A stretch of 64,000 bases of DNA from a virus. Within the stretch, counting starts at the first letter, position 1. Each line of letters opens with the position of its first letter. Shown in pieces: positions 1 through 64,000 of this stretch. The position numbers were made by a program, and so were the translations under genes. The notes below the pieces were generated by a model, which was not told the origin of the DNA, ran no database searches, and worked only from the letters and a program-made list of their open reading frames with translations. The DNA lies in IMG/VR virus record IMGVR_UViG_3300043395_000996, positions 96,001 through 160,000 of that record. One strand, given 5' to 3'.

Positions 1-42
1 TTAAAATATTTTTAAAATTTAGAATGATTCTAAATAAGACAT

Positions 43-72
43 AAAAAAAGAGGGTAGAAAATCTACCCCCCT
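43..72 (-). terminator. Rho-independent terminator after tail tube gene
   Basis: Minus strand reads GGGGGGTAGA-TTT-TCTACCCTCT followed by a T run, downstream of the tube stop at 117. Confidence 0.8.
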
Positions 73-116
73 TTAATTATTCACCACTTACTTTATTAAA
101 ATTTACTATTCAAATT

Positions 117-605
117 TTAGTATTCTAAAATTGCGTAGTCATAGCTTAAAGTTAATTCTATTGATAATGGGTCATTTGAACTCCAATCTAATTCACCAAA
201 GTTTGCTGACGTAATAAATGCACCTTTCAAAGTCCATTGTTCTACTTTATCACCAACCGGTCCTAATAAGTAGAAAGTGATATCTTTCTTATAGAAAGCT
301 GCGTATCCATCTCTACCTGTTAGGGATTCATGTGATTGTCTAATCCATTCCATAACTTGCTGTGCACCTGATGGTACAATTGGGTCATAAAGAGTGATAT
401 TAATATCATCCCAAGTTGATTTACCTTTAATTTTTCTTTGTACGTTTATATGGTCTAATACTACCGGCTCTGATGTGTAAGTCGGTCTACTAGCCGTTTT
501 AATCATATATGATTCTATACCGTTGATTTCCATAATGAATCTATTCCCTAACTTTGGTTCAAAGTTCTGGTAGAACATTTTATCAAATTCTAATACTTCT
601 GGCAT
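117..605 (-). CDS. gp19: Tail tube protein (T4 gp19-like)
   Basis: 162 aa with NRFIMEI, WDDINITLYD, EQWTLKGAFIT and IELTLSYDYA motifs; directly downstream of the sheath gene. Confidence 0.9.
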   Translation of the reverse strand: MPEVLEFDKMFYQNFEPKLGNRFIMEINGIESYMIKTASRPTYTSEPVVLDHINVQRKIKGKSTWDDINITLYDPIVPSGAQQVMEWIRQSHESLTGRDGYAAFYKKDITFYLLGPVGDKVEQWTLKGAFITSANFGELDWSSNDPLSIELTLSYDYAILEY

Positions 606-630
606 CTTATTTTATATTTAAGTTGTTTTA

Positions 631-639
631 TATAAATAT
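631..639 (-). promoter_or_regulatory. Putative late promoter box ATATTTATA (sense) upstream of tube gene
   Basis: Plus strand TATAAATAT, 25 nt from the start codon; the same 9-mer precedes ten genes in the window. Confidence 0.6.
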
Positions 640-651
640 CTATTTTTCAAA

Positions 652-2817
652 TTATCCGTTAAATGCCGCACCAGTTGGTAAGATGTTGAAATCAATTTGT
701 AAGAATTCAGCTGTCTTTGTTGGTTGTAAGTAGATAGCTCCTTTCATAATGTTTCTATCGATTACATCTGGTGTGTTATTTGTTTCATCCATTACTACTC
801 TGAAAGCGTATAAACCTTGTCTTTGTTGGATTGCCTCTAAATAAGGGTTTACAATGTTTAAGAATCTATTTCTAGTAGTAGATGTATTTTGTTCAAATAC
901 CAAATACTTTGAAGTTGAAGCGATATACTTTCTAACAGTCAATAATAATCTTCTTACGTTGATTCTATCTAATGCTGAAGGTTTATCTTGTAAAGTTTTT
1001 TGTCCCCATACCACAATACCTTGTCCAGGGAATTGGCAAATTGGGTTTACTTTACCTTCGTATAAATCATCTCTTTCAGATTGAGTTAATCTATTCAATA
1101 CTGAAACTGCTCCGATTAATCCACCTCTATTTAAACCGGCTGGTGCGAACCATTCTGCTGCTACTCTATCATTTGCTGCGAATACGCCAGGCAATAATAC
1201 TGATGGTGGTACAGTGATTAATTTATTTGTGTTTACATCGATTGTTTTAACCCAAGGATAGTAAACTGCTGCGTAGTTAGTATCTACTGATTCTGCTTGT
1301 GTTATAGTTGCTGATAATGATGTATTTGAATTTCCAGCATCAGCGATAAAGAATGCGTCTGCTCTTTGTTCTACCATATCAACAATTGAACTCCAAACTG
1401 AACTATGGTCAGCTTTATTAACACCCGGTGCTACTACCATATTGATATCCCACTCGTCTGCGTTTGATAAAGCGTTAATGTGTTTCATATATGCTACCGA
1501 ACCACTTGCACTTACAGTTGATAAATCAAAACCTTGTGTGTTTCCTGGTGCAATATCAGCTCCTTTGTAAATTGGAGTTAATGGAGATAAACCATCAAAA
1601 CCTTCTTGGAATGCTACAACGAATTGTGCAGATGTTGAACCTACTGATAAAGAACCTCCGTTTGATGCATCTAATCCAAATGCTACATTAGCGCCTGAAG
1701 TTGCTCCGTTAGGAATTGCTTTTAAGTAGTTTTTGTTATCAGTATTACCATCTAAATCAATACCACCATATACAGTTGCTGATGCGCTTACGAATGTTAC
1801 TGCTGGAATCAATGCTGAATTAGCAATTGATGCAGATACTGGCAATTTGTAAGCTCCGTGTCCGAATGGAACTGCTTGTACCGGTGCTACTTCGTTTAAA
1901 TTAGCGATTCTAATATATTTTGAGTTATTCACCCAATCACCGCTTTCAGTAATTTTACCCAAAGAATCGATTGATAATTTTCTATCACCGATTACTCTAC
2001 TAATAAAGTTAGGAGAATTAGGGTCTAAATTAACATTAGCGAATGTTTCTAATACGTTTTTCTTTTTATTTGTATCACCAAATGCTCTAACAACTAAAGT
2101 AAATGTACCATAATCAGTACCACTTACAGAACCAGCTGCTTTAATATTTGTAATACCAACTTTGATTTTTGTGTTTGCTACGTTACCTGCTCCAATTGTT
2201 TCAATTTGGAATAAGTCGTATCTTTCACCACTAATCAATTGAGATTGAATCATTGGTGTTAATGCTTCTTGTGCATCAAATCCAAAATCTTGTGCTCCCA
2301 ATACAACTACACTTTGTGTAACTGCTGTAACACCAGCGTTCTTAAAGTATCCATATGAATATGCATCTTTAGCGCCAAAAGGAGATGAACCATAAGTAGC
2401 TTCAACATCATCAAAACTTACTACGCTTGATGATAAATTGATATATGCATCTGAACCACTTAAACTATCTTCAGTAGTTGAGAATAAAACTCCAACAGAT
2501 GCTGATACTGAACCTGAATGAGCTACTAATAATAAAGGTGCTCCTGCTGTATATCCACCAACACCAGCTACTCTACAAATAGTTGCAGTTCCTGCTTCTC
2601 TTAAATAATTTTGAGCCGCTAATGGAGTATAATATGTTCCATCAGCTTTTCCGAATAATGTTTCTAATTCTGCTTGAGAATTAACAATTGTTGGCGTTAA
2701 TGGTCCTTCTAAAAAAGGTCCGATAAAAGCTGCACCAATCTCTGCAACACCTTGTTGTAAGAATGAAAGGTCATTTTCTTTTGTAAATACGCCTGGTGAT
2801 ACTATTTTCTCTGCCAT
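652..2817 (-). CDS. gp18: Tail sheath protein (T4 gp18-like)
   Basis: N-terminal VSPGVFTKENDLS; C-terminal WFAPAGLNRG, WGQKTL and RINVRRL sheath motifs. Confidence 0.95.
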   Translation of the reverse strand: MAEKIVSPGVFTKENDLSFLQQGVAEIGAAFIGPFLEGPLTPTIVNSQAELETLFGKADGTYYTPLAAQNYLREAGTATICRVAGVGGYTAGAPLLLVAHSGSVSASVGVLFSTTEDSLSGSDAYINLSSSVVSFDDVEATYGSSPFGAKDAYSYGYFKNAGVTAVTQSVVVLGAQDFGFDAQEALTPMIQSQLISGERYDLFQIETIGAGNVANTKIKVGITNIKAAGSVSGTDYGTFTLVVRAFGDTNKKKNVLETFANVNLDPNSPNFISRVIGDRKLSIDSLGKITESGDWVNNSKYIRIANLNEVAPVQAVPFGHGAYKLPVSASIANSALIPAVTFVSASATVYGGIDLDGNTDNKNYLKAIPNGATSGANVAFGLDASNGGSLSVGSTSAQFVVAFQEGFDGLSPLTPIYKGADIAPGNTQGFDLSTVSASGSVAYMKHINALSNADEWDINMVVAPGVNKADHSSVWSSIVDMVEQRADAFFIADAGNSNTSLSATITQAESVDTNYAAVYYPWVKTIDVNTNKLITVPPSVLLPGVFAANDRVAAEWFAPAGLNRGGLIGAVSVLNRLTQSERDDLYEGKVNPICQFPGQGIVVWGQKTLQDKPSALDRINVRRLLLTVRKYIASTSKYLVFEQNTSTTRNRFLNIVNPYLEAIQQRQGLYAFRVVMDETNNTPDVIDRNIMKGAIYLQPTKTAEFLQIDFNILPTGAAFNG

Positions 2818-2854
2818 TGTGTAATTTTAATTATTTTATCTATTAAATTCTTCC

Positions 2855-2863
2855 TATAAATAT
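2855..2863 (-). promoter_or_regulatory. Putative late promoter box ATATTTATA upstream of sheath gene
   Basis: Exact 9-mer, 37 nt upstream of the start. Confidence 0.6.
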
Positions 2864-2888
2864 AAATTTTTATTTCAAAACAACATTA

Positions 2889-4619
2889 TTATTTGTATGT
2901 TGGTGAGAAATGATTGTATATTTGTGTTATTTCTGAACCAGCTAATTGTCTATTATAGAATAATACTGGTCCTATTTGACCCGTAAAGTAATAATTGTTC
3001 TCAGCGTAGTTACCACCAACCTGAATCATTGCTGATGTTGTGTAATCCTTTGCACCATTTGAAATAGTACCTACTGAAGAACCATCCAAATATCCAACGT
3101 TAGTTCCATTTAATTTAGCGGTGTATGCTACCATATACCAAACGTTTGTTGATAATGAGAATGTATTGCTACTATATTGAACAGTCGAACCTTCGTGTAA
3201 GAAGTATGTTCCACTACCATTTGAATTCAAATACAATGAGAATATTCTTGTACCACTTACATCTTGCTTATTAAAGAAGTTGTAATATCCATTTGCAGGA
3301 TGTGATGCGAATCTAACCCAACTCACAACAGTGAATTCCGATGTATTAAATTGAGTGTATCCACCATTGATATTTGTTGTACCATCTTTATACCAAAAGG
3401 CGTTTGAAGCACCTTGCCACCATTTTTCTTTTCTAGTTGCTCCCGCATTATATGCCGGATTTGATTTACCACTAACACCTGCTGCGTTTGAAACACCTGC
3501 TGGTCTTAAACCCGTATTATATCCACTTAAATCCAACCAATCGGCAGTTGCCGTACCACTCGTAGATGATGCTTTTGATGGGTCTAAATACATTCTTAAA
3601 CCAGATGATGGAATAAATGGTTGTGTAGTTGTACCTTTATTATGAGATACTAATCCGTTTGCTATATAAACGTCAGCTTGCTCTACGTTTACAGTTACAA
3701 TTTCAACATCCTCTTTTATAAATTCAATATTAGTGATTTCAACTTCAGTTTCATCTTGCATAATCAACTTATCACCAAAAAGAATATCACCTATGTTTTT
3801 AAATTTATATTTACCGATTTCATTATCCCAAACATATAATGGGTGAGTTTCGGTTGCTTTGATTAATCCATTATTCAATGAAACATATCCTTCTGCGAAA
3901 TTAAATGTTACATCGCTTACAATTACATTTTGAGTAGAACCTTCCAAAGAGTCTGAAAAATAGAATCTCCAATCAACTTGGTCTGATTCTGGGTCTTGAG
4001 TTTCATCCGGCAATCCTGCTGGCACCCAAGCCGTTAATTCATCACCAACATTTAAATCTTCAACATTTACAGATGTTCCATTTGCTAATTGAATTTGTGT
4101 TCCAAATAATAAACAAAAATCGGGTTGGTTAATTGTGTTATATACATCAACTGCGTATAATGTTTTAGTAGTTTCTACTCCATAGTTTGTTGCATTAATA
4201 TTGAATCCATCTTGATATTTCATTGTCAATACTGAAGATGCTTCCGAATAATTTGCTGCGTTGATTGCTGCTGGAGTTAATGCGAATTTAGCAGGGCCTG
4301 TACCATGTGATGGTGAACCTACTGAAAAGTTTGCATTACTAAAAGAACAAGTATAGTTGTTAGTTTGTTGTTGTACTTTGTTGTAGAAATAAGAACCTGT
4401 TGATGAGAATGTAAAATTAGCATCTTCCGATGTACTTTCTACAATATATGTATAAGTTGGTACGTTTACTGAAATTGCATCCGTTGCAAAACTTAACACA
4501 TTTACGTTACTACCAGCAGTTCCACCCGATAATTGTCCCATCGAAACCGCTTGAGTAGTTCTAGCTGAACCACTAACTGCTCTATGTAAATTTCCTAATG
4601 ATAGATTAGTTCTTGCCAT
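2889..4619 (-). CDS. Virion/tail-associated protein: N-terminal beta domain + Hint (intein-like) domain + C-terminal LamG/ConA-like domain
   Basis: Hint runs from CLLFGTQI (4115) through ATETHP (block B) to VSHN (3639). The C-terminus has LamG motifs WYMVAYT, YLDG and IGPVLFYNRQL. Confidence 0.8.
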   Translation of the reverse strand: MARTNLSLGNLHRAVSGSARTTQAVSMGQLSGGTAGSNVNVLSFATDAISVNVPTYTYIVESTSEDANFTFSSTGSYFYNKVQQQTNNYTCSFSNANFSVGSPSHGTGPAKFALTPAAINAANYSEASSVLTMKYQDGFNINATNYGVETTKTLYAVDVYNTINQPDFCLLFGTQIQLANGTSVNVEDLNVGDELTAWVPAGLPDETQDPESDQVDWRFYFSDSLEGSTQNVIVSDVTFNFAEGYVSLNNGLIKATETHPLYVWDNEIGKYKFKNIGDILFGDKLIMQDETEVEITNIEFIKEDVEIVTVNVEQADVYIANGLVSHNKGTTTQPFIPSSGLRMYLDPSKASSTSGTATADWLDLSGYNTGLRPAGVSNAAGVSGKSNPAYNAGATRKEKWWQGASNAFWYKDGTTNINGGYTQFNTSEFTVVSWVRFASHPANGYYNFFNKQDVSGTRIFSLYLNSNGSGTYFLHEGSTVQYSSNTFSLSTNVWYMVAYTAKLNGTNVGYLDGSSVGTISNGAKDYTTSAMIQVGGNYAENNYYFTGQIGPVLFYNRQLAGSEITQIYNHFSPTYK

Positions 4620-4636
4620 TATATTTGATTATGTTT

Positions 4637-5632
4637 TTATATATTATAAATATCTAAAAGTTTTTGTTTCCATACATCTTTATTAGAAAAGTGCTGAATC
4701 ATCCAACTTTTAAGTTTTTCGAATTCCTTTTTACGGGTTTCGTAATCATCTTCACAAATCGTTTGGTAGGTCTGCTTAAATGTTGCCTCATCAATCGCTT
4801 TGTATTTATAGTCCAATGGTACACACCAATTTTCGTGTAATATTGGTAATTTCCCCCAATCCACAGCCTCAAAAATTCCATATCCGAAGGGTTCGTTGTT
4901 AAAGCACGAATGAGATATTCCCCAATCAAGCCCATAGAACCTTTCTTTATATTTGTAATCAAATTTGTAAACTTTGGATTTTTCGAACTTATATCCATAT
5001 TTTTGTTTATAATATTTTGTAAATGTTTCCGTATTTGTGGAAATAAATCCTTCAATACCATCCATATATTCTACATTCTTTCTACCTTCCACTCTAGCTG
5101 CATATCCCATTTTTAATGAATGAGATAATTCTTTATTTTGAACAAATTGATATGAATTTGGAATTTGATATAAATTTTCGGTTTTATATGGAAAATTATA
5201 TAATCCTACCCAAATTTTGTTTTTGATTTTATCAATCATTTCTGATTCATATTCCCAATTACCATACCAATGCAAATATTCTTCTTTTTGCATTTGCCCA
5301 ATAAGAGATACCTTTGTTAAATTGTGGAAAACAATTGAATTAATCTTTTCCAAATTTTGGTGAATAGCTCTGGTTGGAGTATAATGACCGTGCAATATAT
5401 GTATCCTTCTAGCACCATCTAATATTTTTATTATTTCATCTTCCGATGTTTCCCATATATGGTCTATATCAATCGGAAATTGTTCGTAATTATCAGGTTT
5501 TCTTCTATGGAACAAAAGAAGTGGTTTAACCTCCAAATGTGGTGCCACTTCTTTTATCCATTCAGTTACCCATATATCAGCACCGCTGTTGAACCAAGGT
5601 CCTCCAGCGGTGGTGTAGTAAACATCATACAT
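4637..5632 (-). CDS. GT-B (GT4-like) glycosyltransferase, paralog of 60727..61707
   Basis: GYAARVEGRKN and EPFGYGIFEA (E-x7-E) motifs and GKLPILH; collinear with the 60727..61707 protein. Confidence 0.7.
   Translation of the reverse strand: MYDVYYTTAGGPWFNSGADIWVTEWIKEVAPHLEVKPLLLFHRRKPDNYEQFPIDIDHIWETSEDEIIKILDGARRIHILHGHYTPTRAIHQNLEKINSIVFHNLTKVSLIGQMQKEEYLHWYGNWEYESEMIDKIKNKIWVGLYNFPYKTENLYQIPNSYQFVQNKELSHSLKMGYAARVEGRKNVEYMDGIEGFISTNTETFTKYYKQKYGYKFEKSKVYKFDYKYKERFYGLDWGISHSCFNNEPFGYGIFEAVDWGKLPILHENWCVPLDYKYKAIDEATFKQTYQTICEDDYETRKKEFEKLKSWMIQHFSNKDVWKQKLLDIYNI
4645..4653 (-). promoter_or_regulatory. Putative late promoter box ATATTTATA upstream of Hint-LamG gene
   Basis: Exact 9-mer, 25 nt upstream of the start, inside the last codons of the GT-B gene. 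Confidence 0.55.
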
Positions 5633-5636
5633 TAAA

Positions 5637-8063
5637 TTATAAACCTAATTTTGATTTTAATTCGTCAATTTGTTTTTGTTGTTCTTTGATTGCTTCAACT
5701 AATAAACCAACCATTTTAGAATAATCCAAACCTAAATGCCCATCTTCTCTTTCCATTACTACTTCAGGTAATACTTCCTGAACTTCTTGTGCGATAAGAC
5801 CTGTATTAGGAGTTGTTTTGGTTACTTCGTTTACATCATCATTCCAAGTCCAAGTCACACCATTCAATTTAGATACTTTATCTAAAGCGTTTGGAATTAA
5901 TTTGATGTTAGATTTGAATCTTCTATCTGAAGAAAAATATGCAGTAATATCACCCGTTGCTGTAATTGCTCCGTTGATTGTTAAACCTGCGAAAGTTGGA
6001 GTTGCTGAAGTTGCTACCGATTGTCCGATAGAAATTGTTACTGCGCCAGTTGCTCCACTTACACTAACACCCGTTCCAGCTACTGCTGAAGTTACACCGG
6101 CGTTAGTTAATGTTACCGAACTACCCAATGCAACTGCTCCACCACCACTTAAACCACTTCCTGCGGTTACAGTTACTGAAGAGTTTGCTAATTGAGCGTT
6201 TGAAACAGTTCCAGTCACACCACTAAATGCGATTTGAGATGAACCTGAAACTACACCATCTCCATTTGTATTTAAATATCTACTATCAAATGTTGTAGTT
6301 AATTGTGCTGATGATGAAATTACACCTTCTGCATCTAATTTAGTTTTAACTCTAGCATCAGTATAGTATAAATTTGTTCCTTCTGGTAAGCTTGTAGTTG
6401 AACCTGCTCCTAAAATAGTTGCTGCTGAAATACTTCCACCTAATGAAGTTGAAGAACCAGCGATTGTGATTGAGCTATTTGTTAAAGAAGAGTTTCCAAT
6501 ATTTGTTAAAGTATTAGATGCTCCACTTATAGTTTTATTTGTTAAAGTTGCAGTCGCTGTTGCGAATGAACCTGTATATCCTTCTAATGAACTCAATCTT
6601 GCGTTTTGTGCAGATTGGTCAGTTGCGATAGAACCCGTTTGAGTTTCTAATGCTGATAATCTCGCATTTTGTGCAGTATTTGTAGTGTCATTTGAACCTG
6701 TATAAGTAGCTAATGTAGAGAATTTAGAATCAACACTCGCAGTATATGTTGCTAATGTAGAATCTTTACCTAATTGAGAACCACTAAATGCTTCTAATGA
6801 AGTTAATCTTGCATTTTGTGCAGATTGTTCGGTTGCAATTGAACCCGTTTCGGTTTCTAATGCTGATAATCTAGCATTTTGTGCTGCATCCGTTGCATTT
6901 GAAGATGTATAGAATGATGCAAAAGCGTTATCGTTTGTAGTATCAACCGAATTGATTAACGTTACGATTTCAGCAAAAGTATCATAATTTGCATCTGCTG
7001 AAGCAAGGATTGCATCAACTCTACCTTTTTCAGTAGAAATTCTACTATCCAAAGAAGAACTGAAAGCAGTGTATCCTGTTGTAGAAGAAATAGTTATTTG
7101 TGCTGAACTACTAACTACTGCATCTGCATCTAATTTACTCTTAATCGTTGTATTGATTGAAGATGTAAATGAGTTTAATGCGGATATCGCTGTATTTTGA
7201 GTTGAGTTTGTAGTATCGTTAGAGCCAGTATATGTGTTTAAAGAACTCAATATACCAACTACTTGTGCCGAGCTACTAACTACTGCTTCTGCGTTTAATT
7301 TAGTTTTAACTCTTGCATCGGTATAGTAAAGGTTAGAACCTTCAGCTACATTTGATGTAGATAAATTATCAATTGTTGAATCAAATGCCGCAGATACTGC
7401 TGATAATTCAGCATCAGTTGCGTAAGTTGAACCTAAATTTGAAATCGTAGTTGAAATTGCGCCAGATACAGAATTTAATTCAGCATCAGTTGCGTAAGTT
7501 GAACCTAAATTTGAAATCGTAGTTGCTACTGCTGCAGATACTGCTGATAATTCGGCATCAGTTGCAAATCCATTTCCTAAAGAAGATGAAAATGCTTCCA
7601 ATGAATCAATTCTATCTTCGTGATTAGAAGCAGTTGAAATTAATGCTGATACAGATGTATTTAAATTGGAAACATCTACTCCATCTACTGTACCACCTAC
7701 AACAATATTTCCTGCTATATACGCATCTTTGTATTTATAAGTAGAACTACCTAAATCAAATGCGTTATTATTTGATGGTATCAATGAAGAACTCAATGAT
7801 GCTACAACATTGATTGAATCGGAACTAGCATCACCAATTGTAATTGCTCCACCTAATGTAAGGTTTCCACCAATTGATGCATTGCCAGATACATTTAATT
7901 CACCGAATGTTCCAGTACTTCCTGTACCAGCTGCTGATAATACGATGTCGCCATTTGCTCCACCTATTAACAACGTTCCTAATGTTGTGTTTACATATGG
8001 TTCTCCGAATGCTAACGAACCTGATTGTTGTGCGGTTGTCCCACGTCTAAATTTAAGTGCCAT
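5637..8063 (-). CDS. Tail fibre-like protein with coiled-coil repeats and C-terminal peptidase S74 chaperone domain
   Basis: N-terminal LKFRRGT..GEP (Mtd_N-like); C-terminal SSDRRFKSNI...GLIAQEV...LLVEAIKE. Confidence 0.8.
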   Translation of the reverse strand: MALKFRRGTTAQQSGSLAFGEPYVNTTLGTLLIGGANGDIVLSAAGTGSTGTFGELNVSGNASIGGNLTLGGAITIGDASSDSINVVASLSSSLIPSNNNAFDLGSSTYKYKDAYIAGNIVVGGTVDGVDVSNLNTSVSALISTASNHEDRIDSLEAFSSSLGNGFATDAELSAVSAAVATTISNLGSTYATDAELNSVSGAISTTISNLGSTYATDAELSAVSAAFDSTIDNLSTSNVAEGSNLYYTDARVKTKLNAEAVVSSSAQVVGILSSLNTYTGSNDTTNSTQNTAISALNSFTSSINTTIKSKLDADAVVSSSAQITISSTTGYTAFSSSLDSRISTEKGRVDAILASADANYDTFAEIVTLINSVDTTNDNAFASFYTSSNATDAAQNARLSALETETGSIATEQSAQNARLTSLEAFSGSQLGKDSTLATYTASVDSKFSTLATYTGSNDTTNTAQNARLSALETQTGSIATDQSAQNARLSSLEGYTGSFATATATLTNKTISGASNTLTNIGNSSLTNSSITIAGSSTSLGGSISAATILGAGSTTSLPEGTNLYYTDARVKTKLDAEGVISSSAQLTTTFDSRYLNTNGDGVVSGSSQIAFSGVTGTVSNAQLANSSVTVTAGSGLSGGGAVALGSSVTLTNAGVTSAVAGTGVSVSGATGAVTISIGQSVATSATPTFAGLTINGAITATGDITAYFSSDRRFKSNIKLIPNALDKVSKLNGVTWTWNDDVNEVTKTTPNTGLIAQEVQEVLPEVVMEREDGHLGLDYSKMVGLLVEAIKEQQKQIDELKSKLGL
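7404..7570. repeat. 72-nt in-frame tandem repeat (24 aa, ATDAEL...LGSTY), about 2.3 copies
   Basis: 7404-7453 is identical to 7476-7525. Confidence 0.9.
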
Positions 8064-8123
8064 TTAGTTTACCTTTTTTTTAGTACGATTATTTTAATAT
8101 TTTTATGTTATTATGTAACTTCT

Positions 8124-8132
8124 TATAAATAT
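8124..8132 (-). promoter_or_regulatory. Putative late promoter box ATATTTATA
   Basis: Exact 9-mer, 60 nt upstream of the 8063 start. Confidence 0.5.
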
Positions 8133-11100
8133 CTATTTATTTTCCAATCTATCAATTTTTGCTGATAATTCTTTAATTGCTTCAATTAAAAGTGGAACAA
8201 TTTTTTCATAGTTCACTGCTTTGTATCCAGCCGCTCTATCTATAACGGCTTGTGGTATTACTTTTTCAATTTCTTGTGCAATTACTCCGATATCATTTCC
8301 TGCATGTGAGTGAATTAATTCAAATCCCTCTTTCCAATCGTAAGTGTTACCACTAATTTGATTTACTTTTTCTAAAGCGTTTGGAATTGGAGTAATGTTT
8401 TCTTTTAATCTTTCATCGGATGTTGAAAATGCTACGATATCTCCCGTTGCTATAATTTCTCCAGCTATTCCACTTGCAGCAGTTCCAACTCCAATAGATG
8501 CAAATTGAACATTTGATGAAGTTGCTACTGCTTGTCCAATTGCTATTGTTGGGGTTGCATTCTCACCACTATTATTTGTAATAGTAATACCTGTTCCTGC
8601 AACTAATGATGCTACATAATCTCCCGTTGTTTGAGTTGCTAATGTAATATTACCAGCTGCTGAACCTAAATTGATTTGAGATGAACTCGAAACAATACCT
8701 TCACCCAATGTATTCAAATATCTGGCATCAAATTCAGTTGTAAGTTGAGATGAACCCGAAACTACACCTGTTGGTAATAATGGAATTATTTGAGAACTAC
8801 CACTTACAATACCATTTGGAATATTGGATAATCCAATATATGATATTTGAGATGAGCCAGAAACAATTCCTGTTCCTCCTAATATTTGTACTGAACTACT
8901 TACTAATGTATGAGTAGCTGATGCCTTTTCTTCAAAAATTGAATTAATTTGTGCCGATGAAGAAATTACTCCATTTGTTGCGGCAATAGAACCAACGATT
9001 GTATCACCCGTTATAGTTGCTGCTCTAAAATCTGCTAAAGTAAATGAAGCGTGAGATGTATCAATAGTACCCGATGGTTCTAATGTATATCCTTTGAATA
9101 CTTTCCAAGTACCATTATCAGATGCATCTCTGAAAATACCCGTATGTCCATATGTACCATCGTTGTAATTACCAACAACTCCCAAATCTGGGTTTGTTAT
9201 TGTTGAACCTTCATTTAAATAAATAAGGTTATCATTAATTGCTAAATTTTCAGAATTGATAATCGATTGAGTACCATATACAACTATGTCACCTAAAAAC
9301 GAAACAGTCGAACCTGTTAATTCAATTGCATTATCTAATGAATTTGTATATGAATTTAATGAACTTAATATATCTACTATTTGCGAACTACCACTCACCA
9401 ATGTGTGAGTTGCTGATGCTTTTTCTTCATATATAGAGCTCAATGATTGCGTATATGCATGTAATGCACTTAAATCAGCATTAACCGATGCGGTATAAAT
9501 TGCTAAATTATCATGCTTAATATTTTGAGATGCTGTATATGCCTGTAATGCAGCAAAGGATATTTGTGCACCACTTCCTAAATTGATAGATGTTGTATAT
9601 TCCAATTCATCTAAACGAGAATCAACCGAAGAACTAAATGGATTATAAACAGAACCAGTCCATGTATTAAATGATGCGGTAGCATTCATTAATGATGCGG
9701 TTGTTGTTTGTAATACACTAAATTTAGAATCAATAGATGCAGTATAAGTTTCTAAAGTATTTTGCTTTGATTCTAAAACATCTATTCTATCTTCGTGATT
9801 TGATGCAGTCCAATATAAACTAGCCGTAGTACTCATCAATGATGATGTTACGATTAATATTGTATCTTGCTTTGCTTCTAATATATCAATTCTACTTTCG
9901 TGGTCGGATGCCGTATCAAATAATTGATTACGATAGAAAGTATTTGATGCGGTATACGAATTCAACGATGATGTAGCTGCTTCTACTTCATCAAACTTAG
10001 CATCGATTGAAGATGTATATGTTTCTAATACGGAATCTTTTCCTTCTTGTGATGCTGAAAATTGTTCTATATTATTTAATCTACCTTCAGCGGATGCGGT
10101 AAAAGTATTCAATGAAGCCGTTACTATTGATAAAGTAGTTGCTCTACTTTCTAAACTTCCCGTTTCGGTTTCTAATGATAATAATCTAGCATCGTGTGAT
10201 TGAGATACATCTTGTAAATGTTTCAATCTATCATCAACAGACCAAGAATAAGCATTTACACTTGCACCATTTAATCCAACTATTGTAGATGAACTAATTG
10301 AACCTTCGATACCTAAATTTTTATTTAATTCAATTCTTTGATTTGTATCACTCCATACCAATGTTACGTTTGCACCATCAATTGTAACACCGGCGCCATC
10401 CGAAGTTGCAGATGATGTAGAGCCACTTGCAATTCTAATATTTTTATCAGCAACATTTAAAGTTGAAGATTGAACCGCAGTTGTTGTCCCAACTACCGTT
10501 AAATTTCCTTTAATAGTCGTATTACCATCGGTTACATCAATTGCGGTTTTAAGAGATGAAGTATATTCTTCAATTGAATCGATTCTACCTTCGTGATTAG
10601 ATGCAGTCCAAAATAATTCAGCTACATTTAAATTATTAGATGCAGTATAAGCATTTAATGATGATGTAGAAGATTGAACTGCTACAAATTTATCGTTTAT
10701 AGATGATGTATAAGATGCTAATGTGCTATTTTTAGATTCTTCCGATGCTGAAAATACGTTAATTGATGAAATATGAATATCAACAGAAGATGTATATGAA
10801 CCTAAAGTAGTAAATTTACTATCAATTGAAGATGTATAATTTCCTAATGTAGTTTGCTTATCCTCCAATACATCAATTCTATTTTCGTGATTTGATGCGG
10901 TTGAATACAATTCAGTTAAATTTGCATTAACTGATGAAGTGTAAGATGCTAAAGTTGTATTTTTAGATTCTTCGGAATTTTGAAAAGTTTCTAAACTATC
11001 TAATCTACCATCAACCGATGCAGAGAATTGTGTAACATTTCCAAATCCAATTATAGAACCACTAAAAGAACCTATTATAGATGAAGCAGATATATTTGTT

Positions 11101-11429
11101 GTGTAAATATTTGTCCAAGGTGAAGATGTAGTACCTATATCAATTGTTCCATTAGGTACTAAATTTGTTGTAAATTGTCCTAATGCTTGAATATTATCAG
11201 CAGTTGCGTTACCTAAATAAATGTTACCACCTATTCTCACATCACCCGATGCCGATATATTACCCTGTAAATTGATATCACCATATGCGGGTGCATTTAT
11301 TGGTAATAGACTATATACTTCCGAACCACTACCAAATTGAATTGCTCCTGAACTATAATTTAAATATAATTCGGCTTCTTGTAGTGATACTTCCGTTGAA
11401 CCTCGTCTTAATTGAACTATTGCTGCCAT
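8133..11429 (-). CDS. Long tail fibre-like protein with coiled-coil repeats and C-terminal peptidase S74 domain
   Basis: N-terminal VQLRRGS; repeated TASNHE.RID units; C-terminal TSDERLKENI...GVIAQEIE. Confidence 0.8.
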   Translation of the reverse strand: MAAIVQLRRGSTEVSLQEAELYLNYSSGAIQFGSGSEVYSLLPINAPAYGDINLQGNISASGDVRIGGNIYLGNATADNIQALGQFTTNLVPNGTIDIGTTSSPWTNIYTTNISASSIIGSFSGSIIGFGNVTQFSASVDGRLDSLETFQNSEESKNTTLASYTSSVNANLTELYSTASNHENRIDVLEDKQTTLGNYTSSIDSKFTTLGSYTSSVDIHISSINVFSASEESKNSTLASYTSSINDKFVAVQSSTSSLNAYTASNNLNVAELFWTASNHEGRIDSIEEYTSSLKTAIDVTDGNTTIKGNLTVVGTTTAVQSSTLNVADKNIRIASGSTSSATSDGAGVTIDGANVTLVWSDTNQRIELNKNLGIEGSISSSTIVGLNGASVNAYSWSVDDRLKHLQDVSQSHDARLLSLETETGSLESRATTLSIVTASLNTFTASAEGRLNNIEQFSASQEGKDSVLETYTSSIDAKFDEVEAATSSLNSYTASNTFYRNQLFDTASDHESRIDILEAKQDTILIVTSSLMSTTASLYWTASNHEDRIDVLESKQNTLETYTASIDSKFSVLQTTTASLMNATASFNTWTGSVYNPFSSSVDSRLDELEYTTSINLGSGAQISFAALQAYTASQNIKHDNLAIYTASVNADLSALHAYTQSLSSIYEEKASATHTLVSGSSQIVDILSSLNSYTNSLDNAIELTGSTVSFLGDIVVYGTQSIINSENLAINDNLIYLNEGSTITNPDLGVVGNYNDGTYGHTGIFRDASDNGTWKVFKGYTLEPSGTIDTSHASFTLADFRAATITGDTIVGSIAATNGVISSSAQINSIFEEKASATHTLVSSSVQILGGTGIVSGSSQISYIGLSNIPNGIVSGSSQIIPLLPTGVVSGSSQLTTEFDARYLNTLGEGIVSSSSQINLGSAAGNITLATQTTGDYVASLVAGTGITITNNSGENATPTIAIGQAVATSSNVQFASIGVGTAASGIAGEIIATGDIVAFSTSDERLKENITPIPNALEKVNQISGNTYDWKEGFELIHSHAGNDIGVIAQEIEKVIPQAVIDRAAGYKAVNYEKIVPLLIEAIKELSAKIDRLENK

Positions 11430-11448
11430 CTAATACTTTTATGTTTCT

Positions 11449-11457
11449 TATAAATAT
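11449..11457 (-). promoter_or_regulatory. Putative late promoter box ATATTTATA
   Basis: Exact 9-mer, 19 nt upstream of the start. Confidence 0.6.
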
Positions 11458-11459
11458 GA

Positions 11460-12299
11460 TTAAATATTAAAATCTAAATCTCCACTATTAGAGATATATT
11501 TTGCTAAATGCATATAATTTGCCGTTATACTACCCGTTACTACGTTCATAACGTTTTCACCAATAGATAGATATGTATTTCCACCAACTTTTACATCAAA
11601 TGAAGATGTGGTTGCTATGGCTTGAGTATTGCCCGTTGAATCTTCTATGAAGTTTACAGTCCCTGCTGCTTCCGGGTCTAAATTAAAATCAAATGTATTT
11701 GGTCCGGGTGCAATTCCAACTTCATTTCCATTTACTACTAATGAACCCGTTATATCTACCGAACCTGTAAATTGATGTATATCATCTAATGTGTTACCAA
11801 TTTTAGAACTTCCACTTTCGTAAAATATAGATGAAGAAATTACCGATATATTAAATTGTCTGGCATTAACTTCTCCTAAAATGGTTACGTTACCATCCAC
11901 CGAAAGTGAACCCGTTATTTCCGCACTTGCCGATAAAGCAAAGTGATTATGAATTATATTGAGTGTATCATTTATTTGTAAACCACTACCACTAATATCA
12001 CCACCGGCATCTATATCGCCTATTGTAATGATATCTCTACCAACGAAAACATCTCTTTGTATGTTTGCATCTTGTGCTGCTGCTATTTCACCAAATGAAC
12101 CCGTTTGGGTTAGATAAATAGAACCAGTTGTAGTGGAATCGGTTGTTACGATTGATTGAACAGACTCAATTGAACCTGAGCGTTTAAAAAATATTTTACC
12201 GTCATAAGTGTTTACGGCAATTTCTCCTAAATTAATAGAGCTTGTATCCGGCACCTTACCTGGCTGCGCCGAACGCTTCAGTACAATTGTTTGAGACAT
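11460..12299 (-). CDS. Short fibre/baseplate-associated protein (Mtd_N/hyaluronidase-N-like start)
   Basis: IVLKRSAQPGKVPDTSSINLGEIAVNTYDGK; N-terminus paralogous to 12427..13044. Confidence 0.6.
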   Translation of the reverse strand: MSQTIVLKRSAQPGKVPDTSSINLGEIAVNTYDGKIFFKRSGSIESVQSIVTTDSTTTGSIYLTQTGSFGEIAAAQDANIQRDVFVGRDIITIGDIDAGGDISGSGLQINDTLNIIHNHFALSASAEITGSLSVDGNVTILGEVNARQFNISVISSSIFYESGSSKIGNTLDDIHQFTGSVDITGSLVVNGNEVGIAPGPNTFDFNLDPEAAGTVNFIEDSTGNTQAIATTSSFDVKVGGNTYLSIGENVMNVVTGSITANYMHLAKYISNSGDLDFNI

Positions 12300-12379
12300 A
12301 TCTAGTCTATTCTATTTAAATCGTTATAACAAAAAGAAAAGTAGTATATACTACCCTAATAAATATATATTTTTTAAAT

Positions 12380-12405
12380 AAAAAAACCCCACCGAAGTGG
12401 GGTTT
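12380..12405 (-). terminator. Rho-independent terminator with C(UUCG)G loop
   Basis: Minus strand AAACCCCAC-TTCG-GTGGGGTTT followed by a T run. Confidence 0.9.
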
Positions 12406-12426
12406 AGTTTTTTTACTTTTTAACGA

Positions 12427-13044
12427 TTAGAATGAACCGGCGTCTATCATTGCAAATTGTGCTGCTACTGAAGCACTAAATGCCATAATATCACCTATTC
12501 CATATAATTGAGTGCTTCCCGTTGTAAACGTTGCGAAAGCGGTATCATTATATCTAAATTCTACTGCGTCTTGAGTAGTTGCTACTTTGTATAAAGAGCC
12601 CGATGCTTGGATGTATCCAATTGTTCCTGCGAATGGTTCTGAATTAAAATCAAAATCATCCGGTCTCATTGATGCGGTAACGCCAGAAATATATCTACCA
12701 TCACCTACTAAAAACGATGCTGAAACAATTGATGCGGATACTGCTCCTTGTATATCTAAATCACCATTACCAACTATATCTCCCGATATATACGCATCAC
12801 CTCCAACGTTGATATCATTTGTGATGTTTAATTCACCAAATGAACCCGTTCCGGTCAATGTTATTGAACCGGTGGTGATGGAATTAGTTGATACTAATGT
12901 TTCAATCGATTCAGAGGAACCCGACTTATGTAGATATACCTTACCATCATAAACGTTTATACCAAGCTCTCCTACAAGCAATGAGCCAGTATCAGGAACT
13001 TTTCCTGCTATTAGCGACCTTCTATGTAATAAATTTTGAGCCAT
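12427..13044 (-). CDS. Short fibre-associated protein, paralog of 11460..12299
   Basis: LLHRRSLIAGKVPDTGSLLVGELGINVYDGK; DDFDFNSEPFAGT resembles NTFDFNLDPEAAGT in the paralog. Confidence 0.6.
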   Translation of the reverse strand: MAQNLLHRRSLIAGKVPDTGSLLVGELGINVYDGKVYLHKSGSSESIETLVSTNSITTGSITLTGTGSFGELNITNDINVGGDAYISGDIVGNGDLDIQGAVSASIVSASFLVGDGRYISGVTASMRPDDFDFNSEPFAGTIGYIQASGSLYKVATTQDAVEFRYNDTAFATFTTGSTQLYGIGDIMAFSASVAAQFAMIDAGSF

Positions 13045-13108
13045 TGATTTTATTGTTTTTGATGTTCATTAATAATTTTTAAAATTACCTTTTGGTAAAT
13101 CTCATACG

Positions 13109-15631
13109 TTAGAATGAACCTCCGTCAATTGTGTTACTCATTACAAAATCAGAACCATCCCATTGTAACAAATCTCCTGCAGTTGTTGGTGCTGCTACGA
13201 AATCAATGTTACCTGCTGCGTTTCTGAATGCTGCTCTCTTCGAAGTTCCGAAACCTGGTACATTTAATGAACCTGTTACGTCTGCTACGATATCAACTGA
13301 AGAACTGAATTGGTTGTTAGTACCATCATACTTAAATGATGCAGATGTACCAGCTACTTCGAATCCAGCACCATCCGCTGTTGCGTTTGAAGTAGAACCT
13401 GATGCTAATGTGATAAGTTTATCTTCAACAACTAATTGAGCAGTGTTCAATGTAGTAGTGTTACCTTGTACTATCAAGTCACCACCTACGATTACATCAC
13501 CAGAAGTTGTTACTTTAGCGAATGTTACTTCGTCAGATGTACCAACACCTTGTATATTTCCTGTTCCTTCTAATGTAGTTAATCTACTATCAGCCGAAGC
13601 AGTGAATGAATTTAATGATGATGTAGAAGCTTGAACTGCTGCAAATTTATCATTTACAGAACCTGTGTAAGTTGCTAAAGCTGAGTTTTTAGATTCTTGT
13701 GATGCAGTAAATGCGTTCAACGATGAAGTTGATGATTGAACTGCTGCAAATTTATCATTTACTGAACCTGTGTAAGATGCTAAAGTTGAGAATTTAGAAT
13801 CAACAGATGAAGTATAAGATGCTAAAGTTGAATTTTTAGATTCTTGTGAACCAGAGAATGATTCTAAAGATGATAATCTTGTATCAATGTTTGAACCATT
13901 ACCAATTGCTGCTTCAACACTATCTAATCTACTATCAACTGAAGTAGAATAAGAAGTAAATCCTGTTACAGATGATAAAGTTACTTGAGATGAACCACTA
14001 ATTACACCATCCGCATCTAATTTAGATTTGATTGTAGTGTTAATTGAAGAAGTAAATCCTTCGATTGAACTCAATCTACCATCTTGTGCTGATTGTGCAG
14101 AAGCGATTGAACCTGTTTCAGTTTCTAATGCCGATAATCTAGCATCTTGTGCTGATTGTGCAGAAGCGATTGAACCAGTCTCACTTTCTAATGCTGATAA
14201 TCTATTATCTTGTGCCGCTTGTGCAGTATCGTTTGAAGAAGAGTATGCTTCTAATGCAGAAACTCTACTTCCAATACCAGCTGCTCCACCAACAGAAGCT
14301 TCGATTGTATCGATTCTACTTTCGTGGTCAGATGCTGATGCAAATAATTCTGCATCTTTAGCTGCTAATGAAGAACTAAATGCAGTATATCCTGTTGTAG
14401 AAGAAATTGTAATTTGAGATGAACCTGAAACTACGTTATCTCCACCTGCTACTAATACTTTAGATTCTGCACCTTTAACACCAGCTTTCCAGTAGTCATT
14501 TGTTGAATCCCAAACGATTGAACCTGTTGCTGTGTTAGGAGCGGTAGCATCTTTAACCCATAATCCACCATTTGCTGCTCCACTTCCGTTCAATTCGATG
14601 ATGTTATCACCAATTTGAATAGTTGTTGAATCAACGATAGTTTGAGTACCAGATACAGTGAAGTTACCATTAACAGTTACGTTAGAACCACTAACAGTGA
14701 TTGCAGTTTCGATGTCTGATTGGAATGTTTCCAATGTATCGATTCTACCTTCGTGGTTAGAAGCAGTTGCATATAATTCAGTTAAATCTGCATCAACTGA
14801 AGCAGTGTAAGTACCTAATGTAGAGAACTTACTATTTACTGAACCTGTATAAGTTGCTAATGCTGAATCCTTTCCTTCTTGCGATGCAGAGAAAGTATTG
14901 ATTGCTGCGATGTGTGCATCAACCGAAGCGGTGTAAGTAGCTAAAGTTGAATCTTTACCTAATTGAGATGCAGAGAATGCGTTTACAGCGGATACATGTG
15001 CATCAATTGAAGCAGTGTATGTTGCTAAAGTTGAATCTTTAGATATTTGTGATGCAGAGAAAGTATTGATTGCCGAAATATGTGCATCAACACTTGCAGT
15101 ATAAGTTGCTAATGTAGCATCTTTACCCAATTGTGAACCAGAGAATGCTTCTAAAGAAGATAATCTAGCATCTTGTGCATCATTAGTAGTATCATTGGAT
15201 GCAGTATAAGAATTTAATAAGCTTACAGAGTTACCAATAGTTCCACTACCAATAGATGAACTCAATGCGTTGATTGAAGATGCAACTGAAGCGGAGAATG
15301 GTTGAATGTTACCTACTAAATTAATAGCTTCGTTACCATCTGTTCCTAATAAATATAAGGTTGAACTACCACTTGCGTAGTAAGGAACACCTTTAACCAT
15401 GCCATTATAAGTAGAGCCAGCAAACGTATTAGGTGCATTATCACCCATCAAGAAGCGGTTTACCGCTTGTACCTGACCATTTTCGTTTGCAGCAAATACT
15501 ATTGACGAGCCATTCGTTGTTGTAAGATTGGAAGAACCTGAAGCGATTACAATTTCACCTTTTTGTAAGGATGATGTTACCGCCGATAGGGCTTCCAAAC
15601 TACCACGTCTGTGTTTAATAATTTGTGCCAT
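13109..15631 (-). CDS. Tail fibre-like protein with long coiled-coil repeat region
   Basis: N-terminal IIKHRRGS; 28-aa and 21-aa repeats; ends IDGGSF, like the DAGSF end of 12427..13044. Confidence 0.7.
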   Translation of the reverse strand: MAQIIKHRRGSLEALSAVTSSLQKGEIVIASGSSNLTTTNGSSIVFAANENGQVQAVNRFLMGDNAPNTFAGSTYNGMVKGVPYYASGSSTLYLLGTDGNEAINLVGNIQPFSASVASSINALSSSIGSGTIGNSVSLLNSYTASNDTTNDAQDARLSSLEAFSGSQLGKDATLATYTASVDAHISAINTFSASQISKDSTLATYTASIDAHVSAVNAFSASQLGKDSTLATYTASVDAHIAAINTFSASQEGKDSALATYTGSVNSKFSTLGTYTASVDADLTELYATASNHEGRIDTLETFQSDIETAITVSGSNVTVNGNFTVSGTQTIVDSTTIQIGDNIIELNGSGAANGGLWVKDATAPNTATGSIVWDSTNDYWKAGVKGAESKVLVAGGDNVVSGSSQITISSTTGYTAFSSSLAAKDAELFASASDHESRIDTIEASVGGAAGIGSRVSALEAYSSSNDTAQAAQDNRLSALESETGSIASAQSAQDARLSALETETGSIASAQSAQDGRLSSIEGFTSSINTTIKSKLDADGVISGSSQVTLSSVTGFTSYSTSVDSRLDSVEAAIGNGSNIDTRLSSLESFSGSQESKNSTLASYTSSVDSKFSTLASYTGSVNDKFAAVQSSTSSLNAFTASQESKNSALATYTGSVNDKFAAVQASTSSLNSFTASADSRLTTLEGTGNIQGVGTSDEVTFAKVTTSGDVIVGGDLIVQGNTTTLNTAQLVVEDKLITLASGSTSNATADGAGFEVAGTSASFKYDGTNNQFSSSVDIVADVTGSLNVPGFGTSKRAAFRNAAGNIDFVAAPTTAGDLLQWDGSDFVMSNTIDGGSF
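14081..14200. repeat. 63-nt in-frame tandem repeat (21 aa)
   Basis: 14081-14113 is identical to 14144-14176. Confidence 0.85.
14850..15150. repeat. 84-nt in-frame tandem repeat (28 aa, four heptads), about 3.5 copies
   Basis: GATGCAGAGA at 14883, 14967 and 15051, with variant GAACCAGAGA at 15135. Confidence 0.85.
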
Positions 15632-15800
15632 ATTAATTGAATTAATTAATTGTTTTCGTTAAATAAAAATAATTTTTGATTTTCATTAAGTGAAATTCAG
15701 TAAAGTATAATTGATAGAAACCAATACTAACCTTCAACTAAATGTTTGATACTGATAAATATTAAAAAATGATAAGAATCATAACTTTCATTAAGAAAAA

Positions 15801-16430
15801 TTAAAATTCTCCCATATCAATATTAATATTCGATTGAGAAACATATACTTCGTTATCGGTTGCATATGTTAAATCAAGAGATGCAGTAAACATATTCAAT
15901 GATTCCGAATGTTGGTTCAATGGAATCAATATGTCTGCTATTTGTTCAGAGCCAGATACAATCGATGGTTTATCGGAAATACCATCAAACGAAATTTGGA
16001 TTGAGCTGGATACTAAAGTAGGTTTACCCACAACCCCATCGAATGAAATTTGTTGTGAGCCGGATACCAATGCAGGTTTGTTAGAAACTCCATCAAATGA
16101 AATTTGTTGTGAAGCTGAAACCAATGTCGGTAATCCTATAATATTTTCATAATTTACAGAAGTTGCGGCAATATCTCCAATTACTCTTGAGCCCGATATT
16201 TGACCCGATGTATCTGCCAGTACTATTTGAGCCGAAGATGATACAACTCCATCTGGCAAAACAGCCGCAACATTATTTGTAATAATTTGAACAATAGATG
16301 CGGAAAATGTAGTTTGTATCGATTGAGATACAATATCATTTACAGATGAACTAAAATCAGCACCTACATTTGCGGCTGTATTTAATTCCGAACCACTTTC
16401 TATTTGTTTTAATCTAATCAAATTTGCCAT
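15801..16430 (-). CDS. Ser-rich virion-associated hypothetical protein with 18-aa repeats
   Basis: MANLIRLKQI start; three QISFDG..KP..VS repeats; ends IDMGEF. Confidence 0.55.
   Translation of the reverse strand: MANLIRLKQIESGSELNTAANVGADFSSSVNDIVSQSIQTTFSASIVQIITNNVAAVLPDGVVSSSAQIVLADTSGQISGSRVIGDIAATSVNYENIIGLPTLVSASQQISFDGVSNKPALVSGSQQISFDGVVGKPTLVSSSIQISFDGISDKPSIVSGSEQIADILIPLNQHSESLNMFTASLDLTYATDNEVYVSQSNINIDMGEF
15945..16115. repeat. 54-nt in-frame tandem repeat (18 aa), about 3 copies
   Basis: CCATC anchors at 15982, 16036 and 16090. Confidence 0.8.
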
Positions 16431-16434
16431 TATC

Positions 16435-16443
16435 TATAAATAT
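16435..16443 (-). promoter_or_regulatory. Putative late promoter box ATATTTATA, only 4 nt from the start codon
   Basis: Exact 9-mer between the 16446 stop and the 16430 start. Confidence 0.45.
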
Positions 16444-16445
16444 TA

Positions 16446-19385
16446 TTAATGTAATCTTTCTATCGTAATAAAGTTATTATTATATCCCGGTCCCACCATC
16501 AATGTCATTCTCCAAAATCTTAAATTGGTTGTATCTCTTATATAATATACTGCCAAATCACCATCACCAGTGAATCCCCAAGATTGGCCACCTGGATATC
16601 CAAATGTCGTACTCATCGTAAATGATTTATCGGAATAATATGTGTAAGAACCATTATTATATGTTGTATGTGCCGAAGCCATTGCTGTAAAATTGGCTCC
16701 CGTTGTTCTTACTTCTAAACTTCTACCACCACTTGTTGTAAATCTAGCTTGTATATCATCCAATGTAATTGATACTCCTGCATTTACAAACCCACTTGCT
16801 TTCCACGCCAATTCACCACCTACTCCCGTTGGTGCTTTACTTAAATCTATGTAAACGCCTTTGGTATTACCATCAAAAATTCTTAATCTATCTCTATAAA
16901 CATCGGCAACTACACGAGTTGATAATGTTGTATTTGTTTGTGGAACACCGAATTCTATCTCACCACCTTCATCACCTCCAACTGTACCAAATCTAGTTAC
17001 CCCATTGAATGTATTTGTTCCTGTAAATGTATTGTTTAAAGAAGGAAGATTTGTATTTGTTTTTAATTCTACCGCTGTTAAAACTGGACCCGCTGCTTCT
17101 CCGTATTGAAAATTACCACCACTATTGGTTACCATTCTCATTGAATAGGTATAAGTTCCGGCAGCCGGTGTATCTATAACATTTAAACAATATGGTATGT
17201 TTTCGTTTTGTGCCGATGATTCAACTTGAATAATTTGACCAATTGCACTACTATCTCTATATATTTGTATTTGACACCATTGACCTGTTGATGATACTGG
17301 GTTTGCATCACCTGTAATCATAATTTGAACAGGATTTCCAGATGTTGTTATGCTTCCACTTATTATATTAGTATTAGTTGTACTCAATGTTTTTGATGCA
17401 CCTAATACTTGCACATAATTTACATTACCTTCTATGTTTAAAGAATTGAATGTTTCAGTTACTACTATTGTACAATAATCACTTATATCAGAACTGGCAT
17501 TGTGTCCTACACTATATGTATGCATTCCGATTTCAGTTGAACCCACATAATACAATGTTGGCATTACAAGATGTTGATTTGCAGCATTGAAGTAAAAACT
17601 ACCACTATCTACAATAATACCATCTCTATAAAGATATAATGTTTTAGTTGAATTGTTTGTTGATGAATATAATGTGAAATTAGCTTCTACTTTTACAGTC
17701 CCACCATTTCCGGTATATGAACCACTCCACGCAGTTGCAGATGTATAAGAAGCATTATCTAATATTTTTGTTGCACTATTTGCTAATACACTCAATGATG
17801 AACTGAATGCTTCTATATTATCTAATCTACTATCAACCGATTGTGAGAATGAAGTTAAAACACTACCGCTCAATGCATATCTGCTATCATATGATGCAGT
17901 TAATTGTGATGAACCACTAACAATACTTCTACCAGTTTTTTCAAATGATGAAGAAGCAATTGTAGTCGCTTGGTTATTTGTATTACCTACCCACAAATAT
18001 CCCGTTTGTAAATTAGGTAGAGTTGCAGGACCTGGATTTAATACCAAACCTTTACCACCATTTCCTTCTTTTACAATAACACCTAAAAATTGTTTTATTG
18101 AATTTGAACCCGATGGTGGATTTATACTCCAACCACCACCTTCTGCTACATATACTTGTTGGCCAGGTTGGTATCCGGTTAAATTAATTCCGCTAATATC
18201 TCCTAATAAAATTCCAACTCCCGTATTATTTGAATTTATGTTTGCACCAGCTATATAAGTAACTGGCATTTTGTTTGAGTCGGAGGCATCCGCAACATAA
18301 ACTTTTGGATTAGCTCCTTGTGAACCACTTACATATAAAGGTGTTCCTTTTTGAATTGTAAATGTTTCACCATTATATATAATATCATTTATTAGAGAAA
18401 CGGAACCAGATGATACGGCATTAATTCTAGTGTCAAAAGATGAACTATCGGTATTATATGATTGTGTAAATGAATTAAATGATGAAGTTGTTACTAAATA
18501 TGATAAACTTTGTTCGTTAGTTGCTGCAACTATTTCGGTATGAATCGATGCTGAAAATTCATTAAATGAGGATGTTTGCAATCTTCCGTTCATTCCGTTT
18601 GTAAATGCAACATTTAAAGCTGATTGCGATGAAGTAAATGAATTTAATTGAGTTAAATCTGTTGATTCTGAAACTATACCCGTTGGTATATTTGTTAAAT
18701 CATCGTAGGAAATGCTACCACTTAAAATTCCTCTACCAGTCGTTTCATAACTTCCACTAACAAATCCCAAATCGGTAATTTGAGTAGAAGAACTTATTGT
18801 GTTTGGTGAAACAACAACACTACCACTCAAAGTATATCTTTCATCATAAGAAGAAGTTAATTGCTCCGAACCACTTATTAATCCATTAAATGATTGCTCA
18901 TTCGTTGCTGCAATAATTCTTGCATCAAATGATGCAGAATCCGTATTATATGTTGTAGTTTGTAATCTTGCACTAATAGCATTTGTAAATGCCGTATTTA
19001 ATGTATTTTGAGAAGATGTAAATGAATTTAAATGCGATAAATCCGTAGATTGCGAAATCAATCCATTTGGTTTACCACTTATATTATCCCAAGTAGTTTG
19101 GGTTAATGAACCACTAATTACATATCTTTCGTCATAAGAAGAAGTTAATTGAGAGCTACCACTAATAGCCCCATTCAAAGATGTTAAATAAGAACCGGTT
19201 GCAGCTTCTAATGCGTTTAGACGTTGAATATCCAATGTGTTAATAGTATTTCTAACACCATCCGCAAGAACATCCAAAGTTATTCTTACAGTTTGCCCAT
19301 TATCAACACCGGCTACATATGTATTTAATGATGCGGATGTGATTGCATCTAATTCTGATATTTTTTTATAATGTCTTATTGCCAT
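16446..19385 (-). CDS. Large fibre/spike-like protein with Ser/Thr-rich stalk and C-terminal beta-sandwich domains
   Basis: SGSSQL repeats, a KGTPLYV...GQQVYV domain, and two LYRD/IYRD...TYS beta domains; no S74 domain. Confidence 0.6.
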   Translation of the reverse strand: MAIRHYKKISELDAITSASLNTYVAGVDNGQTVRITLDVLADGVRNTINTLDIQRLNALEAATGSYLTSLNGAISGSSQLTSSYDERYVISGSLTQTTWDNISGKPNGLISQSTDLSHLNSFTSSQNTLNTAFTNAISARLQTTTYNTDSASFDARIIAATNEQSFNGLISGSEQLTSSYDERYTLSGSVVVSPNTISSSTQITDLGFVSGSYETTGRGILSGSISYDDLTNIPTGIVSESTDLTQLNSFTSSQSALNVAFTNGMNGRLQTSSFNEFSASIHTEIVAATNEQSLSYLVTTSSFNSFTQSYNTDSSSFDTRINAVSSGSVSLINDIIYNGETFTIQKGTPLYVSGSQGANPKVYVADASDSNKMPVTYIAGANINSNNTGVGILLGDISGINLTGYQPGQQVYVAEGGGWSINPPSGSNSIKQFLGVIVKEGNGGKGLVLNPGPATLPNLQTGYLWVGNTNNQATTIASSSFEKTGRSIVSGSSQLTASYDSRYALSGSVLTSFSQSVDSRLDNIEAFSSSLSVLANSATKILDNASYTSATAWSGSYTGNGGTVKVEANFTLYSSTNNSTKTLYLYRDGIIVDSGSFYFNAANQHLVMPTLYYVGSTEIGMHTYSVGHNASSDISDYCTIVVTETFNSLNIEGNVNYVQVLGASKTLSTTNTNIISGSITTSGNPVQIMITGDANPVSSTGQWCQIQIYRDSSAIGQIIQVESSAQNENIPYCLNVIDTPAAGTYTYSMRMVTNSGGNFQYGEAAGPVLTAVELKTNTNLPSLNNTFTGTNTFNGVTRFGTVGGDEGGEIEFGVPQTNTTLSTRVVADVYRDRLRIFDGNTKGVYIDLSKAPTGVGGELAWKASGFVNAGVSITLDDIQARFTTSGGRSLEVRTTGANFTAMASAHTTYNNGSYTYYSDKSFTMSTTFGYPGGQSWGFTGDGDLAVYYIRDTTNLRFWRMTLMVGPGYNNNFITIERLH

Positions 19386-19386
19386 C

Positions 19387-19938
19387 TTATACTATTATTT
19401 CTTCTCCGTTTTCGGTTATTATATCTAATACGTTTTCCGTATCTAAATTTAAATATCTTAATTTACCTATAACATAAATATCATCTATTGTAACATTATC
19501 GTAATCTATGTACTCATCAAATAAAGTTACAATCACATTATTTCCAATATCTTCAACTTTATAGTTTCCAGGTATATGTAATCCAAATACTAAAACTTCG
19601 AAATTATTTGGAGATGCTCCTTCCGTACCATAATCAGTATTTAAATTGTATATTGTTAATGTATTTGCTTCGTTATCAAATTCATCAACTTTTACTTTAA
19701 TATACATTGCACTATGTTCCAATATTTCCTGATGAAATGCTGATATTGTGTTTTTGTTATTTACAGTCTTTATTGGATATGGATTTGATTTTGTTGCAGA
19801 ATTAAATTTAGTATTTGTTGGAATTTCTATATTACTTAAACTACCCGTTAAATCCAAATTGACAAGATTTTCTGGATTCACTTTAGCAGGAATCACTCTA
19901 TTTAATTTTCTTGCATTTGAATTAAATTGTTTAAGCAT
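19387..19938 (-). CDS. Hypothetical virion-associated protein
   Basis: 183-aa ORF coupled to its neighbours within the tail module. Confidence 0.5.
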   Translation of the reverse strand: MLKQFNSNARKLNRVIPAKVNPENLVNLDLTGSLSNIEIPTNTKFNSATKSNPYPIKTVNNKNTISAFHQEILEHSAMYIKVKVDEFDNEANTLTIYNLNTDYGTEGASPNNFEVLVFGLHIPGNYKVEDIGNNVIVTLFDEYIDYDNVTIDDIYVIGKLRYLNLDTENVLDIITENGEEIIV

Positions 19939-20260
19939 ATTTTTCTATATCTCCAACCATTTCAATATAATCGAATTCATCCAATTCGAATTCAAAATGT
20001 GATTTTATAAATTTAACAATCAATCCGTTAGAACCCATTTCTATAATATAATCTTTTGCACTTATTGATTGAGTGTTTATTAATATTTTAACTCTATCTT
20101 GTATTTCTCTATATTCAATTTCTCTCAAAATATCATTGAATTTCCATCCTTTAGCTTCCCAAATTGAATGATTGGAATCATTTAAATTTTTGGAAACTAA
20201 TTGTACTTTTTTTGGACTTCTACTTATTTTTTGAGTGATATCTAATAAGGTTCTTTTCAT
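19931..20260 (-). CDS. Hypothetical protein
   Basis: 109-aa ORF overlapping both neighbours; C-terminus resembles that of 20260..21363. Confidence 0.5.
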   Translation of the reverse strand: MKRTLLDITQKISRSPKKVQLVSKNLNDSNHSIWEAKGWKFNDILREIEYREIQDRVKILINTQSISAKDYIIEMGSNGLIVKFIKSHFEFELDEFDYIEMVGDIEKYA

Positions 20261-21363
20261 TATAAATCTATAAATTTACCAGTTATCGAAATTTCATCAG
20301 TTGGAGTTACATTAAATCCTAAATTAGCGGTAATAAAATTTATACCCAAAGAATTTGATGCCATTGTTACATTAAAATGCGTTGTATGATAATAACGTAC
20401 ACCATTTATGTAAACTCTAATATCATATGTTGTATCGGAAAGTACAATTCCACCCGTTACAATTGACATTAATGATGTTGGTGTTTTTATAGGTTTAATA
20501 TTTGAAAATGTTATTGTGTTATTAATTGTAGGATTTTGTATCTTACTATTATTCAAAGATAAGAAATCTATCAAATCTTTATTATCGTAATATGGAGAAG
20601 TTGTTGTTAAAAATCCTTCCAATCTACCATTTGCTGTCATATCGGTTTCGGTGGTAACTACAACTTTTCTAGTGCTTATAGATTTTTTTGTAGTAGATTC
20701 TCCATCGAATTTTTCTGGCAATAAATAAGCATTTACATTTAATGAAAATTCCACTCTATTAATTCTATTAGTTCCTTCTCCTACTTCGTTTACTACATTG
20801 TAATCCGTTACTAAAGTTCTAAACTTAAATTTATCTTTTGAACCCCAATATTGCGATGTGAAATTTAATGCTTCAATTACTGCATTTAATTGTTCTGTAT
20901 AATCTGTCCAAACCATACATTCATATGATATTTGAACATATTCCGGCATCATAATATTATATAATTCCAATTTTGGTTTTGTAGCTCCACCAAATGCTGT
21001 AAATCTATCATATCTATTATCTTTTGAATACTTTGTTACTGTTGGATACGAAACATGTCTATTCAACATAGGCATAGTATCATCCTTTGCAATAGATGTT
21101 CTACGAATCATCATTAAAGGTAATTGAATTTTACCTTTTGCATCTCTAAAAACGCCATCTCTTCTGGCTCCTTTCCATCTTTCGGAATTACCATATATAA
21201 CCGGAATACTAACGGATTTACCATTATAATCTAATTTTGGTAAAACAGTTTCTTCCAAATATGTCATCATAGCATAATCTACATCAAAAAGAGATACACT
21301 CTTTTTAACATCCCCATCATTTGACTTTATTTGGGTGGCTCTATTTATTTTATTTGATGCCAT
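20260..21363 (-). CDS. Tail completion/sheath stabilizer (T4 gp15-like) with C-terminal extension
   Basis: IPVIYGNSERW...LPLMMIRRTSI motif and position after the neck genes. Confidence 0.6.
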   Translation of the reverse strand: MASNKINRATQIKSNDGDVKKSVSLFDVDYAMMTYLEETVLPKLDYNGKSVSIPVIYGNSERWKGARRDGVFRDAKGKIQLPLMMIRRTSIAKDDTMPMLNRHVSYPTVTKYSKDNRYDRFTAFGGATKPKLELYNIMMPEYVQISYECMVWTDYTEQLNAVIEALNFTSQYWGSKDKFKFRTLVTDYNVVNEVGEGTNRINRVEFSLNVNAYLLPEKFDGESTTKKSISTRKVVVTTETDMTANGRLEGFLTTTSPYYDNKDLIDFLSLNNSKIQNPTINNTITFSNIKPIKTPTSLMSIVTGGIVLSDTTYDIRVYINGVRYYHTTHFNVTMASNSLGINFITANLGFNVTPTDEISITGKFIDL

Positions 21364-21365
21364 AA

Positions 21366-21833
21366 TTAATCTATTCTTTCTTCAATATTTAATTGTGATT
21401 TTGGGACCATAAATGTAGAACATACGATACTCCAAGTTTTTTCAGAATTAGCGCCCGGCATACCACCTACAAATTGAACTTCATTTGTATTATCAATTTC
21501 ATAGTATGATTCATCAAAGTGTATTACATCACCAATTTCGGGATAAATACCTCTTTCTCTACACAATTCTCTATCAAATTTAAATTCTATGTTTTGATTA
21601 GTATCTGCACCAAATCCTTCGTAGTTTACACTTTCAGGCTCTTTATCAATTAATACATACAATTCAACACCGGGATACCAAGTTTTATTTAAAGATTCTC
21701 CATATATGTTTACTTTTGTTTCATTTACATTTATTTTAAACAAAACGCAAGTATTTTGGATGACTGTATCAACCAATTCTCTGGCAAAACTTCTAAATAA
21801 ATCTATATCTCTACCTACTAAAAACTTTGGCAT
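21366..21833 (-). CDS. Neck/head-completion protein (T4 gp14-like)
   Basis: NIYGES and PEIGDVIHF...YYEI motifs; lies between gp13-like and gp15-like genes. Confidence 0.6.
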   Translation of the reverse strand: MPKFLVGRDIDLFRSFARELVDTVIQNTCVLFKINVNETKVNIYGESLNKTWYPGVELYVLIDKEPESVNYEGFGADTNQNIEFKFDRELCRERGIYPEIGDVIHFDESYYEIDNTNEVQFVGGMPGANSEKTWSIVCSTFMVPKSQLNIEERID

Positions 21834-21834
21834 A

Positions 21835-23025
21835 TTATCCTACATATATTTTTAAAGGAACTTTTCTTAACATTTCTTGGTGGTGAGTTGATTCGTGTGC
21901 TTGCTTTTCAAACACATTTTTTCTACTCATTTCTTCCAAATTTTCTCTCAATTGAGTTACCAACGCATCTTTTTCAACCTGTGCTTCTGCTCTCAATGCT
22001 GCACCATCCAATGATACTTCGCCATCTGGAATTGGAACTGAATTATATTTTTCTCTAATTGCTCCCAATAATTCTTTTGAAAGAGCCAATGTATATTTTC
22101 TAATCCATTGTTTTCCAACTTCATTTATGTTAGAATATTGGATAAAATTATATGGAATATCGGAATAGTCTGAAAGAGAATCAGGTTGAATAGTTTGAGA
22201 ATCATGCTCAAACTCATCTCTACTCATATATTCAAAATATATTTTTTGAGCAGTTCTAGCGGTTGGTATTGGGAATATTTCTAATTTGTTATTTACAATA
22301 CCAAAACTATATTGAGATTTACGGATGTTATCATTGAATTCAATTTCTTGCATTCTTAATACATCTTCGTAAATTGGCATTAATAAAAATTGTGCAGCCG
22401 GAGAATATGAACCAAATCCCATTTCATCTAGTAAATTCAATGTACCCTGTCCACCAACGGAATACGGGTCAAAGAAACGTTGAATTGCAGGAGTTGCTTC
22501 ATAAAATACCTTTGTTACATCAATTCGAGAACCGCTTGTAAATATATCTGTAAATGATGCAGATGTTTCTACATCAATTGCTTCAGTTAATAAATCATAT
22601 CTTTGTCTACCTATTTCAACATCTATGTATGCTTTCTTTATATCAACATTACCACCAACACCCGCTTGTGTTCCATATTGTTGAGCCATACGAATAGCCG
22701 TAGGTAAGAACGAACCATCTACCAATGTTTGTGAAAAGTTTTGATTTGCACCTTTACGTTGGCCTCTTAAAACATCAACGTTGTTACGAAGATTGAATTG
22801 ATTTACCTGTGCAGAATATTCAGATGTTGCTTCTTCGAAACAAGCCCAAATTTGTTCATTATCCAATTCTACGTTTACAATAGGGTATCCCAATCTTTTT
22901 GCTACCCAAACTGATGTTTTTGGTGCATCGGCTGTAAATTGAGAATCCGCATCATAAATACCAAATGGCGTAGATGAACCCGAAACGAAAGTACCTGAAC
23001 CTGACCAATATGTGTTTACGGACAT
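21835..23025 (-). CDS. Neck protein (T4 gp13-like)
   Basis: KRLGYPIVNVELDNEQI and WIRKYTLAL..LG.IREKY motifs; first gene after the capsid gene. Confidence 0.7.
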   Translation of the reverse strand: MSVNTYWSGSGTFVSGSSTPFGIYDADSQFTADAPKTSVWVAKRLGYPIVNVELDNEQIWACFEEATSEYSAQVNQFNLRNNVDVLRGQRKGANQNFSQTLVDGSFLPTAIRMAQQYGTQAGVGGNVDIKKAYIDVEIGRQRYDLLTEAIDVETSASFTDIFTSGSRIDVTKVFYEATPAIQRFFDPYSVGGQGTLNLLDEMGFGSYSPAAQFLLMPIYEDVLRMQEIEFNDNIRKSQYSFGIVNNKLEIFPIPTARTAQKIYFEYMSRDEFEHDSQTIQPDSLSDYSDIPYNFIQYSNINEVGKQWIRKYTLALSKELLGAIREKYNSVPIPDGEVSLDGAALRAEAQVEKDALVTQLRENLEEMSRKNVFEKQAHESTHHQEMLRKVPLKIYVG

Positions 23026-23051
23026 AATACGATTTTTATAAGTTTATTTAC

Positions 23052-23060
23052 TATAAATAT
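23052..23060 (-). promoter_or_regulatory. Putative late promoter box ATATTTATA upstream of neck gene
   Basis: Exact 9-mer immediately after the capsid terminator, 26 nt from the start. Confidence 0.6.
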
Positions 23061-23066
23061 AAAAAT

Positions 23067-23099
23067 AAAAAAAGAGTGGATATTTCTACCCACTCTTTT
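23067..23099 (-). terminator. Rho-independent terminator after major capsid gene (GAAA loop)
   Basis: Minus strand AGAGTGGGTA-GAAA-TATCCACTCT followed by a T run. Confidence 0.9.
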
Positions 23100-23138
23100 A
23101 TTTTATAAAGTTTATTAACCTTATCTTTTACTCAAAGA

Positions 23139-24752
23139 TTAAAGAGTTTCTAAACCATCAACGATAATCTTACCGTAGAACTCTGGTCTTACGATTTTCT
23201 TAGCGTATCTAGTCATCACACCTCTTCTTGGAGTGAAGTTGATTGGGTCATAAACTAAAGGAGTCATAATCAACGGAACATATGGAGCGTAAACAGCACC
23301 TGTTTCGAAGAAGTTAGAACCTTTGAAACCTAATAAGATTACGTTTTCAGTCATATAAGGATTCTTATAAACATCGTATCTATTAGAGATTGAACCGATG
23401 TTAGTTACACCTGCTGCGAATTGCATTGCATCCTTACCAGGATTTGCAGAGAAACCATTCATTGATTCTAAAATAGTTGCTACGTTTGGAGATACAACGA
23501 TGAAGTTTGCACCACCTCTCATAGTTAATTGGTGAATCTTGTTAGATATCTTTTGTAATTTGATACCTAAAGTTTGATACCAAGTGTTCTTTGTGTAAGC
23601 ACCTGCTGCTACTGCAGTTGAATCAGCTGCGAAACCAGCACCTGTCCAATCGTATCCAACTCTTGCAGACCAGTATTCAGTAGAGAATGCGTTTTGCTGT
23701 AACATCTCTAAAATTTCTAAATCAATCTCTAAAGAGATGTATTCAGATAACATTTGAGTTAATTCAGCTTCTGCATCTACAGAGTGGTATGCGTTTAAGT
23801 CTTGCGCTAATTCAGGAGTCCAAATTGCTTTCAACTTACGAGTCTTAGCCACGATAGGCTCAGATTTCAATTCTAATTCAACTTCTGGGATAGGTAAGTC
23901 AGCACCTCTATCTTCGAAATCACCACGAGAAATATCAGTTGGTTGTTTGTGGTATGCTAAAGTAGCACCTACAGTACCAAAAATTGTGTTAGCTGCTGCT
24001 ACTTTCGCAACGAAAGTTACGTTTGTACCTTCAACAGATGTAAATTCAGGATATAAAGTGAAACCTGAACCAGATTGTGCTAAATCAAATGCTCTAGCAC
24101 CATTGAAATCAGCATCATCAGGTAATGCTACAGTCAAAGTCTTAACTTTGTCAGCTGCAAATGCTGCAGAGAACGCTGAATCAACCAAGTTGTAGTTAAT
24201 ATCTGATAAAGATGCAGATGCAACAGTTGCGTTTTTAGCTACTGCTGAATCGTTGATTGTGTATCCGAAACGTCCTGCTCCGTATAATCCACCTTCAGCT
24301 GCTTGAGTAGAACCCAATTTGTTACCAGCTGGAGATAAAGAATCTTTACCGAAAGTACCGCCGTTACCGAACATTGATGAATTTTGAGCTGGTCTACCTG
24401 TATCAGTGTCAGTACCATACTTGAAATCCATATAGAAAATAAGACCTGAAGGTAAGTTCATTGGTTGAACTGAAACGAATTCTTTCGCTGCAATTGAACC
24501 GAAGATTCTTCTTACCAATGGTAAAGCTACACCAGCCCACTCTTCAGAACCTGCTGAAGTACCTGTTCTTGTAGCCTCATCTAATAATTGCTTAGCTTGG
24601 TTTTCTAACATTACTGCCATACCATGCTTGTTTGTTTCAGACTTAACGCCTTCTAACAAACCTGTTTTTTCCCACTTTGCTTTCAAACCTCTAGTTTGCT
24701 CAAGCATTAATGACTGTGGGTTTTTTCCTGTCATAATTGATTTTAAATTCAT
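23139..24752 (-). CDS. gp23: Major capsid protein (T4 gp23-like)
   Basis: VQPMNLPSGLIF, KTRKLKAIWTPELAQDL, EIDLEIL and YAPYVPL motifs. Confidence 0.97.
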   Translation of the reverse strand: MNLKSIMTGKNPQSLMLEQTRGLKAKWEKTGLLEGVKSETNKHGMAVMLENQAKQLLDEATRTGTSAGSEEWAGVALPLVRRIFGSIAAKEFVSVQPMNLPSGLIFYMDFKYGTDTDTGRPAQNSSMFGNGGTFGKDSLSPAGNKLGSTQAAEGGLYGAGRFGYTINDSAVAKNATVASASLSDINYNLVDSAFSAAFAADKVKTLTVALPDDADFNGARAFDLAQSGSGFTLYPEFTSVEGTNVTFVAKVAAANTIFGTVGATLAYHKQPTDISRGDFEDRGADLPIPEVELELKSEPIVAKTRKLKAIWTPELAQDLNAYHSVDAEAELTQMLSEYISLEIDLEILEMLQQNAFSTEYWSARVGYDWTGAGFAADSTAVAAGAYTKNTWYQTLGIKLQKISNKIHQLTMRGGANFIVVSPNVATILESMNGFSANPGKDAMQFAAGVTNIGSISNRYDVYKNPYMTENVILLGFKGSNFFETGAVYAPYVPLIMTPLVYDPINFTPRRGVMTRYAKKIVRPEFYGKIIVDGLETL

Positions 24753-24783
24753 TTTTATTTTTTTTTAAATTTTTTTACAAAAA

Positions 24784-26022
24784 TTACTTAATGATACCTG
24801 CTAATTTTCTAAATCTTTCAGAGAAATCTGCTGATTCTGCAATTACTTGCTTAGCTGCTTTTGGTGCAGTTGATTTAACTGCTTTAGAAGCGATTCCTTC
24901 AGAGATAGCTTTTTTAGCTGGTTTGTTATTTGAAGTATATTTGAAGTTCTCTGCTAATGTAGAGAATACCAATTTAACCTCTCTAACTGATTTAGTTCTA
25001 TCCAAAGTTTCAATCACTTTAACTTTTTGTTCGTTAGTCATGTTGTGTGCTCTGAATAATTTGTTTGCGAATAACAACTTAGCGTTCAATAAGTTCACTT
25101 CGTTGATAGTCTTTTGTAATGATTTGATAGTTTTGTAAGCTTCTTCTAATTCAGCTTCTTTTTCTGATTCTTCAGCTTCGTCTACTTTCTCACCATCTTT
25201 CATATCAGCTTCCATTTCTCTTAAAATTTCTTCCAAGTCAACTTCATCTGATTCTTCTTCTTCGTTAGTTACAACAACTTTAGGTGTTTCACCTTTATCA
25301 GTTCCAGCTTCAGAACCATCTGCTAAGTCTTCAGCGATTGCTGGTTGCTCTTCTGCAGGCATTTCTTCTTCTGAACCTTCTTCATCACCTAATTGTGCTT
25401 CTAACTCTCTGATGATAGCTTCTAAATCCATGTCATCTTCAGTTGATTCTTCTTCATCACCTGTTGGCATGTAATCTTCGCCTTCACCTTCTGATGCGAA
25501 TGGGTCAGCTTCTGCTCCCATATCATCACCACCTTCTGCTGCATCTGCTGCGAAAGGATTTTCTTCTTCTGAACCTTCACCTTCTAATTCTGCCAATCTC
25601 GCTCTTAATTCTGCGATTTCTGCATCTTTAGAATCTGCTTCAGGTTCTGCTTCCATACCGAACTCATCTTCTTCGTTGATATCTGCTACTTTAGTGTAGT
25701 CAGTACCAGCTTGTTCTGGCTTACCACTATCTTTAGTTACACCTACTGATAAATCAGTATCCGCATCTAATGTTGGTGTTGCACCAGGAGTTTCGGCATA
25801 TCCAGCTTCTACTTTAGAACCGATTCCTGTTGAATCCAATTCTTCATCAACTTGCTCCTCATCACCTTCCATTTCAGCTTCAGCTCTCAACTTTTGAGTC
25901 AACATAGACTGAAGTCTTGGTGTAAAGGCTTCTTCAAGAGCAAGCTTTGCGTTAGCCAATGCAGTTTCTTTAACCGCTTTAGCATCTGCGATTGCTTCTT
26001 TTAACAATTTTGAATTTGCCAT
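24784..26022 (-). CDS. Prohead core/scaffolding protein
   Basis: Very acidic 412-aa protein directly upstream of the capsid gene; LLKEAIADAK start and EVNLLNAKLLF C-terminal block. Confidence 0.75.
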   Translation of the reverse strand: MANSKLLKEAIADAKAVKETALANAKLALEEAFTPRLQSMLTQKLRAEAEMEGDEEQVDEELDSTGIGSKVEAGYAETPGATPTLDADTDLSVGVTKDSGKPEQAGTDYTKVADINEEDEFGMEAEPEADSKDAEIAELRARLAELEGEGSEEENPFAADAAEGGDDMGAEADPFASEGEGEDYMPTGDEEESTEDDMDLEAIIRELEAQLGDEEGSEEEMPAEEQPAIAEDLADGSEAGTDKGETPKVVVTNEEEESDEVDLEEILREMEADMKDGEKVDEAEESEKEAELEEAYKTIKSLQKTINEVNLLNAKLLFANKLFRAHNMTNEQKVKVIETLDRTKSVREVKLVFSTLAENFKYTSNNKPAKKAISEGIASKAVKSTAPKAAKQVIAESADFSERFRKLAGIIK

Positions 26023-26044
26023 TTTTTTTTGATTTTTGTTCCTG

Positions 26045-26131
26045 TGAAGTTATTGTAATTGTGGAACTTCAATGATATTATATTGGTTGTTCGGTCACAC
26101 CTTATAGAGAAGGGTATTCATTAACCAACTA
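26045..26131 (-). ncRNA. Candidate structured cis-regulatory leader of the scaffold/capsid operon
   Basis: Nested stems 26083-26088/26123-26128 and 26097-26103/26110-26117, plus hairpin 26045-26051/26065-26071, in a 185-nt intergenic gap. Confidence 0.4.
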
Positions 26132-26141
26132 TGTTTTAATC

Positions 26142-26166
26142 AAAAAATCCCAAATTAGTTGGGATA
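26142..26166 (-). terminator. Terminator-like hairpin downstream of bS21
   Basis: ATCCCAA-N5-TTGGGAT followed by a T run on the minus strand. Confidence 0.65.
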
Positions 26167-26207
26167 TTTGAAAATAAATATATAAATTTTTTAGAAAACT
26201 AAAGAAA

Positions 26208-26405
26208 TTAATTGTTTTTATCAAAAATTTTCTTAAATTTCTCTACTCTAGCTACTTTTAGCTTTTGTTTTCGTTTGGTAACTGATGGTTTTTCGAATTC
26301 TTTTCTATCTCTTAATGATTCGATTTGCTTAACACTTTTTACTTTACTTTTGTAAACTTTAAGTGCTCTATCTACATTTCCATCTTTTACATCAATGATT
26401 AACAT
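26208..26405 (-). CDS. rpsU: Phage-encoded ribosomal protein bS21 (Bacteroidota-type)
   Basis: MLIIDVKDGNVDRALKVYK...LRDRKEFEKPSVTKR matches the bS21 signature. Confidence 0.92.
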   Translation of the reverse strand: MLIIDVKDGNVDRALKVYKSKVKSVKQIESLRDRKEFEKPSVTKRKQKLKVARVEKFKKIFDKNN

Positions 26406-26411
26406 AACGTA

Positions 26412-26783
26412 TTATTGGTGGTTTACTAATTTATATTTTGTAGAATATAATAATTCTTCAATATTATCAATTTGATTTTGTAAATAAGATGCTTGTAATT
26501 TTTCATCTTTTCTTAACTTATCTAATGCTACACATAATTTTTCAAAATAAGAAATTATGTTTTTAATATCGTTATTTGTATCCAATCCACTTACAGGTTG
26601 TAATTTAATCAAACCATATTTACCCTGATAAGATTCTACTAAACCATCTATGATACCACCAATTGAATCATAGTATTCACCTAATGCTTCATGTGCTGAA
26701 TGCGCTCCAATTCCTTTAACTCCTAAATGAAAAGCGTGCGCTTGAGTTCTACTATGTAAAAATAATGATGCTAATTGTTCCAT
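26412..26783 (-). CDS. Ferritin/Dps-like four-helix protein (DUF5856-like)
   Basis: HSRTQAHAFH...HEALGEYYD...LVESYQG pattern. Start moved to MEQL (track gives 26807). Confidence 0.6.
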   Translation of the reverse strand: MEQLASLFLHSRTQAHAFHLGVKGIGAHSAHEALGEYYDSIGGIIDGLVESYQGKYGLIKLQPVSGLDTNNDIKNIISYFEKLCVALDKLRKDEKLQASYLQNQIDNIEELLYSTKYKLVNHQ

Positions 26784-26788
26784 TTTAA

Positions 26789-27226
26789 TTATTTTAATTT
26801 TTCGCAAGTTTTACATTCTTGTAATCCTAATCTTTGTTTCATTACATCTTCAGTTACTTCAGCTATTTCAAAGTATCTATTTAATACATGCCCCATATCT
26901 TCATAAAGAGCTTCTAATCTTTGTTCTTGTGCTTTAGCTTCTAAAGATTCTTTTTGGAATTTTTCATGCAATGCTTTCAATTCTTTCATATTACGTTTAA
27001 TAGTTACTCTATCAAACCAATCACCACCTTCTCTTAAAGTATATTCTTGTGCAGCATCTGCAATACCACCCAATGTTTCGGCAATATTTCTGATATCGGA
27101 TTTTCTATTCATTTGCTCTCTAAATTGACCAAATGTAGAAATTATTTCCAAAAAATGTTTCTTAATATCAGTAGGTAATTGCTGATATGCTTCCTCTTCT
27201 TTAAGTAAATCTTTTAAACGTATCAT
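26789..27226 (-). CDS. Hypothetical head-associated protein
   Basis: MIRLKDLLKE N-terminus; helical; between the protease and bS21 genes. Confidence 0.55.
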   Translation of the reverse strand: MIRLKDLLKEEEAYQQLPTDIKKHFLEIISTFGQFREQMNRKSDIRNIAETLGGIADAAQEYTLREGGDWFDRVTIKRNMKELKALHEKFQKESLEAKAQEQRLEALYEDMGHVLNRYFEIAEVTEDVMKQRLGLQECKTCEKLK

Positions 27227-27232
27227 ATTATA

Positions 27233-27496
27233 TTATTTATGAGCGATTTTATATTTTTTCAATCTTTGAACCGCTTGTTGTAAATCTTGCGGAGTCATAC
27301 CCAATGCATCTACTAATTTAGCCATTACCAATTGTTCTTTTCTTTTTGGTAAATTATATCCCTTAATTACTTCCAATGCTCTATCCAAAAATTTTTCAAC
27401 TTTTGCAGGAATTGTTACATCCATATCCTCCAAATCTTCGTTGATTTTAGCTACTGGCTCATAAGTGTTTACTGGCATTAAGTTTACTAATTTCAT
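27233..27496 (-). CDS. Small hypothetical head-associated protein
   Basis: 87 aa; MKLVNL...KINEDL. Confidence 0.55.
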   Translation of the reverse strand: MKLVNLMPVNTYEPVAKINEDLEDMDVTIPAKVEKFLDRALEVIKGYNLPKRKEQLVMAKLVDALGMTPQDLQQAVQRLKKYKIAHK

Positions 27497-27503
27497 ATTT
27501 TTA

Positions 27504-28094
27504 TTAGTTTAATTCAATTATAATTTCTCTCATCAAGTCTTGTGCTTTGCAGAATTTTCCACATTCTTCTGCAACTTTAGCCCATTGTTTTGATTCGTTC
27601 ATTGGTGCCATAAATGCTCCATGTGTAGATGGATTGGAAACAAAATCCCATCCAACTAATTCAAAATCTTCCTGAACCATTACAGTACCATCGGAAAGTT
27701 CTTTTACTGAACCCAATCCTCTCGATGAAATCCCTAAACGAATGTTGTTTTTTAATAATTCTTTTAAGATGTTACCAGATGGAGTTGAAAGAATTTCCAC
27801 TACACCAACTACGTCATCCCCATCCCATCCAATTTCTCTGATGTTATGTGATACGTTTTTTAAGTTGATTACGGGAGAATCTGGATGGTCTAATTCACCC
27901 AATGCTCTTCTTTCTTTAATAAGTTGCTCATACTTCTTACACTCTCTTTCCAAAATTTCTTTTGGATATCTTCTGTGGTTTTGATTTGGAGCACCAGCTC
28001 TTTGAAGAATACCCTTAACTAAATAAGTTCCGTTTTCTTCTTGCTGAAGTTTTGCTTCAAACAAATGAGTTTCTATTAATAATCCCTTATTCAT
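27504..28094 (-). CDS. gp21: Prohead core protease (T4 gp21-like)
   Basis: NQNHRRYPKEIL, ALGELDHP, GISSRGLGS and DFVSNPST motifs. Confidence 0.95.
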   Translation of the reverse strand: MNKGLLIETHLFEAKLQQEENGTYLVKGILQRAGAPNQNHRRYPKEILERECKKYEQLIKERRALGELDHPDSPVINLKNVSHNIREIGWDGDDVVGVVEILSTPSGNILKELLKNNIRLGISSRGLGSVKELSDGTVMVQEDFELVGWDFVSNPSTHGAFMAPMNESKQWAKVAEECGKFCKAQDLMREIIIELN

Positions 28095-28508
28095 CTATTT
28101 CAAATCTTTTTTTACTTTTTCTATCACTTTACCACTATGCTGTGACCAAGTTTTTAAGAAAATGGTTTTTAATTCATTTTCTAATTCCGTTTCAGTTACC
28201 TCACCATTTGTACTATCAGAACCTTTGGTTATTTGAGTTTGTACATATGGTAATTTAACCATTTTAGATGCTATTGAATCATCGATACCTTTTTTGTTAT
28301 CTAATAATTTAACAACATCATCTATAAATTTTTTATTAGATTCCAATGAACCCAATATTTTTTCTAAAACTTTCTTTGTTTCTTTTTTATTACCCATTAA
28401 ATAGTTTATTCCGTTTCCAGCCAATTCTATTAAGTAATAAAAAATAACTTTAGCAATTAAAATAGTACCAACAGTTGCTACTATATCAAATGCTAAATCC
28501 TCATTTAT
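28095..28508 (-). CDS. Hypothetical protein with a TM-like segment, possibly the -1 frameshift extension of 28505..29026
   Basis: The frame is open from 28526 (INEDLAFDIVATVGTILIAKVIFYYLIE...) with no ATG until 28397. The track start at 28424 is a TTG that would drop the hydrophobic helix. Confidence 0.5.
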   Translation of the reverse strand: MNEDLAFDIVATVGTILIAKVIFYYLIELAGNGINYLMGNKKETKKVLEKILGSLESNKKFIDDVVKLLDNKKGIDDSIASKMVKLPYVQTQITKGSDSTNGEVTETELENELKTIFLKTWSQHSGKVIEKVKKDLK

Positions 28509-29026
28509 TTTTTTTTTTGAGATATTCTATTGAATACCTCTTTTAATCTCAATTTATCCGATATATCACTTATTTCGTTATAATCGGTTTCTTTAATTCC
28601 TCTTTCAATTTCTCTTCTACTGGCATTTGGGTCTGCACATACAGCTACTCCAATTTTTTTTCTACCATAATCACCGGCCATATCATACATAGCCATAATT
28701 GCTTTGAAATGCCAATCGTTTGTTCCTACTTCGTTTGTAGCTCTTAATGCTTTTAAATCAGAACCCTCAATCTCTCCATCCTTATCTACATCTAATTTCT
28801 TTTGCCCTGCTGTTAATTCAGCTTCATTGTATCCTCTTAATTTACCTTCGGATTTTGCTTTGTAAGCAGTATCTACCGCATTAAAGAATTTTTTCTTATC
28901 ATCATCTGACATAGAAGTTATAGATTTACCACTTTTATCCAACATATGTTTAAATAATTGCTGATAATCTTGTTCTTCCCTAACAGTTTGCTTTACAAAC
29001 TCTTTTAAATTTTTGGATACTTTCAT
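28505..29026 (-). CDS. Hypothetical head-associated protein with an EF-hand-like loop
   Basis: DVDKDGEIEGSD loop; ends on an A11 run. Confidence 0.55.
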   Translation of the reverse strand: MKVSKNLKEFVKQTVREEQDYQQLFKHMLDKSGKSITSMSDDDKKKFFNAVDTAYKAKSEGKLRGYNEAELTAGQKKLDVDKDGEIEGSDLKALRATNEVGTNDWHFKAIMAMYDMAGDYGRKKIGVAVCADPNASRREIERGIKETDYNEISDISDKLRLKEVFNRISQKKK

Positions 29027-29793
29027 TATTCTGAAATTTGTCTTATTTTTTGGTCCAATTTTAACAATCTCTCTTTTATTGTATAAATATGGTTATTTGT
29101 TCTTTTCCAAAAACTTTTGTTGTTTATTCCACTTTCATTCTTAATTTTACCATACCAATTAAGAAATCTTTCCATTTCTGAAAGTTGTTTGCTGATATTA
29201 GAGATACCTTTTCCAATTTTTGAAACTGCCGATGAATCTTCTTTTTTTAATTCTAACCAACGATTTTCTTTCACAACACTATATCCCGTCAAATCGGCTT
29301 GTCTTTTACCTTTAGTTTTTTCATCTTCGGGCTTTCCAAACGCAAATGGAGTATTGTACTCACCTGCTGCTCCCGATGTATTCATTTCATCTACTTTCAA
29401 TTCAGCATCTTTATATAAGCCAGAAACCGAATCATCTAATTCTTTTTCCAATTGCTTTTTAGCAGTACCCAATTTTTTTAATTGTTCTACATACTTCTTT
29501 TCATTTGGAGTTCCTTTTGCTTTTTTATATAAATCTAAATATTGTTGAATTCCATCGATTACTTTTGCCAAATCTTTTGATATAGTACGAACTGAACGAA
29601 GCTCTGCTAACACTTGCTCTTTAACATGGTCCGGTAATCCTTTATGAGAAGTCGATGCGAAATCTTTTGCATCTTTATCACTCATTGAATCTGCTGCTTT
29701 TTCAACTTCTTTTGATGGGTTTTCTAAATCACCCTTTTGTGCAGCGTGAACCATACCCATAAATCTTTGTTGTGCTTTACTTTGTGCTGGCAT
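29026..29793 (-). CDS. Hypothetical head-associated protein with N-terminal DUF3008-like domain
   Basis: MPAQSKAQQRFMGMVHAAQKG start; EYNTPFAFG motif. Confidence 0.55.
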   Translation of the reverse strand: MPAQSKAQQRFMGMVHAAQKGDLENPSKEVEKAADSMSDKDAKDFASTSHKGLPDHVKEQVLAELRSVRTISKDLAKVIDGIQQYLDLYKKAKGTPNEKKYVEQLKKLGTAKKQLEKELDDSVSGLYKDAELKVDEMNTSGAAGEYNTPFAFGKPEDEKTKGKRQADLTGYSVVKENRWLELKKEDSSAVSKIGKGISNISKQLSEMERFLNWYGKIKNESGINNKSFWKRTNNHIYTIKERLLKLDQKIRQISE

Positions 29794-30652
29794 TTTTCAA
29801 TTCTTTTAAAAGTTCATAAGTCATCATCATTGCTGATAAATGCTCTTCTTTAATTTTTTTAGCCGTTTTGATTTTCTTAATATTAGAAATGGTTTCTGCT
29901 AATTTAATTTTTGTAACTTTATCTGAAATTTTAGAGCCAACTTCTTTCAATGAATTAACTAATGTTGTTACTTCGTTTGAAACATATTCACTCAATTTGC
30001 CAGTATTATTGATATTATTGATATATTCTTTTAATAAGTTTTTCTGATTTACTGATAAATTAGAATATTTTTTATTAAAATTTTCTACTAATAATTTGTA
30101 AGATAACATTCTAACTTCATCATCTTGCTTTCTATATTCAACCAATACTCTATCGTTTATTTTCTTATCTTTATTTTCGATAGATGAATTAATCATATTT
30201 TCAACTATTGTAAATTTAGAATTAACAATATCTTTTGGTTCAAATGATTCGGTAGTAATTACTGCTTCAAATACTTTATATATTGATGCTAAATTTTTAT
30301 AATTTGAAATAGGAGATTTTACAAATTCATCTATATTATAAGCCTCTTTGATTTGCTTAATAAGGTTATATTTCTCTTTTGTAAGTTTTGATTCATCCAA
30401 TCTCTTACGAGCTTCACAAACAGTATCTACGAATTTTTCAGCTTTTGCTTCTGAATTGTATGTTTCGTTAATAAGATATTGATATAACTTCAATTCTTTT
30501 GAAAGCTCTTTCTTCGAATTAAAAAATTCTTTTAAAATTTTCTCTGCTTTTGAAGATTGTTTGCCAGACAACATTTCTGATGTAATTTGTCTTACAAGCA
30601 ATTCAAACAAAAATCCAGTGTTTTTAAATTTCGAGTGTTTAATATTTTTCAT
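29777..30652 (-). CDS. Conserved hypothetical prohead-associated protein
   Basis: KHSKFKNTGFLFELLVRQI; directly downstream of the portal. ATG at 30652. Confidence 0.55.
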   Translation of the reverse strand: MKNIKHSKFKNTGFLFELLVRQITSEMLSGKQSSKAEKILKEFFNSKKELSKELKLYQYLINETYNSEAKAEKFVDTVCEARKRLDESKLTKEKYNLIKQIKEAYNIDEFVKSPISNYKNLASIYKVFEAVITTESFEPKDIVNSKFTIVENMINSSIENKDKKINDRVLVEYRKQDDEVRMLSYKLLVENFNKKYSNLSVNQKNLLKEYINNINNTGKLSEYVSNEVTTLVNSLKEVGSKISDKVTKIKLAETISNIKKIKTAKKIKEEHLSAMMMTYELLKELKNASTK

Positions 30653-30675
30653 CAATTATATATATTTTTCTCTGA

Positions 30676-30684
30676 TATAAATAT
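30676..30684 (-). promoter_or_regulatory. Putative late promoter box ATATTTATA
   Basis: Exact 9-mer, 23 nt upstream of ATG 30652. Confidence 0.6.
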
Positions 30685-30701
30685 ACTTTTATTATAGTTT
30701 A

Positions 30702-32429
30702 TTACTCTTTACCAAAATCTTCCATTAAAATAGTAGTTTTATTACCATTCATATCTTTGAAAATTTCTCTTGCTTCTCTTTGAGCTTTTTGTTTTAAAGT
30801 TTTAATTCCCAATGGGTCTCTTCCCAAAATGTGGTCATCTTTTTCATATCTAACCGGGTCTTTTGGTCTACCAACTTCTCCTTCTAATTCTAATTTCAAT
30901 TTATTCAATTCTTCTTCAACATTTGTTGGTGCTTCAGTTCCCGTTTCTTTTGCCGGGTCAACACCTTGTGTTTCAATTGAAGTTAAACGGAATGCTTGTT
31001 TAGTATCTTCTATGATATCCAATGTTAATTCATCTTGCTCTTCAGGAGTCATATCCATAATTGCATCGTACATCCATTTTTTAGAGAACATTTTTGTTTG
31101 TTGCATTTGCTGAATTAATGCTACTTTAGAAGTGTATAATTCAACTTTTTCTTGCTCATAAATTTTAGATGGAACAGTTAATTCTAATGAAAAATCTAAA
31201 TCTTCTGCATTTTCTAAACCTTGTGAGTATAAGTGAACGATTGCAATCTTCGTTAATTCGGATACTAATACTTTTTGAATTCTTTCAATTGTTTTTGCAA
31301 AACGAACATCTTGTCCTGCCAAAGTGGCTTTACCACTTGTATCTTCCCCATATCCTAAAAATACTTTTGGAATTTTTAGAGCTGCCATCATTTTATTTTT
31401 CAAATAATTGATGTCATTACTCATATCATATTCTAAACCTTTTAATGTATCGATATTAGTGCCATTATCGCTACCACGAACTGGCATATAATAATCTTCG
31501 ATTAAGTTTTGAATATTGTATTTTAAATTATATTCTCCCGTATTTGGGTCTATAAATGGAACTTTTTTAGAAGTATTGATAATCTTTTGCATATAGTTAT
31601 CAACTTCATTAGGTGGAATGTTACCAACATCCACTTTAAAAATTCTCTTTTCAGGAGCTCTCATAATACGATGGATTAACATCGCATCTTCCATTAAAGT
31701 TAATTGTTTCCAAACTCTTCTTGCGCCTTCTACCATAGATTTACCATATGGTAAGAAGTTTGAATCACCCATCAATCTAAAGTGAGCGATTTCATAATTT
31801 TCATATTCTTGCTTTTGCCCCATCACATTACTTTGTGAGTATGCGCTGTTTGGATTTTGATATGGAGCATATACGAATTTAACTTTTTGTGGATTTAATG
31901 GGTCAAATCCTTCAACTCTCGATGTTTCATAAACTGAAAGTGGTTGGACATTTACAATACCCAATCCTTCTGCAATTTCTAAATGTAAAAAACAATCTCC
32001 GTATTTAACTAAATTTCTTGCCCAAGGCCAAAGTGTAAATTCAATGTTTAATACATCATAAAATAAATTCTTTAAAATTTCTTTAGTGTTTTCGTTTCCA
32101 CAATTGATTTTAAGAATATCACCATACTCATTTTTAACAGTAGATTCATCAGCGTAAATATCCAAAGCAGATGTTATAATAGGGTCGTTATCCATCCCAT
32201 CATAATCTCTAAACAAATCAATACGAACTTGCTGATATGCCATCGTTGATTCAATCAAACCACCACTATATTGTGGGGTTCTCATACGTGTGAATCTATC
32301 AACCAAATTTGTTGTAATTTGTTGATATTCATCCGTATCTACTACTTTAATGCCTTTTGGTGTTTTACGAACAATAGTGTTCGTTGAAAATAATTTTTGT
32401 AACCTACCAAAGAATGATTTATCTGCCAT
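30702..32429 (-). CDS. gp20: Portal protein (T4 gp20-like)
   Basis: LTLMEDAMLIHRIMRAPEKRIFKVDVGNIP and EDYYMPVRG...IDTLKG motifs. Confidence 0.96.
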   Translation of the reverse strand: MADKSFFGRLQKLFSTNTIVRKTPKGIKVVDTDEYQQITTNLVDRFTRMRTPQYSGGLIESTMAYQQVRIDLFRDYDGMDNDPIITSALDIYADESTVKNEYGDILKINCGNENTKEILKNLFYDVLNIEFTLWPWARNLVKYGDCFLHLEIAEGLGIVNVQPLSVYETSRVEGFDPLNPQKVKFVYAPYQNPNSAYSQSNVMGQKQEYENYEIAHFRLMGDSNFLPYGKSMVEGARRVWKQLTLMEDAMLIHRIMRAPEKRIFKVDVGNIPPNEVDNYMQKIINTSKKVPFIDPNTGEYNLKYNIQNLIEDYYMPVRGSDNGTNIDTLKGLEYDMSNDINYLKNKMMAALKIPKVFLGYGEDTSGKATLAGQDVRFAKTIERIQKVLVSELTKIAIVHLYSQGLENAEDLDFSLELTVPSKIYEQEKVELYTSKVALIQQMQQTKMFSKKWMYDAIMDMTPEEQDELTLDIIEDTKQAFRLTSIETQGVDPAKETGTEAPTNVEEELNKLKLELEGEVGRPKDPVRYEKDDHILGRDPLGIKTLKQKAQREAREIFKDMNGNKTTILMEDFGKE

Positions 32430-32449
32430 AATAATTTTTATATAATTTA

Positions 32450-32481
32450 CAAAGATAAGTAATTTATTCTAATTTTCCAAA
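32450..32481 (-). promoter_or_regulatory. Bacteroidota housekeeping-sigma promoter upstream of portal
   Basis: -33 TTTG (32478-32481), 20-nt spacer, -7 TATCTTTG (32450-32457). Confidence 0.75.
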
Positions 32482-32485
32482 TAAA

Positions 32486-33253
32486 TTACCACTTTCTACA
32501 ACTCCAATATCTTGCTTTCCATCTTGGACCTGGAGTATCACAATTATGTCTTGCTCTGAATGATTTTCTTCTTTCTGGGTTAGATTTTTTAATTCTCATA
32601 TTAGGGTCTCCAAAGTTTACCTTAACAACATTTCCTTTGTCATTCTTAACATATACTTTGAATTTTTTAACATCACCTTGCATTGGTTTTCCCAACTTAA
32701 CACTTCTACCCTGATATTCAGCTTCGTACACACAATCGCAACTAGCTTCTGCTAAATATTGAGTGTATTCTCTCATAAACTGAATGAATTCTTTCATATC
32801 CTCTCCGTTCTCAACATCATATTCAATCGGTTCGTTTTCTTCAGCTTCTTTGATTGGAACACAATTGGGTACTTCTTTACCATCTTTCTTTTTTGTACCA
32901 ACCATTTCGTATCCTTTCCAACAAGGATTATCCATTTCTTTTACAATATTTGATAATTTCATTTCTTTTTCATTTACATATGGAGAATTAACTGGCTCAT
33001 ATCCTCTATTTACTTTGTCCTTTTTTGGATTGTATGGTTCTACTTTACCAGGATTTCTATCTTTTTCTTCATCATCAAAATCCGTTGTATCCGTATCTGC
33101 AATATTTCCCATAAAATCGCCATACATTGAACCAGCATGGTGTGCATTAAAATCAGTTTCAGCTGGTGTATCATACTTACCTATCCCATCTAACGATTTT
33201 TGATTTGTTGTAGGAACTGCTTCCTTTAATGGTACTAAATCTACTAATTTCAT
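32486..33253 (-). CDS. Mosaic head-associated protein (PCWKGY...VPNCVP module + C-terminal RKSFRARHNC...YWSC module)
   Basis: Recurrent T4-like phage modules. Start moved to MKLVDL (33253), 19 nt below the 33273 box; track gives 33304. Confidence 0.6.
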   Translation of the reverse strand: MKLVDLVPLKEAVPTTNQKSLDGIGKYDTPAETDFNAHHAGSMYGDFMGNIADTDTTDFDDEEKDRNPGKVEPYNPKKDKVNRGYEPVNSPYVNEKEMKLSNIVKEMDNPCWKGYEMVGTKKKDGKEVPNCVPIKEAEENEPIEYDVENGEDMKEFIQFMREYTQYLAEASCDCVYEAEYQGRSVKLGKPMQGDVKKFKVYVKNDKGNVVKVNFGDPNMRIKKSNPERRKSFRARHNCDTPGPRWKARYWSCRKW

Positions 33254-33272
33254 AATTCTTATAGTTTCAACA

Positions 33273-33281
33273 TATAAATAT
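33273..33281 (-). promoter_or_regulatory. Putative late promoter box ATATTTATA
   Basis: Exact 9-mer between the terminase stop and ATG 33253. Confidence 0.6.
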
Positions 33282-33288
33282 ATAAAAA

Positions 33289-34896
33289 TTAACGAAGTAA
33301 CCAAGTTAGGTTTTCTTTTTCACCTCTACCTATTTCCATTTCATATGGATTTTGTTGTTGCCAGTTAGAAGTATATACTCCTTCATTGTTTTGAATAGTT
33401 GTAGAATTTAACATACTTCTTGTCAAATCGATACCTTCTTGTCTTAATCTCAATGCGGTGTTTCTTACCCACAATCCAATACCCAATGCCATTGTAAGGT
33501 CATCATTATATCCTTTCATAGCTTCTGCTCTACCACCATTCCAAATAAATGTAAATAATTCATCTATTAATCTATTAGAACGAATTAGAATGTCTTTATC
33601 TCTAAAATATGTATCCAATGCTGATATAATAAGAGGACGAGTTTTGGTTGTAGTCGAAAATCCTGCAACCATGCTTTTTTCTTGTCTATAATATTTGTTA
33701 GACATTTGTCTTTCAACATCCACATATTGTAAATCATTACTCATATAGAATAGATTAGGATATCCCCTATCAATTACTTGCTGAATACATGCCCAACCTA
33801 CGTTTGAGTTTTCAATTACCAATAATGCGTTATTATATTCGGTTGCCAATGATGTTAGAAAATTTCCAAAATCTTTTGTATCGATTTTACCTCTATATTC
33901 TCCAACCTGCGATGAATCTTCAATATCAATAATTTGAGCAGTGGAATAATCACTTCCATCGCCCCTCGCCACGTCGGCGGATATCATATATTGTCTATTG
34001 TAATTAGGATATTCCCATATCCATAAGTTATTATCAAATCCTCTCTTCTCTACCGGCTCCATAACGTATGTATCTTTATACCACGTTAATAATGCCGGGT
34101 CGATTACAGTAGCACCAGAACCAACGAAGTCACAATCACATTCTTGTGCGGCTCCCTTAACTCCCAAAATACGAGTTTGTTCATCTCTCCACGCTTGATT
34201 TCTTTCAGGGTGTACAGTCCAATGTAGATTGATACAATTGAATCCGTTTGTTCCACTTTCACCATCTACCCACATTTTATGAAACCAGTTACCAATACCA
34301 TTTGGTGTAGATAATACAATTGCCGAACCACCCGTTGATAAGGTAGATTGTGCTGATAACCAAATTTCATCGATATCTCTAATGAATGCCGCCTCATCCA
34401 CAACCAATAGAGATAGGGCTTCAGAACGACCTGCATCAGGTGAACTTGCGATTGCTTTTACTTGCGAACCATTTTTTAATTTAAGTGATAGTTTGTTATC
34501 TTCAGCTGCTGCCGTTGAACCATCTCTTAACCAAACGGGAAGTAAATCGTGCATAACCCTTACTTTCTCTACAAGGTTTTTTGCAACAGTTACTTTAGTT
34601 GCAATAACCAAAGCATTGAAGTCTTGGTTAAATAACATCTTCCAAAGTATAAAGCCCGCCGATAGGGTTGATAAACCTAACTGACGGGATTTAAGAATAA
34701 TGTTAAATCTATTATCTTTAAAATCATCTAAACAATTCTCCTGAAATGGATATAAGTGAAAAGGTATTTTTCCTCTCGTTGGATGCTGAATCACACAATA
34801 CTTTTTCATAAAGTATATTGGGTCTAAAGCACACTTCTTATACTCATCAGCGATGATTTCTTTTAAATTCTTTTTTGGTTGCCCTTGTATAGACAT
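33289..34896 (-). CDS. gp17: Terminase large subunit (T4 gp17-like)
   Basis: KSRQLGLST (Walker A), LLVVDEAAF (Walker B), STPNG, DVARGDG.DYS and NDDLTMA motifs. Start at MSIQ overlaps the upstream stop; track gives 34920. Confidence 0.96.
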   Translation of the reverse strand: MSIQGQPKKNLKEIIADEYKKCALDPIYFMKKYCVIQHPTRGKIPFHLYPFQENCLDDFKDNRFNIILKSRQLGLSTLSAGFILWKMLFNQDFNALVIATKVTVAKNLVEKVRVMHDLLPVWLRDGSTAAAEDNKLSLKLKNGSQVKAIASSPDAGRSEALSLLVVDEAAFIRDIDEIWLSAQSTLSTGGSAIVLSTPNGIGNWFHKMWVDGESGTNGFNCINLHWTVHPERNQAWRDEQTRILGVKGAAQECDCDFVGSGATVIDPALLTWYKDTYVMEPVEKRGFDNNLWIWEYPNYNRQYMISADVARGDGSDYSTAQIIDIEDSSQVGEYRGKIDTKDFGNFLTSLATEYNNALLVIENSNVGWACIQQVIDRGYPNLFYMSNDLQYVDVERQMSNKYYRQEKSMVAGFSTTTKTRPLIISALDTYFRDKDILIRSNRLIDELFTFIWNGGRAEAMKGYNDDLTMALGIGLWVRNTALRLRQEGIDLTRSMLNSTTIQNNEGVYTSNWQQQNPYEMEIGRGEKENLTWLLR

Positions 34897-35546
34897 TACT
34901 TTTTTAATTTGATTTTCCAATATACTCCACCTCTAATATATGGTGTTAGATACCCATTTGTACCATCGGTTGTTTTATTATTAACACCAATACCCAAATT
35001 GTATATTTTATTAGAGTTAGAATTTACCATTACACCAATGCCAATAAAATTTACATAATCGGCTTGATTAAATCCACCTTCAAATCCAGCATAAACTTTA
35101 CGTTTAAATGGTTCTGGTATTATGAGTGTATCTATTTTAGGTGTAATTTTGGTTGTATATTTTCTACCTATTATTTTATTTTTACTTATTGTATCAATGA
35201 TTGTAATTGAACCCTGTTGTTTATCAAATTTATAGGTGTTTGTAAATACATTCACATTATTCAAATATTGATTTATGATAGAATTTGTATCTACTTTTAT
35301 TTGAATCGTATCATGTACTGCGTATGGTATTGGTTTTTCGACTTCTACCGGTACTTCTACATCATAAGGCACTTCCACTTCAATTGTATCGTGAATTGGA
35401 TGTAAAGATTGACCATCAACTTTAACTATTTTTTCAATAGTTTTGTTTCTATTAGGCATTACACCAAATGGGTCAAAAGATACCAATGATAATATAATCA
35501 CTAATACAACAATGATAATATGTCTTATGTCAAATAGTTTCTTCAT
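34896..35546 (-). CDS. Membrane-anchored protein (N-terminal TM, C-terminal beta-rich region)
   Basis: HIIIVVLVIILSLVSF hydrophobic anchor; several DT(I/L) motifs; C-terminal GGVYWKI. Confidence 0.5.
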   Translation of the reverse strand: MKKLFDIRHIIIVVLVIILSLVSFDPFGVMPNRNKTIEKIVKVDGQSLHPIHDTIEVEVPYDVEVPVEVEKPIPYAVHDTIQIKVDTNSIINQYLNNVNVFTNTYKFDKQQGSITIIDTISKNKIIGRKYTTKITPKIDTLIIPEPFKRKVYAGFEGGFNQADYVNFIGIGVMVNSNSNKIYNLGIGVNNKTTDGTNGYLTPYIRGGVYWKIKLKK

Positions 35547-35956
35547 TACTTAATCAAAAATAATACGGTCATTACTAAAGCAATACCAGAACCAGCTTTA
35601 TAAACAGCGGTTTTAAATTTCTGAACTTTTAATTCTTTCAATAAACTATTAGATTTTTCTCTCTCCAACGCAAATTGTTGGTCTTTCTTATCTATAATAG
35701 TATTTAGGTTGTTGATTTTTTCATCTTTCAAAGTATCCTTTTGTTTATATAGGTTAATTTGTAGATTTTTTTCATCCAACGCTTTATACACTTCCTTTAA
35801 TTCAGCTTTTGCACCATCACCGCTAAGAATATCCTTAATGACTAACTTGGCCGTTGGTACTTTTAGAGGCACTATCGAGTCCGTTTTCGTAACGGTCTGC
35901 GAAAAACTTGATAAGGTCGTGAATAGTATAATCACTAACAGCATTAACTTTTTCAT
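35546..35956 (-). CDS. Secreted/membrane coiled-coil protein, possible outer spanin-like component
   Basis: Signal peptide MKKLMLLVIILFTTLSSFSQ, coiled coil and C-terminal hydrophobic tail; overlaps the upstream gene by 122 nt; no lipobox Cys. Confidence 0.45.
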   Translation of the reverse strand: MKKLMLLVIILFTTLSSFSQTVTKTDSIVPLKVPTAKLVIKDILSGDGAKAELKEVYKALDEKNLQINLYKQKDTLKDEKINNLNTIIDKKDQQFALEREKSNSLLKELKVQKFKTAVYKAGSGIALVMTVLFLIK

Positions 35957-36215
35957 TTGTATGTGTTTTTATTTCGGTTATATTTTTGTTGATTGTTGTA
36001 ATTCTAGTTTCTACTACGTTTATTTCTTCATCTACTTTTGCAATATGTCCATCAATTACTTTGTTTGCAGTTTCAACCGAATCTATTTCATGTTGTAAAG
36101 AATCAATTTTACGATTATATGCTTCAACATCAGTTTTGATGCCATTGTTGGTAAATAAATTATAACCAACTAAAACAATAAGAATTACTAATATAATATT
36201 CTTTATATATTTCAT
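35835..36215 (-). CDS. Inner-membrane-anchored coiled-coil protein, possible i-spanin
   Basis: N-terminal TM IILVILIVLVGY followed by a heptad coiled coil. Confidence 0.5.
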   Translation of the reverse strand: MKYIKNIILVILIVLVGYNLFTNNGIKTDVEAYNRKIDSLQHEIDSVETANKVIDGHIAKVDEEINVVETRITTINKNITEIKTHTNEKVNAVSDYTIHDLIKFFADRYENGLDSASKSTNGQVSH

Positions 36216-36221
36216 AATTTT

Positions 36222-36890
36222 TTAATTTTTTATAAGCTCTGGATGATTTAATTCTCGTAACTTATCTTCTAATGCTGCTTTCCTTTCCAATAGAGCTTCA
36301 ATTGCTTCGGTAGCACCATTTATATCTCTCTGAATATCTTCTCTTACTTTATCTATATCGATATCATGTGACCACGTTTCAGTTGAACCATCTTCATTTA
36401 TGATTTCAAATGTGGTCTTTACATTAACCAATGCTTCTTCAAATTTCATTTTCATATCCTTAACATAACTCAACTGATTACAACTTATTTTGTAATCTTC
36501 GTAGTAAGGAAATGTTCCATCATCTTTTAATGTAAATTCTAACTTTTGTAAACAACTTAAACACAATCCACTTTTTCTAATTGTTTTTTTATCTAAATGG
36601 TCGTATTTTATTGTTTTACAATCATCCGATGAACACGTATTCAACTTATCTAAATAAGCTCTTACCTCATCGAATTTAGATACATTTATTTTATACCCTT
36701 CTTTTTGCTCCCATTCTACACCTTCGGCATCAGTCCATCGTTCACCTACTTCTCTTTTCTTTTCAGCCTCTCCTTCAAATCCAAATACTTTTTGATTATT
36801 ATCTTCTCTGCCAAAAACAGTATCAATAATCAATTTACGGGATTTATGCATCCCTTTACTTTTCTCATCCCAACTTTTTCTCTTTGTCAT
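36222..36890 (-). CDS. Hypothetical protein with Cys pairs (possible Zn ribbon) and coiled coil
   Basis: C-x4-C (CSSDDC) and CLSC motifs. Confidence 0.5.
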   Translation of the reverse strand: MTKRKSWDEKSKGMHKSRKLIIDTVFGREDNNQKVFGFEGEAEKKREVGERWTDAEGVEWEQKEGYKINVSKFDEVRAYLDKLNTCSSDDCKTIKYDHLDKKTIRKSGLCLSCLQKLEFTLKDDGTFPYYEDYKISCNQLSYVKDMKMKFEEALVNVKTTFEIINEDGSTETWSHDIDIDKVREDIQRDINGATEAIEALLERKAALEDKLRELNHPELIKN

Positions 36891-36938
36891 ATCCGTTTAT
36901 TATAACTATTTGTTTATATATACATATATATATAAAAT

Positions 36939-39900
36939 TTATCTTCCAAACTTAAAAATTCCTAAAATTTGATTTAACGGAGCGAATGTGCCCGTTAATT
37001 TATAAGTATTTCCTTTATAAAAGAATACCAATCCTTCGTTTGGAACTAACTTATCAAATCCACCAATAGCATTTAATCTAGCTAATTCTTTTTCTAATCT
37101 TTTAATTTGAGATTCGCTACCACCACTTCTAATATCAGATATTGATGATTCTAATGATTTTCTAATAGATTGTAATGCTGAATCAGGTTGAGCAGTTAAT
37201 ACTGAACCCATAAATGATAATACTTCTGCACCTACTCCCAAAAAGATATCTTCAAATTTACGAAGATTTCCTTTCATAATTTTATCTTTTGCATCTTTAT
37301 CTACTCCTTCTGCCCATTTTCTAGCATCCTCATCTGCAATTGATTTAATCGTGAATGATTTATTGTCAAACGCCCATCTTCTTGCCAATCCTTCTTTTTC
37401 CAATTGTGCAAGATTCTTTTTAGATTTGTTTACAAAATTCATCCACCAAGCATAGTGATAATCAGCTACACCATCTTTATCACCTAAATTAAATTCAGAT
37501 TGTAATTTAGATAGCATACTATTAAATTTGCCTTTTTGAGAACTTAATTTCTCATCTTTTGGTAATTTAGTAATTGGTGGTCCCTGTATAGTATATTTTG
37601 ATTGAACATCCGCATTTACCTTTTTAATCATCGATGCCAATTTACTTTCTGCTCCTTTTACTCCACCAATTGCATTTCCTTTTTCATCATATTCTACAAC
37701 GTTGTGGAACACTAATAGATTTTGTCCATAAGGAATTACATTTGCATTTTCAGGGTAAATTACTTCTAAATTACAAAATGCCGAACCATCTTTGAATATA
37801 CTTTGTCTTTCCTTTTCACCCAATCCACTTATTGCAGAATATAAATCTTTCATTGCGAAATTATATGCATCAGCTAAAGCACCTCTACCATTGAATTTAT
37901 CTGCTAATGCTGCTGCATCTAATGCGTTTTCTCCACTATTTGCCAAATGTCCTTTGTTACGAGCCGCAATCAATCTACCATTTTTCCAACTTATTGCTAA
38001 TGCCTGTCCATCGGTTTTTTCTCTAACTACTCCTAAATTACCATCCAAAGCGTTGTTGATAATTTTTTTCAAATCACCAAATGTAAGATTCATTGAAATA
38101 TCAAACGGATGATTCATATGCCCATACGCCCCACCTTCCATTATCAATTCTTTTGATTGATTTACGGATTCATTTATAATTGAACCACCATTGGTAGTTA
38201 TGAAGTTTGCTATATCTGCTTCATTTTTTGCAACTACTACTCTCGGATACTTTTGTTTAAGTTTTTGTATGGTTTTTTCAGTATCCTCTTTATTTTCCAT
38301 ATCAAAATCCCAGCTTCCAACTTTAACATTTGTTTTCAAAAGCCAAGGTACAACTAAAATACTTTCAATTTTAATTTGATTTAAAACTACTTCGTTCCAA
38401 TCCGAATCGTAGTATAAACCATTTGAATTTAGGTATTTATCCTGAAACTCTTTTTTCTTACTCAACATATATCTATCGGCTGCATCAATGTATTTCTTAA
38501 TAAATTCAGCTTTTTCTTTATTTGTAGCTGGATTATCATACATATTTTTCTTCCAATCTTCTTTGTATGGTTTTAATTCGGGTGCAAAATTAAATACTAC
38601 ATCTTGCTCTCTTCCCAATCCCGAAATTATAGTACCAGGATTTACCCATCTCATTCCTTTTTTATCAGGCTCTGTCCATAAGTCCATTATACTTTGTGCT
38701 AATACAGTGCCTGATAATGCTACAATGATACCACCCTTTGTATGCATTCCTTTACCTTGAACAAGCTTTCCCCATTTAGTAGTTTTTGTAAAAGTAGAAA
38801 TAGATTTTTGTTTTCCTTGCAATGCATCTACTTGTGGTAAATGTTCAATATCAGTAGCATGTAATGAAGTTGTTCGTATTGGTTCAACTATTTTTTTAAT
38901 AATATTAAGTGAAAGGGGCAATTTACCCAACATACATTTATCATATGCGCTATCTTCCCATTTAACTTCATTTAAGGATTCTTTAAAAGCAGATGGAGTT
39001 TTTATCTTTCTCCAACCTCCTGTAAATCTGAATATTCTAGCAGGTATTGGAAGCGTTGAACCTATTGGAAACTTATGAAAATATTTACTATCAATGTGAA
39101 TTATCTTTGTTATAAATTGATTTGTTTTATTATCAGCACCTATTAATTCTACTTCTATTGGTACTACAACTCCGTTTATTTTAAGATTTCCAGCATATAA
39201 TTGACCCTTTGTAAATGCTTCGTTTGTAATTGTTTTAGAAGATGTTTGAAAATCACCTTTTCTCATTATAGTTTTGGCAATAACTTTATTAGCCATTTTT
39301 ACAAATGGAATATTGATATCACTTCTACTATCTTTTACTACAATTTGATTGTATTTATCTAATAGATTTAAAAATTCTTTTTTGTGTTTTGATGCCAATC
39401 TTTTAAAAAAGCCAGTTAATTCTGGTTCTGAAATATCTTTACCATTTCTAGCATCGTTTACTCTATCGAAAAAATGTTTACTAAATTCTATATCAGCGGG
39501 TGATAATTCTCTATCGGCATATCTCTCTACACTATCCAAATCAGCTTTAGCCATCTCTTCGGTTGTTCTGAATGTGGTTGCTTGCTTACCATTGATAGTT
39601 GGCATTCCGTGGTCATCTTTACCAATATCTTTAACTTGTACTTTTTTGTTTTTGAATTTACCCATCAAAACAACATCACCTTTATCAACATCTACATTAA
39701 CATCTTCGTAAATATGTGAGTTTAATTTACCAAAATCTCTTAAAAGAATTCCGGCTGCTGCATTTGCTTCGTTTTCTACATCTGAACCCGTAGCACCATC
39801 TTCTACTCCACCAATATATCCACTTTGTCTTTGTTTAAGATGAACTAATTCGTGTGCCAATGTTCTTAAAATATCGGGTAAACTTCTATTCGTAACATAT

Positions 39901-42239
39901 ACATAAATGTTATCAGTATGTGGGTCATATCCACCAAATGATTTGTATAATGTTGCAAATTCATTATCTTTAACTAATTGAATGTTAAATGGCATTTTTT
40001 CCAACTCCAATCTATGGGTTGCAAATTTAATGAATTCACCTATGGTTTGAGCTTTACTTTTTTTTTGTGCCAAATCTTCTCTCAACAAATCCATTGCTGC
40101 ATTTTTAGCATCCATTTCCGGTTTGTTCTTTTTATATGATTCGATAGATGCCAACATTTGTTCATCTGACATTTTGAATGTTGCCATTCTCTCACCTATT
40201 TTCTTTATTAGGTTCATCATCATATTATGTGGATTAGGTTGGGTTGAATCTACACCTTCCGCAAGTCCGCCCGTTACAATACTCAATGCAGCACCACCTA
40301 CGCCGGCTTGAGCCGCATTAGCTCCTACTGCTTCAAATGCAACGTGCTTAACCATATCCTTACCCAAATGTGCGCCAAATCCCCATGCACCGTGAGTAAA
40401 TGCGCTTGTTGCACCATGTAGTGCCGCCTGTCCTATCGTACTTGCAGTAGCTCCGGCGGTTGTAGCCGCTCCGTATGCCGCTGTTCCAGCTCCAGCTGTC
40501 ATCATACTAGCACACATAATAGCGGCATCTTTTGCAGTACCAATTAAACCTTTCTTTTGCTCTTGATGTTCATACCAAGACTTTTTAGCTAATGCCAATT
40601 CGTGTTTAGATAAATCTTCTCTGAATACGGGTTCTTTTGTAGTTTTTGGTCTACCTCTCCAATCGGTTGCTTGTACGGGATTACCATTTTCATCGTGAAC
40701 ATCATGCCCATGCTTATCTTTTTTATAAACAGGCACTTCTTTCATTTTAGAACCCCATCCTTCAGCTGCACTTCCACTTTGTGTATAATCAGACCAATGT
40801 GCTTTTTTGCCCGTTTTAGGGTCTTTTATTGTTCCTAATTTACCCGATGTTGCAAAAGAATATATTCCTTTGCCAAATTCTTTATATTGGTCAACTTTAT
40901 GTGCAATCACATGCCCAACTGCTTTACCAACCGCATGTAATTTCTTACCTGTCCAATCGTTTAATTTTGAATACCAACCCTTTCTCATTTCTGATTCGGG
41001 ATTATTTGCATCATCAGCCGCTTTTCTATCCTCTTCAGATAAACCAGCTTTTGCTTTATGTAATTTTTCTTTTACTTCGGATGCTGCTCCACCTTTTTCT
41101 TTTTTCTCTGCCGAAGATTTTAATTCTGCTCCACTTAATTTTTGCTCAGGCGGTGGCGCTTGTTGACCCGGTTGCTCTCCACCATTTGGAGTTCCATCTA
41201 TTTTACCCTGTGCGGTTTGTCCTTTTTTAACAGGTTGACCTGGCTGTGCTGGCTTAGCTGATTGAGTTGCCGCTTTTCCCTTTGGTTCATTAACCGGTGC
41301 ATCTTTTGGCCCTACTAATTTAGCGGCTTGAATATGTGCTTCGTGGTCTTTTGGTAATCTCAATGCACCTCTTACAGTAATTTTCTTTTTCTTACCATCT
41401 TTGGAAGTATAACTGATTTCCTTATCCATTATAGGATTTGGTTCTTCTTCTAAAAAATATTCTTCTATGAAATTATCTGCTTCAAATACCAATTTTGCTA
41501 TTTGTTCAGCGATAGGGTCATAATAATCATCTTTATTAGAGTATTCTATTTCGTGTCTTGTAGGATGTGGTTCTGGTCTCATTTCTGATGATGGGTTTGT
41601 ATTATTACTTTCCTCAACCGAACCCGTTGGTGCACCATTGATATATCCATTTGGTAAATTTAACCCAACTCCGATTCCACCAGGAAATCCTTCATTTAAC
41701 TTTTTTGTAATCATTTTAAAAATATCTTTATCAAATTTTGGATATGCTTTTGTGAAGAATTTTTTTGCAGTTTCTTCATCGCCACCCAATCCCTTACGGA
41801 CATCCGTTCCACTAATAGGATTTGATTCAGGTGGTACTATATAAGTATAACCAATCTCATCGTAACCATATCCAGCTTTACCATTATATGGTTTAAAGTA
41901 TTTACCTTGCAATCTATTTGCATCTTTCTCACCTACTGCTGCAATATATTGAGTAGTTTTACCATCAAATTTAGAAAGTACTTCTTTTGGAGAGTATGGG
42001 TTTGCTACTTGTACAATTTTGCTTGGCGGAATACCAAACATTTTACCCATTATGATAACCTTTTCTTTGAAATTAAATGGAGATTTATCGTTATCCGTTT
42101 TATTAGACGTAGCAATATAAACATTATCCTTACCGAATTTAGATACTAACTTCTCATAAGCGGCATAATGCCCTTTATGAAAGGGTTGAAAACGGCCCGA
42201 ATATATTACAACGGTCTTTGTTACTTTTGGTTTATCCAC
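36939..42239 (-). CDS. 1766-aa mosaic protein: HxGH nucleotidyltransferase-like domain + Gly/Ala hydrophobic segment + HExxH zincin-like domain + further modules + C-terminal DUF6267-like domain
   Basis: GRFQPFHKGH, LRTLAHELVH and EGGAYGHMNHPFD...EKTDG motifs; GTG start. Confidence 0.65.
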   Translation of the reverse strand: MDKPKVTKTVVIYSGRFQPFHKGHYAAYEKLVSKFGKDNVYIATSNKTDNDKSPFNFKEKVIIMGKMFGIPPSKIVQVANPYSPKEVLSKFDGKTTQYIAAVGEKDANRLQGKYFKPYNGKAGYGYDEIGYTYIVPPESNPISGTDVRKGLGGDEETAKKFFTKAYPKFDKDIFKMITKKLNEGFPGGIGVGLNLPNGYINGAPTGSVEESNNTNPSSEMRPEPHPTRHEIEYSNKDDYYDPIAEQIAKLVFEADNFIEEYFLEEEPNPIMDKEISYTSKDGKKKKITVRGALRLPKDHEAHIQAAKLVGPKDAPVNEPKGKAATQSAKPAQPGQPVKKGQTAQGKIDGTPNGGEQPGQQAPPPEQKLSGAELKSSAEKKEKGGAASEVKEKLHKAKAGLSEEDRKAADDANNPESEMRKGWYSKLNDWTGKKLHAVGKAVGHVIAHKVDQYKEFGKGIYSFATSGKLGTIKDPKTGKKAHWSDYTQSGSAAEGWGSKMKEVPVYKKDKHGHDVHDENGNPVQATDWRGRPKTTKEPVFREDLSKHELALAKKSWYEHQEQKKGLIGTAKDAAIMCASMMTAGAGTAAYGAATTAGATASTIGQAALHGATSAFTHGAWGFGAHLGKDMVKHVAFEAVGANAAQAGVGGAALSIVTGGLAEGVDSTQPNPHNMMMNLIKKIGERMATFKMSDEQMLASIESYKKNKPEMDAKNAAMDLLREDLAQKKSKAQTIGEFIKFATHRLELEKMPFNIQLVKDNEFATLYKSFGGYDPHTDNIYVYVTNRSLPDILRTLAHELVHLKQRQSGYIGGVEDGATGSDVENEANAAAGILLRDFGKLNSHIYEDVNVDVDKGDVVLMGKFKNKKVQVKDIGKDDHGMPTINGKQATTFRTTEEMAKADLDSVERYADRELSPADIEFSKHFFDRVNDARNGKDISEPELTGFFKRLASKHKKEFLNLLDKYNQIVVKDSRSDINIPFVKMANKVIAKTIMRKGDFQTSSKTITNEAFTKGQLYAGNLKINGVVVPIEVELIGADNKTNQFITKIIHIDSKYFHKFPIGSTLPIPARIFRFTGGWRKIKTPSAFKESLNEVKWEDSAYDKCMLGKLPLSLNIIKKIVEPIRTTSLHATDIEHLPQVDALQGKQKSISTFTKTTKWGKLVQGKGMHTKGGIIVALSGTVLAQSIMDLWTEPDKKGMRWVNPGTIISGLGREQDVVFNFAPELKPYKEDWKKNMYDNPATNKEKAEFIKKYIDAADRYMLSKKKEFQDKYLNSNGLYYDSDWNEVVLNQIKIESILVVPWLLKTNVKVGSWDFDMENKEDTEKTIQKLKQKYPRVVVAKNEADIANFITTNGGSIINESVNQSKELIMEGGAYGHMNHPFDISMNLTFGDLKKIINNALDGNLGVVREKTDGQALAISWKNGRLIAARNKGHLANSGENALDAAALADKFNGRGALADAYNFAMKDLYSAISGLGEKERQSIFKDGSAFCNLEVIYPENANVIPYGQNLLVFHNVVEYDEKGNAIGGVKGAESKLASMIKKVNADVQSKYTIQGPPITKLPKDEKLSSQKGKFNSMLSKLQSEFNLGDKDGVADYHYAWWMNFVNKSKKNLAQLEKEGLARRWAFDNKSFTIKSIADEDARKWAEGVDKDAKDKIMKGNLRKFEDIFLGVGAEVLSFMGSVLTAQPDSALQSIRKSLESSISDIRSGGSESQIKRLEKELARLNAIGGFDKLVPNEGLVFFYKGNTYKLTGTFAPLNQILGIFKFGR

Positions 42240-42261
42240 TATAAATCCTAAATTATTTGTA

Positions 42262-42270
42262 TATAAATAT
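42262..42270 (-). promoter_or_regulatory. Putative late promoter box ATATTTATA
   Basis: Exact 9-mer, 22 nt upstream of the 42239 start. Confidence 0.6.
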
Positions 42271-42284
42271 TCTAAAACTTAACT

Positions 42285-42404
42285 TTAGAAATTTTTATAT
42301 ACAAATGGGTCTCTTTTTTTAAGTTCTTCTAATTTTTTCTTAATTCTTTTTTTCATTTTATACTTTTCGTATAATTCTTTTAAATATTTAAATGGATTTA
42401 TCAT
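42285..42404 (-). CDS. 39-aa basic peptide (KKLEELKKRDPFVY type), absent from the ORF track
   Basis: Hand translation MINPFKYLKELYEKYKMKKRIKKKLEELKKRDPFVYKNF; ATGA-coupled to the upstream stop. Confidence 0.7.
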   Translation of the reverse strand: MINPFKYLKELYEKYKMKKRIKKKLEELKKRDPFVYKNF

Positions 42405-43837
42405 AATATATCTATTTTTGGTTTACTTATTAAATATTCTCTATTTGTTAGAGCTAAAAAATGATTGTGGTCTAATGATATTTTTTTACTACCAATTTTA
42501 TACATTAATTCTTTATTATGTATTAGTCTTGGTAATAATTGTTTTACCATTTCGGAAAGCTCTTCTATTGAATAACTATTTAATCTTTTAATTTCATTAA
42601 AAATCATAGATAATCTAATAGATGGGTCTTTTTTCGTATCATATCTTTCATCTATTATTGGATGAAATGTTTTGAACCCCATTTGTTTTAAAAATTTTAA
42701 AGAATTGTATGGGCCAATTAATACAAACGGATGACCATGTACAATTGGTTTCCAAATTTTTTCCGAAAGATATCCACTCTCTTCATAAAATAAAGTTTCT
42801 GATACAATTGATATTAAAGATTTCATATAAACATCTTTATTTTCAAATCCATATCCCCATACATTTTCTAAATTATCATAATCTATTGTTCTTGGTGATG
42901 TTTGATTTAAATACGAAATAAAATCATTGTATTCATTTATATCCAATTTTCTTTTTAAATCATCTATTACACCATCTGTAATTAAATTATAATCATAACT
43001 TATAAGATTAGATTCTAACATATTTTCTTTCCAAAGAAAATGCAATACTTCACTTCTATGAGGTCGTATTCTTCTATTAAAATTTAAAAATTTAACAGAT
43101 TTCATATTGAAATTTGCGATATCTTCCATATTAGAAAATGTATAGTTTGTTTTCTTCTCATCTTCTAACCAAAAATTATAATCATCTTGATTTGATTTTT
43201 TGAAATATTCCTCTGCTTTAGAATTCAATGACCAACAAAAATGAATTAATTTTGGCATAAAATTACCAAAAATTGGTTTCATCATTTGTTCTAAATGAAA
43301 ATCATTATGACAAATTATTATTTTATTTGGTGGTAGATTTAAATCCAATAAGCATTTATATAATTTTATTAATTGATTTTTTGATATATTACCATCTATT
43401 ACATAATTAATAACAAGCTTTCCACCATAATCTCTAATTTCTTCTAAAGTTTTTGAAGGAATAAATTTAGAAAATGGTATATTATGAGATGTCTTATTCA
43501 ATCCCAAAAAATTCGCAATATCACCATATGGTTCAATCAAATAATACCAATCGTAACAATTTCCACGTTCTCTTTCTCTAATAATTGCATGAACCGAACG
43601 TGTTTCTATACCAAAATATCCAGGATTTCCTTCTTCATCATTTAATTGTACGTTAAATCGTGCATTAAATACAGACCAAAGTGCTTTATGTTTATCTTTA
43701 AAATAATTTTCTGATGTATCAAATGTATAATCTGTGTGGTATGCAAAATCCAAATATTTTGGATTTAAGCAATTTGGTACTTCATTGTATGGAAATAAAA
43801 TATCGTAACCAACTACAATTCTTTCATTATTGTTCAT
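42401..43837 (-). CDS. Putative glycosyltransferase with GT10-like C-terminal motif
   Basis: SIVSETLFY...YLSEKIWKPI..GHPFVLIG; paralog of 48900..50228. Start moved to MNNNER (track gives 43858). Confidence 0.55.
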   Translation of the reverse strand: MNNNERIVVGYDILFPYNEVPNCLNPKYLDFAYHTDYTFDTSENYFKDKHKALWSVFNARFNVQLNDEEGNPGYFGIETRSVHAIIRERERGNCYDWYYLIEPYGDIANFLGLNKTSHNIPFSKFIPSKTLEEIRDYGGKLVINYVIDGNISKNQLIKLYKCLLDLNLPPNKIIICHNDFHLEQMMKPIFGNFMPKLIHFCWSLNSKAEEYFKKSNQDDYNFWLEDEKKTNYTFSNMEDIANFNMKSVKFLNFNRRIRPHRSEVLHFLWKENMLESNLISYDYNLITDGVIDDLKRKLDINEYNDFISYLNQTSPRTIDYDNLENVWGYGFENKDVYMKSLISIVSETLFYEESGYLSEKIWKPIVHGHPFVLIGPYNSLKFLKQMGFKTFHPIIDERYDTKKDPSIRLSMIFNEIKRLNSYSIEELSEMVKQLLPRLIHNKELMYKIGSKKISLDHNHFLALTNREYLISKPKIDIL

Positions 43838-44369
43838 AATATAATTCAGGATATTCAACTAAACAATGTATTCCACCTTCTCCAATCGCATATTCATATG
43901 AATTATAAATATCAAATGGCGTTTTTAAATCGTGAAATTCTATATTTTTGCAAAGCGATTTAAATTCTTCGATATAACTTCCTTTATGTTGATGACCAGG
44001 GTCTAATGGTTTATCTGAACCTTTACCTAATCTAATTATAATATTTACTTTTTTATCAGTCATCATTTCGTATTTATCCAAATGATTGATTAATTGATTT
44101 GTTGCCGAAATGATGAAATCCCAACGAGGATAGAATGTAATAACTCGCTTACCAGTCATTGCTAATCCCAAGCTCATTCCCATTTGTGTTTCTTCCATCA
44201 CAGGCACTTCAATCATTTTTTCTTTTGGTACATCTCCTAATGTTGTACTCATAGGATTTCCGGCATAAACTATTTGTTGTCCAATAAAGATTGTATCATC
44301 CATTTTTGCTAATTTTGTCATAGCATTTGTTAGTGCATCTTTGTATGGAGAATATTGTGGTGTACTCAT
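43827..44369 (-). CDS. ThDP-dependent E1-beta/transketolase pyrimidine-binding subunit (truncated, 180 aa)
   Basis: IEVPVMEETQMGMSLGLAMTG, DFIISATNQLIN and GHQH motifs. Confidence 0.8.
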   Translation of the reverse strand: MSTPQYSPYKDALTNAMTKLAKMDDTIFIGQQIVYAGNPMSTTLGDVPKEKMIEVPVMEETQMGMSLGLAMTGKRVITFYPRWDFIISATNQLINHLDKYEMMTDKKVNIIIRLGKGSDKPLDPGHQHKGSYIEEFKSLCKNIEFHDLKTPFDIYNSYEYAIGEGGIHCLVEYPELYYEQ

Positions 44370-45208
44370 ATTAATTTATATTTTGCATTTTCTATATTTT
44401 TAATAATGCTATCTGCTATTATTTTATGACATTCCATAGATGGATGTTCATCGTTTGGCGTATTTTCTTCAAAAAATTTTTTATTATTTATAATTTCAAA
44501 TTCAGGTTCAAATTCAATTAAATTTTGAATACATTTAAAAACATTATTATCATATTCTAAATGAATTAATCTTTTTGATAAAAATGTATCAGTTTTAATA
44601 TATGGTAAATATTCATCGGTCCAACATAGCAATCTAGTATTTATGTTAAATGCTTCTTCGTAGAGAGATAATTTTTGTTTAATATTTTCAATATTTGAAA
44701 CTATGAAATCAGAATACCATTCTTCAAATGTTAAATCAATACTTTTTAAATATTTACAAAATATATTAAATGTAGCTTTATGAGATGGATGATGAATTCC
44801 ACTTTCAAATACAAATTCTTTATTATCAAAAATTAATTTATATGGATTTCTTAAAACTTGGCTTGTTTGAAATATTATGAAATTAAAATCTTTTGGTTCA
44901 AATTCTAATGGAAACAAATATTCATCTCTATCTAATTTATTTTTTAATCCTAATGTGTTATCGATAAATTCAATAGATAATGTATCTCTTCCTCCATTAT
45001 ATTTTTGTACTACTTCAAATGTATTAAAGTGATTTGCAACTAGTCTTGGAAAACGTTTGGATTCCATATATTTAATTTGAGCCAAACGTAAATCCATCAT
45101 ATTAAATTCTGAATTTTTATAAGATAGGTTACTGTTATCTAAATCAGAATAATAATATAATCCTTGTCCCCAAGTAAAAGAACAACCTGCAAATATTATA
45201 CCTCTCAT
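44366..45208 (-). CDS. SGNH-like hydrolase/acyltransferase, paralog 1
   Basis: GCSFTWGQG and DEHPSMECH motifs. Start moved to MRGIIF (track gives 45271). Confidence 0.6.
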   Translation of the reverse strand: MRGIIFAGCSFTWGQGLYYYSDLDNSNLSYKNSEFNMMDLRLAQIKYMESKRFPRLVANHFNTFEVVQKYNGGRDTLSIEFIDNTLGLKNKLDRDEYLFPLEFEPKDFNFIIFQTSQVLRNPYKLIFDNKEFVFESGIHHPSHKATFNIFCKYLKSIDLTFEEWYSDFIVSNIENIKQKLSLYEEAFNINTRLLCWTDEYLPYIKTDTFLSKRLIHLEYDNNVFKCIQNLIEFEPEFEIINNKKFFEENTPNDEHPSMECHKIIADSIIKNIENAKYKLI

Positions 45209-45218
45209 AATTAAAAAA

Positions 45219-46211
45219 TTATGGTTTTGAGTTTGGGTTGTATTGATTTTTATTTTCTTTATACCACTCAATGGTTTCTTTGAGAGCTTGTTTTAAATCT
45301 CTTTTTGGAAACCAACCGGCATCGTTAATTTTCTTTGATGATAATAATCGAACCGGAATCATTGGTGCCTTATTGTTCACATATTCAATTGGATTGGTAT
45401 TTCCATCTATTTCTTTAATCCAACCCAATACTTCATTCACACTAAATCCTTCACCATATGCAACGTTGAAGATATTAAATGTATCGTTGTTTTCAGCAAC
45501 CCAAATAAATCCATCTGCCATATCTTCAACGTGTAATAAATCTCTTACTTCCGTACCATCACCCCAAACTGGGATTGGATTTAAACCATCTGCTACTTTA
45601 CGAATATTTGCAGGAGTAACGTGGCACTTTTCAAAATCAAATTTATCATTAGGGCCGAATGCATTTGAAGGTCTAACAATCAAACACTGCATTGGGTTAT
45701 GAATTTGATGTGAGAAATAATCACATAATAATTCACCATATCGTTTCATATTACCAACTGCACCATAGATAGGAAATGTAGGTGTTGCATGAACATTAAT
45801 ATCTTCAGTACAAAACTCATCCTTCATATCTGGATAGACAGTGTTAGATGAAATAAATAAGAATTTACCAACTTTATTTCTCCAACTTTGTTCCATTAAG
45901 TTTACGTTCATCTCCACATTTGGAGTAACGTGTAAAAGTGGATTTTCTTTTGTATCCAATGCGTTTGATGTGTTTGCTGCACAATGAAATACTACATCAA
46001 CTCCTTCCGAAACTTCAGCACAAAATTTAGCATCTTGTAAGTTTCCTTTATATAATGGAATGTTTTCACATCCCTCAAAATCATTTCTCAATCCTCTACT
46101 ATGAGAAGTTGCACGTAAATTGGTGTAACCCTTCTGATGTAATAATCTTAATAAATGTGAACCAATAAATCCGCTTGCACCTGTAACTAAAATTTTGTCT
46201 GTTTTTTTCAT
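45219..46211 (-). CDS. Extended SDR (GDP-fucose-synthase-like) nucleotide-sugar epimerase/reductase
   Basis: TGASGFIG, RPSNAFGP and WGDGTEVRDLLHV motifs. Confidence 0.8.
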   Translation of the reverse strand: MKKTDKILVTGASGFIGSHLLRLLHQKGYTNLRATSHSRGLRNDFEGCENIPLYKGNLQDAKFCAEVSEGVDVVFHCAANTSNALDTKENPLLHVTPNVEMNVNLMEQSWRNKVGKFLFISSNTVYPDMKDEFCTEDINVHATPTFPIYGAVGNMKRYGELLCDYFSHQIHNPMQCLIVRPSNAFGPNDKFDFEKCHVTPANIRKVADGLNPIPVWGDGTEVRDLLHVEDMADGFIWVAENNDTFNIFNVAYGEGFSVNEVLGWIKEIDGNTNPIEYVNNKAPMIPVRLLSSKKINDAGWFPKRDLKQALKETIEWYKENKNQYNPNSKP

Positions 46212-46217
46212 AATTAA

Positions 46218-46811
46218 TTATTTTTTATGTATAAATGCACATATTGCATATCTTTCTGAATTTTTTACTTTTGTAACTTCGTGTTCAACTGAATTTTCTG
46301 TATAATCTATCACAACAACTCTACCATATTCTGGAACTATTTTTGTTTTATTTTTTAAAATTAAACATCCACCATTATTTTCATCATAATTTTTATTAAG
46401 ATAAATTAATATTCCGGCGATTCGTTTTGGGTCTCTCCCATCATTGTGCGGAATTATAAAACATCCATCATTAAATAATGTAACAGAATCTAAAATTTCA
46501 ATATCATTTATAGAATAGAATTTTAAATAAATACTTGTTAATAAATCATATATTTCGGTTTTTTTAGGAGAATCTACATACCAAATTTGTGCTAAATTTG
46601 GATGATTTAATAATTCATTTTTTTTAATATCTAAATTAGAAAAAGAATCATATGGTAACATATGGTTATGCCCTACATTGTTATAAGAAACTCTTAATGT
46701 ATGAAAATTATTATTTGATATTATAGAATGTATATTAGATAATAATTTTAATTCATTTTCATCTGTTATATCAAACGTTATAAACCCATTTTTTATTAAT
46801 TCTTCTTTCAT
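46218..46811 (-). CDS. 2OG-Fe(II) oxygenase
   Basis: PHND (HxD), GILIYLN and HEV...RYAI motifs. Confidence 0.75.
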   Translation of the reverse strand: MKEELIKNGFITFDITDENELKLLSNIHSIISNNNFHTLRVSYNNVGHNHMLPYDSFSNLDIKKNELLNHPNLAQIWYVDSPKKTEIYDLLTSIYLKFYSINDIEILDSVTLFNDGCFIIPHNDGRDPKRIAGILIYLNKNYDENNGGCLILKNKTKIVPEYGRVVVIDYTENSVEHEVTKVKNSERYAICAFIHKK

Positions 46812-46817
46812 AATTTA

Positions 46818-46849
46818 CAAAGATACGACATTTATTTGATATTTCCAAA
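46818..46849 (-). promoter_or_regulatory. Bacteroidota housekeeping-sigma promoter upstream of the oxygenase
   Basis: TTTG (46846-46849), 20-nt spacer, TATCTTTG (46818-46825). Confidence 0.75.
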
Positions 46850-47923
46850 TTAAAATAGTTCCCATTTTAAAATAATATCTTTTACAAATTTGTTATACAT
46901 TTTTGCTGAAACATGCCCCAATGGACATCTCCAATCTTCATAATTTTCCAACATTTCATCAAATGTTTTAAATGGTTTATTATTTTTAGATTGTTCCATA
47001 AACAAAATATTGTGATATTCTTGATTTGTAGATGTATCATTTATATCAAAATTTTTAATAGCCCATTCTGTAACGCCACCATATTTGTGTATGTTTTCTT
47101 CTTCATAAAACCAAAAAGAATTCCAATCAATTAAATTCCAATAATAATTCAAATATGGATTATCTTTATATCTCATACTATCATTCCAAGTATTTGGAAC
47201 ATATTTGTTATATAATATTTCATATAATTCATTATGCTTACTATATTCAGGTTTAAATCGTGGAAATCCACCACTTTTTATTAAATTCAAAACATATGTA
47301 TCTGAAAAATTATTGGCTATATTAAACATTTTGTATTTAATATTATTTGATTTTAAATACAACTGAAGCATTACAATTGTTTCCAAAAAACATAACATTC
47401 GTTCTTCGTATGAATGTACCCATCCTAAATTTAAAGCCGCAAATTCCTTCATTGGGTTTTTAATATGTTCCATAAAAAATCCACCTGAAAGGAAATAATA
47501 TCCATTTTCACCCATTTCACTTTTTTCTTCTACAAAGTCATTTATATGGGCATAATCATCATCCCACCTTCTTCGATGTTGTGGTAATTTTAATTTAGGA
47601 TTTTCTTTTATTTTTGATGGAGAAACAAAAAATGAATTTCTATAAAAAGATGACCATTGAACTATAACCGATATATCGGATGTATCAATTCCTTCTTTTT
47701 TTAATTTTTCTATTTTATAGATAATACTTCTTGCTATTGATTGATTATCATTTGTAACATTTGCAACATTTATTACATTCAAATTTGGATTCAGTATTTT
47801 TAATTGATGAGAAAAATAATAAATTTCCTTATGGTCCTCATTTAGAATATTATTATCTGTCACATCTATATTGATTCTACCTGCTCTAGTAAAAGAGCAC
47901 CCACTTGTTACCAAATGTTTCAT
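46850..47923 (-). CDS. SGNH-like protein, paralog 2
   Basis: SGCSFT, VQWS and C-terminal LGHVS motifs. Confidence 0.5.
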   Translation of the reverse strand: MKHLVTSGCSFTRAGRINIDVTDNNILNEDHKEIYYFSHQLKILNPNLNVINVANVTNDNQSIARSIIYKIEKLKKEGIDTSDISVIVQWSSFYRNSFFVSPSKIKENPKLKLPQHRRRWDDDYAHINDFVEEKSEMGENGYYFLSGGFFMEHIKNPMKEFAALNLGWVHSYEERMLCFLETIVMLQLYLKSNNIKYKMFNIANNFSDTYVLNLIKSGGFPRFKPEYSKHNELYEILYNKYVPNTWNDSMRYKDNPYLNYYWNLIDWNSFWFYEEENIHKYGGVTEWAIKNFDINDTSTNQEYHNILFMEQSKNNKPFKTFDEMLENYEDWRCPLGHVSAKMYNKFVKDIILKWELF

Positions 47924-48924
47924 TATAATCTACTTTTATATTCTAAAATCGATTTAGTCAAACCTTCCTTTAAAGTAGTTTGTGGTAAAATACCATATTT
48001 TGTTTGTAATTTAGAACCTAAACATCTAATTGGGTCTCCGTTTGTTTTAGTTTCATCCCAAACAATATTTTTAGTTTTGCCTGTAATTTCTTTATAACAC
48101 TCAACAATAGTTTCAATTGTTTCTTTAATAGTTACTGCTTCCGCACATCCAAAGTTGATAATATCTTTAACTTCTTTTTTAACTACATCAATTGTAGCCT
48201 GTGCAACATCATCACCAAATACAAAATCTCTTTTTGATGAACCATTACCCCAACATACCATATCATCTCCTTCTACATTGAACAATTTCCAAATATTAGA
48301 TGAAATTACAGTTGCATCTTGCGCAAAATTATCGTTGATTCCGTAAATGTTTGAAGGTCTAATTACAGTCCAATTATCCCAACCATACTGAACTTTAAGA
48401 GCATCTAATGTAAGTTCTCCCATTCTCTTTGTCCAACCGGGATGCCAATCTAAACGTGATGGAGTTGATGCCCAAGTTTCTTGCTGATTCCAAATATCTT
48501 CTTCGTTCATTACATCTGCCGGCTTATACACTCCAACCGATGATAAATAAACAAACCAATCAACTTTTGCATCAAATGATGCTTTAATCATATTGGTATT
48601 AAACATTAACATTGGGAATAGGTAATCGGCTGGATTTTGCGATGAACGAGCCGGCGAACCTTTTACACCTGCTATGTGGAGAACAATATCCATCTTATCC
48701 AATGCAAATAATTCTTCGCAATGAGAAAGATATGTCAAATCGGTTTTAACTAAAACCAATCTATCACCACCATATTGAGATTGTAAAAAATTTAATTTAT
48801 CACCAAATTTTAAGTCTACTGCGTAAACTTTTTCGGCTCCTTCTTCTAAACATTTTTTAACTGCCGGGAATCCAACCAATCCGTTTGCTCCAGTTATAAC
48901 TACTTTTTTTCCTGTAAATTGCAT
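47923..48924 (-). CDS. Extended SDR (GDP-fucose-synthase-like) nucleotide-sugar epimerase/reductase
   Basis: TGANGLVG, RPSNIYG and WGNGSSKRDFVF motifs. Confidence 0.8.
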   Translation of the reverse strand: MQFTGKKVVITGANGLVGFPAVKKCLEEGAEKVYAVDLKFGDKLNFLQSQYGGDRLVLVKTDLTYLSHCEELFALDKMDIVLHIAGVKGSPARSSQNPADYLFPMLMFNTNMIKASFDAKVDWFVYLSSVGVYKPADVMNEEDIWNQQETWASTPSRLDWHPGWTKRMGELTLDALKVQYGWDNWTVIRPSNIYGINDNFAQDATVISSNIWKLFNVEGDDMVCWGNGSSKRDFVFGDDVAQATIDVVKKEVKDIINFGCAEAVTIKETIETIVECYKEITGKTKNIVWDETKTNGDPIRCLGSKLQTKYGILPQTTLKEGLTKSILEYKSRL

Positions 48925-50228
48925 ATTTCTTTTATTTTTTGTAAACTGTTTGTAAATACATCATAATTTGTAAATGATAGTAAATGATTTCTATTATATA
49001 TACATATATCTTTACACGATAAAATCATTTCATTTATTTCATCTATTGATAATTTTGATAATCTTAAAATTTCATCACACACTTTTTTAAATCGTATATG
49101 GCTATTTTCTTCCTCATCATAACTCTCATCTATTATATGACCGAACGTTTTAAATCCAAGTCTACGAAGTTCAGCCAATTGACCGTTCGATGCTATCATT
49201 ATAAATGGTTGAAAATTTAAAATTGGATGAAATGTTTTTTCTGATATAAAAACCCTATTATTGGTAAATGTTGTCTCGGTGACAATATTAATTGCTGTAT
49301 CTTGATAATATTTTTTATAATAAATTACAGATGTTGGAAAGCTACTTAAAGTATTTTTATTTTTTAAAAAATTTGTATCAATTTCCATTGGTATTTTTGA
49401 TAAAAAATTATCATGTATCTCACCATATGAATCAAATTTAGATTGCGGTATAGAATCTATTGCTTGAATTTCTCTTTCTCTTAAATTTAAAAATGTAAAA
49501 TACCCTTTATCCCACAAATTGTGCTCTTCTAAAAATAACCCCAATGCATATCTATGTGTTCTATTTACAGTACGATTTAGAGATAAAAAATGTTTTTGCT
49601 TTTTTATATTAAAAATATCATATCCAACTAATTCATTTTGAAATGAAAATTCATGTCCATCCAATACTTTATTTTTTAAAAAATATTTCAAAGTTTCTGC
49701 TGCATTTTTTATAAAAAAATGGTCTGATATATAATTTAATTCGGATGTGTTTCGTATATTAGCTGCTCCTGAAAATACAAAAAAATTTGTTATATCTAAA
49801 TCGTATTTTCTACAAATTCTTTTTATATGCAAATTAAATGTTTCATCATATAATGGTTCGGCAAACCAATTAAATACAACTTTCAATTTTCCATCTTTTA
49901 ATTTTTTAAAAGCTTTTTCGGATATATTTTCTATAAATTTATCATAATAATATGCCGGCGGATTAAATGATTCGCACAAATATATTAAATTATCTTCATC
50001 TATATTTGTAGTAATTAAATTATATTTTTCAGCACATCCTCTATACCCATTTCCTAATAACTTTTCAGGAGACTCTCGTATTTCATAAGTTGTCCAATTA
50101 TAATATTCTGAACATTTCTTTTTAAATTCTTCCTTTTCTGATGTTGATAAATTATTTGGTATAACTCTACCAAAATCATCTACATTTTCAAAATAAAATT
50201 TAAAAGGCAATCCACTTTCCAGTTCCAT
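48900..50228 (-). CDS. Putative glycosyltransferase with GT10-like C-terminal motif
   Basis: INIVTETTF...FISEKTFHPILNFQPFIMIA; paralog of 42401..43837. Confidence 0.55.
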   Translation of the reverse strand: MELESGLPFKFYFENVDDFGRVIPNNLSTSEKEEFKKKCSEYYNWTTYEIRESPEKLLGNGYRGCAEKYNLITTNIDEDNLIYLCESFNPPAYYYDKFIENISEKAFKKLKDGKLKVVFNWFAEPLYDETFNLHIKRICRKYDLDITNFFVFSGAANIRNTSELNYISDHFFIKNAAETLKYFLKNKVLDGHEFSFQNELVGYDIFNIKKQKHFLSLNRTVNRTHRYALGLFLEEHNLWDKGYFTFLNLREREIQAIDSIPQSKFDSYGEIHDNFLSKIPMEIDTNFLKNKNTLSSFPTSVIYYKKYYQDTAINIVTETTFTNNRVFISEKTFHPILNFQPFIMIASNGQLAELRRLGFKTFGHIIDESYDEEENSHIRFKKVCDEILRLSKLSIDEINEMILSCKDICIYNRNHLLSFTNYDVFTNSLQKIKEICNLQEKK

Positions 50229-50829
50229 AATGTGGGAATTTTGATTTATATTTATAATAGATTACATCTTCGGGTATTTCTCTTTTTTTATTCCAAGTTG
50301 CTTCCGTTGGAGTGTAAGTTGAAACATCGTTATCTTCAACTATAAAGTATAGGGGTAAATCAAAGTTTCTTGCATATTTGTGAACCTCATAAAATATACC
50401 ACTTTCAAAACTCATATCACCAATAAAACACCACACTTTTTCATCACTTCCTTTTTCTTTAATTCCCATTGCTACACCTAATGCAATAGAAAGAGTTCCA
50501 CCTACAATAGCAGATGAATAAAACTTTTCATCTATATTACATAATGTGATTGATTTACCTTTAAGAATTTCTTCTTCAATCCAAACAGGACAAACTTCTT
50601 TGAGTAATGCATGATAATGAGAACGCCATGTACTGAATACCCAATCCGTTGTTTTTATTCTACTAAATATTTCAATCAATTGTTCTTCATTACCATTTGA
50701 TAAATGTATTGGTCCTCTGATTTTGGCATCTTCCCAATGTTTAACAATTAATTCTTCAAATTTAATTAAATCATTTGGCGTTTGTTCTATCGACCTTACA
50801 ATCGGATATTTTTCTAAATTTTGTATCAT
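50200..50829 (-). CDS. ThDP-dependent E1-alpha-like subunit (truncated, 209 aa)
   Basis: GPIHLSNGNE, STWRSHYHAL and ThDP motif GDMSFESG...VEDN. Confidence 0.85.
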   Translation of the reverse strand: MIQNLEKYPIVRSIEQTPNDLIKFEELIVKHWEDAKIRGPIHLSNGNEEQLIEIFSRIKTTDWVFSTWRSHYHALLKEVCPVWIEEEILKGKSITLCNIDEKFYSSAIVGGTLSIALGVAMGIKEKGSDEKVWCFIGDMSFESGIFYEVHKYARNFDLPLYFIVEDNDVSTYTPTEATWNKKREIPEDVIYYKYKSKFPHYGTGKWIAF

Positions 50830-51596
50830 ATAACTTTTTTTTGTATCAAACTTTTATTTATTAATTTTTTATAAATCATATTAGCAACTATATTATGTCC
50901 TTCCATAGATAAATGTAAATCATTTTCAGGGCAATTTGGTATATCTGCCAATCTTAATTTATTTTTTTTAGCATATGCTCCTAAATTTTCTCCTTCAAAT
51001 TTTATAAAATTATCATTATCTTCAAATTGAGATGAATTTCCATCATATGATAACCACAATGGATAAATATTTTTTTGAATTAACCAATTTGTATATAAAT
51101 CAATATTTCTTTCAATGTTTTTTAATGCAATATCTTCATTATAAACAAATGATAAATAATTTGTATAATATTCATGTAATGGTTTATATTTTTCTTTATT
51201 TTCAAATGGTGGTTCTGAAAATTCTATTTTATTTAATTTTTTAAATTCTTTTGTATAATCGTAATAAACATGCTGTCTACTAAATAGTGTTATTTGACCG
51301 ATAAACAATATATTTCTATCTGATAGATTTTCTTTTTTAAAATAATCATATGTTTTTTGGAAAATTAAATCATTGGATGACATAGATTCAGATAAATTGA
51401 TGTACTCACAATTTAAAATTTTTGCCAAATATGCTATATAATTATTTTCCTTTTTAAATTGCATCGGAATTTCATTTGGCCAAGAATAATCAACACCATC
51501 AGTTATTTTATTTAAAAACTTATAAATATTTGGATTATCAAGCCCACCACCTTCTGTAAAAGAACATCCTATTCCAACAATTAAATCATATTTCAT
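50826..51596 (-). CDS. SGNH-like protein, paralog 3
   Basis: GCSFTEGGG and NDLHLSMEGH motifs. Confidence 0.6.
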   Translation of the reverse strand: MKYDLIVGIGCSFTEGGGLDNPNIYKFLNKITDGVDYSWPNEIPMQFKKENNYIAYLAKILNCEYINLSESMSSNDLIFQKTYDYFKKENLSDRNILFIGQITLFSRQHVYYDYTKEFKKLNKIEFSEPPFENKEKYKPLHEYYTNYLSFVYNEDIALKNIERNIDLYTNWLIQKNIYPLWLSYDGNSSQFEDNDNFIKFEGENLGAYAKKNKLRLADIPNCPENDLHLSMEGHNIVANMIYKKLINKSLIQKKVI

Positions 51597-52426
51597 ATTA
51601 TATTTTCAGATTTTATTCTTTCATTACTTTTTAATTTATTCAAAATAAAATTAGTAAACCATATGTGTCCATTTTTTGATAAATGGAAATCATGTATAGA
51701 TTTATTACTATCATCCCATATAGTTAATTTCATTTTACGAAATGTAGTAAGCCATCCATAATTATATGTATCCAATCCCGTATGAATTTCATCATGTAAA
51801 TAAAAATTTTCCATAAATGAATAATCATTAAATATATTAAAAAATAAAGGTTGTTTATTTGGAATTTTATCAATTCTTATAGATTCTAAATTCCAAAAAA
51901 TAACATTTTTTACTATTTTTTTATTATGTAAATATTTTGCAATATTACATAAATTTACTATACCTCTCCTATAATAATATGTAGATGGTAAAATATATTG
52001 CATAAAATCTTTACTAGCATTGAATTCAAATTCACTTATAGTATTTCCATCATATGTTTCATAATCTTTTTTAATCATATCATATGTTATAGAATCCATT
52101 TCATTTAAAAAATACATATATCCATCTGAAACATCTTTTACTTCTTTCTTTTTGTCATAAAAAGGAAATTCATATCGTGTTATAGTACTACTTTGTATAA
52201 TAACAATATCTTCTTCTTTAAAATTTTCTATATTATCCAATATTTTTAATAGAATTCTTTCATTTGGAATACCATTATCGCTGTAATCTTTTAAATTAAA
52301 ATTTAATTTATTTGATAAAAGATTTGTCCATTTATAATTCTTATCAGCATTAATGTATTCTGGTATTTCTCCATTCATACCATGCCCTTTAGTAAAACTA
52401 TCACCAAATGTCCAAAGTGTAGGCAT
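51593..52426 (-). CDS. SGNH-like protein, paralog 4
   Basis: FGDSFTKGHG, GIPNERI and HDFHLSKNGH motifs. Confidence 0.65.
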   Translation of the reverse strand: MPTLWTFGDSFTKGHGMNGEIPEYINADKNYKWTNLLSNKLNFNLKDYSDNGIPNERILLKILDNIENFKEEDIVIIQSSTITRYEFPFYDKKKEVKDVSDGYMYFLNEMDSITYDMIKKDYETYDGNTISEFEFNASKDFMQYILPSTYYYRRGIVNLCNIAKYLHNKKIVKNVIFWNLESIRIDKIPNKQPLFFNIFNDYSFMENFYLHDEIHTGLDTYNYGWLTTFRKMKLTIWDDSNKSIHDFHLSKNGHIWFTNFILNKLKSNERIKSENII

Positions 52427-52962
52427 TATCTATCTCTTTTTTGTAATATTGGATTATTTGTAGGCCATTCCATTTGAAACTCCGGGTCATTCCATTTAAC
52501 TACACCCTGTTCATCCGCATCTACATATTTTCCATCATAAAATAAATTATAATGAAACATACAATCGGTTAATGCATAATGTCCGTTTGCAAATCCTGGC
52601 GGAACTATTACTTGCTGTCTATTACGTTCTGAAAGGATAAAAGATTCCCACTCACCATAAGTTAGAGAATCATTTCTCATATCTAAAACAACTAAATAAA
52701 TATCCCCCATTACAGCTTGAACTAATTTCCAAGTCTTATTATCCCAATGCAATCCTCTTAATACACCTTTATATGAACGAGAAAATCTTCCGTGAACTGT
52801 AATATTCAATGGTAATTTTAACATTACCGGATGTTCTTCGGTGTGTAATGTTGTAAAAATCTCACCTCTATATTCTCTATAAATCGATGGTGTATAGATT
52901 TCTACTTCATTTCCAAATTTTTTAGATGGAGTAATTTGGAACTCATCCCATTTATTGCTCAT
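52426..52962 (-). CDS. rmlC: RmlC-like NDP-4-keto-6-deoxyhexose 3,5-epimerase
   Basis: GVLRGLH, DMRNDSLTYGEW, PPGFANGH and KWNDP motifs. Confidence 0.85.
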   Translation of the reverse strand: MSNKWDEFQITPSKKFGNEVEIYTPSIYREYRGEIFTTLHTEEHPVMLKLPLNITVHGRFSRSYKGVLRGLHWDNKTWKLVQAVMGDIYLVVLDMRNDSLTYGEWESFILSERNRQQVIVPPGFANGHYALTDCMFHYNLFYDGKYVDADEQGVVKWNDPEFQMEWPTNNPILQKRDR

Positions 52963-52963
52963 A

Positions 52964-53935
52964 TTAAAAATTTTGTGCGTATCCTAACGGGAATCCATTT
53001 CTAAATTCTGCTCCCATTTTAGGAACAATCATTTGATATCCCTGAATTAATTGTTTAATACCTCTATCTAAATCCCACTGTGGCTCCCACCCAGTCGCTT
53101 CTATTTTAGCGTTTGATACGATGTAGTCTCTTTTATCGGGGTCCTCATAAAAATCGTTGTATGATACCGCAAAATCCTTTACATGATATTGTATCTTTTC
53201 CAACAATTCTTGCTTTGATAAATTTGCAGAACTCAACCCAACATTGAATACTTCACCTTTATATTCATCATAATTTTTTAACATAAAAAGAAACGCAGAT
53301 GCCACATCCTCAACGTGAATGAAATTTCTTTTAAAATTCTTTTCAAACACAACAATGTATTTATCGGTAATTGCTTTGTAAGTAAAATCATTTACTAACA
53401 AATCCGTTCTCATACGAGGAGATACACCAAATACAGTTGCTAATCTAAATATGATTGCATCGGTTGAAGTTCTTAAAAAATTTTCTGCATCACACTTTGT
53501 TTGGCCATAAACTGATATAGGCGTTAGTGGTGATTCTTCTGTACACTCTGTTTGTCCTTCTGCAATACCATATCCACTATTTGTGTTTGGGTATAAAATT
53601 TTCTTACCTTTTCCGTTAGTAAATCTAACAATATTAAGAATTTGATGGAAGTTAATTTGTTTTGCTAATTCCGGCTCTGCTGCACATGCGGGAAATCCTA
53701 CAATTGCTGCTAATGGAATAATTACATCGGCATCATTACATAGTTTTTCTAATAAAGATTCATTACGAACATCTCCGTGTATGAATTTAAAATTAGAATC
53801 AGATGTGTATTGTAAAAGTGAAGTTTGATTAAACAACAATTTATCCAATACCACAACTTGATATCCCATATTTAATAGTTTTCCAACTATAACCGAGCCT
53901 AAATATCCAGCTCCACCTGTAACTAATACTTTCAT
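52964..53935 (-). CDS. NAD-dependent epimerase/dehydratase (extended SDR)
   Basis: TGGAGYLGS, canonical YGQTK and RLATVFG motifs. Confidence 0.85.
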   Translation of the reverse strand: MKVLVTGGAGYLGSVIVGKLLNMGYQVVVLDKLLFNQTSLLQYTSDSNFKFIHGDVRNESLLEKLCNDADVIIPLAAIVGFPACAAEPELAKQINFHQILNIVRFTNGKGKKILYPNTNSGYGIAEGQTECTEESPLTPISVYGQTKCDAENFLRTSTDAIIFRLATVFGVSPRMRTDLLVNDFTYKAITDKYIVVFEKNFKRNFIHVEDVASAFLFMLKNYDEYKGEVFNVGLSSANLSKQELLEKIQYHVKDFAVSYNDFYEDPDKRDYIVSNAKIEATGWEPQWDLDRGIKQLIQGYQMIVPKMGAEFRNGFPLGYAQNF

Positions 53936-54669
53936 TATAATTTCTCTAAATCTTTACAAAATTTCATTATGTGATTGTTGTTTCCCGTCATGTCCCAAAA
54001 CTTATAAGGAGTTTCATTTTTAAAATCAAAACAACATAGTAATCCCAATTCTTCTTTATCTAAACATCTAAAACCATATTTATTTTCAGTAACAAATGAA
54101 TCAATATTTTTTCTAAAATCATTTACAACCGAACCATCTAATTTTTTATCCGATACTATAAAGAAATCTGTATAACATTCTTGTGACCAACTAAAATCTC
54201 CTTTGGTGTCAGCTGAACCTACAAAGTATGGTGCGTTTTCATAATTTCTTAATTTACCACCCAATGTTTCCGAATATACCAATTCATCATCAATCCAAAA
54301 TTCATAAGTATTTGTATCTGCATCCCAATTTAAAGTATATAAGTGCATTTCGTTCCAAAATGCTTCATCTTTGTAGAATAAGATTTTATCTGCATACTTT
54401 TCTTCATCACCTTCTACATACCAAAAATTCAACATTATCATATCCGGCTTTCTATAAACGATTCCGGTGTGTAAACCTCTTCTCATAAAGATTCCAGCCA
54501 TATCATCAGCTTTTGAATCATCTTCACTTCTTTTCCAAGTTCCACTAATTGTCCAACTCTTTTCATTCATTACATAAAACGCAGATGTATCAATGATACC
54601 ATAAGCGTTATGTGGCCACCAAGGCAAATCTGCTAATATCAATGGCTCTTTGTAAGGTACTTTATACAT
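53935..54669 (-). CDS. Stand-alone LamG/ConA-like domain protein
   Basis: YEFWIDDELV, FVGS and DF...WDMTGNNNH motifs, resembling the inserts in the two GT7 genes. Confidence 0.5.
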   Translation of the reverse strand: MYKVPYKEPLILADLPWWPHNAYGIIDTSAFYVMNEKSWTISGTWKRSEDDSKADDMAGIFMRRGLHTGIVYRKPDMIMLNFWYVEGDEEKYADKILFYKDEAFWNEMHLYTLNWDADTNTYEFWIDDELVYSETLGGKLRNYENAPYFVGSADTKGDFSWSQECYTDFFIVSDKKLDGSVVNDFRKNIDSFVTENKYGFRCLDKEELGLLCCFDFKNETPYKFWDMTGNNNHIMKFCKDLEKL

Positions 54670-54670
54670 A

Positions 54671-56071
54671 CTATAACTTTATTGTTTTTGTAAAATGGTA
54701 AAATTCTTCTAATTCAGGGAATGTTTTGCAAAAATCAGTTCCTCTTCTTTTATCATGCTCACTAAAATATTGATAGAAATTGTATCTCGCTTTAAACAAT
54801 GCACTATCTTCAATTGGAGAAATAGCCCAATCATATGTTCTTTTTAGCTTTTGAATTTCTAAATCAGAAAATCCAACATATCCTTTTGAATAATATGGAA
54901 TTCCGTGATAGAATGCTAATTGAGCTTGGTCTAAAATATTTTGCTTAAACTGATGTGGTAATACCTGAACAGTTTGATGACGAGGATGTCTTAAATAAGA
55001 TGTATCCATCAATACAGGCGATAACCAATATCTATCATCTCCAGCATATTCTCTTTTTAATTCATACACTCCTTTGATAAATTTATCAAAACTAAATACC
55101 GATAACATATTATATGTTACCATAAATGTAATAGTAATTTTCGGAACTTCTCTTAAAATTCTATTTACGTTATTCCAAAATCTATTAAACTCTAAACCAT
55201 TACGAATATATTCAGCTTGCTCCCCCCAACCATCACACGATGTAAATAATACAAATCCCTTTACTTTATCTTCTTCTGTAATTCTTTTTAGCTTTTCAAT
55301 TAATTTTGTAATCAATTCATCCGGTACACCTAAATTTGAATTGATAGAAAAATCTAAATTTTTATTTGGATTTGGTTCATCAATGATATAATCTAATACT
55401 TTCCAAGTATCTTTGTGCATCAATGGTTCACCACCCGTAATTCTAAATGTATGTAAATCTCTATACAAATCAGGCCACCATTTCCAAAATGCTTCTACAT
55501 AAGGATTATGTTCTCTCAATGGAATTGGCATCTTTTGTTCAGCTGCCAAATGTTTTAAATCGTTAAAACTATCTGTCGTTGGGTATCCACCAAATTGCTG
55601 AATCTCTTCCATCCATTTTGTAGAGAAAGTTGGTGAACAATATGAACATGCGAAGTTACAAGCATTTGAAAACGCAACTTCAACATAGCGTGGGTTAAAG
55701 TCATCTCTCCAATTTGAATTAATAATTTGGTCTGCTAAAGGCCAGCTCCAATCTTCCGATGATTTAAATACTCTATCCGAATATAAATCCGAATTATCTT
55801 CTACACCCCAACAATAATCACATTCCGTAGGTCTAGCACCATTCATCATCTCTTTTCTTTTTTGCTTTTTAAATAAAGTATTGTGAAGAGCAGATGGGTT
55901 TCGTGCAATCTCTAATTCAGAAACTTTATGAGTGTTTGGGTGGTGACAAGAGTGATTGTGACCTGTGTGTAAATGTGTTGTAACTTGTGTCCATTTTGCT
56001 AAACACATTCCCTTACCCACATTATCTAATTTTGTCTTTACTTCTTCGTAAAGTGGTTTTTTATATGCCAT
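54671..56071 (-). CDS. Radical SAM protein with N-terminal Cys-rich (twitch/SPASM-like) segment
   Basis: CNFACSYC, ITGGEP and N-terminal CLAKW...SCHH...CDYCW motifs. Confidence 0.85.
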   Translation of the reverse strand: MAYKKPLYEEVKTKLDNVGKGMCLAKWTQVTTHLHTGHNHSCHHPNTHKVSELEIARNPSALHNTLFKKQKRKEMMNGARPTECDYCWGVEDNSDLYSDRVFKSSEDWSWPLADQIINSNWRDDFNPRYVEVAFSNACNFACSYCSPTFSTKWMEEIQQFGGYPTTDSFNDLKHLAAEQKMPIPLREHNPYVEAFWKWWPDLYRDLHTFRITGGEPLMHKDTWKVLDYIIDEPNPNKNLDFSINSNLGVPDELITKLIEKLKRITEEDKVKGFVLFTSCDGWGEQAEYIRNGLEFNRFWNNVNRILREVPKITITFMVTYNMLSVFSFDKFIKGVYELKREYAGDDRYWLSPVLMDTSYLRHPRHQTVQVLPHQFKQNILDQAQLAFYHGIPYYSKGYVGFSDLEIQKLKRTYDWAISPIEDSALFKARYNFYQYFSEHDKRRGTDFCKTFPELEEFYHFTKTIKL

Positions 56072-57479
56072 AACCTATTGTTTTAACGTTAATCATCTTA
56101 TGTCTATTATAAATAGTATCAATTGATAAAAGTTCGTAATTCATACTATTAATTCCGTCATTTTTATAATTTATTTCTCCTTGCTGCATTTGTAAAACGT
56201 ATCTTCTTTCGTTTCTTGCAGTTGTTTCACCTTTTGCCCATTTATCGATTCCACCTTCTTTTATCAATCCCTCCGTTTGGTGTGGTAAACATAAAAATTT
56301 ACCATCTCTTCTATATGGTAAAATGGTATGTGGAATTTGTATTTGCTCTTTAACTATTTCTACATTTTCTAAATTTTCCAATTCATCATCAAAATCATAA
56401 TCCAATATTAATCCATTTTGTGGAATTTGTTTGTGCATATTTTTGATTTCAGTTTTACCCAAACATCTATCCCACATTTTGATATCAGAAATATATCCTT
56501 TAAAAAATACTTCGGTTGGTGATTTGGAATAACCAATTGTAAATGGCTCCATACCATATCTTTTCAATGGTTCATTAAAAAATAATGGAGATTGTGTGCC
56601 AGTTCCTAATCTCGCATCACTTTCTCTACCATTCAAATAAAAATGTATTTTCTTTTTTTCAGAATCAACTGACATTGTAACCCAACTCCATTGATTTTCA
56701 TATCGTTTAATCCATTGGTATAAATGCCCTTTCATTCTATCCCAAAGTTGCATTGTATATGCTCTACTATTATTAAAAGATAATCCCCAATCGTAACCAG
56801 GTTTTCTAAATATAGGATATTCTATAAATTGTCTTTCCCCATCCCCAATTAACCAAATTGGAACTTTTTCTATTTGCTGGTCTGCTTTTACTAATACTGA
56901 AATTGTGTGAGAATTGGATAAACATTCTTTTAATTCTCTAGTTGGTCTATAAGTTGCTTTTGCATTTTCTCCATTAAAATATCCAACAAACTTTTCTTCA
57001 TTATATTCCAATTCCGTTTTTTCAACATAACCCTCCATCACACATCTCCAAAAAAGGTCATCATCTTCCATACCCCAATCCCAATAATCGTTTGAATAAC
57101 CATTAGTTTTCTCCACTTGTTCTTTTGAAAAAATAACTGCTCCACCAAAGTATTCTTCATACTTTAATTGATAATCTGATTGTGAGATACGAACTGCTAT
57201 ATGTTGTGGGTTATCGGTTGGAAACGAATAATCACAACTATCATCTTCCGGCACCATATCAATATCATGCCAAACGATGTAATCACATCCATCATCGAAT
57301 GCATGCTTAGCTGCAATGTTTTTCATTAAACCTCTATTAAAGAGTTTATCATCACATTGATGTGCTAAATAAATTGTATGCTCAATTCCTCTTTCTTCTA
57401 AAAATTTAGTAACGTGAGGAACAAACACTTTTAAATGTTCTTCTCTATTTCTATATGGAACGCATACTCCTAATTTCAT
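56061..57479 (-). CDS. GT7 (beta-1,4-galactosyltransferase-like) glycosyltransferase with internal LamG insertion
   Basis: VPYRNR, FNRG, HDID, YFGG and WGMEDDD motifs, then LamG, then the GT7 C-terminal segment (LPH...DGINSMNY). Confidence 0.85.
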   Translation of the reverse strand: MKLGVCVPYRNREEHLKVFVPHVTKFLEERGIEHTIYLAHQCDDKLFNRGLMKNIAAKHAFDDGCDYIVWHDIDMVPEDDSCDYSFPTDNPQHIAVRISQSDYQLKYEEYFGGAVIFSKEQVEKTNGYSNDYWDWGMEDDDLFWRCVMEGYVEKTELEYNEEKFVGYFNGENAKATYRPTRELKECLSNSHTISVLVKADQQIEKVPIWLIGDGERQFIEYPIFRKPGYDWGLSFNNSRAYTMQLWDRMKGHLYQWIKRYENQWSWVTMSVDSEKKKIHFYLNGRESDARLGTGTQSPLFFNEPLKRYGMEPFTIGYSKSPTEVFFKGYISDIKMWDRCLGKTEIKNMHKQIPQNGLILDYDFDDELENLENVEIVKEQIQIPHTILPYRRDGKFLCLPHQTEGLIKEGGIDKWAKGETTARNERRYVLQMQQGEINYKNDGINSMNYELLSIDTIYNRHKMINVKTIGYGI

Positions 57480-58891
57480 TATATACCAACATTTATTATT
57501 CTAATATTTTTATCTAATTTTTTAACACCATGTTCAATAAATTCTAAAGTAGATAATCCATCGTTTTTTAATAAATTATCATCATTACTAACTTCATTTA
57601 CAAATCTCAATTGATTCCATCTCGTACATTCATTTTTCCATTTATTATCAACAAATCCATTTTCTTCGTGTTTTAACGATTGAAATCTACATTTTTTTCT
57701 AAATGGTATTAAGTGATTTATTGATTGCGGTTCATTTGATTCGACAATTTCACAAGCTACAATTTCTGCATAATTTTTATTTCCAGATAAATCTTTTAAT
57801 CTATATTCATCTATTTTAGATGCATCATAATACATTTTTAATGATGTAGATTTTTGAATAGTTTCATCTAATTCAGTTCCTAATTTGTAAATTTTATCAT
57901 CAGATAAAACATCATCAAAATATGCGAATGATTTAAAATATCCTTTAAAAAAATTTGGAATTTTAATTCTTTCGGGATTTCCCACTCCAATATAACAATT
58001 ATTAACTATTTTATAATCTATTAAAAATTTTCGTATTTGAGCCGTTTCCCCTATATAAATTCCGTCTTGATAAACTTTTATTACTTTATCATTTGCATCA
58101 TATACAATTGTTATGTTTGTTAAATAATTTGGCTTTATTTCTGAATTTACAAAATGAGAATTCAGTTTATAATCAAATGCGCAAAAATTATATCTATGAA
58201 AAGATGTATATGATATAGCAAAATCATATCCGGGTATACTGAATATAGTAAACTCATCGGATTCTTTTTTATGGTCTAATTTTAAATCATCTGGGCAAAA
58301 TGTAACGGATATTGTAAAATGATAATTGAAATCTATTACATTTTTTATTTTTATATGAGAGTCGATTCCATTAAGTTTTAATAATTTTCTATTACCTATA
58401 TTTTTAAAAATTTTAGAATCCAAAGATACATTATTCTTTTTGCATCTTAACAATAAATCATCATCTTCATACCCCCATCCCCAATACTTATTTGAATAAC
58501 CATCTATATTTTCAAAAATTTCGGTTGGAAACATAGTTACGCCACCAAAATATGTATCAAATATTTCTCTGTTTTTTTCTCCTTGAGAATAATAAAAATT
58601 AGTAGCTAAATGTAATGGAATATGTGAATATGTGTAATCCACACTTAATGGAATCATATCCACATCGTGAAATACTACATAATCACATTTTAATTTTTTT
58701 GCATAAGTAAATCCAATATTAAGAAGCATACCACGATTGAATAATTTAGCATCATCTTGTTCAACTATTATTAATTCATAATCGATACGACCATTATTGA
58801 AATAATTAACCAATGCTTGTTTAAATACTTCTAAATGTTCGTATCGATTTCTATATGGTACAATAATCCCTAATTTGTGATTACTACTCAT
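57479..58891 (-). CDS. GT7 glycosyltransferase with internal LamG insertion, paralog
   Basis: VPYRNR, FNRG, HDVD, YFGG and WGWGYEDDD motifs, then LamG, then SLKH...DGLSTL. Confidence 0.85.
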   Translation of the reverse strand: MSSNHKLGIIVPYRNRYEHLEVFKQALVNYFNNGRIDYELIIVEQDDAKLFNRGMLLNIGFTYAKKLKCDYVVFHDVDMIPLSVDYTYSHIPLHLATNFYYSQGEKNREIFDTYFGGVTMFPTEIFENIDGYSNKYWGWGYEDDDLLLRCKKNNVSLDSKIFKNIGNRKLLKLNGIDSHIKIKNVIDFNYHFTISVTFCPDDLKLDHKKESDEFTIFSIPGYDFAISYTSFHRYNFCAFDYKLNSHFVNSEIKPNYLTNITIVYDANDKVIKVYQDGIYIGETAQIRKFLIDYKIVNNCYIGVGNPERIKIPNFFKGYFKSFAYFDDVLSDDKIYKLGTELDETIQKSTSLKMYYDASKIDEYRLKDLSGNKNYAEIVACEIVESNEPQSINHLIPFRKKCRFQSLKHEENGFVDNKWKNECTRWNQLRFVNEVSNDDNLLKNDGLSTLEFIEHGVKKLDKNIRIINVGI

Positions 58892-59096
58892 TTTCTTTTA
58901 CAAACTTTGTATGAAATTCTGCTAAATAATATTGTACTCTTTCGCTCCATTCATCTTTATCAATTTCTTCAAACCACACAGTTAAAGCATCTAATGAATT
59001 TGCAATTTTTTCTAATGCTTTTACTTTTCTAGTTTCCAAAATCAATTGTTCATCGTTTGTAGGTATTGTTTCTGTTTTTTGTGTACTTTTTGCCAT
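58884..59096 (-). CDS. Small hypothetical protein
   Basis: 70 aa; first gene after the 59118-59149 promoter. Confidence 0.6.
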   Translation of the reverse strand: MAKSTQKTETIPTNDEQLILETRKVKALEKIANSLDALTVWFEEIDKDEWSERVQYYLAEFHTKFVKENE

Positions 59097-59117
59097 AATT
59101 ATTCGTTTAAATTTTTA

Positions 59118-59149
59118 CAAAGATAAGTAATTTATTTTAATTTTCCAAA
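59118..59149 (-). promoter_or_regulatory. Bacteroidota housekeeping-sigma promoter
   Basis: TTTG (59146-59149), 20-nt spacer, TATCTTTG (59118-59125); 35 of 36 nt identical to the portal promoter. Confidence 0.78.
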
Positions 59150-59986
59150 CTATATTTTAACTATTTCATTTATTAATGAATTCCATTGACAATACGAACC
59201 AACACCCGATTTTTCTATTTTAAATTCGGGATTGGTAATGTCAATTTCAAAATTATTTCTCCTAATAGCTTGATACATTTTTAAATATTCTTTTGAAAAT
59301 GCGTAATCCTTTCTAATATCAGCAACTGCTTTTATTCTTTCTACACAAGTACTATCCCATTTGAAATGATGTACCTGAACACTATACTCATCTATTGGTG
59401 CAATTAATTTATTATCCGATTGTGGGCCCCAAAGAACTTCTCCATTTACTTTTGCATAATGCTGTCCATTGGTAATTTCAACATATCCTTTCATTACGCA
59501 AATTTTATTTGGACATGCTCCACTTAATGGGTATCTAAAGAATCCTGCTAATGGAAATTGTTCAAATATATTTTTATAAGGTTGTATTTCAGGAAAACTC
59601 CCACCTTCCCCAATTCTATCTACGAATCCACCTCTTACAATATCCCATCCATTTGTTTCACAATCTTCTATTAAAAATGGTAATGGCATTGGATACATAT
59701 GAAATTCATCATCGTCTGCTATAACCCACCAATCATCGGGGTATTGTGATTTTATTTCATTATATAATTCAGTTACAACTTCCCAATTAAACTTTTCTCT
59801 TTTTTCAACTTTTACAACTTTTGCTGATGGGAAATTTTCTAATATTTTTCCAACTTCTGCTAATATGTTAGTACCTTCCCATTCATATACGACAACAAAC
59901 ATTTCATCAACTATGTGTCGATAATGATTCAACATATGCCAAAGTGTATTTGTGCGAGAACCCGTAACAGTTAATAATCTAGTCAT
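59150..59986 (-). CDS. GT-A fold (GT2-like) glycosyltransferase
   Basis: WWVIADDDEF (DxD), KICVMK and VHHFKW motifs. Confidence 0.65.
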   Translation of the reverse strand: MTRLLTVTGSRTNTLWHMLNHYRHIVDEMFVVVYEWEGTNILAEVGKILENFPSAKVVKVEKREKFNWEVVTELYNEIKSQYPDDWWVIADDDEFHMYPMPLPFLIEDCETNGWDIVRGGFVDRIGEGGSFPEIQPYKNIFEQFPLAGFFRYPLSGACPNKICVMKGYVEITNGQHYAKVNGEVLWGPQSDNKLIAPIDEYSVQVHHFKWDSTCVERIKAVADIRKDYAFSKEYLKMYQAIRRNNFEIDITNPEFKIEKSGVGSYCQWNSLINEIVKI

Positions 59987-60748
59987 TTATTTTTTTGTTA
60001 GTATGCATAACCCAGTAGATGTAGGTAATTTGCCACTAAAGATACGAAAATTTTTTAAATTAACCAAATTCCATTCATCATTTTTTTCTAATTCTTTTAC
60101 AAATTTTGCAGGCCCATCAAAAGGTGCAAAATCTTTTTTAGCACTTTCGGTTACAACAAATGTATTATGATATTGTTGGTCTGTATCGTGGATTGTGATA
60201 ATTCCATTTTCAGCCATTATTTGTGAATACAATTCAAAATCCTTTTTAACACCTTCGTATGAATGGTCGCCATCTATGTGTAAATAGTCAATTTTAATAT
60301 CTTGTCTTACGAAGTAATCATAAAATGCTTTTTCAGAAGTTTCTAAAATTATTTGCGGAGAGAAGTGTTGCCTTAAAAAAGAATTTTCAGAAGTCCAATC
60401 GGTAAATCCGCCAACACCATTTGCCGCATCTACTACTATTGTAGTTCCAACATCACCCCATTCATTTTGTGGATTCCCTTCGAATATTTTTTGGTGCCAC
60501 AAATCTACACGAGATTGAGTCATAAGTCGTGGAATAAATCCACCACCGCTACCAATACATACGCATACTTTTGCTCTGATGAATTGTATTAAAGAATATA
60601 CCATTAACCCATCACCCAAATGTAAATCGGTTGCACCATGTGTCCATCGATAATTTATTGGTGTATGAACTATATTACCATCTTCATCGATGATATGATT
60701 ATTGGTTAAATAATCTTTAACTATATTTAAATTGATAAGACTTTGCAT
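59987..60748 (-). CDS. Class I SAM-dependent methyltransferase (Methyltransf_24-like)
   Basis: CIGSGGGF, IDYLHIDGDHSYEG and GIITIHD motifs. Start at MQSL (track gives 60763). Confidence 0.75.
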   Translation of the reverse strand: MQSLINLNIVKDYLTNNHIIDEDGNIVHTPINYRWTHGATDLHLGDGLMVYSLIQFIRAKVCVCIGSGGGFIPRLMTQSRVDLWHQKIFEGNPQNEWGDVGTTIVVDAANGVGGFTDWTSENSFLRQHFSPQIILETSEKAFYDYFVRQDIKIDYLHIDGDHSYEGVKKDFELYSQIMAENGIITIHDTDQQYHNTFVVTESAKKDFAPFDGPAKFVKELEKNDEWNLVNLKNFRIFSGKLPTSTGLCILTKK

Positions 60749-61707
60749 ATTTGAATAACCCAATTTTGTTTATTTGTATATTTTTCTAATCCTTTTTTTA
60801 ATCTGTCAAATTGTTTTTTATTTTTTTCAAATCCATCTTCTAATATTCTTAAATATTGATAATTGAATTGTTTTTTATTCATTGCTCTATATCGATATTT
60901 AATATCTTTCATCCAATCTGAATGTATTATAGGTAATTTACCATTATCAATTGCATCAAAGATTGCATAACCAAATGGTTCTTTTGTATAACATCCGTGA
61001 AATATTTTGAAATCTTTTTCAAAGAATTTATAATGAAAACGATAATCAAATTCTATGAATGTATGTACATCTGCGTTTATCTTACTACCCTCCAACATTC
61101 GTTTGTAATCGTATTTGTTTGAGAATATAAAAGCAGGTATTCCATCCAAATAATGTGCGTTTTTTCTCGTTTCACATCTTGCGGCATATCCTACTTTATT
61201 ACTTACTACATCCGTATATGGTTTGTTGTGTTTCCATTCATAATAATTTGTAATAGTAATTGTATTCGGAAAATAGGTATGAATAGTATCTTTTTCATAA
61301 CCTATCCAAACTATATTTTTAGAATTGTCCAAAATATCCTTTTGCCAATGCCAATCTAATCTTGTCATTAGATTTTCATACTCATCATTTAATCCCAACA
61401 TATCAGGTATGAAAGCATGAACAAATGTTGTGTGAGTTTTATGTAGATACTTTTTGATTATAGGATTTGGTTTATAAGAATGATGTAAGAATACAATCTT
61501 ATCACACTCATTTAATATCCTATCTATTTCATCATCGTTTTGGTAAGTGTATATTGCACCTTTTTCTGGCAACAAAGGTCTACCATCAACTACAATTTTG
61601 TAATCTTCCGTAACTAATGGTAAAACGTTCTCTACAAAGTTGTTACACCATATATCCGAACCCCCTACTACATTTTTTCCGTAACCAGTTGTTATGAATA
61701 CTATCAT
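60727..61707 (-). CDS. GT-B (GT4-like) glycosyltransferase, paralog of 4637..5632
   Basis: GGSDIW, GYAARCETRKN and EPFGYAIFDA...GKLPIIH motifs. Confidence 0.7.
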   Translation of the reverse strand: MIVFITTGYGKNVVGGSDIWCNNFVENVLPLVTEDYKIVVDGRPLLPEKGAIYTYQNDDEIDRILNECDKIVFLHHSYKPNPIIKKYLHKTHTTFVHAFIPDMLGLNDEYENLMTRLDWHWQKDILDNSKNIVWIGYEKDTIHTYFPNTITITNYYEWKHNKPYTDVVSNKVGYAARCETRKNAHYLDGIPAFIFSNKYDYKRMLEGSKINADVHTFIEFDYRFHYKFFEKDFKIFHGCYTKEPFGYAIFDAIDNGKLPIIHSDWMKDIKYRYRAMNKKQFNYQYLRILEDGFEKNKKQFDRLKKGLEKYTNKQNWVIQICKVLSI

Positions 61708-61719
61708 AAATTATTTTAT

Positions 61720-63267
61720 TTAATTAATTGGTAATGAACTACCATCGCATTTAATTGCATCATATAATGTAGCACCATCCCAATACCTAATCCATGCTCC
61801 ATCTGAATAATATCCGAAACCGGGTGAGCCTGTTCCATTTGAATTCAAATGAAATTCGGTTGCCAATTTCCAACTACTATCATTCGGTCCTATGTAATAG
61901 GTACTTGTTGTAGAATTACATGCCGTTTGTGCATCGCCATCTACCCCCAAATATACTTCAGGATAATATACATACCCACAATCTGTTGAATTTGTTTGAA
62001 TATCTACCCAAATAATACCACAATTTCCATCATAATATCTTTGTTGTTTTGTAGTTCCACTACAACGATAATCGCTTGGAGATGTACCAGCTGGTCCATA
62101 TCCTGGACATGCTACTGGGCAATTTTGTCTAGATGAAAATGGTTGAACAGTATTACCTGAATACGGCTTACCAACCGCAACGTATCTTCCATTATATGAT
62201 ATCCACCCAATAATACTTCCCATTCCATATGAACTAAATGCTACAGACGTAAATGTACTTGCATTTTCAAAAGTAGCACCTTGTGGCATTTCTACTTCAA
62301 TACCACTACCAATATCACATCCTCCATTTGTTCCGCTTGGTTCACCCCCATCATTTACACTTTTAAATCTAACTGATAGTAAATTTGGAGCAGGTGGTAG
62401 ATTGAATGTTATTTCATTGAAACTTACAACATTTCCAGCATTATCTGCTAAAAAAGGTATATATGAACCATTTGCCAAATTGTATATATAATCACCGATT
62501 GCTCTTTGAGTTGCATCTGTATTTAAATACCAATAATATCCAGCCCCACTACCTCCACTAGCAGTTGCAACTCTAATGTATCCTGAACCAGCATATCCTC
62601 CACCCGATTGAACTGTTCCTGTCAATGATGGGTAATTACAACTAATTGCAAATGAATATAAATTTTGAGTATTGCCAACACTATCTCTAATTTGTATCAT
62701 CCATGCGCCGTTTGATAATATTGCACCCGTAGTACCCGTACCGCTTATCCAATTAGAATACGATGAATCAGGTTCAGATTCTAATTTATATCTAAAGCTA
62801 TATGGTGCTCCACTACCACCACTATACGATGAAACATTTATATAACCTTTATTTGGTGCTTGAGTTTGACAACCATATGTTGTAGATGCTGATAAATATA
62901 ATGTACACGTTCCGTTTGCATTTGCATATGCTTGTCCTTCTGAATTAAAATTTGCATCACCACTTGCCAATGAGTTTGCATTTGCTTGTGAAATATATGA
63001 AGTATAAGTTTTTGAATAAGTAACACTACTTGCGGTATATCCAGCTGAACAATTGTTTCTTGTAAACGTACCACTTCTTGTTGCTGTCCAATATTGAGAT
63101 GATTTACCTCTAAATTCTAACATTTGTAAATCATTAGTACCATCGGTTGTATATGAAACCGCATATGCAGTTCCTGCTGCAGCTAAATCTATTTGAGTAC
63201 CAGATGCAATATTTCTATCGGTATTAAATAGATTCATTGATATTTCGCCAGTATTAGGAATTGCCAT
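61720..63267 (-). CDS. Cys/Gly/Ser-rich virion-like protein with a DUF5977-like module
   Basis: SGTFTRNNC...SYISQANAN...GQAYANANGTC; many paired Cys. Confidence 0.55.
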   Translation of the reverse strand: MAIPNTGEISMNLFNTDRNIASGTQIDLAAAGTAYAVSYTTDGTNDLQMLEFRGKSSQYWTATRSGTFTRNNCSAGYTASSVTYSKTYTSYISQANANSLASGDANFNSEGQAYANANGTCTLYLSASTTYGCQTQAPNKGYINVSSYSGGSGAPYSFRYKLESEPDSSYSNWISGTGTTGAILSNGAWMIQIRDSVGNTQNLYSFAISCNYPSLTGTVQSGGGYAGSGYIRVATASGGSGAGYYWYLNTDATQRAIGDYIYNLANGSYIPFLADNAGNVVSFNEITFNLPPAPNLLSVRFKSVNDGGEPSGTNGGCDIGSGIEVEMPQGATFENASTFTSVAFSSYGMGSIIGWISYNGRYVAVGKPYSGNTVQPFSSRQNCPVACPGYGPAGTSPSDYRCSGTTKQQRYYDGNCGIIWVDIQTNSTDCGYVYYPEVYLGVDGDAQTACNSTTSTYYIGPNDSSWKLATEFHLNSNGTGSPGFGYYSDGAWIRYWDGATLYDAIKCDGSSLPIN

Positions 63268-63998
63268 TATTTATTTTTTAATTCGTTTATTTCGTTTTTT
63301 AATTCTTTTATAGCTTCAATTAAAAGTGGAACTACTTTTTCATATCTAACAGCTAAATATCCATCTTTTCTCTCAACAACAACTTCGGGTAAAACTTCTT
63401 TTATTTGTTGTGCGATAACGCCAACATCATGCTTTTTAACTAAAAGATTTGCATCAGGGTCATCTCCAATATGTTCTTGCATATATTCTTCAGTCCAATC
63501 AAATTCTACACCATTTAATTTATCAATTTTCTCCAATGCATTTTCAATAGGAATAATATTTTCTTTTAATCTTTCATCCGATGATGCATATGCTATGATA
63601 TTTCCTGTAGCTGATAAATCTCCTCCAATTTTAACATATGCTCCACTAAATGTACTTCTATCAATTCTAAAATATTTATCGGTTGCATTAACTACTTGAA
63701 ATCCTTTATCGGTAATTTCAGTTGCTTCTACCGATGAACCCAATGAAACATTTGAAGCGGAGCTACTTTTTGAATAAAATTGAGTAGTAGCAGTTGTATT
63801 ACTATATAGAGTTCTATTCCAAACCAATCTTGCATAATATGTGCCAGATGTTGGTGCTGAAAATGCTATTGGATTTGTTGCAGCTGCTATTGAAACTGTT
63901 CCTGCACTACTTATACCACCACTACTAATTGTACCATATCCGAGTATATTATTGAATCCGGCATCCGATGCTATTTGCCAAGCTACACCAACATATAA
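63267..63998 (-). CDS. Tail fibre C-terminus with peptidase S74 domain (partial; begins beyond the window)
   Basis: SSDERLKENI...GVIAQQI...LLIEAIKE. The frame stays open from the track start at 63827 to the window edge. Confidence 0.8.
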   Translation of the reverse strand, partial: LYVGVAWQIASDAGFNNILGYGTISSGGISSAGTVSIAAATNPIAFSAPTSGTYYARLVWNRTLYSNTTATTQFYSKSSSASNVSLGSSVEATEITDKGFQVVNATDKYFRIDRSTFSGAYVKIGGDLSATGNIIAYASSDERLKENIIPIENALEKIDKLNGVEFDWTEEYMQEHIGDDPDANLLVKKHDVGVIAQQIKEVLPEVVVERKDGYLAVRYEKVVPLLIEAIKELKNEINELKNK

Positions 63999-64000
63999 AT

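Follow-up and report, generated by a model that had tools for sequence, protein, structure and literature searches.

Gene organization of the island

Carbohydrate-active genes lying among the virion genes of a phage raise the question of which glycan they make and to what that glycan is attached. Here this question is posed by an uncultured, freshwater, T4-like phage whose genome of about 180 kb is 95% complete and whose gene layout is that of a T4-like myovirus. Positions refer to the window, that is, the whole stretch of 64,000 nucleotides that was analysed; the island genes, the DUF5977 gene and the sigma-A-type promoter 59118..59149 described below all lie on its minus strand. The island fills positions 42401-61707 (19 kb; ORF layout) with 21 ORFs, the gaps between which range from -53 to +53 nt, 14 of the 20 junctions overlapping or being at most 1 nt apart. 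The description of about 20 co-oriented and tightly coupled genes in an earlier sequence-only reading is therefore accurate. [quoted passage not shown] Two complete relatives, G001 and G002, carry the island in syntenic form, most of its genes being 54-95% identical, much as the structural genes are.

Upstream the island is flanked by a fibre gene and, between this gene and the island, a gene for a DUF5977 protein (61720..63267; PF19404, 69.6 bits; 66-72% identity in relatives), which is possibly a fibre component; the giant protein, TerL, portal and MCP genes follow downstream. The placement between fibre and head genes was thus correctly recognised, but as an argument it carries little weight. 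In Flavobacterium phage immuto, which has the nearest cultured portal (47%), the interval between fibre and terminase genes is occupied by genes for a primase, an exonuclease and NMNAT, so the position of the island says little about its function.

Hydropathy prediction on all island ORFs gave zero positives: none of the proteins has a TM helix or a signal peptide. The absence of these features and of export machinery, which had been noted for the island, extends to the whole 180-kb, 95%-complete genome, in which no polytopic membrane protein is encoded. The phage therefore supplies no initiating phosphotransferase, flippase, polymerase or exporter, and what the island encodes is a soluble, self-contained glycan pathway that lacks export machinery. 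However, it does not follow from a transporter-free pathway, as was argued earlier, that the acceptor is cytoplasmic: lipid-linked intermediates are the usual substrates of soluble transferases, and a host flippase could export these.

A sigma-A-type promoter of the Bacteroidota type (TTTG-N20-TAnnTTTG; 59118..59149) lies 22 nt upstream of a 70-aa ORF (58884..59096), which is conserved in relatives and has no function assigned. Compared by eye, this promoter differs from the portal-gene promoter (32450-32481) by one mismatch in about 37 nt, and the 19-nt core is identical. A second sigma-A-type promoter (46818-46849) stands ahead of the oxygenase gene 46218..46811. Two phage promoter-like motifs inside the island are of the type found ahead of virion genes: ATTTATA, 37 nt upstream of the radical SAM gene 54671..56071, and another 46 nt upstream of 42401..43858.

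Donor-synthesis and tailoring enzymes

Pfam or NCBIfam matches together with intact catalytic motifs bear out the proposed RmlC, three SDRs, ThDP E1 alpha/beta pair, methyltransferase, radical SAM enzyme and 2OG oxygenase. The RmlC-like NDP-4-keto-6-deoxy-sugar 3,5-epimerase (52426..52962) matches PF00908 with 114 bits and has the RGLH motif; against TIGR01221 it scores 110 bits, under the equivalog cut-off of 156. The three extended SDRs, all with NCBIfam matches, are of GalE / 4,6-dehydratase / RmlD-like (52964..53935; Epimerase 125 bits, canonical YxxxK), GDP-fucose-synthase-like (47923..48924; Pfam match, YxxxK spacing non-canonical) and GDP-fucose synthase / GalE-like type (45219..46211; Epimerase 163 bits).

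The ThDP enzyme is encoded as two minimal subunits. The E1-alpha-like PP-domain subunit of 209 aa (50200..50829; E1_dh 49 bits) has the ThDP motif GDM-X26-EDND and scores 82 bits against the PDH E1-alpha NCBIfam model, far under its equivalog cut-off. The E1-beta-like Pyr-domain subunit of 180 aa (43827..44369; Transket_pyr 31.9 bits, match to the N-terminal part of PDH E1-beta) is without the C-terminal domain and carries the activating Glu in VMEETQMG. Enzymes of the AviB1/AviB2 type, also E1-alpha/beta pairs, catalyse C-branching of sugars in the avilamycin and related pathways. Judged by sequence, the phage pair appears similar in that separate PP and Pyr subunits occur without E2 or E3 among NDP-keto-sugar enzymes, but its subunits are much shorter and their genes lie 5.8 kb apart.

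Further tailoring may be done by a twitch-domain radical SAM enzyme (54671..56071; NF033640 354 bits, cut-off 170; 95% identity in relatives), a SAM-dependent methyltransferase (59987..60763; Methyltransf_24 42.9 bits, cut-off 26.3; GSGGG motif), a component also included in the mycobacteriophage virion-glycosylation system, and a 2OG-Fe(II) oxygenase of P4H-type fold (46218..46811; PF13640, 2OG-FeII_Oxy_3, 45.6 bits) with an intact HxD...H triad. A related oxygenase domain is evidently fused to a sugar SDR in the relatives G001 and G002, where the ortholog of the neighbouring SDR has 535 aa and its additional N-terminal portion shows about 40% identity to the oxygenase.

Four proteins had been called SGNH enzymes. 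Their GxSxT and DxH..S..GH motifs and Atlas placement agree with this, but there are only two DUF6071 matches, both sub-threshold (50826..51596, SGNH-type motifs, 18.6 bits; 46850..47923, GCSFT motif, 19.9 bits). The DUF6071/GDSL-like protein 51593..52426 has the motifs GDSFT and DFHLSKNGH and an Atlas score of 0.96 to viral DUF6071 clusters, one of them 11% Lipase_GDSL. The fourth, GDSL-like protein (44366..45271, true start probably at Met22, about 45208) has GCSFT and DEHPSMECH motifs and no Pfam match, and is poorly conserved (28-64% in relatives).

Glycosyltransferases and the lectin-like protein

Six glycosyltransferase candidates are encoded. For the two genes assigned to GT7, Pfam matches agree: 57479..58891 (Glyco_transf_7N 76, 7C 63, Laminin_G_3 25 bits) and 56061..57479 (69, 69 and 41.7 bits) are paralogs with 29% identity, each joining a GT7-like catalytic part to a LamG/ConA-like domain. 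The latter has 1990 metagenomic homologs sharing the GT7+LamG architecture and no match among 50,697 GenBank phage records.

The other assignments stood in part. The first island gene (60727..61707, 326 aa), described as GT-B, is a candidate GT4-like enzyme: an N-terminal GGSD motif and an invariant EX7E-like block, EPFGY..F(D)A...GK.PII, run across 26 homologs, and no Pfam, NCBIfam or PDB sequence match was obtained; its identity in G001 and G002 is 90-93%. The GT2-like gene (59150..59986) is a candidate GT-A enzyme with the DxD motif ADDDEF, although its Glyco_tranf_2_4 match of 19.2 bits is under the cut-off of 27.5. The two genes called GT10-like (42401..43858 and 48900..50228) are paralogs (26% identity over 289 aa, E 5e-22; the latter is in alignment A1) with a GT-B fold according to the AF2 model, whereas membership in GT10 is not established. 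The model of 42401..43858 (pLDDT 89) gives VIA Z values of 11.3 with T4 BGT, 11.2 with GtfC and 10.6 with alpha1,3-FucT. This large unannotated family of 8568 representative clusters has no Pfam family in 65 members and no match among the 50,697 GenBank phage records; bacterial homologs of 42401..43858 are encoded in polysaccharide loci, where GT2, GT4, RgpF, carbamoyltransferase and GMD-like genes accompany them.

The supposed lectin (53935..54669, 244 aa) is a clade-restricted protein with 9 close homologs only. Its AF2 model is all-beta and of low confidence (pLDDT 55), with lectin-like jelly-roll subdomains and pentraxin as best Foldseek matches, and the protein is probably a ConA-like beta-sandwich if this model is followed.

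A tripeptide excess in fibre and baseplate proteins

The fibres contain 25-29% Ser+Thr, which is rich, though the earlier "extremely" overstates it. The tripeptide [S/T]-[G/A]-S occurs 174 times in 26 tail, fibre and baseplate proteins versus 54.1 expected (3.2x), a count reached in 0 of 500 shuffles, while order-permuted control tripeptides occur there at 1.0x and 0.79x. The ratio is 1.1x in head proteins, 0.35x in island proteins and 0.70x in the rest of the genome; the ordered excess is thus confined to fibre and baseplate proteins, and it is absent from the fibre and baseplate proteins of T4. However, the fibre shafts carry the motif within structural repeats of 14 residues, so that the excess may be architectural. 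Immuto, the only relative tested, has the motif too, but also carries four transferases and an SDR elsewhere in its genome and is therefore not an independent control.

Possible targets of the glycan

We tentatively favour the view that the island glycan decorates the phage's own virion proteins (fibres, baseplate) as an unusual, strain-variable coat. This is plausible but unproven, and the acceptor is a candidate only. The soluble enzymes, the virion-restricted motif excess, the turnover of island content among relatives, the near-identity of the island and portal promoters and the failure to detect a pathway to a base that could be glycosylated count for it; the immuto interval, the location of the motif in structural repeats, the homologs in polysaccharide loci and an MCP without a Ser/Thr-rich extension of the mycobacteriophage type count against it.

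Remodelling of the host envelope is the leading rival, which we consider unlikely. In this case the soluble enzymes would produce unusual NDP-sugars and, at the inner membrane face, lengthen or modify oligosaccharides that the host has linked to undecaprenyl, and the host's own flippase and ligase would export them, changing the O-antigen, capsule or O-glycoproteins of the infected cell; superinfection could thereby be blocked or progeny kept from adsorbing to debris, for example. O-antigen assembly normally relies on peripheral transferases without TM helices, polysaccharide loci contain cellular homologs of the 42401 enzyme, and low GC (0.28 versus 0.33) with mosaic turnover is as in O-antigen loci. 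Against this, the phage has no initiating transferase, flippase, polymerase, ligase or any polytopic membrane protein, six transferases and a full tailoring set far exceed known seroconversion modules, and the virion-restricted motif excess is left unexplained; moreover, we know of no demonstrated precedent for devoting 19 kb to the surface of a cell that will soon lyse.

The glycan could also be built on a modified phage base against restriction or CRISPR, which the sequence-only reading named as the main alternative and which we find improbable. In structure, the 42401 transferase comes closest to T4 beta-glucosyltransferase, in a tie with enzymes that act on proteins and glycans, and phage clusters for DNA glycans can lie next to structural genes and employ transferases of LPS type (preprint 10.1101/2023.12.21.572611). 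Six transferases with branched/deoxy-sugar synthesis, however, exceed the mono- to tri-saccharide DNA glycans of two published accounts (PMC13326640; 10.1101/2023.12.21.572611). The 2OG oxygenase and the methyltransferase would suit base modification, but the former is P4H-type, with its relative fused to a sugar SDR, and the latter is not of a DNA methylase family. The sole thymidylate-synthase homolog is canonical (345 versus the TS equivalog cut-off of 325 bits, dUMP-specifying Asn kept), no C5 DNA methylase was found in the phage, and a Tet_JBP search gave no match, its control being silent as well. Still more improbable is another cytoplasmic target, such as a free glycoside, a glycosylated metabolite or non-virion phage or host proteins (defence or translation factors): the enzymes are soluble, no domain specifying an acceptor was recognised and, with its ThDP and radical-SAM enzymes, methyltransferase and acyl tailoring, the island is reminiscent of antibiotic deoxysugar pathways (AviB1/B2-type logic), but no genes for making an aglycone (PKS, NRPS or the like) are seen in it, and six transferases with two lectin-like domains suggest an oligosaccharide on a macromolecule.

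Relation to known systems

Large glycan islands beside tail-fibre genes are already published for pelagi- and cyanomyophages, as "host recognition clusters" or "LPS-gene" islands (Zaragoza-Solas et al., 2020, PMC7029224; S-SCSM2R and P-SSM2, PMC12801897). As here, they are large, variable among relatives and found in T4-like aquatic myophages, abound in glycosyltransferases, NDP-sugar epimerases and radical-SAM cassettes, and have functions that are proposed only. The present island differs in belonging to another lineage with Bacteroidota-type promoters, in lying between fibre and packaging genes, and in its GT7+LamG fusions and GT-B family, absent from the GenBank phage records searched. Such transferase-rich clusters have been interpreted as modifying host O-chains (PMC7029224; PMC12801897), which counts against virion decoration, whereas we rank the latter higher.

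Phage transferases do glycosylate virions in mycobacteriophages Che8, Corndog and Myrna, according to the accounts of Freeman et al. (2023) given in PMC12619734 and PMC12801897. There too the proposed or demonstrated targets of soluble phage-encoded transferases are structural proteins of the phage itself, but few genes are involved and the capsid and tail-tube subunits carry the glycans on C-terminal extensions; here 21 genes include donor synthesis, the MCP has no extension, the fibres are candidate acceptors and the system is known from genes alone. Giant viruses (chlorovirus PBCV-1 MCP glycans, Mimivirus fibril glycogene clusters) likewise combine virus-encoded transferases, mostly soluble and cytoplasmic, with clade-specific, bacterial-type rare-sugar clusters and have clade-specific sugar composition (PMC9614988), though they infect eukaryotes and their glycans are experimentally solved. 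The GT-B enzymes recall phage DNA glycosylation by T4 alpha/beta-glucosyltransferases, T4 BGT being similar in fold; in contrast to this and other such systems (RB69/DLP3 arabinosyl-5hoC, PMC13326640; MT/5mYOX/GT clusters, 10.1101/2023.12.21.572611), no base-hydroxylating enzyme was found here and the sugar-tailoring set is much larger.

A proposed strain-variable virion coat

Under virion decoration, we infer the donor, order of steps, acceptor and benefit to the phage as follows. The RmlC-like epimerase and the three SDRs would act first, on NDP-sugars from host pools, probably 4-keto-6-deoxy intermediates linked to GDP or dTDP. The reshaped sugar would then be altered by the two-subunit ThDP enzyme, which likely adds a C2 branch, and further changed by the radical-SAM enzyme, oxygenase and methyltransferase. 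The six soluble glycosyltransferases, two with LamG lectin-like domains, would build the oligosaccharide, and the four GDSL/DUF6071-like enzymes would add or trim acyl groups. Outer virion proteins (fibres, baseplate) are the most likely acceptors, with O-linkage at Ser/Thr, possibly at periodic [S/T]-[G/A]-S positions. In about 15 further relatives the position of the island is constant and its transferase content differs, while TerL is 85-94% identical. Such a fixed site with changing content seems to resemble diversifying selection on an exposed, serotype-like glycan. The whole pathway would be cytoplasmic, and its outcome would be a glycan coat that varies between strains.

Genome and layout of the island

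The source record is a 179,990-bp IMG/VR virus, judged 95% complete, with 204 called genes, every one of them on the minus strand. It has a T4-like core, consisting of a portal (Portal_T4, 246 bits), a large terminase subunit (TerL, phrog_2) and a gp23-type major capsid protein (MCP, phrog_138), as well as several fibres with S74 chaperone ends. Among cultured phages, the closest portals belong to Microcystis phage Mel-JY01 (53%), followed by Flavobacterium phage immuto (47%). The glycan island comprises 21 minus-strand ORFs across 42401-61707 with junction gaps of -53 to +53 nt, and its GC content is 0.28 compared with 0.33 in the remaining window. It is bordered upstream by a fibre gene (63267..66866) and a DUF5977 gene, and on the other side by the gene of a 1766-aa giant protein, TerL and the portal gene; further fibre genes are found at 5637-19385.

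The giant protein (36939-42239, minus strand) is encoded directly downstream of the island and begins with a HIGH-type nucleotidyltransferase domain (CTP_transf_like, 26.8 bits). It also has a hydrophobic stretch rich in Gly and Ala, a zincin motif (HELVH) and, at the C-terminal end, a ligase-like KTDG motif, and it is conserved in parts among relatives and in the 907-aa 'NMNAT' protein of immuto. The TTG starts picked by the ORF lister for 42401-43858, 44366-45271 and 59987-60763 probably lie upstream of the true ones; in the Atlas, the record of the first of these proteins starts at residue 8, and starts at Met22 (44366) and Met6 (59987) would abolish overlaps of 53 and 37 nt.

Enzymes encoded by the island

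The sequence-only reading had listed donor-synthesis enzymes, glycosyltransferases, tailoring enzymes and a lectin, and this inventory is essentially right, while its labels 'GT10', 'GT-B', 'SGNH' and 'lectin' hold at the level of motif or fold only. Clear profile matches were obtained for an RmlC-like epimerase with an intact RGLH motif, three extended SDRs, a P4H-type 2OG oxygenase with an intact HxD...H motif, and a Methyltransf_24 enzyme. One SDR has the canonical YxxxK, and two Fcl-like SDRs lack its canonical spacing. The twitch radical-SAM enzyme is NF033640 (354 bits). The genes starting at 56061 and 57479 (island genes are named here by their start in the window) encode paralogous GT7N+GT7C+LamG proteins, whose assignment to GT7 is borne out by 69-76 bits to Glyco_transf_7N (cut-off 27) and 63-69 bits to 7C (cut-off 23).

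The ThDP pair consists, by profile, of a 209-aa PP-domain protein with the ThDP motif (GDM-X26-EDND) and a 180-aa Pyr-domain protein with the activating Glu, both motifs being intact. No E2/E3 accompanies them and their neighbours belong to NDP-keto-sugar metabolism, so that by domain, motif and context the pair is a candidate AviB1/AviB2-type sugar C-branching enzyme.

The paralogs 42401 and 48900 are members of a family that comprises 8568 representative clusters and has no Pfam model, and distant bacterial homologs of 42401 are located in surface-polysaccharide loci. The alignment-based AF2 model of 42401 (pLDDT 89) has a GT-B fold, and VIA-align places it in a tie between T4 beta-glucosyltransferase (Z 11.3), GtfC/Gtf3 (11.2) and the alpha1,3-fucosyltransferase 2nzw (10.6). 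The GT10 profile PF00852 matched none of 65 family members, and the Atlas lead to GT10 reached only 0.79. The invariant R268 and E366-K367, set in ...ETxF...SEK..KP, resemble the FucT motif. Two further genes are recognised by short signatures, 60727 by an EX7E-like motif only and 59150 by a DxD motif together with a sub-threshold GT2 match. The proteins of 44366, 46850, 50826 and 51593 have the GDSL-type end motifs GxSxT and DxH..S..GH; two of the four show weak, sub-threshold matches to DUF6071, and a third, 51593, is linked by Atlas (0.96) to virus-only DUF6071 clusters, one of them with 11% Lipase_GDSL. The low-confidence all-beta model of a clade-restricted 244-aa protein matches lectin-like jelly rolls. 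PDB sequence searches with 42401, 48900, 60727, 50826, the radical-SAM enzyme and the profiles A1 and A5 returned nothing significant.

Fixed position and mosaic content among relatives

Two complete relatives, G001 (245 kb, with terminal repeats) and G002 (198 kb), carry the entire island in the same place. Most of its genes are 54-95% identical there, similar to the structural genes, and two are poorly conserved (28-44%). Both relatives are richer in genes, with three additional ones behind E1-alpha, a further GDSL-like gene and two more free 2OG oxygenases. One of the genes behind E1-alpha encodes a 146-aa protein that looks HAD-like at its N-terminus (IIDIDNTL). The ortholog of the 45219 SDR is enlarged in both to 535 aa by an N-terminal 2OG-oxygenase domain that shares about 40% identity with 46218; the fusion and its neighbouring extra genes lie at about 108.5-110.1 kb of G001 (contig C1) and at the equivalent place in G002. 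This fusion ties the 46218-type oxygenase to sugar chemistry, and therefore we downgraded the idea that the enzyme is a protein hydroxylase creating sequons of the collagen or Skp1 type.

In comparisons anchored on TerL (85-94% identical), the island keeps its place upstream of the giant protein and its content differs. The 42401 gene has a homolog of 30-57% identity or none, a GT7+LamG gene adjoins the giant gene in two loci, the RmlC/SDR/E1-alpha block is inverted in two, and one locus has nothing in common with the island described here. Such rearranged content at a constant site means that the position of the island is fixed and its content is mosaic. The GT7+LamG gene has 1990 metagenomic homologs and the terminase at least 600 IMG/VR matches; no GenBank phage was matched by the GT7+LamG or the 42401 protein in tblastn. 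The radical-SAM enzyme matched a single GenBank phage (tblastn), Ralstonia phage RsoM2USA, where the surrounding genes are unannotated, and among the other island proteins only one SDR found a weak match in that phage.

Promoters and host

The T4 late-promoter word TATAAATA is no commoner than chance predicts (18 copies, 17.7 expected) and was discarded; the true upstream motif is TATTTATA, the same word reversed, read on the coding strand. In the form (G/T)ATATTTATA it precedes 26 genes, virion genes for the most part, at a distance of 5-60 nt, for example at window positions 631, 2855, 8124, 11449, 16435, 23052, 30676 and 42262 on the minus, gene-sense strand, and we regard it as a candidate late promoter. 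The island has two copies, one ahead of the radical-SAM gene and one ahead of 42401. Canonical sigma-A-type promoters of Bacteroidota (TTTG-N20-TAnnTTTG) directly precede 11 genes, two of them in the island; those in the window are at 32450-32481, 46818-46849 and 59118-59149, and 8 more sites lie elsewhere in the genome. They are found before the portal gene and replication-region genes alike, and the one before 58884 differs by eye from the portal promoter at one position in about 37 nt. The near-identical portal promoter and the motif copies link the island to the morphogenesis genes and do not fix the timing of its expression. No Shine-Dalgarno sequence was seen upstream of island genes, which together with the sigma-A-type promoters suggests a Bacteroidota host.

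The probable acceptor of the glycan

Hydropathy agrees with the earlier statement that the island encodes no exporter: none of its proteins has a TM helix or signal peptide. By the same measure, a heuristic and not a dedicated predictor, none of the 366 ORFs of at least 60 aa in the whole genome encodes a polytopic membrane protein, the highest number of TM-like segments being 4, for a 126-aa ORF. The hallmarks of Wzx/Wzy or ABC loci, namely an initiating polyprenyl-phosphate transferase, a flippase or ABC permease, a polymerase and a ligase, were likewise absent from this genome-wide scan. The sequence-only reading had concluded from the lack of a transporter that the acceptor is cytoplasmic. 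This argument is not valid, since soluble transferases could exploit the lipid carriers and flippases of the host.

Of the readings considered we rate highest, although we hold it tentatively, that the island glycan decorates the virion. The tail, fibre and baseplate proteins contain 174 [S/T]-[G/A]-S motifs where 54.1 are expected, a number reached in none of 500 shuffles, and order-permuted control motifs stand at 1.0x and 0.79x. There is no such excess in head proteins (1.1x), island proteins (0.35x) or the rest of the genome (0.70x), nor in the fibres and baseplate of T4. The motif falls inside the 14-residue repeats of the fibre shafts, and its excess could be architectural. The shafts encoded at 8133-11429 and 13109-15631 (minus strand) are built of repeats L-x-x-[YF]-[TS]-[AG]-S-x-x-x-x with recurring 'IVSGSSQI' segments. 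As in mycobacteriophages that glycosylate themselves, the glycosyltransferases are phage-encoded and soluble; a Ser/Thr-rich C-terminal acceptor extension of the mycobacteriophage type was not found, the MCP having 14.7% Ser+Thr and at most 20 such residues per 100-residue window.

Immuto has the motif too. We had considered it as a motif control lacking transferases and dropped it, because its genome encodes four transferases and one SDR. These genes (two GT1-like, two GT2 and the SDR) form a cluster at 49-59 kb of MW353176.1, far from the fibre genes. The fibre-to-terminase interval of immuto holds primase, exonuclease and NMNAT genes. Thus the location among virion genes noted earlier is real, fibre genes bordering the island upstream and the genes for the giant protein, TerL and the portal downstream, but it is weak evidence for a virion acceptor.

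A glycan destined for the host envelope is the interpretation given to published host recognition cluster (HRC)/LPS islands (PMC7029224, PMC12801897), and the possible use of host carriers by soluble enzymes also favours it; we nevertheless consider this target unlikely here. Phage DNA as the target is improbable. A DNA-glycosylation cluster would need an enzyme that makes a hydroxylated base (dCMP/dUMP hydroxymethylase, 5hoC synthase, or a C5 methylase together with TET/5mYOX). The sole thymidylate-synthase homolog (29624-30715 of the phage record, minus strand, interrupted by an insert of about 40 residues) is a canonical TS by NCBIfam score and active-site residues, and no C5 methylase (DNA_methylase) was found; the Tet_JBP profile search gave no matches with its control equally silent.

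Place among known systems

The island belongs to a known class: aquatic T4-like myophages carry such glycan islands next to their fibre genes. It shares with the HRC/LPS islands of pelagi- and cyanomyophages the T4-like core, the fibre-adjacent site at the structural region, the variable content and the combination of transferases with NDP-sugar and radical-SAM genes; it differs from them in its lineage and in its distinctive enzymes. In its predicted working the island most resembles the self-glycosylation systems of mycobacteriophages and giant viruses. Extending the virion reading, one may speculate that an abundant uncultured freshwater clade places a self-made branched or deoxy-sugar O-glycan on tail fibres and baseplate, at the periodic [S/T]-[G/A]-S of the shafts, and that cassette exchange at a fixed locus switches its structure between strains, producing phage 'serotypes' in the manner of bacterial O-antigens; we consider this full picture rather doubtful.

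In very abundant aquatic phages, such islands account for roughly one tenth of the genome. Several large enzyme families encoded here are without annotation or without known function, namely the GT-B family of 42401, DUF6071 and the minimal ThDP pair. Were the product to coat the virion, the particles would bear a variable glycan of the phage's own, and this would affect host range, evasion of defence, particle stickiness and grazing, as well as the way in which viral diversity is read from metagenomes.
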